DNA of 64,000 bases from Lagopus muta (Eukaryota): contig NC_064458.1 in the NCBI RefSeq assembly GCF_023343835.1, positions 4,793,829-4,857,828 of the forward strand, written 5' to 3'. The notes below the pieces were generated by a model, which was not told the origin of the DNA, did not search any database, and was given only the letters and a program-made list of their open reading frames with translations. Every line of letters starts with the position of its first letter. The stretch's first letter is position 1. Below are positions 1 to 64,000 of the stretch, piece by piece. The translations under genes were made by a program, and so were the position numbers.

Positions 1-333
1 AAAGGCAACAGCAGACACAGTTTCCAGTTACCCCCAAAAGGTAAAGAACTCAATCCCAAAAACAAAGACCAAACTGCTTAAGCCATTCTTGAAGATCAAG
101 GCACACAGAACACAAAAAAAAAAACACACCTCCATGCAGAGAACCCTCAGAGGGGGCAGCCAGCCCTTAAATGAGGTCAGGGAGGGCTGGAACCAGGCTC
201 CACTCCTTTGCCAGACAAGTGAATTGCTTCCACCTGTTCTCCACAGCAGAACAAGGTCTAATGGACATAAAAGACCAGTCGGTCTGGTTTAGCCCTGCCA
301 GGCCTAAACAGGCTGGTTAGGGGAGAGGGGGGG

Positions 334-386
334 AGATGGATGGATGGACAGACAGACGGACAGCCAGATGGACGGACAGACGGACT
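334..386. repeat. Simple repeat, (GGAT)n/(GACA/GACG)n compound microsatellite
   Basis: Direct reading: gatggatggatggacagacagacggacagccagatggacggacagacggac. Confidence 0.7.
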
Positions 387-2689
387 TGCCAGGCCTGATC
401 TTCTTAGTCGTCTGCCTGAGAGGTTTAGTGATCCACAAGCCTGATGTGGCAGCCTAGACGGTCTGCCTTGGGACTGCATGGACCGGCTGCACTCAGCCTT
501 TGAGGGAGATCTCAAATCTTTGGTCAAGCTGGCTGACTGGCTGGGGAACCCTTACAAGCCAATTGGGCCAGGCCAAAAGCTGGCTGGCCATTCAGGGGAG
601 CACTGCCAGGTGAAAGGTGGCCGGCCAGCTGGCCCATGGAGCTCTGCGTTTCCAGACCCCTGCAAGCTAGCCAAAGGGGCTCTGGCCCTGGCAGGCTGGT
701 CAAAAGGCACTGACAGGCTTCCCCTTCCCCTGGCTGTTTCTTGCCAGGATCTTCAAAAGGAAATGTTGGTATCAGGCATGCGGAGAGCTTTCTGACTGCA
801 GCCATCAGGGACTCTGGCCTGCATGGACTCAAGTGCTTGAAAGGAGAAGAGACAAAGGAAAGAACTGCCCCAAAATGCATCTGGTCTCCAGGGATGGACC
901 AGCTCCTCACCGAGAGGAAGGACTTTCCTGCTTAAGAAAAGTAATTAACAGCATTGACTGCTGGAAGCCATGCTGCATCCCTTTGGGGCAAATATCAGGG
1001 TGTCCTGGTTTTGCTGAGGATAGAGTTAATTTTCTTCCTATGAGCAGGCATGGTATTGTCCTTTGGATTCTGTATGAGAATGATGTCGATGCTTTGGCTG
1101 TTGCTGGGCAGTTCTTCCACTCAGCCAAGGAGTTTTCAGCTTTTCAGACTGCCTTGCCAGTGAGGAGCTGGGGAGGCACGAGGAGCTGGGAGGAGACAGA
1201 ACCAGGACAGCCGACCCAGAGTGGCCAAAGCAATATTCCATAGCATCTGGCACCAGGCTGAGCAATAGAACGGGGCTCATGAACTGGCTGGGCATTCAGC
1301 AGATGTGAGCAATGGCATCTCTCGTTCCAGATATTATTCTTTCATCATTCTTATTCTTTTAGCATGATGATGATTACCGTGGTTGTTTTTCTTACTATTA
1401 ATTATCTGTCTTTTCTCTCATATTGAACTCTATCTCAGCCCACTGGTTTTTACACCTTTAATTTGGACTCTGCTCCCCATCTCATGTGGAGAGTGACTGA
1501 ATGGCTGCGTGGTGCTGAGCTGCCTGCTTCTCCCTAATAAACCAAATAAATGAGAGGGTGAGCGTCCAAAACCAAAGGCCTTATTCTAAAGCTGAAGGCA
1601 AGACAGCTGTTTAGCCGTGTCATAAAACCATGACACTTTAATGATTAACTTTCATGTTGTTATGCTAAAAGCATTCACTGAGATAACCTCCCAAACTCAC
1701 TTATGAAGAGAGTAAATGTTTTCTGTGATCAGAAGAAATTCATTGGCCAGGAGAAAATAGTTCTAACTGTCAAATTTCAGTCCTTCAGTTATCTTCCCTT
1801 TCAAAGAGTTAATGCCCCTCCTGTTTGTAGGCTCTCTTTAGGTCTTGAAAGGCTGCAATCCTTGCTATTTGTTCTTTATTACAAGGTTGCAGCTCTTCAC
1901 AGTATACTTCATGCTGCTACTATGTGATGCCAAAGCTGACACCTGCTGTTTTGTCTCCATAGACATCATGAAGGTCATGTGGGTGCCATTTTTTCTACAT
2001 GAAGGAGCTCAGTTCCACACCTTTGCTCACACACTTTTGCACACACTTCCATGCCAGGTGCCAGTTTGTCAGATTGCCCCACTGCTGCCATGGAACGCAG
2101 CACTGGTGGGAAGGCTCAGGCTCCCTGACACACAGGCTCCATGTAGAATAACTGCAATTTAGCATTCAATAGAGGTGTTTGCATTTTTTTCTTCTAAACT
2201 GTATTGTGACTAAAAACTAGTCCCACATCCAAACTGGTTTTCAGGGTACCACATTTCCTTTGAAATGCTCTTTGAAATGAAATTTCCTTCCTCTTGCTCT
2301 TAGAGAAATTGAAGGAAATTTTAGAAGGAAACTTTAGAAGGAAAACAGAGAACAGAGGTCTGCTGCCAAGCTCCCTGGAAATGCTGGTTCTCTCTCCCAC
2401 CCTCTTCAGGCATTAGGCTGGCCATCTCTAAGAGGGCACGGGTGTTCCAGGGCTGTCTTCTGCCTGAAAAGCATCCAGCCAAACTAACATGGAACCCAAG
2501 GCCAAGCACCAGACCTGGGCTGAGTAAGGGCAGCAAAACCCACCTGGTGGTCTTCATGGAGCTCAAAGGCCAGCCTGCCCTCAGTGCCCAAAGGGAGCAA
2601 ACGAGCCTGCAGCCACCGAGCTCCAGATCAGCCAAATGCCTGCAGTTTAGGGCTAAGGAGTTCAGGCCAGCACAGGGGAATCAGCAGTC

Positions 2690-2960
2690 AGACTCAGCAT
2701 CTGACAGTGGGGCCAGCCTGCCCGAGGGGCCGCCAGCACACGAGGGCTCCAGGTCTGGGGAGTGCCAGGCACCAAGGGGCAGAACTGGGCTGTCAGGGTG
2801 GGCAGCAGGCTGCTGTGCTGACGTCACAATGGGCAGCAGGCAGCACCGGCCAAGCTGTCACCGTGTCACCATGGTGACGTTTGTGACACGGGCACCCGGG
2901 AGGGGTGTGAAGGTGATGCGCGGTGGTGGGTCCCACATCCTGAAGGAGCATCTGGCAGAG
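2690..2960 (+). promoter_or_regulatory. GC-rich promoter-like module P just upstream of putative first coding exon. Contains a perfect CRE palindrome TGACGTCA (2819-2826) and a degenerate TATA-like region. A near-copy P' lies at 3673-3930.
   Basis: TGACGTCA read directly. The module is ~270 bp, about 85-90% identical to 3673-3930, and sits 20-280 bp upstream of an ATG-initiated exon with a strong donor. Confidence 0.35.
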
Positions 2961-2978
2961 AGCAGACGCACCTGAAGG

Positions 2979-3105
2979 ATGAGCTTCGGCATGGCTGTTG
3001 CCAATGTGGAGCATCGTGCTTGTGCCAAGCAGACCAAGATAAAATTCTGGGAAGATGGCCCCGCCACACCGCGGGGCTACAGAATGCCAGAGGTCACCGC
3101 CAGAG
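2979..3105 (+). CDS. Putative first coding exon (MSFGMAVANVEHRACAKQTKIKFWEDGPATPRGYRMPEVTAR, ends in phase 1). An alternative initiator is the ATG at 3084 (MPEVTAR).
   Basis: In-frame stop TGA 2973-2975 immediately upstream. Donor CAGAG|gtacgt at 3106. The phase joins the next exon perfectly (G+AG=GAG). Confidence 0.35.
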
Positions 3106-3316
3106 GTACGTGGGTCCACAGCTGGCAGGGGAGCAGAGCTGCCAGCGAGTCCTGGCACTGAGCGGGCAAGAGCCAGCATGGGGACCACCTCAGGGCTGCC
3201 TCCGTGTGGGGCTGGGGACGGCAACGACATTTTCCATCTGCCACCTCCCTCCTGCCCTAAGCCAGTAGGAGAAGTGGCAGAAGCAGAGCGTGACCTGCTT
3301 TTCCTTTGCCTTGCAG

Positions 3317-3378
3317 AGCGAGTTGCTGTCTGGGATGCGGTGGCCGACTACGTCCAAGAGCAGCTCCTGCTGCGCAAG
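3317..3378 (+). CDS. CCDC81: Coding exon 2 (E)RVAVWDAVADYVQEQLLLRK, CCDC81-like N-terminal region
   Basis: Acceptor cttttcctttgccttgcag|AG, donor AAG|gtgggt. Open frame, phase-compatible with flanking exons. My recollection of CCDC81 N-terminus (…VWDAVS-YV--QLL--KGV-IP-LG…) matches. Confidence 0.5.
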
Positions 3379-3534
3379 GTGGGTCAGCGCCTTCTTCCCA
3401 TTTGTCTGCTTGGAGGGGTGGGAACCCCTCGCCTTGGGACACAGAACTCAATGACTCTCCCCCCCTGCAGAAAGCAGGATATTCACCCCCCCCAAAATGC
3501 CTGTCAGGTACCAGTGGGCCTCCCGCATGCATGG

Positions 3535-3620
3535 TATGACTACAGCATGTATGTTGGGGCTGATCACGAACTCTGGAAGCCTCTGGATTCCATGAGGCTG
3601 CTGCTGCCCTGACTGCTGGG
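3535..3620. repeat. Module X (atgactacagcatgtatgttggggctgatcacgaactctggaagcctctggattccatgaggctgctgctgccctgactgctgggttgcgtttttggag), duplicated at 3935-4020
   Basis: Two copies about 93% identical read directly. Lies in intron 2 of the + strand gene. Confidence 0.7.
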
Positions 3621-3672
3621 TTGCGTTTTTGGAGCCTGCCCAAGGGGCTGCCAGCAACACTTCTGGCGCGGT

Positions 3673-3930
3673 GCCGCTGGCACACGAGGGCTCCAGGTCT
3701 GGGGAGTGCCAGGCACCAAGGGGCAGAGCTGGGCTCCTGCCATGTCAGGGCAGGCAGCAGGCTGCTGTGCTGGCGTCACGATGGGCAGCAGGCAGCACCG
3801 GCCATGCTGTCACCATGTCACCATGATGACATTTGTGACACGGGCACCCGGGGGGGGTATAAAGCCAGAACATGGCTGTGGGTCCCGCATCCTGAACAAG
3901 CATCTGGCAGAGAGCAGACTCATCTGAATA
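3673..3930 (+). repeat. Module P', an intronic duplicate of the promoter-like module. Has a canonical TATAAAG (3857-3863), but the CRE is mutated to TGGCGTCA.
   Basis: Base-by-base similarity to 2693-2960: gcacacgagggctccaggtctggggagtgccaggcaccaaggggcaga…catctggcagagagcaga. Confidence 0.7.
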
Positions 3931-3934
3931 TGAC

Positions 3935-4020
3935 TACAGCATGTATATTGAGGCTGATCATGAACTCTGGAAGCCTCTGGATTCCATGAGGTTGCTGCTG
4001 CCCTGACTGCTGGGTTGTGT
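3935..4020. repeat. Module X', second copy of X
   Basis: See 3535-3620. Confidence 0.7.
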
Positions 4021-4189
4021 TTTTGGAGGGCAAAGGGAGGGAGAGGACCGGGCAGCTCCTTCCCAAAGCTCTCCCACAGCCCTGCCTGAGCTTCTGAACA
4101 GTGGGAGAGGGCACGGCAGGACCCAAAGCACCGTCTGTGCTTCAGCTCTTCCTCCAACCTTAACACTTTCCCTTCTCTTCTATGTGCAG

Positions 4190-4343
4190 GGAGTCCGAAT
4201 TCCAACCTTTGGTTCCTTCAGCCTTGCCTCCGAGCGGATCGAAGCCAAGGATGGAACCATGGTTATCCAGTGGCCTGCATTTCACCTAGCCAGGAACCTT
4301 GCGGGCATCCGTAACTTCACGGATAACAAGGATTACCTGCCAG
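4190..4343 (+). CDS. CCDC81: Coding exon 3: GVRIPTFGSFSLASERIEAKDGTMVIQWPAFHLARNLAGIRNFTDNKDYLP(G), ends in phase 1
   Basis: Acceptor ttcccttctcttctatgtgcag|GGA. Donor CCAG|gtagga. 51 codons open. In phase with exon 2 (phase 0) and exon 4. Confidence 0.6.
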
Positions 4344-4547
4344 GTAGGAGGAGGCTTAAACCCTTTCTTGCTGTACAGATGGGACAAAGGGAGCCATCGC
4401 CTCCGTTCTCAAAAGCAAACCTCACCCTCCCTCCATGGAGCCCGTCCCAATACGAGGCTGTCCTGGGTGGTGACTGCAATAAGCAGCACTTGGGAAGCAC
4501 CCACGGAACGGCTGCTGCATGACATCCTCTGCTGTGTGATTTTCCAG

Positions 4548-4804
4548 GCCACAAGGAGCTGGAGGCCCTCAGATTCTCTGAGATGGCCACAGCTGCATCT
4601 GTGAGCCGGCAGACTGGGAAGGCCTGCATATTTGGCACAACATCGCTCATCTCCCACTGCCTCAGGAAGGGGGAGAACGTCGCCTTTGTCCTGAAGGACA
4701 TAGGAGTGCTCCTCATTGAGGGAACAGGAGTTCACATGAAGTTCTACTATGACTTCCTGGAGAGGATCAGTGGGAAGGAGAACCTAGAAAAAGTTGTTTT
4801 CAAG
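4548..4804 (+). CDS. CCDC81: Coding exon 4: (G)HKELEALRFSEMATAASVSRQTGKACIFGTTSLISHCLRKGENVAFVLKDIGVLLIEGTGVHMKFYYDFLERISGKENLEKVVFK
   Basis: Acceptor gtgtgattttccag|GC. Donor AAG|gtgagc. G+GC completes the Gly codon from exon 3. 85 codons open. The sequence resembles the HU-like domain of CCDC81 as I recall it. Confidence 0.6.
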
Positions 4805-4982
4805 GTGAGCTTTGGTTTCTCTGTGTCCTGGTGTCTCACTCCAATTTATAGGAGGGAGAGGAGGTTCTTTTATTATCTATATACCCAGAGTGAGATTATG
4901 AAGTTTTTACCAATTCTTGTGTAACTCTAACCGATTCCTGTAGTGCTTCTATGGTTTGGAGTTCTGCCGAATGCTTTTCATT

Positions 4983-5222
4983 TCAGAACTCCACAGCAGC
5001 TTTTAAAGCAGCCCCGAGTACGGCACAAATAAACGACTTTCCTTTTCCAGCTCGTGTATGAGCCTCATTCTGTAAGACACTAATGCGGTCCGAAACACTC
5101 TGCAAATTATGCCAATTTTGGCGTGCCCAGTCCACCCCTGATAAAGAGGGACGAGCACCATGCTTTTCTAAAAGGTCAAATAACACATCTTCACTTTTCA
5201 TACTGGCAATACTGTTACTCAT
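4983..5222 (-). pseudogene. N-terminal fragment (~79 aa read) of the ENS-1/ERNI-like ORF, truncated by internal deletion
   Basis: About 90% aa identity to residues 1-79 of the 515-aa array ORF. Its downstream sequence is fused to an LTR terminus. Confidence 0.75.
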
Positions 5223-5551
5223 TTCTTAATACAATGAAAGACCTATACTAAGGGAGGAGGAGGTACACGTATTCAAAAGCTCAGTTACTCCTTACCGCTC
5301 CTCCCAGGGAGATACACCACACCTGAACAAATGCAAATGCTCCAATCACTCCTCCCTTTCTTTGGGGGAGCACAAAAAATGTGACGCTAAAGCAACACTT
5401 TCTAGGTTTCAATAGAGTAAATAAAATTTCTTGGAGAGGCACACACGTTTAAGTAACAAAATATCACTTCCTCACTTCCCCAAGAGGCGCGTGCATGCAG
5501 ACGCACACACACACAACAACAACAACAAAAAAAGGTTCAAGTTTCACACTT

Positions 5552-6455
5552 CACAGAATCACAGAATCACAGAATCACCCAGGTTGGAAGGGACCTCAAG
5601 GATCATGTAGTTCCAACCCCCCTGCCTAGCAGGGCCCCCAAACATACACATTTAGATCAGGTTGCCCAGGACCGCGTCCAACCTGGCCTTGAACACGTCC
5701 AAGGACGGGGCATCCACAACCTCCCTGGGCAGCCCATTCCAGGGCCTAACCACTCTCCTTGTAGAGAACTTCCCCCTAACATCCAATCTAAATCTTCCCT
5801 CCCTCCACTTGGATCCATTTCCTCTAGTCCTGCTATTGTCAGCCCTTTTGAAGAGTTTACTCCCCTCCTGGGTGTAGGTTCCCTTCAGGTATTGATAGGC
5901 TGCAATGAGGTCACCCCGCAGCCTTCTCTTCTCCAGGCTGAACAAGCCCAACTCCCTCAGCCTGTCCTCATAGGGGAGGTGCTCCAGCCCCCTGATCATC
6001 TTAGTAGCCCTCCTCTGGACCCTTTCCAAAATCTCTATGTCTTTCTTGTACTGAGGGCTCCACACCTGGACACAGTACTCCAGATGGGGCCTCACAAGAG
6101 CCAAGTAGAGAGGGACAATCACCTCCCTGTCCCTGCTGACCACCCCTCTCCTGATGGAGCCCAGGATCCCATTTGCCTTTCGAGCTGCCAGAGCACACTG
6201 CTGGCTCATGTTCAGTCTCTCATCCATCAGGACCCCCAGGTCCTTCTCTGCCGAGCTGCTCTCGAGGACCGCTCCTCCCAGCCTGTACAGGTGCCTGGGG
6301 TTCCTCTGGCCCAAATGCAAAACCTTGCACTTTGCCATGTTGAACCTCATTAGGTTCACCTGAGCCCAGCTTTCCAGCATGTCGAGGTCCCTCTGAATGG
6401 CATCCCTTCCTTCCACTGTATCAACCGCACCACTCATCTTGGTTACCAAATAACC
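5552..6455 (-). mobile_element. CR1 LINE fragment, 5'-truncated (ORF2 RT C-terminal part plus 3' UTR with (GATTCTGTG)3 tail), nested inside the retroelement leader
   Basis: Minus-strand translation …[43 protein letters not shown]…[31 protein letters not shown] is the typical CR1 ORF2 C-terminus. The + strand reads cacagaatcacagaatcacagaatcacccaggttggaagggacc. Confidence 0.85.
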
Positions 6456-6677
6456 AGAGAAGTCTTCCCGAGGAGGCACACACGTATTAATCAAAATGCA
6501 AATAGTCAAAATACGTCCCCGAGAGGTACACACATAAAAGGTAAAGTTTCAGAATATGGAGCGGTCTTCCTGGAGAAGGACTCACGTCTAAATTTTCAAA
6601 ACTATCGCTCCTTGCAACTCCAGGAAAAAAAAGTTTCAAACTAGATCTGGAAGGACAACACTCCCACTGCGGGTATC

Positions 6678-6695
6678 CTGCAACGACTACACCAT
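6678..6695 (-). other. Primer binding site of the old copy (sense TGGTGTAGTCGTTGCAGG)
   Basis: Lies 9 nt inside the LTR terminus (…GCGAGACA tttatttaa TGG…). Homologous to the array PBS. Confidence 0.35.
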
Positions 6696-7584
6696 TAAAT
6701 AAATGTCTCGCTCCAATTTATAGGAGGGAGAGGAGGTTCTTTTATTATCTCTATACCCGGCGTGAGATTAAGAAGCAACGGTTCAAATGTTGGTCCGACC
6801 AGTTTATTACAAATCTTAATTAGGGAAATGGGGAAGGGGAGGACGGACACTATTATGAATTAGAGTAATGGGGAAGGGAAGGAAGGTGATAGAAAAGATA
6901 GAAAAGAAGAAGCAAGGGGTCATTATAGGCAGCAAGAGGGAGATAATCACCACCATGGATCCAGCGTGGTTCATAGTTCAGTCTTTGATCTTCAGTAGCA
7001 GTGGGTCGTCAGGCAGAGTTGTTCTGTTGACGACGATGACCACGACCATGGTGATGATGGCCCTTTTTCAATGCTTCAAAGGGGCTGAGTCAGCTCTCCT
7101 TGGAGTGACAGCTCAAACCCAAAGTGGTTGAGTCAGCTCTCCTTGGAGTGACAGCTCAAATCCAAGGTGGTTGAGTTAGTTCTCCCTGTGGTGGCAGCTT
7201 CTGGCTCTGGGATCTCAGCAGGAAGCTCCTTTGTTCTTATCTTTCTGGCCTTGCCAGCAGATAAGAGGAAGCAGGGAGGCACCAACTTGCATCTTGCCTT
7301 CGCAGGATACAATGATATCATCCCCCAGCCTCCCATAGCAAGCTGGAGTGGTTTGGCCACAGGCCAGATCTTCCGCCAGTGAACACTGCTGAGCGCTCTC
7401 TTCCGCTCTTCTACAGAGCAAGCAGCTCTGGGGGAAGGGGCTTGCAAATGTTCCCAAAGCGATATCCATTGTCACACAGTTAGCACCCATCACTTGCCTC
7501 CTTGACAAGTCACTCAGAGTCTTATCACAAGAAAAACCTCAGGAAGCAAGCTTTGAGCCAAAAGAAGAAACAAAGAAGGATTCT

Positions 7585-7932
7585 CACACCTGGGCAGCCC
7601 CACGAGCCCAGAGCTGCCTGCACATGGCCCACCAGGACCTGGCCACCTGCTCGGGCTGTGCAAGTGCAACTTTTCAAGCTACGCCAGGGGAAATTCAGGC
7701 TGGACATGAGGAAGTATTACTTTTCAGAAAGGGTGGTCAGGCACTGGAATGGACTGCCCAGGGAGGTGGTGGAGTCACCGACCCTGGGGGTGTTCAAGGA
7801 AAGACTGGATGTTGCGTTGAGGGACATGGTTTAGTAGGAGCTATTGGGAATAGGTGAACGGTTGGACTGGGTGATCTTTTAGGTCTTTTCCAACCTTAGT
7901 GATTCTATGATTCTATGATTCTATGATTCTAA
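7585..7932 (+). mobile_element. CR1 LINE 3' fragment (ORF2 C-terminus plus (ATTCTATG)n tail)
   Basis: + frame …[54 protein letters not shown]. The tail reads gattctatgattctatgattctatgattctaag. Confidence 0.85.
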
Positions 7933-8034
7933 GTGCTGTGCTGCTGCCAGCACTCCCTGCCTTGGGCTCCTCGTGTCCCCAGTGCCTCAGCCATGACAAG
8001 GTCATCCCACATTCTCCCCGTTCCTCCCCTGCAG

Positions 8035-8120
8035 GTCCCCTGGCTGCTGGACATGCTGGTGCCCCGGGTGGCAGCTGTTGCCTCCCTGACCTCCTCAGGC
8101 CAAGTCATCGTCTTTCCCAG
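8035..8120 (+). CDS. CCDC81: Coding exon 5: VPWLLDMLVPRVAAVASLTSSGQVIVFP(R), ends in phase 2
   Basis: Acceptor ccgttcctcccctgcag|GTC. Donor CCCAG|gtgagt. Phase 0 entry matches the exon 4 exit. The open frame continues KVVFK|VPWLLDM. Confidence 0.5.
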
Positions 8121-8809
8121 GTGAGTATGTTTGTGGCTGCGGCCCCTGCTTCCCCACATGTGTATGGCATCCTTCCACCCCCCCATATTCCTCCTCTCTC
8201 ATGCCATTTTATGCAATTTCTTACTATCAGGTGGAGCTTGAGCCTCTCAAGTCAAATATACCTTTGTCCTGCAAAGTTTATTTGAAAACATGTAAGGTGG
8301 AAAGCCTTGGCTCGGGGTGGGCCAAGAAAGCAGGATAGTTTATCTGTTCCAATAGTATCATCAAGGCCCCATCCTTGCAGGGCGGTCATGGAATTTGGCC
8401 ACAGGACTCCACCCTGCTCCACACTCCATGCTTTCTTAGAGTCAGCGTGCCGGGCTCGCCCTGGTGCTTAGGTCGCAGATCAATTGCTTAGGGAACTGAG
8501 GGAAGGCTTGGCCTTCTCTCCGGAGGCAGACATTTCAGCAAGTCACCTCCAGGAAATGCTTCCTGGATTGCAGACATTTCTGTGAGGCAGATCTGATGGG
8601 AGAGATGAAGGAATTTAGGTGACATTTTCATCCCTCCGTGGCCTGGGTGACCCCGTTTCCCAAGACAGTCCTTGGTATCGGGGCGCAGTCGATACTGGGG
8701 AATTATGGCCTCTAGGTGATGGGAGAATCTGCCTGTGAGCAGGTGATCCCAGCCAGCAGAAAGGGCAGCTGGAGCCCTGGGTCACACCATGTCTTCTCCT
8801 TTTGTACAG

Positions 8810-8901
8810 GTTTAAACGGGAGTTTGCACCCAAACCACCGCCAGGGAAACCCTGCAGGGCCTCAAAAAGGCTTTTGCTACGTCTTGGCCGGGGCAAGAAA
8901 G
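8810..8901 (+). CDS. CCDC81: Coding exon 6: (R)FKREFAPKPPPGKPCRASKRLLLRLGRGKK(G), ends in phase 1
   Basis: Acceptor tcttctccttttgtacag|G. Donor AAAG|gtaaag. AG+G completes the Arg codon. 30 codons open. Confidence 0.4.
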
Positions 8902-9400
8902 GTAAAGCAGCTGCCAGTCCCTCTCCATGCCACACACAACCAACACGTGATGGGAAAATCCCCAGCCCACCATCACCCAAAGGTCCTGACTTGTGAAACC
9001 ATTTGCACCAGCTCAGCTCTGCCTCTCCTCCTGACCGCACATCGTCCTCATCAAATCTAAGATGCTGGGTGAAATTCCCACAAGTGCTCCCATCCCGGCA
9101 AGAGCACTGGGGGGTCCTCAGCCCTGTCCTTTCCCCAGGAAATGAGCCCCCAAAAGAGACTGTCACCTCCCAGGCACCACCTAGCTCCTCTTTCCCATTA
9201 ATGCAGTCCCAAAACACAGCTGCACCACAGAGAGAAGGAGCTGGGCATGAGGCACAGACGGCCCACGGTCTCTGCATCTGTGAGGGGAGCAGAGCAGCCC
9301 TCTCGGGTGCTTTGGGACAGGCCTGAGCACCCTACTTGTCACCGGGCCGGTAGATCCATGGTCAGTCTCCTCTGACGAGATCTCTCCTTCTCAATTCCAG

Positions 9401-9506
9401 AGGAATTTCCTGCACTGCCACCCCTCACCAGCTGGATCCACCTCACCATTCCAGTGGATACAACACAGTCTGAGGGGGGAACAAGTGAGGACAAGAGGAA
9501 GGCAAG
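9401..9506 (+). CDS. Candidate coding exon 7: (E)EFPALPPLTSWIHLTIPVDTTQSEGGTSEDKRKA…
   Basis: Acceptor ctctccttctcaattccag|AG. Donor GCAAG|gtgaga. Phase-compatible with exon 6. No comparative support. Confidence 0.25.
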
Positions 9507-9944
9507 GTGAGACTGCAGGCTCAGGGTTGGGATCTGCACAGGGTGTTTTCCCAACCTGACAAGAGCCCATTGCACGTGAACACAGCACATGAGGGGTGGG
9601 ATGGTGCTCCTGGGAGCCCCCAATTCACAGGGCTGGCCCCTGTCCAGCCCTCAGGAAAGCAACCGCACAACCTGAGAGCTATGTGTGGAGAAAGCTGCGT
9701 TGCAACCAAGGGTCCTGGTCCGGGGTTGCAGGATACGGCCCCAAAGCCATCACCCACTCAGGCAGACCTCTCCCACTCTGTCCTTTCAGTCAGCTGCCAG
9801 CGATCCCAGGGGCATTTTCTGCCAAAAAAGAGCCTCAAGAAGAGAAGAGAAAATGCTCGATCAAAAGCAAAGCATCAGAGGTGGATCCAGCAGAGAGAGC
9901 GTGACCTCCAAGTGACAACGAAGAACAACACGGCAGAGTCGGCA

Positions 9945-12900
9945 GAGAAGATCTACATCTATCTGAAGAGAAGAGCTGAATCTATCTGAAGACAAGAGCT
10001 GAATCTATCTCAAGAGAAGAGCTACATCAATTTGAAGAGAAGATCAGCAACAATCTAAAGAGCTACATGTATCAGAAGAGCTACATCTGTCTGAAAAGAA
10101 GCGCTGCAACAACATGAATAGAAGAGCTGCATGCATGTGAAGAGCTACATCTGTCAGAAGGGAAGAGCAACATCTATCTGAAGAGAAGAGCTGGATCTAT
10201 CTCAAGAGAAGAGCTACATCTATCTGAAGAGCTACATCTGTCTGAAGAGAAGAGCTGAATCTATCTGAAGACAAGAGCTAAATCTATCTCAAGAGAAGAG
10301 CTACATCTATCTGAAGAGAAGAGCTACATCAGTCTGAAGAGCTACATCTGTCTGAAGAGAAGAGATGAATCTATCTGAAGAGAAGAGCTAAATCTATCTC
10401 AAGAGAAGAGCTACATCTATCTGAAGAGAAGAGCTAAACCCATCTAAAGAGCTACATCTGTCTGAAGAGAGGAGCTGAATCTATCTGAAGACAAGAGCTA
10501 AATCTATCTCAAGAGAAGAGCTATATCTATCTGAAGAGAAGAGCTACATCCATCTGAAGAGCTACATCTATCTGAAGAGAAGAGCTACATCTGTCTGAAG
10601 AGAAGAGCTACGTTTGTCTGAAGAGAAGATCTACATCTATCGGAACAGAACAGCCATATCTATCTGAGAAGAGCTACATGTATCTCAAGAGAAGAGCTAC
10701 ATTTACGTGAAGGGAATACCTACATCTACCTGAAGAGAAGAGCTACATCAATCTGAAGAGCTACATCTGTCTGAAGAGAAGAGCTACTTCTATCTGACAA
10801 GAAGAGCTGAATCTATCTGAAGACAAGAGCTGAATCTCAAGAGAAGAGCTACGTCTATCTGAAGAGCTACATCTGTCTGAAGACAAGAGCTACATTTATC
10901 TGAAGAGAATACCTACATCTACTTGAAGTGAATAGCTACATCTAACTCAGGAGTTACATGGGTCAGAAGAGCTGCATATCTCTGAAGAGCTCCATCTACG
11001 TTTGCCAGAAGAAAAGATCTATATCTATCTGACAAGAAGAGCTACATCTATCTGAAGAGAAGAGCTACATCTATCTGACGAGAAGAGCTGAATTTATCTG
11101 ATGACAAGAGCAGAATCTATCTCAAGAGAAGAGCTACATCTGTCTGAAGAGAAGAGCTACGTTTGTCTGAAGCGAAGATCTACAACTATCTGAACAGAAC
11201 AGCCATATCTATCTGAGAAGAGCTACATGTGTCTCAAGAGAAGAGCTACATTTACCTGAAGGGAAAACCTACATCTACCTGAAGAGAAGAGCTACATCAA
11301 TCTGAACAGCTACATCTGTCTGAAGAGAAGAGCTACTTCTATCTGACAATAAGAGCTGAATCTATCTGAAGACAAGAGCTGAATCTCAAGAAAAGAGCTA
11401 CATCCATCTGAAGAGCTACATCTGTCTGAAGAGAAGAGCTGAATCAATCTGAAGACAAGAGCTAAATCTATCTCAAGAGAAGAGCTACGTTTGTCTGAAG
11501 AGAAGAGCTACGTTTGTCTGAAGAGAAGATCTACATCTATCGGAACAGAACAGCCATATCTATCTGAGGAGAAGAGCTACATGTATCTCAAGAGAAGAGC
11601 TACATTTACGTGAAGGGAATACCTACATCTACCTGAAGAGAAGAGCTACATCAATCTGAAGAGCTACATCTGTCTGAAGAGAAGAGCTACTTCTATCTGA
11701 CAAGAAGAGCTGAATCTATCTGAAGACAAGAGCTGAATCTCAAGAAAAGAGCTACATCCATCTGAAGAGCTACATCTGTCTGAAGAGAAGAGCTACTTCT
11801 ATGTGACAAGAAGAGCTGAATCTATCTGAAGACAAGAGCTGAATCTCAAGAGAAGAGCTACATCTATCAGATGAGATGAGTGAGATGAGCTATATCCATC
11901 TGAAGAGCTACATCTATCTGAAGAGAAGAGCTACATCTGTCTGAAAAGAAGAGCTACATCAATCTGAAGACAAGAGCTGAATCTATCTCAAGGGAATAGC
12001 TACATCTATCTGAAGAGAAGAGCTACACCCATCTCAAGAGCTACATCTGTCTGAAGAGAAGACCTACATCTATCTGAAGAGAAGAGCAAAATCTATCTCA
12101 AGAGAAGAGCTACATCTATCTGAAGAGAAGAGCTACACCCATCTAAAGAGCTACATCTGTCTGAAGAGAAGACCTACATCTGTCTGAAGACAAGAGCTAA
12201 ATCTATCTCAAGAGAAGAGCTACATCTATCTGAAGAGAAGAGCTACATCAGTCTGAAGAGCTACATCAGTCTGAAGAGAAGAGATGAATCTATCTGAAGA
12301 GAAGAGCTAAATATATCTCAAGAGAAGAGCTACATTTTCCTGAAGGGAATACCTACATCTACCTGAAGAGAAGAGCTACATCAATTTGAAGAGAAGATCA
12401 GCAACAATCTAAAGAGCTACATGTATCAGAAGAGCTACATCTGTCTGAAAAGAAGCGCTGCAACAACATGAATAGAAGAGCTGCATGCATGTGAAGAGCT
12501 ACATCTGTCAGAAGGGAAGAGCAACATCTATCTGAAGAGAAGAGCTGAATCTATCTGAAGACAAGAGCTGGATCTATCTCAAGAGAAGAGCTACATCTAT
12601 CTGAAGAGAAGAGCTACATCCATCTGAAGAGCTACATCTGTCTGAAGAGAAGAGCTGAATCTATCTGAAGACAAGAGCTAAATCTATCTCAAGAGAAGAG
12701 CTACATCTGTCTGAAGAGAAGAGCTACATCAGTCTGAAGAGCTACATCTGTCTGAAGAGAAGAGATGAATCTATCTGAAGAGAAGAGCTAAATCTATCTC
12801 AAGAGAAGAGCTACATCTATCTGAAGAGAAGAGCTAAACCCATCTAAAGAGCTACATCTGTCTGAAGAGAGGAGCTGAATCTATCTGAAGACAAGAGCTA

Positions 12901-15900
12901 AATCTATCTCAAGAGAAGAGCTATATCTATCTGACGAGAAGAGCTACGTTTGTCTGAAGAGAAGATCTACATCTATCGGAACAGAACAGCCATATCTATC
13001 TGAGAAGAGCTACATGTATCTCAAGAGAAGAGCTACATTTACCTGAAGGGAATACCTACATCTACCTGAAGAGAAGAGCTACATCAATCTGAAGAGCTAC
13101 ATCTGTCTGAAGAGAAGAGCTACTTCTATCTGACAAGAAGAGCTGAATCTATCTGAAGACAAGAGCTGAATCTCAAGAGAAGAGCTACGTCTATCTGAAG
13201 AGCTACATCTGTCTGAAGACAAGAGCTACATTTATCTGAAGAGAATACCTACATCTACTTGAAGTGAATAGCTACATCTATCTCAAGAGTTACATGGGTC
13301 AGAAGAGCTGCATATCTCTGAAGAGCTCCATCTACATTTGCCAGAAGAAAAGATCTATATCTATCTGACAAGAAGAGCTACATCTATCTGACGAGAAGAG
13401 CTACATCTATCTGACGAGAAGAGCTGAATTTATCTGATGACATGAGCTACATCTATCTGAAGAGAAGAGCTACATCTATCTGAAGAGAAGAGCTACATCT
13501 GTCTGAAGAGAAGAGCTACGTTTGTCTGAAGCGAAGATCTATAACTATCTGAACAGAACAGCAGTATCTATCTGAGGAGAGCTACATGTGTCTGAAGAGA
13601 AGAGCTACATTTACCTGAAGGGAATACCTACATCTACCTGAAGAGAAGAGCTACATCAATCTTAAGAGCTACATCTGTCTGAAGAGAAGAGCTACTTCTA
13701 TCTGACAAGAAGAGCTGAATCTATCTGAAGACAAGAGCTGAATCTCAAGAGAAGATCTACGTCCATCTGAAGAGCTACATCTGTCTGAAGAGAACAGCTG
13801 AATCAATCTGAAGACAAGAGCTAAATCTATCACAAGAGAAGAGCTACATCGTTCTGAAGAGAAGAGCTACACCCATCTAAAGAGCTACATCTGTCTGAAG
13901 AGAAGAGCTGAATCTATCTGAAGACAAGAGCTAAATCTATCTCAAGAGAAGAGCTATATCTATCTGAAGAGAAGAGCTACGTTTGTCTGAAGAGAAGATC
14001 TACATCTATCGGAACAGAACAGCCATATCTATCTGAGAAGAGCTACATGTATCTCAAGAGAAGAGCTACATTTTCCTGAAGGGCATACCTACATCTACCT
14101 GAAGTGAAGAGCTACATCAATTTGAAGAGAAGATCAGCAACAATCTAAAGAGCTACATGTATCAGAAGAGCTACATCTGTCTGAAAAGAAGCGCTGCAAC
14201 AACATGAATAGAAGAGCTGCATGCATGTGAAGAGCTACATCTGTCAGAAGGGAAGAGCAACATCTATCTGAAGAGAAGAGCTGAATCTATCTGAAGACAA
14301 GAGCTGGATCTATCTCAAGAGAAGAGCTACACCTATCTGAAGAGCTACATCTGTCTGAAGAGAAGAGCTACTTCTGTCTGACAAGAAGAGTTGAATCTAT
14401 CTGAAGACAAGAGCTGAATCTCAAGAGAAGAGCTACATCTATCAGATGAGATGAGTGAGATGAGCTATATCCATCTGAAGAGCTACATCTATCTGAAGAG
14501 AAGAGCTACATCTGTCGGAAGAGAAGAGCTACAAATATCTAAAGAGAAGAGCTACATCTGTCTGAAAAGAAGAGCTACATCAATCTGAAGACAAGAGCTG
14601 AATCTATCTCAAGGGAATAGCTACATCTATCTGAAGAGAAGAGCTACACCCATCTCAAGAGCTACATCTGTCTGAAGAGAAGACCTACATCTATCTGAAG
14701 AGAAGAGCAAAATCTATCTCAAGAGAAGAGCTACATCTATCTGAAGAGAAGAGCTACACCCATCTCAAGAGCTACATCTGTCTGAAGAGAAGACCTACAT
14801 CTGTCTGAAGAGAAGACCTACATCTGTCTGAAGAGAAGACCTACCTAAACTTGAAGAGAATAGCTACATCTATCTCAAGAGATAAATCTATCAGAAGAGA
14901 AGAGCTGCATCTACATTTGCCTGAAGAGAAGAGCTACATCTATCTGACGACAAGAGTTGAATCTATCTGAAGAAAAGGGATGACTCCATCTCAAGAGAAG
15001 AGCTACATCTATCGGAAGGGAAGGGCTACATCCAACTGAAGAGCTACATCTATCTGAAGAGAAGTGCTACATCTATCTACAGAGAAGAGCTACATCACTC
15101 TGAAGAGAAGAGTTGCATCTCTCTGAAGACAAAAGCCATATCTATCTGAGGAGAAGAGCTAAATATATCTCAAGAGAAGAGCTACATCTGTCATAAGGGA
15201 AGAGCTGCTTCTATTTGAAGAGCTGCATCTACATTTGCCTGAAGAGAAGAGGTACATCTCTCTGACGAGAAGATCTGAATCTATCTCAAGAGAAGAGCTA
15301 CATCGATCTGAAGAGAAGAGCTACATCCATCTGAAGAGCTACATCTATCTGAAGAGAAGAGCTACGTTTGTCTGAAGAGAAGATCTACATCTATCTGAAC
15401 AGATCAGCCATATCTATCTGAGAAGAGCTACATGTGTCTCAAGAGAAGAGCTACATTTACCTGAAGGGAATATCTACATCTACCTGAAGAGAAGAGCTAC
15501 ATCAATCTGAAGAGCTACATCTGTCTGAAGAGAAGAGATGAATCTATCTGAAGAGAAGAGCTAAATATATCTCAAGAGAAGAGCTACATTTTCCTGAAAG
15601 GAATACCTACATCTACCTGAAGAGAAGAGCTACATCAATTTGAAGAGAAGATCAGCAACAATCTAAAGAGCTAAATGTATCAGAAGAGCTACATCTGTCT
15701 GAAAAGAAGCGCTGCAACAACATGAATAGAAGAGCTGCATGCATGTGAAGAGCTACATCTGTCAGAAGGGAAGAGCAACATCTATCTGAAGACAAGAGCT
15801 AAATCTATCTCAAGAGAAGAGCTACATCTATCTGAAGAGAAGAGCTAAACCCATCTAAAGAGCTACATCTGTCTGAAGAGAGGAGCTGAATCTATCTGAA

Positions 15901-18900
15901 GACAAGAGCTAAATCTATCTCATGAGAAGAGCTATATCTATCTGAAGAGAAGAGCTACATCCATCTGAAGAGCTACATCTATCTGAAGAGAAGAGCTACA
16001 TCTGTCTGAAGAGAAGAGCTACGTTTGTCTGAAGAGAAGATCTACATCTATCGGAACAGAACAGCCATATCTATCTGAGAAGAGCTACATGTATCTCAAG
16101 AGAAGAGCTACATTTACGTGAAGGGAATACCTACATCTACCTGAAGAGAAGAGCTACATCAATCTGAAGAGCTACATCTGTCTGAAGAGAAGAGCTACTT
16201 CTATCTGACAAGAAGAGCTGAATCTATCTGAAGACAAGAGCTGAATCTCAAGAGAAGAGCTACGTCTATCTGAAGAGCTACATCTGTCTGAAGACAAGAG
16301 CTACATTTATCTGAAGAGAATACCTACATCTACGTGAAGTGAATAGCTACATCTATCTCAAGAGTTACATGGGTCAGAAGAGCTGCATATCTCCGAAGAG
16401 CTCCATCTACATTTGCCAGAAGAAAAGATCTATATCTATCTGACAAGAAGAGCTACATCTATCTGAAGAGAAGAGCTACATCTATCTGACGAGAAGAGCT
16501 GAATTTATCTGATGACAAGAGCTGAAGCTATCTCAAGAGAAGAGCTACATCTATCTGAAGAGAAGAGCTACATCTGTCTGAAGAGAAGTGCTACGTTTGT
16601 CTGAAGCGAAGATCTACAACTATCTGAACAGAACAGCAATATCTATCTGAGGAGAGCTACATGTGTCTCAAGAGAAGAGCTACATTTACCTGAAGGGAAT
16701 ACCTACATCTACCTGAAGAGAAGAGCTACATCAATCTGAAGAGCTATATCTGTCTGAAGAGAAGAGCTACTTCTATCTGACAAGAAGAGCTGAATCTATC
16801 TGAAGACAAGAGCTGAATCTCAAGAAAAGAGCTACATCCATCTGAAGAGCTGCATCTGTCTGAAGAGAACAGCTGAATCAATCTGAAGAGAAGAGCTAAA
16901 TCTATCTCAAGAGAAGAGCTATATCTATCTGACGAGAAGAGCTACGTTTGTCTGAAGAGAAGATCTACATCTATCGGAACAGAACAGCCATATCTATCTG
17001 AGAAGAGCTACATGTATCTCAAGAGAAGAGCTACATTTTCCTGAAGGGCATACCTACATCTACCTGAAGTGAAGAGCTACATCAATTTGAAGAGAAGATC
17101 AGCAACAATCTAAAGAGCTACATGTATCAGAAGAGCTACATCTGTCTGAAAAGAAGCGCTGCAACAACATGAATAGAAGAGCTGCATGCATGTGAAGAGC
17201 TACATCTGTCAGAAGGGAAGAGCAGCATCTATCTGAAGAGAAGAGCTGAATCTATCTGAAGACAAGAGCTGGATCTATCTCAAGAGAAGAGCTACACCTA
17301 TCTGAAGAGCTACATCTGTCTGAAGAGAAGAGCTACTTCTGTCTGACAAGAAGAGTTGAATCTATCTGAAGACAAGAGCTGAATCTCAAGAGAAGAGCTA
17401 CATCTATCAGATGAGATGAGTGAGATGAGCTATATCCATCTGAAGAGCTACATCTATCTGAAGAGAAGACCTACATCTGTCTGAAGAGAAGAGCTACAAA
17501 TATCTAAAGAGAAGAGCTACATCTGTCTGAAAAGAAGAGCTACATCAATCTGAAGACAAGAGCTGAATCTATGTCAAGGGAATAGCTACATCTATCTGAA
17601 GAGAAGAGCTACACCCATCTCAAGAGCTACATCTGTCTGAAGAGAAGACCTACATCTATCTGAAGAGAAGAGCAAAATCTATCTCAAGAGAAGAGCTACA
17701 TCTATCTGAAGAGAAGAGCTACACCCATCTAAAGAGCTACATCTGTCTGAAGAGAAGACCTACATCTGCCTGAAGACAAGAGCTAAATCTATCTCAAGAG
17801 AAGAGCTACATCTATCTGAAGAGAAGAGCTACGCCCATCTCAAGAGCTACATCTGTCTGAAGAGAAGACCTACATCTGTCTGAAGAGAATACCTACTTAT
17901 ACTTGAAGAGAATAGCTACATCTATCTCAAGAGATAAATCTATCAGAAGAGAAGAGCTGCATCTACATTTGCCTGAAGAGAAGAGCTACATCTATCTGAC
18001 GACAAGAGTTGAATCTATCTGAAGAAAAGGGATGACTCCATCTCAAGAGAAGAGCTACATCTATCGGAAGGGAAGGGCTACATCCAACTGAAGAGCTACA
18101 TCTATCTGAAGAGAAGGGCTACATCTATCTACAGAGAAGAGCTACATCACTCTGAAGAGAAGAGTTGCATCTCTCTGAAGACAAAAGCCATATCTATCTG
18201 AGGAGAAGAGCTAAATATATCTCAAGAGAAGAGCTACATCTGTCATAAGGGAAGAGCTGCTTCTATTTGAAGAGCTGCATCTACATTTGCCTGAAGAGAA
18301 GAGCTACATCTCTCTGACGAGAAGAGCTACATCCATCTGAAGAGCTACATCTATCTGAAGAGAAGAGCTACGTTTGTCTGAAGAGAAGATCTACATCTAT
18401 CTGAACAGATCAGCCATATCTATCTGAGAAGAGCTACATGTGTCTCAAGAGAAGAGCTACATTTACCTGAAGGGAATATCTACATCTACCTGAAGAGAAG
18501 AGCTACATCAATCTGAAGAGCTACATCTGTCTGAAGAGAAGATCTACTTCTGTCTGACAAGAAGAGCTGAATCTATCTGAAGACAAGAGCTGAATCTCAA
18601 GAGAAGAGATACATCTATCTGATGAGATGAGTGAGACGAGCTATATCCATCTGAAGAGATACATCTATCTGAAGAGAAGAGCTACATCTGTCTGAAGAGA
18701 AGAGCTACAAATATCTAAAGAGAAGAGCTAAATCTGTCTGAAAAGAAGAGCTACATCAGTCTGAAGACAAGAGCTGAATCTATCTCAAGGGAATAGCTAC
18801 ATCTATCTGAAGAGAAGAGCTACACCCATCTCAAGAGCTACATCTGTCTGAAGAGAACACCTACATCTATCTGAAGAGAATACCTACCTATACTTGAAGA

Positions 18901-21836
18901 GAATCGCTACATCTATCTCAAGAGATAAATCTATCAGAAGAGAAGAGCTGCATCTACATTTGCCTGAAGAGAAGAGCTACATCTATCTGACGAGAAGAGC
19001 TGAATCTATCTGAAGACAAAAGCTGAATCTATCTCAGGAGAAGAGCTACATCGATCTGAAGAGGTATATCCATCTGAAGAGCTACATCTATCTGAAGAGA
19101 AGAGCTTCGTTTGTCTGAAGAGAAGATCTACATCTATCTGAACAGATCAGCCATATCTATCTGAGAAGAGCTACATGTGTCTCAAGAGAAGAGCTACATC
19201 AGTCTGATCAGCTACATCTGTCTGAAGAGAAGAGCTACTTCTATCTGACAAGAAGAGCTGAATCTATCTGAAGACAAGAGCTGAATCTATCACAAGAGAA
19301 GAGCTACGTCTATCTGATGAGATGAGTGAGATGAGCTATATCCATCGGAAGAGCTACATTTATCTGAAGAGAAGAGCTACATCTGTCTGAAGAGAAGAGC
19401 TACAAATATCTAAAGAGAAGAGCTACATCTGTCTGAAAAGAAGAGCTACATCAATCTGAAGACAAGAGCTAAATCTATCTCAAGGGAATAGCTACATCTA
19501 TCTGAAGAGAAGAGCTACGCCCATCTCAAGAGCTACATCTGTCTGAAGAGAAGACCTACATCTGTCTGAAGAGAAGACCTACCTAAACTTGAAGAGAATA
19601 GCTACATCTATCTCAAGAGATAAATCTATCAGAAGAGAAGAGCTGCATCTACATTTGCCTGAAGAGAAGAGCTACATCTATCTGACGACAAGAGTTGAAT
19701 CTATCTGAAGTAAAGGGATGACTCTATCTCAAGAGAGGAGCTCCATCTATCTGAAGGGAAGAGCTACATCCAACTGAAGAGCTACATCTATCTGAAGAGA
19801 AGTGCTACATCTATCTACAGAGAAGAGCTACATCAGTCTGAAGAGAAGAGTTGCATCTCTCTGAAGAGAAAAGCCATATCTATCTGAGGAGAAGAGCTAA
19901 ATATATCTCAAGAGAAGAGCTACATCTGTCATAAGGGAATAGCTGCTTCTATTTGAAGAGCTGCATCTACATTTGCCTGAAGAGAAGAGCTACATCTATC
20001 TGACGAGAAGAGCTGAATCTATCTGAAGACAACAGCAGTATCTATCTCAAGAGAAGAGCTACATCCATCTGAAGAGCTACATCCATATGAAGAGAAGAGC
20101 TACATCTGTCTAAAGAGAAGAGCGATATCAATATACAGTGAAGAGCTACATCTATCTGATGGGAAGAGCTACATCTGTCTGAAGAGAAGAGGTACGTTTG
20201 TTTGAAGAGAATATCTACATCTGTCTGAACAGAACAGCCATATCTATCTGAGGAGAGCTACATGTATCTCAAGAGAAGAGCTACATTTACCTGAAGGGAA
20301 TACCTACATCTACCTGAAGAGAAGAGCTACATCAATCTGAAGAGCAACATCTGTCTGAAGAGAAGAGCTACTTCTATCTGACAAGAAAAGCTGAATCTAT
20401 CTGAAGACAAGAGCTGAATCTCAAGAGAAGAGCTGTATCTATCTGATGAGATGAGTGAGATGAGCTATATCCATCTGAAGAGCTACATCTATCTGAAGAG
20501 AAGAGCTACATCTGTCTGAAGAGAAGAGGCACTAGTTTCTGAAGAAAAGAGCTGGATCTGTTTGTGGAGTAGAGCTTTCTGAAGAGAACTACATCTATCT
20601 GTAGATAAGCTACATCTGTCTGATGAGAAGAGCTGAATGTATCTGAAGAGAAGAGCCGAATATATCTCAAGAGAAGAGCTACATTTATCTGAAGAGAAGT
20701 GATACATTTGTCTGAAAGGAACAGCTACATCTATCTGAAGAGAAGATCTGCAACTGTCTCATGGAAAAAGCTACATCTATCTGAAGAGAAGAGCTACATC
20801 TATCTGAAGAGAAGAGCTACATCTTTTCCAAGAGAAGAGCTGCATTTATCTGAAGAGATGAGCTACATGTGTCTCAAGAGAAGAGCTGAATCTGTGTGAA
20901 GGGAAGAGCTACATCTCTCTGAATAGAAGAGCTACATCCATCTGAAGAGCTTCATTTATCTGAAGAAAAAAGGTACATCTTCCTGAAAAGAATAGCTACA
21001 TCTGTCTGAAGAGAGGAAATAAATCTGTCTGAAAAGAAGAGCTACATCTTCCCGAAGAGAAGAGCTGCATCTATTTGAAGAGCTGCATCTTTTTGAAGAG
21101 AAGAGCTGCATCTGTCTGAAGAAAAGAGCTACATCTGTCTGAAGAGAAGATCTACATCTATCTCAAGAGAAGAGCTTCATCTATCTGAAGAGAAGAGCTA
21201 TATCTTCCGGAAGAGAAGAGCTACATTTATATGAAGAAAAGAGTTGCATGTGTTTCAAGAGAAGAGCTGCATCTGTCTGAATAGAAGAGCTACATACAGC
21301 TGAAGAGCTACATCTACCTGAAGAGTAGAGCGACATCTATCTGAAGAGAAAAGCTAAATCTGTCTGCAGAGAAGAACTACATCTACCTGAAAAGAAGAGC
21401 TACATCTCTCTGAAGAGAGGAGCTGCACGTATTTGAAGACCTGCATCTACATTTGCCTGAAGAGAAGAGCTACATCTACCTGAAGAGAAGTGCTACATGT
21501 ATCTGAAGACAAGAGCTACATCTGTCTTAAGAACAGAATCTATCTGAAGACAAGAGCTGAATCTATCTCAAGAGAAGAGCTACATTTATCTAAAGAGAAG
21601 AACTACATCTATCTGAAAAGAAGAGCTACATCTATCTGAGGAGAAGATGTGCAACTGTCTTATGGAAAGATCTACATCTCTCTGAAGGGAAGAGCTACAT
21701 CTGTCTGAACACAAGAGCTACATCTATCTGAAGAGAAGTGCTACATCTATCTACAGAGAAGAGCTACATCAGTCAGAAGAGAAGAGTTGCATCTCTCTGA
21801 AGAGAAAAGCCATATCTATCTGAGGAGAAGAGCTAA
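9945..21836 (+). repeat. Satellite block 1, + orientation. The 23-bp monomer is about CTGAAGAGAAGAGCTACATCTAT with frequent 18-bp variants (CTGAAGAGCTACATCTGT). Organised in irregular higher-order repeats of roughly 1.4-2.4 kb. The last ~1.3 kb (20520-21725) is a more diverged sub-type.
   Basis: Direct reading. Marker segments recur: caatttgaagagaagatcagcaacaatctaaagagctacatgtatcagaag at 10030, 12380, 14110, 15640, 17090; catttacgtgaagggaatacctacatctacc at 10700, 11590, 16120. Confidence 0.9.
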
Positions 21837-21915
21837 ATATATATATATATTTATATTTATATATATATATTATATATATATATAAATATATATATATAAA
21901 TATATATAAATATAT
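21837..21915. repeat. TA-rich microsatellite (AT)n/(ATATAAAT)n at the head-to-head junction between satellite blocks 1 and 2
   Basis: atatatatatatttatatttatatatatatattatatatatatataaatatatatatataaatatatataaatatat. It appears to grow out of the gagctaaatatat monomer variant. Confidence 0.9.
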
Positions 21916-24900
21916 GTAGCTCTTATCTTGAGATAGATTCAGCTCTTGTCATCAGATAGATTCAGCTCTTCTCGTCAGATAGATGTAGCTCTTCTTGTCA
22001 GATAGATATAGATCTTTTCTTCTGGCAAATGTAGATGGAGCTCTTCAGAGATATGCAGCTCTTCTGACCCATGTAACTCTTGAGATAGATGTAGCTATTC
22101 ACTTCAAGTAGATGTAGGTATTCTCTTCAGATAAATGTAGCTCTTGTCTTCAGACAGATGTAGCTCTTCAGATAGATGTAGCTCTTCTCTTGAGATTCAG
22201 CTCTTGTCTTCAGATAGATTCAGCTCTTCTTGTCAGATAGAAGTAGCTCTTCTCTTCAGACAGATGTAGCTCTTCAGATTGATGTAGCCCTTCTCTTCAG
22301 GTAGATGTAGGTATTCCCTTCAGGTAAATGTAGCTCTTCTCTTGAGATACGTGTAGCTCTCCTCAGATAGATATGGCTGTTCTGTTCCGATAGATGTAGA
22401 TCTTCTCTTCAGACAAACGTAGCTCTTCTCTTCAGACAGATGTAGCTCTTCTCTTCAGATAGATGTAGCTCTTCTCTTCAGATAGATTCAGCTCTTGTCA
22501 TCAGATAGATTCAGCTCTTCTCGTCAGAGAGATGTAGCTCTTCTCTTCAGGCAAATGTAGATGCAGCTCTTCAAATAGAAGCAGCTATTCCCTTATGACA
22601 GATGTAGCTCTTCTCTTGAGATATATTTAGCTCTTCTCCTCAGATAGATATGGCTTTTCTCTTCAGAGAGGTGCAACTCTTCTCTTCTGACTGATGTAGC
22701 TCTTCTCTGTAGATAGATGTAGCACTTCTCTCCAGATAGATGTAGCTCTTCACTTGGATGTAGCTCTTCCCTTCAGATAGATGTAGCTCTTCTTGAGATA
22801 GTCAGACCCTTTTCTTCAGATAGATTCAACTCTTGTCGTCAGATAGATGTAGCTCTTCTCTTCAGGCAAATGTGGATGCAGCTCTTCTCTTCTGATAGAT
22901 TTATCTCTTGAGATAGATGTAGCGATTCCCTTCAAGTATAGGTAGGTATTCTATTCAGACAGATGTAGCTCTTGAGATGGGTGTAGCTCTTGTCTTCAGA
23001 TAGATTCAGCTCTTCTCTTCAGACAGATGTAGCTCTTGAGATGGGTGTAGCTCTTCTCTTCTGATAGATGTAGCTCTTCTCTTGAGATAGATTTAGCTCT
23101 TGTCTCCCGATTGATGTAGCTCTTCTTTTCAGACAGTTGTAGCTCTTCTCTTCAGATAGATGTAGCTCTTCAGATGGATATAGCTCATCTCACTCACCTC
23201 ATCAGATTGATGTAGCTCTTCTCTTGAGATTCAGCTCTTGTCTTCAGATAGATTCAGCTCTTCTTGTCAGACAGAAGTAGCTCTTCTCTTCAGACAGAAG
23301 TAGCTCTTCAGATTGATGTAGCTCTTCTCTTCAGGTAGATGTAGGTATTCCCTTCAGGTAAATGTAGCTCTTCTCTTGAGATACATGTAGCTCTTCTCAA
23401 ATAGATATGGCTGTTCTGTTCAGATAGATGCAGATCTTCTCTTCAGACAAACGTAGCTCTTCTCTTCAGACAGATGTAGCTCTTCTCTTTAGATATTTAT
23501 AGCTCTTATCTTCAGAAAGATGTAGCTCTTCCCTTGAGATAGATGTAGCTCTTCAGATGGATATAGCTCATCTCACTCATCTCATCAGATAAATGTAGCT
23601 CTTCTCTTGAGATTCAGCTCTTGTCTTCAGATAGATTCAGCTCTTCTTGTCAGATAGAAGTAGCTCTTCTCTTCAGACAGATGTTGCTCTTCAGATTGAT
23701 GTAGCTCTTCTCTTCAGGTAGATGTAGGTATTCCCTTCAGGTAAATGTAGCTCTTCTCTTGAGATACGTGTAGCTCTCCTCAGATAGATATGGCTGATCT
23801 GTTCAGATAGATGTAGATCTTCTCTTCAGACAAACGTAGCTCTTCACTTCAGACAGATGTAGCTCTTCTCTTCAGATCGATGTAGCTCTTCTCTTCAGAT
23901 AGATATAGCTCATCTCACTCACCTCATCAGATTGATGTAGCTCTTCTCTTGAGATTCAGCTCTTGTCTTCAGATAGATTCAGCTCTTCTTGTCAGACAAA
24001 AGTAGCTCTTCTCTTCAGACAGATGTAGCTCTTCAGATTGATGTAGCTCTTCTCTTCAGGTAGATGTAGGTATTCCCTTCAGGTAAATGTAGCTCTTCTC
24101 CTGAGATACATGTAGTTCTTCTCAAATAGATATGGCTGTTCTGTTCAGATAGATGTAGATCTTCTCTTCAGACAAACGTAGATCTTCTCTTCAGACAGAT
24201 GTAGCTCTTCTCTTCAGATAGATGTAGCTATTCCCTTGAGATAGATTCAGCTCTTGTCTTCAGATTGATGTAGCTCTTCTTTTCAGGCAGATGTAGCTCT
24301 TCTCTTTAGATATTTGAATCTCTTATCTTCAGAAAGATGTAGCTCTTCCCTTGAGATAGATGTAGCTCTTCAGATGGATAGAGCTCATCTCACTCATCTC
24401 ATCAGATAGATGTAGCTCTTCTCTTGAGATTCAGCTCTTGTCTTCAGATAGATTCAGCTCTTCTCGTCAGATAGAAGTAGCTCTTCTCTTCAGACAGATG
24501 TAGCTCTTCAGATTGATGTAGCTCTTCTCTTCAGGTAGATGTAGGTATTCCCTTCAGGTAAATGTAGCTGTTCTCTTGAGATACGTGTAGCTCTCCTCAG
24601 ATAGATATGGCTGATCTGTTCCGATAGATGTAGATCTTCTCTTCAGACAAACGTAGCTCTTCTCTTCAGACAGATGTAGCTCTTCTCTTCAGATCGATGT
24701 AGCTCTTCTCTTCAGATAGATTCAGCTCTTGTCATCAGATAGATTCAGCTCTTCTCGTCAGAGAGGTGTAGCTCTTCTCTTCGGGCAAATGTAGATGCAG
24801 CTCTTCAAATAGAAGCAGCACTTCCCTTATGACAGATGTAGCTCTTCTCTTGAGATATATTTAGCTCTTCTCTCAGATAGATATGGCTGTTCTCTTCAGA

Positions 24901-27900
24901 GAGATGCAACTATTCTCTTCAGACTGATGTAGCTCTTCTCTGTAGATAGATGTAGCACTTCTCTCCAGATAGATGTAGCTCTTCAGACAGATGTAGCTCT
25001 TCCCTTCAGATAGATGTAGCTCTTCTCTTGAGATAGAGTCATCCCTTTTCTTCAGATAGATTCAACTCTTGTCGTCAGATAGATGTAGCTCTTCTCTTCA
25101 GGCAAATGTAGATGCAGCTCTTCTCTTCTGATAGACTTATCTCTTGAGATAGATGTAGCGATTCTCTTCAAGTATAGGTAGGTATTCTCTTCAGACAGAT
25201 GTAGGTCTCCTCTTCAGACAGATGTAGCTCTTGAGATGGGTGTAGCTCTTCTCTTCAGATAGATGTAGCTCTTCTCTTGAGATAGATTTAGCTCATGTCT
25301 TCAGATAGATACAGCTCTTCTCTTCAGACAGATGTAGCTCTTTAGACGGGTGTAGCACTTCACTTCAGAGAAATACATCTCTTCTCTTGAGATAGATTTG
25401 GCTGTTGTCTTCAGATAGATTCAGCTGTTCTCTTCAGACAGATGTAGCTCTTGAGATGGGTGTAGCTCTTCTCTTCAGATAGATGTACCTGTTCTCTTGA
25501 GATAGATTTAGCTCTTGTCTTCTCATTGATGTAGCTCTTCTTTTCAGACAGATGTAGATCTTCTCTTCAGACAAACGTAGCTCTTCTCTTCAGATAGATG
25601 TAGCTCTTCAGATGGATGTAGCTCTTCTCTTCACATAGATGTAGCTCTTCTCTTGTGATAGATTTAGCTCTGGTCTTCAGACAGATTCTGTTCTTCTCTT
25701 CAGACAGATGTAGCTCTTTAGATGAGTGTAGCTCTTCAGATAGATGTAGCTCTTCTCTTGAGATAGATTAAGCTCTTGTCTTCAGATAGATTCAACTCTT
25801 GTCGTCAGATAGATGTAGCTCTTCTCTTCAGGAAAATGTAGATGCAGCTCTTCTCTTCTGATAGATTTATCTCCTGAGATAGATGTAGCGGTTCTCTTCA
25901 AGTATAGGTAGGTATTCTCTTCAGTCAGATGTAGGTCTTCTCTTCAGACAGATGTAGCTCTTGAGATGGGTGTAGCTCTTCTCTTCAGATAGATGTAGCT
26001 CTTCTATTGAGATAGATTTAGCTCTTGTCTTCAGAGAGATGTAGGTCTTCTCTTCAGACAGATGTAGCTCTTTAGATGGGTGTAGCTCTTCACTTCAGAG
26101 AAATATATCTCTTCTCTTGAGATAGATTTAGCTGTTGTCTTCAGATAGATTCAGCTGTTCTCTTCAGACAGATGTAGCTCTTGAGATGGGTGTAGCTCTT
26201 CTCTTCAGATAGATGTACCTGTTCTCTTGAGATAGATTTAGCTCTTGTCTTCTCATTGATGTAGCTCTTCTTTTCAGACAGATGTAGATCTTCTCTTCAG
26301 ACAAACGTAGCTCTTCTCTTCACATAGATGTAGCTCTTCTTTTGTGATAGATTTAGCTCTGGTCTTCAGATAGATTCTGCTCTTCTCTTCAGACAGATGT
26401 AGCTCTTTAGATGAGTGTAGCTCTTCAGATAGATGTAGCTATTCCCTTGAGATAGATTCAGCTCTTGTCTTCAGATTGATGTAGCTCTTCTTTTCAGACA
26501 GTTGTAGCTCTTCTCTTTAGATATTTGTAGCTCTTCTCTTCAGACAGATGTAGCTCTTCCCTTGAGATAGATGTAGCTCTTCAGATGGATATAGCTCATC
26601 TCACTCATCTCATCAGATAGATACAGCTCTTCTCTTGAGATTCAGCTCTTGTCTTCAGATAGATTCAGCTCTTCTTGTCAGACAGAAGTAGCTCTTCTCT
26701 TCAGACAGATGTAGCTCTTCAGATTGATGTAGCTCTTCTCTTCAGGTAGATGTAGGTATTCCCTTCACGTAAATGTAGCTCTTCTCTTGAGACACATGTA
26801 GCTCTTCTCAGATAGATATGGCTGATCTGTTCAGAGAGATGTAGATCTTCTATTCAGACAAACGTAGCTCTTCTCTTCAGGAAGATGTAGCTCTTCTCTT
26901 CAGATAGATGTAGCTCTTCAGATGGATGTAGCTCTTCTCTTCAGATAGATATAGCTCTTCTCTTGTGATAGATTAAGCTCTTGTCATCAGATAGATTCAG
27001 CTCTTCTCGTCAGAGAGATGTACCTCTTCTCTTCAGGCAAATGTAGATGCAGCTCTTCAAATAGAAGCAGCTCTTCCCTTATGACAGATGTAGCTCTTCT
27101 CTTGAGATATATTTAGCTCTTCTCTCAGATAGATATGGCTGTTCTCTTCAGAGAGATGCAACTATTCTCTTCAGACTGATGTAGCTCTTCTCTGTAGATA
27201 GATGTAGCACTTCTCTCCAGATAGATGTAGCTCTTCAGACAGATGTAGCTCTTCCCTTCAGATAGATGTAGCGCTTCTCTTGAGATAGAGTCATCCCTTT
27301 TCTTCAGATAGATTCAACTCTTGTCGTCAGATAGATGTAGCTCTTCTCTTCAGGCAAATGTAGATGCAGCTCTTCTCTTCTGATAGACTTATCTCTTGAG
27401 ATAGATGTAGCGATTCTCTTCAAGTATAGGTAGGTATTCTCTTCAGACAGATGTAGGTCTCCTCTTCAGACAGATGTAGCTCTTGAGATGGGTGTAGCTC
27501 TTCTCTTCAGATAGATGTAGCTCTTCTCTTGAGATAGATTTAGCTCATGTCTTCAGATAGATACAGCTCTTCTCTTCAGACAGATGTAGCTCATGAGATG
27601 GGTATAGCTCTTCTCTTCAGAGAAATACATCTCTTCTCTTGAGATAGATTTGGCTGTTGTCTTCAGATAGATTCAGCTGTTCTCTTCAGACAGATGTAGC
27701 TCTTGAGATGGGTGTAGCTCTTCTCTTCAGATAGATGTACCTGTTCTCTTGAGATAGATTTAGCTCTTGTCTTCTCATTGATGTAGCTCTTCTTTTCAGA
27801 CAGATGTAGATCTTCTCTTCAGACAAACGTAGCTCTTCTCTTCAGATAGATGTAGCTCTTCAGATGGATGTAGCTCTTCTCTTCAGATAGATATAGCTCT

Positions 27901-30900
27901 TCTCTTGTGATAGATTAAGCTCTTGTCATCAGATAGATTCAGCTCTTCTCGTCAGAGAGATGTACCTCTTCTCTTCAGGCAAATGTAGATGCAGCTCTTC
28001 AAATAGAAGCAGCACTTCCCTTATGACAGATGTAGCTCTTCTCTTGAGATATATTTAGCTCTTCTCTCAGATAGATATGGCTGTTCTCTTCAGAGAGATG
28101 CAACTATTCTCTTCAGACTGATGTAGCTCTTCTCTGTAGATAGATGTAGCACTTCTCTCCAGATAGATGAAGCTCTTCAGACAGATGTAGCTCTTCCCTT
28201 CAGATAGATGTAGCTCTTCTCTTGAGATAGAGTCATCCCTTTTCTTCAGATAGATTCAACTCTTGTCGTCAGATAGATGTAGCTCTTCTCTTCAGGCAAA
28301 TGTAGATGCAGCTCTTCTCTTCTGATAGATTTATCTCTTGAGATAGATGTAGCGTTTCTCTTCAAGTATAGGTAGGTATTCTCTTCGGACAGATGTAGGT
28401 CTCCTCTTCAGACAGATGTAGCTCTTGAGATGGGTGTAGCTCTTCTCTTCAGATAGATGTAGCTCTTCTCTTGAGATAGATTTAGCTCATGTCTTCAGAT
28501 AGATACAGCTCTTCTCTTCAGACAGATGTAGCTCTTTAGACGGGAGTAGCACTTCACTTCAGATAGATTCAGCTGATCTCTTCAGACAGATGTAGCTCTT
28601 GAGATGGGTGTAGCTCTTCTCTTCAGAGAAATACATCTCTTCTCTTGAGATAGATTTGGCTGTTGTCTTCAGATAGATTCAACTGTTCTCTTCAGACAGA
28701 TGTAGCTCTTGAGATGGGTGTAGCTCTTCTCTTCAGATAGATGTACCTGTTCTCTTGAGATAGATTTAGCTCTTGTCTTCTCATTGATGTAGCTCTTCTT
28801 TTCAGACAGATGTAGATCTTCTCTTCAGACAAACGTAGCTCTTCTCTTCAGATAGATGTAGCTCTTCAGATGGATGTAGCTCTTCTCTTCACATAGATGT
28901 AGCTCTTCTCTTGTGATAGATTTAGCTCTGGTCTTCAGATAGATTCTGCTCTTCTCTTCAGACAGATGTAGCTCTTTAGATGAGTGTAGCTCTTCAGATA
29001 GATGTAGCTATTCCCTTGAGATAGATTCAGCTCTTGTCTTCAGATTGATGTAGCTCTTCTTTTCAGACAGTTGTAGCTCTTCTCTTTAGATATTTGTAGC
29101 TCTTCTCTTCAGACAGATGTAGCTCTTCCCTTGAGATAGATGTAGCTCTTCAGATGGATATAGCTCATCTCACTCATCTCATCAGGTAGATACAGCTCTT
29201 CTCTTGAGATTCAGCTCTTGTCTTCAGATAGATTCAGCTCTTCTTGTCAGACAGAAGTAGCTCTTCTCTTCAGACAGATGTAGCTCTTCAGATTGATGTA
29301 GCTCTTCTCTTCAGATAGATGTAGCTCTTCAGATGGATGTAGCTCTTCTCTTCAGATAGATATAGCTCTTGTGATAGATTAAGCTCTTGTCATCAGATAG
29401 ATTCAGCTCTTCTCGTCAGACAGATGTACCTCTTCTCTTCAGGCAAATGTAGATGCAGCTCTTCAAATAGAAGCAGCACTTCCCTTATGACAGATGTAGC
29501 TCTTCTCTTGAGATATATTTAGCTCTTCTCTCAGATAGATATGGCTGTTCTCTTCAGAGAGATGCAACTATTCTCTTCAGACTGATGTAGCTCTTCTCTG
29601 TAGATAGATGTAGCACTTCTCTCCAGATAGATGTAGCTCTTCAGACAGATGTAGCTCTTCCCTTCAGATAGATGTAGCTCTTCTCTTGAGATAGAGTCAT
29701 CCCTTTTCTTCAGATAGATTCAACTCTTGTCGTCAGATAGATGTAGCTCTTCTCTTCAGGCAAATGTAGATGCAGCTCTTCTCTTCTGATAGATTTATCT
29801 CTTGAGATAGATGTAGCGTTTCTCTTCAAGTATAGGTAGGTATTCTCTTCAGACAGATGTAGGTCTCCTCTTCAGACAGATGTAGCTCTTGAGATGGGTG
29901 TAGCTCTTCTCTTCAGATAGATGTAGCTCTTCTCTTGAGATAGATTTAGCTCATGTCTTCAGATAGATACAGCTCTTCTCTTCAGACAGATGTAGCTCTT
30001 TAGACGGGTGTAGCACTTCACTTCAGATAGATTCAGCTGATCTCTTCAGACAGATGTAGCTCTTGAGATGGGTGTAGCTCTTCTCTTCAGAGAAATACAT
30101 CTCTTCTCTTGAGATAGATTTGGCTGTTGTCTTCAGATAGATTCAACTGTTCTCTTCAGACAGATGTAGCTCTTGAGATGGGTGTAGCTCTTCTCTTCAG
30201 ATAGATGTACCTGTTCTCTTGAGATAGATTTAGCTCTTGTCTTCTCATTGATGTAGCTCTTCTTTTCAGACAGATGTAGATCTTCTCTTCAGACAAACGT
30301 AGCTCTTCTATTCAGATAGATGTAGCTCTTCAGATGGATGTAGCTCTTCTCTTCACATAGATGTAGCTCTTCTCTTGTGATAGATTTAGCTCTGGTCTTC
30401 AGATAGATTCTGCTCTTCTCTTCAGACAGATGTAGCTCTTTAGATGAGTGTAGCTCTTCAGATAGATGTAGCTCTTGAGATAGATTCAGCTCTTGTCTTC
30501 AGATAGATTCAACTCTTGTCGTCAGATAGATGTAGCTCTTCTCTTCAGGAAAATGTAGATGCAGCTCTTCTCTTCTGATAGATTTATCTCCTGAGATGTA
30601 GCGGTTCTCTTCAAGTATAGGTAGGTATTCTCTTCAGACAGATGTAGGTCTTCTCTTCAGACAGATGTAGCTCTTGAGATGGGTGTAGCTCTTCTCTTCA
30701 GATAGATGTACCTGTTCTCTTGAGATAGATTTAGCTCTTGTCTTCTCATTGATGTAGCTCTTCTTTTCAGACAGATGTAGATCTTCTCTTCAGACAAACG
30801 TAGCTCTTCTCTTCACATAGATGTAGCTCTTCTCTTGTGATAGATTTAGCTCTGGTCTTCAGATAGATTCTGCTCTTCTCTTCAGACAGATGTAGCTCTT

Positions 30901-33900
30901 CAGATAGATGTAGCTATTCCCTTGAGATAGATTCTGCTCTTGTCTTCAGATTGATGTAGCTCTTCTTTTCAGACAGATGTAGCTCTTTAGATATTTGTAG
31001 CTCTTCTCTTCAGACAGATGTAGCCCTTCTCTTCAGATAGATGTAGCTCTTCAGATGGATATAGCTCATCTCACTCATCTGATAGATGTAGCTCTTCTCT
31101 TGTGATAGATTCAGCTCTTCTTGTCAGATAGAAGTAGCTCTTCTCTTCAGACAGATGTAGCTCTTCAGATTGATGTAGCACTTCTCTTCAGGTAGATGTA
31201 GGTATTCCCTTCAGGAAAATGTAGCTCTTCTCTTGAGACACATGTAGCTCTTCTCAGATAGATATGGCTGATCTGTTCAGATAGATGTAGATCTTCTCTT
31301 CAGACAAATGTAGCTCTTCTCTTCAGATACATGTAGCTCTTCAGATGGATGTACCTCTTCAGATCGATGTAGCTCTTCTCTTGAGATAGATTCAGCTCTT
31401 GTCTTCAGATTGATGTAGCTCTTCTCGTCAGATAGATGTAGTTCTTCTCTTCAGGCAAATGTAGATGCAGCTCTTCTCTTCTGATAGATTTATCTCTTGA
31501 GATAGATGTAGCGATTCTCTTCAAGTATAGGTAGGTATTCTCTTCAGATAGATGTAGGTGTTCTCTTCTAGACAGATGTAGCTCTTGAGATGGGTGTAGC
31601 TCTTCTCTTCAGATAGATGTAGCTATTCCCTTGAGATAGATTCAGCTCTTGTCTTCAGATTGATGTAGCTCTTCTCTTCAGGTAGATGTAGGTATTCCCT
31701 TCACGTAAATGTAGCTCTTCTCAGATAGATATGGCTGATCTGTTCAGATAGATGTAGATCTTCTCTTCAGACAAACGTAGCTCTTCTCTTCAGACAGATG
31801 TAGCTCTTCTCTTCAGATAGATGTAGCTCTTCAGATGGATGTAGCTCTTCTCTTCAGATAGATATAGCTCTTCTCTTGTGATAGATTAAGCTCTTGTCAT
31901 CAGATAGATTCAGCTCTTCTCGTCAGAGAGATGTACCTCTTCTCTTCAGGCAAATGTAGATGCAGGTCTTCAAATAGAAGCAGCACTTCCCTTATGACAG
32001 ATGTAGCTCTTCTCTTGAGATATATTTAGCTCTTCTCTCAGACAGATATGGCTGTTCTCTTCAGAGAGATGCAACTATTCTCTTCAGACTGATGTAGCTC
32101 TTCTCTGTAGATAGATGTAGCACTTCTCTCCAGATAGATGTAGCTCTTCAGACAGATGTAGCTCTTCCCTTCAGATAGATGTAGCTCTTCTCTTGAGATA
32201 GAGTCATCCCTTTTCTTCAGATAGATTCAACTCTTGTCGTCAGATAGATGTAGCTCTTCTCTTCAGGCAAATGTAGATGCAGCTCTTCTCTTCTGATAGA
32301 TTTATCTCTTGAGATAGATGTAGCGTTTCTCTTCAAGTATAGGTAGGTATTCTCTTCGGACAGATGTAGGTCTCCTCTTCAGACAGATGTAGCTCTTGAG
32401 ATGGGTGTAGCTCTTCTCTTCAGATAGATGTAGCTCTTCTCTTGAGATAGATTTAGCTCATGTCTTCAGATAGATACAGCTCTTCTCTTCAGACAGATGT
32501 AGCTCTTTAGACGGGAGTAGCACTTCACTTCAGATAGATTCAGCTGATCTCTTCAGACAGATGTAGCTCTTGAGATGGGTGTAGCTCTTCTCTTCAGAGA
32601 AATACATCTCTTCTCTTGAGATAGATTTGGCTGTTGTCTTCAGATAGATTCAACTGTTCTCTTCAGACAGATGTAGCACTTGAGATGGGTGTAGCTCTTC
32701 TCTTCAGATAGATGTACCTGTTCTCTTGAGATAGATTTAGCTCTTGTCTTCTCATTGATGTAGCTCTTCTTTTCAGACAGATGTAGATCTTCTCTTCAGA
32801 CAAACGTAGCTCTTCTCTTCAGATAGATGTAGCTCTTCAGATGGATGTAGCTCTTCTCTTCACATAGATGTAGCTCTTCTCTTGTGATAGATTTAGCTCT
32901 GGTCTTCAGATAGATTCTGCTCTTCTCTTCAGACAGATGTAGCTCTTTAGATGAGTGTAGCTCTTCAGATAGATGTAGCTATTCCCTTGAGATAGATTCA
33001 GCTCTTGTCTTCAGATTGATGTAGCTCTTCTTTTCAGACAGTTGTAGCTCTTCTCTTTAGATATTTGTAGCTCTTCTCTTCAGACAGATGTAGCTCTTCC
33101 CTTGAGATAGATGTAGCTCTTCAGATGGATATAGCTCATCTCACTCATCTCATCAGATAGATACAGCTCTTCTCTTGAGATTCAGCTCTTGTCTTCAGAT
33201 AGATTCAGCTCTTCTTGTCAGACAGAAGTAGCTCTTCTCTTCAGACAGATGTAGCTCTTCAGATTGATGTAGCTCTTCTCTTCAGATAGATGTAGCTCTT
33301 CAGATGGATGTAGCTCTTCTCTTCAGATAGATATAGCTCTTGTGATAGATTAAGCTCTTGTCATCAGATAGATTCAGCTCTTCTCGTCAGAGAGATGTAC
33401 CTCTTCTCTTCAGGCAAATGTAGATGCAGCTCTTCAAATAGAAGCAGCACTTCCCTTATGACAGATGTAGCTCTTCTCTTGAGATATATTTAGCTCTTCT
33501 CTCAGATAGATATGGCTGTTCTCTTCAGAGAGATGCAACTATTCTCTTCAGACTGATGTAGCTCTTCTCTGTAGATAGATGTAGCACTTCTCTCCAGATA
33601 GATGTAGCTCTTCAGACAGATGTAGCTCTTCCCTTCAGATAGATGTAGCTCTTCTCTTGAGATAGAGTCATCCCTTTTCTTCAGATAGATTCAACTCTTG
33701 TCGTCAGATAGATGTAGCTCTTCTCTTCAGGCAAATGTAGATGCAGCTCTTCTCTTCTGATAGATTTATCTCTTGAGATAGATGTAGCGTTTCTCTTCAA
33801 GTATAGGTAGGTATTCTCTTCAGACAGATGTAGGTCTCCTCTTCAGACAGATGTAGCTCTTGAGATGGGTGTAGCTCTTCTCTTCAGATAGATGTAGCTC

Positions 33901-36900
33901 TTCTCTTGAGATAGATTTAGCTCTGGTCTTCAGATAGATTCTGCTCTTCTCTTCAGACAGATGTAGCTCTTCAGATAGATGTAGCTATTCCCTTGAGATA
34001 GATTCTGCTCTTGTCTTCAGATTGATGTAGCTCTTCTTTTCAGACAGATGTAGCTCTTTAGATATTTGTAGCTCTTCTCTTCAGACAGATGTAGCCCTTC
34101 TCTTCAGATAGATGTAGCTCTTCAGATGGATATAGCTCATCTCACTCATCTGATAGATGTAGCTCTTCTCTTGTGATAGATTCAGCTCTTCTTGTCAGAT
34201 AGAAGTAGCTCTTCTCTTCAGACAGATGTAGCTCTTCAGATTGATGTAGCACTTCTCTTCAGGTAGATGTAGGTATTCCCTTCAGGAAAATGTAGCTCTT
34301 CTCTTGAGACACATGTAGCTCTTCTCAGATAGATATGGCTGATCTGTTCAGATAGATGTAGATCTTCTCTTCAGACAAATGTAGCTCTTCTCTTCAGATA
34401 CATGTAGCTCTTCAGATGGATGTACCTCTTCAGATCGATGTAGCTCTTCTCTTGAGATAGATTCAGCTCTTGTCTTCAGATTGATGTAGCTCTTCTCGTC
34501 AGATAGATGTAGTTCTTCTCTTCAGGCAAATGTAGATGCAGCTCTTCTCTTCTGATAGATTTATCTCTTGAGATAGATGTAGCGATTCTCTTCAAGTATA
34601 GGTAGGTATTCTCTTCAGATAGATGTAGGTGTTCTCTTCTAGACAGATGTAGCTCTTGAGATGGGTGTAGCTCTTCTCTTCAGATAGATGTAGCTATTCC
34701 CTTGAGATAGATTCAGCTCTTGTCTTCAGATTGATGTAGCTCTTCTCTTCAGGTAGATGTAGGTATTCCCTTCACGTAAATGTAGCTCTTCTCTTGAGAC
34801 ACATGTAGCTCTTCTCAGATAGATATGGCTGATCTGTTCAGATAGATGTAGATCTTCTCTTCAGACAAACGTAGCTCTTCTCTTCAGACAGATGTAGCTC
34901 TTCTCTTCAGATAGATGTAGCTCTTCAGATGGATGTAGCTCTTCTCTTCAGATAGATATAGCTCTTCTCTTGTGATAGATTAAGCTCTTGTCATCAGATA
35001 GATTCAGCTCTTCTCGTCAGAGAGATGTACCTCTTCTCTTCAGGCAAATGTAGATGCAGGTCTTCAAATAGAAGCAGCACTTCCCTTATGACAGATGTAG
35101 CTCTTCTCTTGAGATATATTTAGCTCTTCTCTCAGACAGATATGGCTGTTCTCTTCAGAGAGATGCAACTATTCTCTTCAGACTGATGTAGCTCTTCTCT
35201 GTAGATAGATGTAGCACTTCTCTCCAGATAGATGTAGCTCTTCAGACAGATGTAGCTCTTCCCTTCAGATAGATGTAGCTCTTCTCTTGAGATAGAGTCA
35301 TCCCTTTTCTTAGATAGATTCAACTCTTGTCGTCAGATAGATGTAGCTCTTCTCTTCAGGCAAATGTAGATGCAGCTCTTCTCTTCTGATAGATTTATCT
35401 CTTGAGATAGATGTAGCGTTTCTCTTCAAGTATAGGTAGGTATTCTCTTCAGACAGATGTAGGTCTCCTCTTCAGACAGATGTAGCTCTTGAGATGGGTG
35501 TAGCTCTTCTCTTCAGATAGATGTAGCTCTTCTCTTGAGATAGATTCAGCTCTTGTCTTCAGATAGATTCAGCTCTTCTCTTCAGACAGATGTAGCTCTT
35601 GAGATGGGTGTAGCTCTTCTCTTCAGATAGATGTAGCTCTTCTCTTGAGACAGATTTAGCTCTTGTCTTCAGATAGATTCAGCTGTTCTCTTCAGACAGA
35701 TGTAGCTCTTGAGATGGGTGTACCTCTTCTCTTCAGGTAGATGTAGCTATTCCCTTGCGATAGTTTCAGCTCTTGTCTTCAGATTGATGTAGCTCTTCTT
35801 TTCAGACAGATGTAGCTCTTCTCTTTAGATATTTGTAGCTCTTCTCTTCAGACAGATGTAGCTCTACTCTTCAGATAGATGTGGCTCTTCAGATGGATAT
35901 AGCTCATCTCACTCATCTCATCAGATAGATGTAGCTCTTCTCTTGAGATTCAGCTCTTGTCTTCAGATAGAATCAGCTCTTCTTGTCAGATAGAAGTAGC
36001 TCTTCTCTTCAGACAGATGTAGCTCTTCAGATTGATGTAGCTCTTCTCTTCAGGTAGATGTAGATATTCCCTTCAGGTAAATGTAGCTCTTCTCTTGAGA
36101 TACGTGTAGCTCTCCTCAGATAGATATGGCTGTTCTGTTCAGATAGATGTAGATCTTCTCTTCAGACAAACGTAGCTCTTCTCTTCAGACAGATGTAGCT
36201 CTTGAGATGGCTGTAGCTCTTCTCTTCAGATAGATGTAGCTGTTCTCTTGAGATAGATTTAGCTCTTGTCTTCAGATTGATGTAGCTCTTCTTTTCAGAC
36301 AGATGTAGCTCTTCCCTTTAGTTATTTGTAGCTCTTCTCTTCAGACAGATGTAGCTCTTCTCTTCAGATAGATGTAGCTCTTCAGATGGATATAGCTCAT
36401 CTCATTCATCTCATCTGATAGATGTAGCTCTTCTCTTGTGATGGATTCAGCTCTTGTCTTCAGATAGATTCAGCTCTTCTTGTCAGACAGAAGTAGCTCT
36501 TCTCTTCAGACAGATGTAGCTCTTCAGATTGATGTAGCACTTCTCTTCAGGTAGATGTAGGTATTCCCTTCAGGAAAATGTAGCTCTTCTCTTGAGACAC
36601 ATGTAGCTCTTCTCAGATAGATATGGCTGATCTGTTCAGATAGATGTAGATCTTCTCTTCAGACAAACGTAGCTCTTCTCTTCAGATACATGTAGCTCTT
36701 CAGATGGATGTAGCTCTTCTCTTCAGATCGGTGTAGCTCTTCTCTTGAGATAGATTCTGCTCTTGTCTTCAGATAGATTCAGCTCTTCTCGTCAGATAGA
36801 TGTAGCTCTTCTCTTCAGGCAAATGTCGATGCAGCTCTTCTCTTCTGATAGATTTATCTTTTGAGATAGATGTAGCGATTCTCTTCAAGTATAGGTAGGT

Positions 36901-37012
36901 ATTCTCTTCCGATAGGTGTAGGTGTTCTCTTCAGACAGATGTAGCTCTTGAGATGGGTGTAGCTCTTCTCTTCAGATAGATGTAGCTATTCCCTTGAGAT
37001 AGATTCAGCTGC
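21916..37012 (-). repeat. Satellite block 2. The same 23-bp satellite in reverse-complement orientation (ATAGATGTAGCTCTTCTCTTCAG), with strong higher-order repeats of variable length (about 0.7-4 kb).
   Basis: Direct reading. The marker catctcactcatctcatcagat recurs at 23560, 24380, 26600, 29160, 33130, 35900, 36400. Confidence 0.9.
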
Positions 37013-40000
37013 TACATGAAGATGGTCTTCATTTGTCTGAAGAACTATATCTGTCTGAAGACAAGAGCTACATTTATCTGAAGAGAATACCTACATCTAC
37101 TTGAAGTGAATAGCTACATCTATCTCAAGAGTTACATGGGTCAGAAGAGCTGCATATCTCTGTAGAGCTCCATCTACATTTGCCAGAAGAGAAGATCTAT
37201 ATCTATCTGACAAGAAGAGCTACATCTTTTGGAAGAGAAGAGCTGCATTTGTCTGATGAGAAGAGCTGAATCTATCTGAAGACAAGAGCTGAATCTATCT
37301 CAAAGGAAGAGCTACATCGATCCGAAGAGCTAAATCTGTCTGAAGAGAACAGGTCCACCTATCGCAAGAGCTAAATAAATCTAAAGAGCTACATGTATCA
37401 GAAGAGCTACGTTTGTCTGAAGAGAACAGCTGCAACTATCTAAGTAGAAGAGCTGCATGCATGTGAAGAGCTACATCTATCTGAAGAGAAGAGGCATATG
37501 TGTCTGAAGAAAAGAGCTGCATCTGTTAGATGAGAACAGCTAAATCTTTCTGAAGAGAACTACATCTATCTGAAGAGAAGAGCTGCATCCGTCTAAAGAG
37601 AAGAGCTTCATCCATCTGAAGAGCTACATCTATCAGAAGAGAAGATCTACATCAATCGGAAGAGAAGAGCTACATATGTCTGAAGAAAAGAGCTACATCT
37701 GTCTGAAGAGAAGAGCTGCGTCTGTTTTAAGAGAAGAGCTACATCTATCTGAAGAGAAGAGCTTCATCTGTCTGAAGAGAAGTGCTACATCTAACTGGAA
37801 AGGAGTGCTGCATATTTCTGAACGGAAGAGCTACATCTATCTGAAGGGAAGAGCTACATCTATCTGAAGAGAAGTGCTACATTTATCTGAAGAGAATACC
37901 TACCTCTACTTGAAGAGAATAGCGACATCTATCTGACGACAAGAGTTGAATCTATCTGAAGAAAAGGGCTGACTCTATCTCAAGAGAAGAGCTACGTCTA
38001 TGTGAAGGGAAGAGCTACATCCATCTGAAGAGCTACATCTATCTGAAGAGAAGAGCTACATCTATCAGACGAGAAGAACTGAATCTATCTCAAGAGAAGA
38101 GCTACATTTATCTGAAGAGCTACAATTATGAGCTACATCTGTCTGAAGAGAAGAGCTACATCTGAAGAGAAGAGCTGCATCTGTTTGAAGACAAGAGCTA
38201 CATCTATGTGACGAGAAGAGGTACATCTGTCTGCAGAGACGAGCTACATCAACCCAAAGCGAAGAGCTACATGTATCTGAATAGAAGAGCTACATCTGTC
38301 TGAAGAGAAGAGCTACATCTATCTGAAGAGAAGAGACACATGTGTCTGAAGAAAAGAGCTGCATCTGTTTGAAGGGAAGAGCTAAATCTTTCTGAAGAGA
38401 ACTACATCTATCTGAAGAGAAGAGTTGCATATGTCAGAAGGGAAGAGCTACATCTATCTGAAGAGAAGATCTACATCAATCTGAAGAGAAGAGCTTCATC
38501 TGTCTGAAGAGAAGAGCTACATGCATCTGAAGAGAAGAGCTACATCTATCTGAAGAGAAATGCTACATCTATCAGAAGAGAAGAGCTACGTTTATCTGAA
38601 GAGAAGAGCTATATATCTCTCAAGAGAAGAGCTGCATCTGTCTGAAGAGAAGTACATGTGTCTGAAGAGAAGAGCTACATCTGTCTCAATAGAACAGCTA
38701 CATCCTTCTGAAAAGCTACATTTACATGAAGAGAAGGGCGACATCTATCTAAAGAGAAAAGCTACATCTATCTGAAGAGAAAAGCTACATCTGTCTGAAG
38801 TGCTACACCTATTTGAAGATCTGCATCTACATTTCCCTGACGAGAAGAGCTACATCTACCGGAAGATAGGAGCTACATCTGTCTAAAGAGAAGAGCTACA
38901 TCTGTCTGAAGAGAAACGCTACATCTGTCTGAAGGAAAGAGCTACATCTATCTGAAGAGAAGATCTACATCTATCTGAAGAGAAGTTCTACATCTGTCTG
39001 AAGGAAAGAGCTACATCTGTCTGAAGAGAAGAGCTACATCTATCCGAATAGAAGATCTACATCTATCTGAAGAGAAGAGGCACTAGTTTCTGAAGAAAAG
39101 AGCTGGATCTGTTTGTGGAGTAGAGCTTTCTGAAGAGAACTACATCTATCTGTAGATAAGCTACATCTGTCTGATGAGAAGAGCTGAATCTATCTGAAGA
39201 GCCGAATCTATCTCAAGAGAAGAGCTACATTTATCTGAAGAGAAGTGATACATTTGTCTGAAAGGAACAGCTACATCTATCTGAAGAGAAGATCTGCAAC
39301 TGTCTCATGGAAAAAGCTACATCTATCTGAAGAGAAGAGCTACATCTTTTCCAAGAGAAGAGCTGCATTTATCTGAAGAGATGAGCTACATGTGTCTCAA
39401 GAGAAGAGCTGAATCTGTGTGAAGGGAAGAGCTTCATCTCTCTGAATAGAAGAGCTACATCCATCTGAAGAGCTTCATCTATCTGAAGAAAAAAGGTACA
39501 TCTTCCCGAAAAGAATAGCTACATCTGTCTGAAGAGAGGAAATAAATCTGTCTGAAAAGAAGAGCTACATCTTCCCGAAGAGAAGAGCTGCATCTATTTG
39601 AAGAGCTGCATCTTTTTGAAGAGAAGAGCTGCATCTGTCTGAAGAAAAGAGCTACATCTGTCTGAAGAGAAGATCTACATCTATCTCAAGAGAAGAGCTT
39701 CATCTATCTGAAGAGAAGAGCTATATCTTCCGGAAGAGAAGAGCTACATTTATATGAAGAAAAGAGTTGCATGTGTTTCAAGAGAAGAGCTGCATCTGTC
39801 TGAATAGAAGAGCTACATACAGCTGAAGAGCTACATCTACCTGAAGAGTAGAGCGACATCTATCTGAAGAGAAAAGCTAAATCTGTCTGCAGAGAAGAAC
39901 TACATCTACCTGAAAAGAAGAGCTACATCTCTCTGAAGAGAGGAGCTGCACGTATTTGAAGACCTGCATCTACATTTGCCTGAAGAGAAGAGCTACATCT

Positions 40001-43000
40001 ACCTGAAGAGAAGTGCTACATGTATCTGAAGACAAGAGCTACATCTGTCTTAAGAACAGAATCTATCTGAAGACAAGAGCTGAATCTATCTCAAGAGAAG
40101 AGCTACATTTATCTAAAGAGAAGAACTACATCTATCTGAAAAGAAGAGCTACATCTATCTGAGGAGAAGATGTGCAACTGTCTTATGGAAAGATCTACAT
40201 CTCTCTGAAGGGAAGAGCTACATCTGTCTGAACACAAGAGCTACATCTGTGTGAAGAGAAGAGCTACATTTATCTAAAGAGAAGATCTATATATGTATGA
40301 AGGGAACAGCTACATCTGTCTGACGGGAAGAGCTACATCTATCTAAAGAGAAGATCAATATATGTCTGAAGGGAACAGCTACATCTGTCTGAAGGGAAGA
40401 GCTACATCTATCTAAAGAGAAGATCAATATATGTCTGAAGGGAACAGCTACATCTATCTGAAGAGAAGAGCGACACCTACCTGAAGAGAAATGCTAAATC
40501 TGTCTGAAGAGAAGATCTACATCTATCTGAAGTGAACAGCTACACCTGACTGAAGGGAAGAGCTACATCTGTCTGAAGAGAAGAGCTCCATTTGTCTGAA
40601 GACTTGATCTGCAACTGTCTCATGGAAAGAGCTACATGTATCTGAAGAGAAGAGCTACAACAGTCTGAAGAGAAGAGAAGCATCTGTCTGAAGAGAAGAG
40701 GTACATGTGTCTGAAGACAAGGGCTACATCTGTCTGACAGAAAGAGCTACATCTTTCTGAAGAGAAGAGCTACAGCGATCTGAAGAGAAGAGCTACAGCT
40801 ATCTGAAGAGAAGATCTACATCTATCTGAAGAGAAAAGGTACATCTGTCTGAAGAGAAGAGCTACATCTGCCTGAAGGAAAGAGCTACATCTGTCTGCAG
40901 AGAAGATCTACATCTATCTGAAGAGCTACATCCGTCTGAAGAGAAGAACTACATCTGTCTGATGAGAAGAGCTTCATCTATCGGAATAGAATATCTACAT
41001 CTGTCTGAAGAGAAAATCTACATCTATCTGAAGAGAAAAGCTACCTCTGTCAGAAGAGAAGAGCTACATCTGTCTAAAGAGAAGAGCGATATCAATATAC
41101 AGTGAAGAGCTACATCTATCTGAAGAGAAGAGCTACAACTGTATGATGAGAAGAGCTGAATCTATCTGAAGAGCTGAATCTATCTTAAGAGAAGAGCTAC
41201 ATTTATCTGAAGAGGAGATCTGCAACTGTCTCATGGAAAAAGCTACATCTATCTGAACAGAAGAGTAACATCAGTCTTTAGAGCAGAGCTACATCTGTCT
41301 GAACACTAGAGCTACATCTATCTGAAGAGAAGATCTACATCTATCTCAAGAGAAGAATTACATCTGCCTGAAGAGAAGTGCTAAAGCTCTCTGAAGAAAA
41401 GAACTATATCTGACTGAAGACAATAGCTACATCTGTCTGAACGGAAGAGCTTCATCTGTCTGTGGAGAAGAGCTGCATCTATTTCAAGAGCTGTATCTAC
41501 ATTTGCCTGAAGAGAAGAAATACATCCATCTGAAGAGCTACATCTTTCTGAAGAGAAGTGCTACATCTATCAGCAGAGAAGAGGTATATCTATCTGAAGA
41601 TAAGAGCTACATATTTCTGAATAGAAGAGCTACATCTGTCTGAAGTGAAGGGCTACATCTATCTGAAGAGAAGATCTACATGCATCTGAAGAGAAGACCT
41701 ATATCTGTGACAAGATAAGAGCTACGTCTATGTGATTAGAAGAGCTACAACTGTCTGCAGAGTTCTAGATCTATGTGAAGTGAAGAGCTACATCAATCTG
41801 AATAGAAGAGCTACATCTCTTAGCAGAGAAGATCCATATCTATGTGAAGAGAAGAGGTACATCTATCTGAAGGGAAGAGCTACATCTGTCTGAAGTGAAC
41901 AGCTACATCTATCTGAAGATAAGAGCTATATCCATCTGAAGAGATACAGCTGTCTAAAGAGAAGTGCTACATCTATCAGAAGAGAAAAGGTATATCTATC
42001 TTAAGATAAGAGATACATATTTCTGAATAGAAGAGCTACATCTGTCTCAAGTGAAGAGCTGCATCTATCTGAAGAGAAGATCTACATTTATCTGAAGAGC
42101 TACATCTGTCTGAACAGAAGAGCTACATCTATCTGAAGAGAAGAGGCACATGTGTCTGAAGAAAAGAGCTGCAACGGTTTGAAGGGAAGAGCTGAATCTT
42201 TCTGAAGAGAACTACATCTATCTGAAGAGAAGTGTTGCATCTGTCAGAAGGGAAGAGCTACATTTCTCAGAAGAGAAGATCTACATCTATCTGAAGAGAA
42301 CAGCTACACCTGACTGAAGAGAAGAGATGCATCTGTCTGAAGAGAAGAGATGCATCTGTGTGAAGAGAAGAGCTCCATTTGTCTGAAGGGAAGATATACA
42401 TCTATCTGAAGAGAAGAGCTACATCTGTCTGAAGAGACGATCTGCAACTGTCTCATGGAAAGAGCTACATGTATCTGAAGAGAAGAGCTACAACTGACTG
42501 AAGAGACGCATCTGTCAGAAGAGAAGAGCTACATCTGTCTGAAGAGAAGATCTACATCTACTTGAAGAGCTGCATCTACATTTACCTGAAGATAAGAGCT
42601 ACATCTATCTGAAGACAGGAGTTGAATCTATTTCAAGAGAATAGCTACATCTATCTGTAGAGAAGAGCTACATCCATCTGAAGGGCTACATCTTTTTGAA
42701 GAGAAGTACTACATCTGTCTGAAGAGAAGAGCTACAAATATCTAAAGAGAAGAGCTACATCTGTCTGAAAAGAAGAGCTACATCAATCTGAAGACAAGAG
42801 CTGAATCTATCTCAAGAGAAGATCTACATCTATCTGAAGCGAAGAGCTACATCTGACTGAAGAGATTATCTGCAACAGTCTTATGGAAAGAGCTACATGT
42901 ATCTGAGGAGAAGAGCTACAACTGTCAGAAGAGAAGAGCTGCGTCAGTCTGAAGACAAGGGCTACATCTGTCTGAAGAGAAGAGATGCATCTGTCTGAAG

Positions 43001-46000
43001 AGAAGAGCTACATCTGTCTGAAGACAAGGGCTACATCTGTCTGAAGAGAAGAGATGCATCTGTCTGAAGAGAAGAGCTACATCTATCTGAATAGAAGATC
43101 TACATCTCTCTGAAGAGAAGAGCTACATCTGTATGATGAGAAGAGCTGAATGTATCTGAAGACAAGAGCTGAATCTATCTCAAGAGAAGAGCTACATCTA
43201 TCTGAAGAGGAGATCTGCAACTGTCTCATGGAAAGAGCTACATCTATCTGAAGAGAAGAGCTACATCTGTCTTTAGAGAAGAGCTGCATCCGCCTGAACA
43301 CAAGAGCTACATCTATCTGAAGAGAAAAGGTACATCTATTTGAGGAGAAGAGCTACATCTATCTGAAGAGAAGAGCGACATCTGTCTGAAGAGAAGAGCT
43401 ACATCTAACTGAACGGAAGAGTTAAATCTATCTGAAGAGAAGAGCTAAATCTATCTCAAGAGAAGAGCTGCATCTGTCTGAACACAAGAGCTACATCAAT
43501 CAGAAGAAAAACCGTACATCTATCTGCAGAGAAGAGCTACATCTATCTGAAGAGAAGATCTACATCTACCTGATGAGAAGAGCTACATCTATCTGAAGAG
43601 AAGAGCTACATCTATCTGAAGAGAAGAGCTACGTCTGTCTGAACAGAAGAGCTACATCTGTATGAAGAGAAGATCTACAACTGTCTGCAGAGAAGTTCTA
43701 GATCTATGTGAAGAGAAGAGCTACATCTTTCTAAAGAGAAGAGCTACGTCTATCAAAAGAGAACAGATACATTTGTCATCAGAGAAGAGCTACATATATC
43801 TGTAGGAAAGAGCAACATCTGACTGAAGATAAGAGCCTCATCTGTCTGTAGGGAAGAGCTACATCTATCTGAAGAGAAGATCTAAATCTATCTGAAGAGA
43901 AAAGCTACATCAGTCTGAAGAGATGAGCTACATCTATCTGAAAAGAAGAGATTCATCTGTATGAAGAGAAGAGCTACATCTGTCTGCAGAGAAGAGCTAC
44001 ATCTATCTGAAGAAAAGTACTACATTTATGTGAAGAGAAGAGCTACATCCATTTGAAGAGAAGCCATGCATCTGTCTGAAGAGAAGAGCTACATCTTTCT
44101 GAAGAAAATACCCACTTCTACATGAAGAGAATAGCTGCAACTCTCCCAAGAGATACAACTGTCAGAAGAGCTTCGTCTATTTGAAGAGCTGCATCTATAT
44201 TTGCCTGAAGACAAGTGCTACATCTATCTGACGAGAAGAGTGACATCTATCTGAAGAGAAGAGCTACATCTCTCTGAAGAGATACATCTATCTGAAGAGA
44301 AAAGCTGCATCAGTCTGAAGAGATGAGCTACATCTATCGGAAAAGAAGAGATTCATCTGTCTGAAGAGAAGAGCTGCATCTGTGTGAAGAGAAGAGCTAC
44401 ATCTACCTCCAGAGAAGTGCTAAATCTTTCTGAAGAGAAGATCTTTATCTATCTGAATAGAAGAGCTACATCTGTTTGCAGAGAAGATCTACAGCTATGT
44501 GAAGAGTAGAGTTACATCTGTCTGAAGAGAAGATCTACATTTATCTGAAGGGAAGAGCTACATCCATTTGAAGAGAAGAGATGCATCTGTCTGAAGACAA
44601 GAGCTACATCTGTCTGAAAAGAAGAGCTACGTCTTTCTGAAGAGAGGTGCTGCATCTGTCTGAAGAGAAAAGCTACATCTATCGGAAGAGAAGAGCTACA
44701 TCTGTCTGAAGACAAGAGCTACATCTGTCTGAAGGGAAGAGCTACATCTATCAGAAGAGAAGAGCTGAATCTGTCTGAAGAGAAGATCTACATACATCTG
44801 AAGAGAGGTCTACATTTATCTGAATGAAAGAGCTACATCTATCTGAAGAGAATGGCTACATTTGTATGAAGAGAAGAGCTACATCTGTCTGAAGATCTAC
44901 ATCTGTCTGAAGAGAAGAGCTACATTTGTCTGAAAAGAAGAGCTACATCTATCTGTGGACAAGAGCTACATCTATCTGAATAGAAGAGGTACATCTCTTT
45001 GCAGAGAAGATCTACATCTATGTGAAGAGCTACATCTATCTGAAGAGTAGAGCAACATCCATCTGAAGATAAGAGCTACATCTGACTGAAGATAAGAGCG
45101 TCATCTGTCTGAAGTGAATAGCTAGATCTTTCTGAAGAGAAGAGCTGCATCTGTCTGAAGAGAAGAGCTACATCTGTCTGAAGACAAGAGCTACATCTGT
45201 CTAAAGAGAAGAGCAACATCTATCTGAAGATAAGAGCTACATCCATCTGAACAGATACATCTTGCTAAAGAGAAGTGCTACATCTATTAGAAGAGAAGTA
45301 CATCTGTCTGAAGTTAAAAGCTACATATTTCTGAATAGAAGGACTACATCTGTCTGAAGTGAAGTGCTACATCTATCTGAAGATCTACATTTATTACTTC
45401 TAAATGAAGAGAATAGCTACAACTCTCCCAAGAGATACATCTGTCAGAAAAGCTTCATCTATTTCAAGAGCTGCATCTACATTTGCCTGAAGAGAAGTGA
45501 TACATCTATCTGACGAGAAGAGCAACATCTATCTGAAGATCTACATCTCTCTGAAGAGAAGTGCTAAATCTATCTGAAGAGAAGAGCTTCATCCATCTGA
45601 AGAGATACATCTTTCTGAAGAGAAGAGCTACATCTATCAGAAGAGAAGAGGTACATCTGTCTGAAGAGAAGAGCTACATCTGTATGAAGATAAGAGCTAC
45701 ATCCATCTTAAGAGCTACATCTGTCTGAAGAGAAGAGCTACATCTGTCTGAAGAGCTGCATCTGTCTGAAGAGAAGAGCTACATCTATCTGAAGGGAAGA
45801 GCTGAATCTGTCTGAAGGGAAGAGCTACATCAATCTGAAGATAAGAGCTACATCCATCTGAAGAGCTACATCTTTTTGAAGAGATCAGCTAAATCTGTCG
45901 GAAAAGAAGAACTACATCTGCCTGAAGAGAAGAGATACATCTATCTGAATAGAAGAGCTACATCTGTCTGCAGAGAAGATCTACATCTATGTGAAGATAA

Positions 46001-47098
46001 GAGCTATATCTTTCTCAAGAGAAGACCTACATCTATCTGAAGGTAAAAATTACATCCATCTGAATTGCTACATTTGTCTGAAGTGAAAATCTACATCTAT
46101 CAGAATGGAAGAGATATATGTGTCTGAAGAGAAGATCTACATATATCTGTCTGAAGAGAAGAGCTACACCTGTCTGAAGAGTTACATCTATCTGAAGAGA
46201 AGAGCTTCATCCATCTGAAGAGATACATCTTTCTGAAGAGAAGAGCTACATCTATCAGAAGAGAAGAGGTACATCTGTCTGAAGGGAAGACCTGCATATA
46301 TCTGTCTGAAGAGAAGAGCTACATCTATCTGAAGTGAATAGCTAGATCTTTCTGGAGAGAAGAGCTACATCTGTCTGATGAGGAGAGCTACATGTATCTG
46401 AAGAGCTACTTGTATCTGAAGAGAAGTGCTACATTTATCTGAAGAGAAGATTTCCATCTGAAGAGCTACATCTGTCTGAAGGGAAGAGCTACCTCTATCT
46501 GAAGTGGTACATCTTTCTCAAGAGCAAAATGTATCAGAGGATAAGAGCTACATCTGTTTAAAAAGCCACTTTTGTATGAATAGAAGAGGTGTATCTGTCT
46601 CAAAGCTACATATATCTGAAGAGCTGGATTTATCAAAAGAGCTACATCTGTCTGAAGAGTAGAGCTGCATCTCTCTGAAGAGAAGAGGTACATCTACCTG
46701 AACAGAAAAGCTACATCTCTCTGAAGAGCTGCATCTATCTGAAAAACAGAGTTATACCTGTCTGAAGAGAATAGCTAAATCTATCTGATGGGAAGAGCTT
46801 GATCTATCTGAAGATAAGTGCTGCATCAATCTGAAGGGAAGAGCTGCATGTGTCTGAAGAGAAGAGCTACATTTACCTGTCGAGAAGAGCTACATCTACC
46901 TATCTGAAGAGAAGACCTACATCTGCCTATCTGAATTTCTTCATCTTCCTATCTGATGAGCTACATCTGCTTGTGTGAAGAGCTCCATCTACCTGAAGAG
47001 CTACATCTGCCTACCTATATATCTGAAGAACTACATCTACGTACCTATCTCTCTGAAGATCTACATCTATCTCTGAAGAGCTACATCTATCTGAAGAA
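37013..47098 (+). repeat. Satellite block 3, back in + orientation. Its monomers are noticeably more heterogeneous than in blocks 1 and 2. It contains a ~1.2 kb segment (39068-40255) duplicated from 20520-21725.
   Basis: Direct reading. The orientation switch occurs at 37012/37013 (…gatagattcagctg|ctacatgaagatggtcttcatttgtctgaag…). Confidence 0.9.
37017..37031. other. Small palindrome TGAAGA-TGG-TCTTCA exactly at the block 2/block 3 orientation switch
   Basis: Read directly. 6-bp arms with a 3-bp spacer. Confidence 0.6.
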
Positions 47099-48399
47099 TC
47101 TTTCCTATTGCTTGTCGTCCCTTCCCCTTCTTTTAAAATGACCAGCACTTGTAATAAACTGGTTGGGCTGACATCCACCCTTTTTGTATGAATCTTGCCG
47201 TCAAGTGAACATAGACTTGAACCTCCTCTTGCTCTCATAATAGGAGCGAGACAGTACCATCTCCTTGAAGGGGGACGATGGAGACTCTCCCAAGACCCCT
47301 TGGCTCTGACAGATGTGATTGCCACATTCCTCGGAGCCCTGGAACCCCGATATCCTCATTTTCCAATGCGGTGCTCTCTTCCAGTGACACACAGAGCAGA
47401 GCAAAGCCCACGATTTTGCAGCACGTGAAAGGTGTAGCTAAGTATGAGGCCAGAGAGGTGACTTTCTCCTTCCAACTTGCTCTCCTTTAGATCCCTAGGA
47501 ATAGAAGGGGTTTTTGGGAGGTGTTCAGAGCTAGACACTGCAGCTGGACGACTTGTATGGAAGGGATAAAGAGAAGCAGAGAAATGGCTGCCTCCCCTCA
47601 GCGTTCTGACCTTAAACCACCCCCGCAGTACGCGTCCGGGAGAAGAACTGCCCTATTTTTTGAGAAGTTTCTCTTCTACAGAAACCCATTTGCTGTTGGA
47701 CCACAGGGAAAGAGATGCAAGAGAATACAAGAAAGGTCTTGCAGAAAACAGTCCTTTGCTCCGTTCCCATCACTGGTGCACTGAACAAGATCCATCAGCC
47801 TCACAGGGACGCTCTTTCTCCCTGAAATGCAGGCCCCAAGTGAAACAATTGCAATTCCTCATTTAAGAAGCAAAAGAGAAGCCCAAAAAGCACAGAGTAG
47901 TTAGAAAACAGGTGCATATTTTTATTACAGCACTGCACACACACACACTGGGTGCAGAGGGGGTGGCCCCTCCTTGTTTGCACACTGCACAGTGACAGCT
48001 TAAGGATATTTCTGGAGACAAGTTATACATATGCAAGAAGGGGAGGGGATGATTACAGTCGGTTCCAAGCAACAAGGCGTAGATTATTCTGATATTAAAA
48101 TTAGAATAGGAGGAAATATCACAACTGTTTCCAAGAAGCTATTATCACATTGCCCACCCCAATTGCTGAGTTAATGTGACTTGTAGTGGAATTCCCAAGT
48201 CACAGTCTGAACCAATACATGAGCACGAGTGCCTGGTGCAAGAGAGAGACAAGGCTGCATTCCTCAGCTCTCCCCTCCACATCCCTCCCTGCACTCTGTT
48301 TTGCCCCTGTTCATTCTACACCCCCTTGCCTGGTTCACAATTAAGTGAAATGCCGTTCTGAAACGATTCTAAAGAAACGTGTTCCACATCAGTCATCTT

Positions 48400-48545
48400 C
48401 CTCAGTATCACACCTAATCGTTCCCTGAACACCTCCAGGGAATCTGACTGCAGTCCCTCCCTGGGCAGTCTGTCCAGGGCCCAACCACTCTTCTGGAGAA
48501 GTTTTTCCTAACGTCCAGCCTGAGAGAACTCTCAAGGTTCTTTCA
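48400..48545 (-). mobile_element. CR1 fragment (3'-proximal part) in minus orientation
   Basis: cctccctgggcagtctgtccagggcccaaccactcttctggagaagtttttcctaacgtccagcctgagagaactc is homologous to 5720-5790 of the minus-oriented CR1 in this window. Confidence 0.6.
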
Positions 48546-48559
48546 TTTCTTCACAAAGC

Positions 48560-49165
48560 TGTTTCAAAATCTTCATCTGGGAGGGAGCATGTGAGCCTAA
48601 TGAGATTCAGCAAGGTCAAGTGTAGGGTGTTGCACCTGGGTCAGGGCAACCCCAGATATCTGTGCAGACTGGGAGAAGAACTCATGGAAGGCAGCCCTGC
48701 TGAGAAGGACTTCGGTGTCCTGGCAGACAAAAAACTTCACCTGAGCCAGCAGTGAGAGCTAGGCTTGTTCAGTCTGGAGAAGAGAATGCTCTGAGGAAAA
48801 CCTGATGTGGCCTTCCAGTAATTAAATGGGAACTTATAAGCAGGAGGGAAGTCAGATTTTAACATGGGAAGAGAACAACAGAGCAAAGGGGAACAGTTTT
48901 AAACAAAAAGAGTGGAGATTTAGTTTAGATATCAGAGAGAAATTTATCAATGAGAGGGTGATGAGGTGCTGGAACAGCTGCCCAGAGAGCCTGTGGATGC
49001 CCTGTCCATCCCTGGAGGTGTTCAAGGCCAGGCTGGATGGGGCCCTAGGCAGCCTGGACTGCTATGAAAAGAGGTTGGTGACCCTGTGTATGGCAGGGGG
49101 TTGGAGATTCATGATCCTTGAGGTGCCTTCCAACCCTGGCCATTCTGTGATCCCATGATTCTGAT
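48560..49165 (+). mobile_element. CR1 LINE 3' fragment in + orientation (RT C-terminus plus tail). It abuts the previous fragment head-to-head.
   Basis: Frames give …[51 protein letters not shown]… and …NERVMRCWNSCPESLWMPCPSLEVFKARLDGALGSL…. The tail reads ccattctgtgatcccatgattctgattctaag. Confidence 0.8.
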
Positions 49166-49451
49166 TCTAAGGGTCTGTATTTCCTGGCATTGGGATGCTA
49201 ACAAACAGAATCGATAGGTCCAGAGCACAAACTGGGAAGTTTTCAAGAGCATGGCACACAGCAGGCACCTAGTGAGATGCATGACCCTCTCCTGTCTTTC
49301 CTGCTGGTACAGGTCATGGCCTTCAGGATGTCAACTGGCAGGAAGTTTTCTAGAACAATAATCATAGGAAAACAAGTTGGAAAAGGAAGTGATAAAGAAA
49401 CTCACAGATGTTCAGAGGACTTTTTCTGCATAGGAAGGTTCCTCTTTGGAA

Positions 49452-49895
49452 GAGAAAAGAAAAGAAAAGAAAAGAAAAGAAAAGAAAAGAAAAGAAAAGA
49501 AAAGAAAAGAAAAGAAAAGAAAAGAAAAGAAAAGAAAAGAAAAGAAAAGAAAAGAAAAGAAAAGAAAAGAAAAGAAAAGAAAAGAAAAGAAAAGAAAAGA
49601 AAAGAAAAGAAAAGAAAAGAGACGAGACGAGACGAAAAGAAAAGAGACGAGACGAGTCGAGACGAGACGAGACGAGACGAGACGAAAAGAAAAGAAAAGA
49701 AAAGAAAAGAAAAGAGACGAGACGAGACGAGACGAGACGAGACGAGACGAGACGAGACGAGACGAGACGAGACGAGACGAGACGAGACGAGACGAGACGA
49801 AAAGAAAAGAAAAGAAAAGAAAAGAAAAGAAAAGAAAAGAAAAGAAAAGAGACGAGACGAGACGAGACGAAAAGAAAAGAGACGAGACGAGACGA
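49452..49895. repeat. Compound microsatellite (GAAAA)n ~36 units, then alternating (GAGAC)n and (GAAAA)n blocks. It directly abuts the LTR terminus of the tandem array.
   Basis: Direct reading. It ends …gagacgagacga|TGTCTCGC. GAGACA is the reverse complement of the LTR terminal TGTCTC. Confidence 0.9.
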
Positions 49896-49994
49896 TGTCT
49901 CGCTCCAATTTATAGGAGGGAGAGGAGGTTCTTTTATTATCTATATACCCGGCGTGAGATTAAGAAGCACCGGTTCAAATGTTGGTCCGACCAG

Positions 49995-50000
49995 TTTATT
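49995..50000 (-). promoter_or_regulatory. Candidate LTR poly(A) signal AATAAA (sense strand), ~105 nt from the LTR 3' terminus. Repeats at +4794 and +9588.
   Basis: + strand ccagTTTATTacaag. Its position relative to TATAAAG (50117-50123) and the LTR end fits a U3-R-U5 layout. Confidence 0.35.
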
Positions 50001-50116
50001 ACAAGTCTTAATCAGGGAAATGGGGAAGGGGAGGACGGACACTATTATGAATTAGGGTAATGGGGGAAGGGAAGGAGGGCGATAGAAAAGATAGGAAAGA
50101 AGAAGAGGCAAGGAGT

Positions 50117-50123
50117 CTTTATA
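50117..50123 (-). promoter_or_regulatory. Candidate LTR TATA box, sense TATAAAG (gctgccTATAAAGactcc), ~220 nt upstream of the LTR 3' terminus. Repeats at 54911 and 59705. Mutated to TATAATG in the old copy at ~6937.
   Basis: Read directly on the minus strand. Spacing to the downstream AATAAA is about 120 nt. Confidence 0.35.

Positions 50124-64000: not shown

Follow-up and report, generated by a model that had tools for sequence, protein, structure and literature searches.

The 64-kb window of the Lagopus muta genome analysed here holds a single tandem-repeat family, whose ~1,600 monomers (about 1,625) fill 37,155 bp at 9944-47098. The initial annotation had placed this repeat between a protein-coding gene and a retroelement gene array, and homology searches identify these neighbours as a CCDC81-like gene on the left and an ERNI-like array on the right. 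The features of the locus are as follows.

2979-8969, plus strand: CCDC81-like gene, left neighbour, short and complete (Pfam, homologues, tblastn exon map)
9944-20790, plus strand: type-A part of block 1, 23/18-bp monomers with a loose 110/87-bp periodicity
20792-21836, plus strand: type-B tail of block 1, adjoining junction J1
21837-21915, no strand: junction J1 (plus to minus), a 79-bp (AT)n tract
21916-37012, minus strand: block 2, type-A monomers, more homogenised than any other part of the array
21918-22172, minus strand: rcX, left arm of an inverted pair whose partner lies at 37036-37290
37005-37035, no strand: junction J2 (minus to plus), with the switch at a self-complementary AGCT core (CAGCTG)
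37013-47098, plus strand: block 3, a type-A island at 37036-37349 and the remainder type-B
47099-47258, plus strand: 3' 160 bp of a solo LTR, common to the chicken locus
49895-64000, minus strand: ERNI-like tandem array, right neighbour, in 4794-bp units, 2.8 kb past the satellite

The CCDC81-like gene encodes a protein with the Pfam domain HU-CCDC81_euk_2 (1.7e-18), and tblastn placed its exons at about 2979-3104, 3286-3378, 4187-4366, 4541-4813, 8029-8121 and 8793-8969. The intron at 4814-8028 holds ERV and CR1 insertions, and the array begins about 1 kb downstream of the gene. Genes of this family are multicopy and found mostly on unplaced scaffolds. To the right, each 4794-bp unit of the ERNI-like array consists of an LTR and a 515-aa ENS-1/ERNI-like ORF, and three such units are 100% identical. 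The ORF shares 97.7% identity with Lagopus muta and 96.1% with L. leucura (range within Lagopus, 94-98%), and 83% with chicken ERNI; the presence of CR1 and ERNI sequences alone does not mark a window as chicken.

The satellite consensus, GAAGAGCTACATCTATCTGAAGA, is identical across all three blocks. A 23-bp unit had been proposed at the outset; judged by spacing, this length holds for 72-75% of the monomers and fails for the 16% that are 18-mers, which correspond to the GAAGAGCTACATCTATCTGAAGA unit without GAAGA. Besides the 23- and 18-bp spacing, blocks 1 and 2 display looser periodicities of 110 and 87 bp. TRF reported a period-23 array at 9944-21842 (536 copies, score 9836), a period-23/46 array at 21910-37004 with the reverse complement as its consensus, and another period-23 array at 37039-46450, along with the (AT)n at 21837-21915; the array scores ranged from 8,113 to 11,932. 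The repeat is thus a long head-to-tail array of one unit, the arrangement by which a satellite or tandem repeat is recognised.

One family switching strand twice was the central proposal of the initial annotation, and it is borne out by TRF, by a scan with the monomer core and by AT skew. The blocks run in plus (9944-21836), minus (21916-37012) and plus (37013-47098) orientation. When both strands were scanned with an 18-nt core (GAAGAGCTACATCTATCT, at most 5 mismatches), we found 506 plus-strand matches in 9947-21844, 644 minus-strand matches in 21931-37014 and 433 plus-strand matches in 37039-47092. At the same threshold no block contained a match on the wrong strand, and the 26.8 kb of flanking DNA yielded one match, at 1881, which we put down to chance. 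AT skew moved from +0.25 to -0.22 to +0.20, flipping at the block boundaries. The positions first assigned to the blocks proved correct to 1-2 bases. Finally, in a self dot-plot (k=20), suggested from the start as a check on the strand assignments, blocks 1 and 3 gave forward diagonals and the antiparallel signal was confined to block 2 compared with blocks 1 and 3. The antiparallel diagonals are present and the strand switches stand.

The array is non-coding: stop codons interrupt its unit on both strands (TGA on one, two TAGs on the opposite one), and no ORF within the 37 kb is longer than 75 aa. A chimera of 4 of the longest satellite ORFs (2 per strand) had no match among 5.8 billion proteins.

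The repeat had also been thought to match no classical chicken satellite, and its period does differ and the one W motif compared is absent; since the genome is that of a grouse and the chicken locus is without the repeat, such a comparison has little bearing. Like the array described here, CNM/PO41 and W sate-21 are galliform tandem repeats with a short unit and a higher-order organisation (PMC9974502), but their units of 41 bp (chicken CNM/PO41, set apart by period) and 21 bp (sate-21, the XhoI/EcoRI family; PMC9974502) differ from the 23/18 bp of the grouse repeat. The sate-21 unit (TTTTCnnnnnGAAAAnnnnnn, motif TTTTC-N5-GAAAA) had no match on either strand of the array. CNM and sate-21 units have a conserved dyad symmetry (PMC9974502). 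For the grouse monomer, single-strand DNA folding was weaker than that of shuffled sequences (z = +1.6 to +3.4), and hairpin or dyad potential was rejected on this basis. A literature search returned no match to the exact monomer string and nothing relevant on galliform or Lagopus satellites, and one- and two-monomer patterns had no match in JGI metagenome contigs.

The corresponding loci of chicken and guinea fowl (Numida) reveal what the site looks like without the array. The chicken locus is colinear with the window up to 9934 and picks up again at 47098; for Numida the corresponding positions are 9827 and 47279. Between these points lie 880 bp in chicken and about 430 bp in guinea fowl, in both cases ordinary sequence without satellite. 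A satellite profile HMM found no significant match in either locus, a core search of the chicken locus (at most 3 mismatches) gave none, and no proto-repeat was detected in the chicken locus, the Numida locus or other LTR copies, a result compatible with growth of the array in situ and with its seeding from another locus. A solo LTR is present at the same site in chicken and in the window, which identifies these loci as true homologues, and the site is empty in Numida. Because both outgroup sites are without satellite, the array is a derived insertion or expansion that arose once the chicken lineage had branched off. Its gain went together with a loss of about 0.9 kb, made up of about 330 bp of unique sequence and ~550 bp from the 5' side of the LTR, and the satellite now stands in place of this 5' part. 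Since CCDC81-like genes are multicopy, the chicken and Numida loci could be close paralogues and not strict orthologues, in which case the array would be dated relative to the duplication and not to speciation. The turkey CCDC81-like locus was set aside as a distant paralogue of which more than half is Ns. ERNI-like loci of Tympanuchus and Centrocercus showed no satellite within +/-10 kb; being further copies of a dispersed element, they were discarded as evidence on this site.

The position of the right end of the array, inside an LTR, raises the question of where the monomer came from. By hand alignment, stretches of the LTR are loosely monomer-like (CTGAAGA...CTAC, with 22-bp spacing), a resemblance that is suggestive. 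A search by nhmmer with a 69-bp satellite profile returned nothing at E<0.05 and no match inside the LTR copies of the window or of chicken. With no significant profile match in any LTR copy, derivation of the monomer from the LTR was set aside as unsupported. The array shares with the LTR-retrotransposon-derived satellites treated in the available part of PMC7004042 its right end within an LTR and the loose likeness of that LTR to the monomer, and differs from them in that the satellite profile HMM matches no LTR copy here.

Sequence identity within and between the blocks shows that the array is layered. Neighbouring monomers are ~65% identical at a shift of 23, and kb-scale copies in blocks 1 and 2 are 96-100% identical; these two blocks are organised as higher-order repeats and block 3 is not. 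The type-A part of block 1 contains kb-scale internal duplications at offsets of about 2965, 3075 and 5411 bp, with best tile identities of 86-99.8% within the block and 82-98.4% against block 2 in inverted orientation. Block 2 harbours a 3971-bp duplication, in which 27780-30000 matches 31751-33971 at 99.2%, and many of its tiles are 99.5-100% identical. For blocks 1 and 2 compared in inverted orientation, the best tile identity ranges from 82% up to 98.5% and is typically 84-96%. Block 3 outside the type-A island is nearly pure 23-mer, its best copies are 75-85% identical (about 80%), it has no kb-scale repeat, and the final 0.65 kb of the array (46450-47098) is degenerate. Given kb-scale copies at 99-100% identity in blocks 1 and 2 versus 75-85% in block 3, the first two blocks are young and homogenised and the third is old and divergent. 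The block 1 tail at 20792-21762 repeats 39315-40285 of block 3 in direct orientation at 99.2% identity, which marks it as a recent duplication or conversion tract beside J1.

The junctions bear on how the strand switches arose. At J1 the breakpoints are symmetric, reading ...GAGCTAAAT(AT)nATGTAGCTC... with GCTACAT on the left side, and at J2 a GAAGATGGTCTTC micro-palindrome follows the AGCT core. Block 2 is bounded by an inverted-repeat pair of 255 bp (94.5% identity). As block 1 contains one copy of this 255-bp segment per ~3 kb, the pair could coincide with the edges of block 2 by chance, with an estimated probability of roughly 1 in 10. We rejected a perfect palindrome or fold-back duplication at J1 or J2, for the arms are not mirror-symmetric about either junction: the top anti-diagonals are centred away from both, and of the 12 best inverted matches found up to 4 kb from either junction, none fell on the zero-offset diagonal. 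Nor does a single one-step inversion account for the whole arrangement, as undoing block 2 restores continuous monomers at neither junction and the reversal would juxtapose two copies of one 255-bp segment. The switches more plausibly required a minimum of two or three rearrangements, and not a single clean inversion of the cut-and-paste type. A head-to-head join of GCTACAT to ATGTAGC may have created a palindromic ATAT seed at J1 that later expanded into (AT)n, and J2 may have formed by a join of the microhomology type at the palindromic AGCT. Recombination between monomer tracts of opposite orientation could in addition have shifted the block boundaries, with the 255-bp pair as a candidate substrate.

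Taken together, we consider it likely that this is a lineage-specific non-coding satellite (a large minisatellite) array of the grouse genome, in an intergenic interval with a CCDC81-like gene on one side and a solo LTR on the other. Several other readings were weighed against it.

There is a small chance that the satellite is real and one or both strand switches are assembly artefacts, introduced by a misjoin within tangled repeats or a chimeric read. The 1-kb segment directly before J1 with its 99.2% identical counterpart in block 3 fits such an error, J1 consists of (AT)n, which sequences poorly, and the three 100% identical 4.8-kb units of the right flank denote either very recent amplification or collapse/over-polishing. 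However, neither junction is a palindrome centre, unlike a missed-adapter or fold-back product, and the failure of the junctions to act as centres of arm symmetry is evidence against a fold-back read artefact. Blocks 1 and 2, each 99-100% identical internally, have also diverged from one another to the degree given above (best inverted match 98.5%, typically 84-96%), which fits long separate evolution in opposite orientation and not a mis-oriented contig. Moreover, a 99% repeat of 1 kb would be too short to mislead accurate reads of 10-20 kb.

We regard it as similarly unlikely that the array is the satellite of a centromere or pericentromere in grouse, perhaps on a microchromosome, with the alternating blocks and the young-core/old-flank layering as products of centromere-type evolution. 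Chicken CENP-A domains span about 30-40 kb, near the size of the array. Within the array, blocks that are young and homogenised adjoin one that is old and divergent, chicken centromeres are likewise layered and directionally expanding (PMC9974502), and inversions are frequent in mouse centromeric satellites (PMC12583555). The neighbourhood, with a multicopy gene family and a tandem ERV-like array, resembles the pericentromeric heterochromatin of chicken dot chromosomes (PMC9974502). Against this, the array is just 37 kb long and is bracketed, inside the 64 kb, by ordinary genes and transposable elements to its left and right, its monomer is without dyad symmetry, and divergent edges around a homogenised interior are expected of any tandem array. 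Most acrocentric centromeres of chicken come with CNM arrays and with cores of (TTAGGG)n or simple repeats (PMC9974502), but (TTAGGG)2 is absent from the whole window and TRF found no 41-bp array of the CNM type. Centromeric satellites do show strand switches (PMC12583555), yet such switches are not diagnostic of them, and none of the features measured in this window favours a centromeric role.

Less probable again is a specific form of this idea, that the array is a new chromosome-specific centromere or pericentromere-boundary satellite, born in grouse after the chicken split and inserted in the gene/LTR interval beside ERV-like units, for which the three tandem Kronos ERVs that form the centromere core of chicken chr32 provide a parallel (PMC9974502). 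If true, the array would illustrate the beginnings of a bird centromere satellite, with a date attached and the ancestral site known in its empty state.

The least credible reading is a functional RNA or regulatory locus, either through read-through over the convergent blocks 1 and 2 to give long double-stranded RNA and small RNAs (these blocks are long inverted repeats, locally 84-98% identical, and the CCDC81-like gene is directed into the array from 1 kb away) or through roughly 660 WGATAR and 350 CAGATG motifs serving as a transcription-factor sink (WGATAR occurs 659 times in the array and 71 times in the flanks), but motif counts of this size are simply what one motif in each monomer gives, related species that retain the flanking gene do not have the array, and the single strand of the array is less structured than shuffled sequence.

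This lineage-specific array could have grown, and kept its homogeneity, through unequal exchange, slippage during replication and gene conversion, each acting inside an orientation block. Most likely it has no sequence-specific cellular function beyond that of repetitive, possibly heterochromatic, DNA. In mouse, homogeneous satellite arrays frequently switch strand, which is attributed to non-allelic recombination (PMC12583555). The minor and major satellites of the T2T mouse genome (PMC12583555) share with the grouse array head-to-tail short monomers with sub-variants and multi-monomer periodicities, as well as kb-scale near-identical duplications, divergent edges and orientation blocks with sharp junctions. 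They differ in scale, reaching hundreds of kb to Mb compared with 37 kb here, where the monomer is very short (23/18 bp), and in setting, as the grouse array sits between a gene and an LTR and not in a megabase heterochromatin block. The euchromatic satellites of Tribolium, as portrayed in the available part of PMC11610590, also lie beside genes and transposable elements and seem to be recent arrivals or expansions; in comparison with those arrays, one locus is seen here.

The array is one further lineage-specific satellite, and would gain greater importance only if it were centromeric or a source of small RNAs. It is at the same time a clean, fully assembled example with both flanks, an empty ancestral site in two outgroups and a solo LTR that anchors homology. 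Its old and young layers can be separated, and both inversion junctions can be read to the base. We suggest that it may be used as a case study of how a short-unit satellite is seeded, expands, becomes homogenised and flips its orientation.

Tandem Repeats Finder returned four features for the window.

Tandem features of the window
9944-21842: period-23 array, 536 copies, consensus AGAGAAGAGCTACATCTATCTGA
21837-21915: (AT)n tract
21910-37004: period-23/46 array, its consensus the reverse complement of that of the 9944-21842 array
37039-46450: period-23 array

An 18-nt core, GAAGAGCTACATCTATCT, was scanned on both strands with up to 5 mismatches. Matches fell into three orientation blocks: 506 on the plus strand at 9947-21844 (block 1, 9944-21836), 644 on the minus strand at 21931-37014 (block 2, 21916-37012) and 433 on the plus strand at 37039-47092 (block 3, 37013-47098). 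No match lay on the wrong strand in any of the three, and the 26.8 kb of flanks held a single one, by chance. In a 20-mer dot-plot blocks 1 and 3 matched in forward orientation, antiparallel signal arose only between block 2 and the other two, and the sign of the AT skew flipped where the satellite orientation switches. These results, including the self dot-plot proposed as a check, confirm the satellite array and the two strand switches claimed in the initial annotation, whose block coordinates proved right to within 1-2 bases.

The array had been placed between a gene and a retroelement array, and both neighbours were found. On the left, a short CCDC81-like gene, complete and plus-stranded, ends ~1 kb from the satellite; it has six exons within 2979-8969 (from the exon map and homologues) and a Pfam HU-CCDC81_euk_2 match (1.7e-18). 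CR1 ORF2 fragments are also present in the window and mark it as avian. The intron at 4814-8028 includes ~3.1 kb that is not in the chicken homologue. It carries ERV gag/LTR pieces (4832-5379, 6455-7156) 87-88% identical to the 4.8-kb unit of the right flank, a match that runs on at ~76% to 7590, together with a minus-strand CR1 ORF2 fragment of 293 aa (5652-6533). Within the intronic LTR copy lies a further tandem repeat (7077-7199; 43 bp x 2.9), which has no relation to the 23-bp satellite. Local duplications lie near the first exons (2723-2993 versus 3667-3943, 84%; 3535-3634 versus 3929-4028, 95%). A turkey paralogue is located 65-87 kb from the start of record CM000980.2, near a chromosome end, and the chicken and guinea-fowl homologues are on unplaced scaffolds of 102-105 kb. 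Such positions hint that, in Galliformes, this family of short genes resides where assembly is difficult, possibly close to telomeres or in pericentromeric DNA. At the guinea-fowl locus a 7TM gene (olfactory-receptor-like, PF13853; 2902-3543) also lies 6.5 kb upstream of the CCDC81-like gene, and the first 2 kb of the window showed nothing equivalent.

On the right, tandem 4794-bp units extend from 49895 to the window end (starts 49895, 54689 and 59483). Each contains an LTR and a 515-aa minus-strand ORF of the ENS-1/ERNI family, without pol or env. The ORF is 97.7% identical to Lagopus muta XP_048793152, 94-96% to L. leucura proteins, 88% to Tympanuchus and 83% to a chicken cluster that includes 'Early response to neural induction ERNI'; a stand-alone L. 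leucura contig of 4793 bp matches the whole unit at 92-95%. These identities point to a grouse host, most likely a Lagopus species, and not to chicken. Over 9,312 bp the units, at least 2.9 copies of them, agree at 100.000%; either they were amplified very recently or the repeat was collapsed or over-polished. The first unit is directly preceded by a low-complexity, purine-rich stretch of ~620 bp, of (GAAAA/GAAAG)n type (49277-49900), where several frames yield spurious 'KEKKRKEKK' ORFs of 200 aa.

The consensus GAAGAGCTACATCTATCTGAAGA is common to all three blocks. Among ~1,625 monomers, 1,217 are 23-mers and 262 are 18-mers that lack the GAAGA pentamer. In blocks 1 and 2 the commonest spacings between 18-mers are 110 bp (4x23+18) and 87 bp, and block 3 is nearer to a pure 23-mer array. 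The array has a GC content of 40%, is CpG-poor (observed/expected 0.13) and contains 452 occurrences of a 9-nt mirror purine tract, GAAGAGAAG; purines and pyrimidines on the monomer strand stand at 58:42. Since the unit has stops on both strands (TGA on one, two TAGs on the other), the longest ORF across 37 kb is only 75 aa. The unit has no dyad symmetry and its single-stranded DNA is less stably folded than shuffled controls (z = +1.6 to +3.4).

As initially proposed, the satellite matches no classical chicken family. CNM, PO41 and sate-21, whose features are described in PMC9974502, have periods of 41 or 21 bp rather than 23/18 bp, and unlike these named galliform satellites the array lacks both TTTTC-N5-GAAAA and dyad symmetry; all three were excluded on these grounds. 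Neither the exact monomer string nor keywords retrieved a report in the literature, scans of JGI metagenomes for the monomer gave 0 matches, as did its translated ORFs against 5.8 billion proteins, and the satellite was absent within +/-10 kb of two further grouse ERNI-like loci (Tympanuchus and Centrocercus).

The chicken locus with the closest CCDC81-like protein (L002, an unplaced GRCg7b scaffold) and the guinea-fowl (Numida) locus L006 are both colinear with the window.

Colinear segments
L002 11758-13039: window 8713-9934
L002 13921-14453: window 47098-47598
L002 14821-15982: window 48394-49444
L006 12209-14030: window 8149-9827
L006 14462-14981: window 47279-47746

Between the anchors chicken has 880 bp, made up of ~330 bp of unique sequence and a solo LTR's 5' portion (~550 bp); the same interval in the window is 37.2 kb of satellite. 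The LTR has an identical insertion point in chicken (L002 ~13370-14085) and the window, where only its 3' 160 bp is left (47099-47258) and satellite stands in place of the rest. The shared insertion point therefore marks the two loci as true homologues, younger than the guinea-fowl split; in guinea fowl (L006 ~14425) the LTR site is empty and the satellite also absent. The core had 0 matches at up to 3 mismatches in the chicken locus, and a satellite profile HMM gave no significant match in either locus. Because these colinear sites lack satellite or monomer-like sequence, the array is a derived feature of the grouse lineage, or is at any rate younger than the separation of its locus from those of chicken and guinea fowl, and ~0.9 kb was lost together with its appearance. 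Derivation of the monomer from the LTR is not supported: a hand alignment looked loosely monomer-like, but the profile search did not bear this out.

Matching of 400-bp tiles to their best copies elsewhere in the array, together with high-stringency self-BLAST, distinguished two kinds of array.

Array types
9944-20790 (plus), all of block 2 (minus) and a 300-bp island at 37036-37349: type A, with kb-scale duplications
37350-47098: type B, without long-range structure, best copies 75-85% identical

In block 2, 27780-30000 duplicates 31751-33971 (99.2%) and 30800-31722 duplicates 33871-34793 (99.8%), and many tiles reach 99.5-100% identity. Block 1 has duplication offsets of ~2965, 3075 and 5411 bp (up to 99.8%). 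Best inverted identities between blocks 1 and 2, 82-98.5%, are below the within-block values. The final 0.65 kb of block 3 is visibly degenerate. Block 1 ends anomalously: its last 1 kb (20792-21762) belongs to type B and is a 99.2% direct copy of 39315-40285.

The first junction (J1, 21837-21915) reads ...GAGCTAAAT-(AT)n-ATGTAGCTC..., breaking after GCTACAT in both arms around a 79-bp AT microsatellite. The second (J2, 37005-37035) reads ...GATAGATTCAGC / TGCTACATGAAGATGGTCTTCATTTGTCTGAAGA..., switching at a self-complementary AGCT core (CAGCTG) followed by a micro-palindrome, GAAGATGGTCTTC. Neither is the centre of arm symmetry: within 4 kb of the junctions, 0/12 of the strongest inverted matches lay on the zero-offset diagonal. 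This excludes simple fold-backs at both, be they biological in origin or produced by a missed adapter in a read. An inverted 255-bp pair (21918-22172 and 37036-37290, 94.5% identical) forms the starts of blocks 2 and 3 and bounds block 2. A single inversion was also rejected; its reversal fails to restore continuous monomers at J1 or J2 and would set the two 255-bp copies side by side. We therefore infer several events: arms joined head to head at J1, where the ATAT centre later grew into (AT)n; at J2, a join of the microhomology type within AGCT; and, beside J1, a recent duplication or conversion of 1 kb. Block boundaries could also have shifted by recombination between inverted monomer tracts, a mechanism put forward for mouse, where homogeneous satellites are often inverted (PMC12583555). 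The 99% duplicate adjoining J1 and the 100% identity of the 4.8-kb units are what an assembly artefact might produce, but the blocks have diverged from one another yet are homogeneous inside, and no palindrome is centred on either junction; we regard an artefactual origin of the switches as unlikely.

Taken together, the array is probably a satellite or large minisatellite of an ordinary kind, non-coding and lineage-specific, homogenised within its orientation blocks, presumably by unequal exchange and conversion inside each, and partly flipped by what would be a few rearrangements. Its layering and inversions, in a neighbourhood that combines an ERV array with multicopy genes, are reminiscent of chicken dot chromosomes, for which pericentromeric heterochromatin and an ERV-core centromere have been described (PMC9974502). 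Given its small size, the ordinary sequence on both sides and the absence of telomeric and CNM companions, there is little probability that it would prove centromeric or pericentromeric. That it is a functional RNA or motif-sink locus is very improbable. As a lineage-specific satellite, the array would be an unsurprising, tidy and datable case of how a satellite arises and becomes inverted, for which the solo LTR offers a useful phylogenetic anchor.
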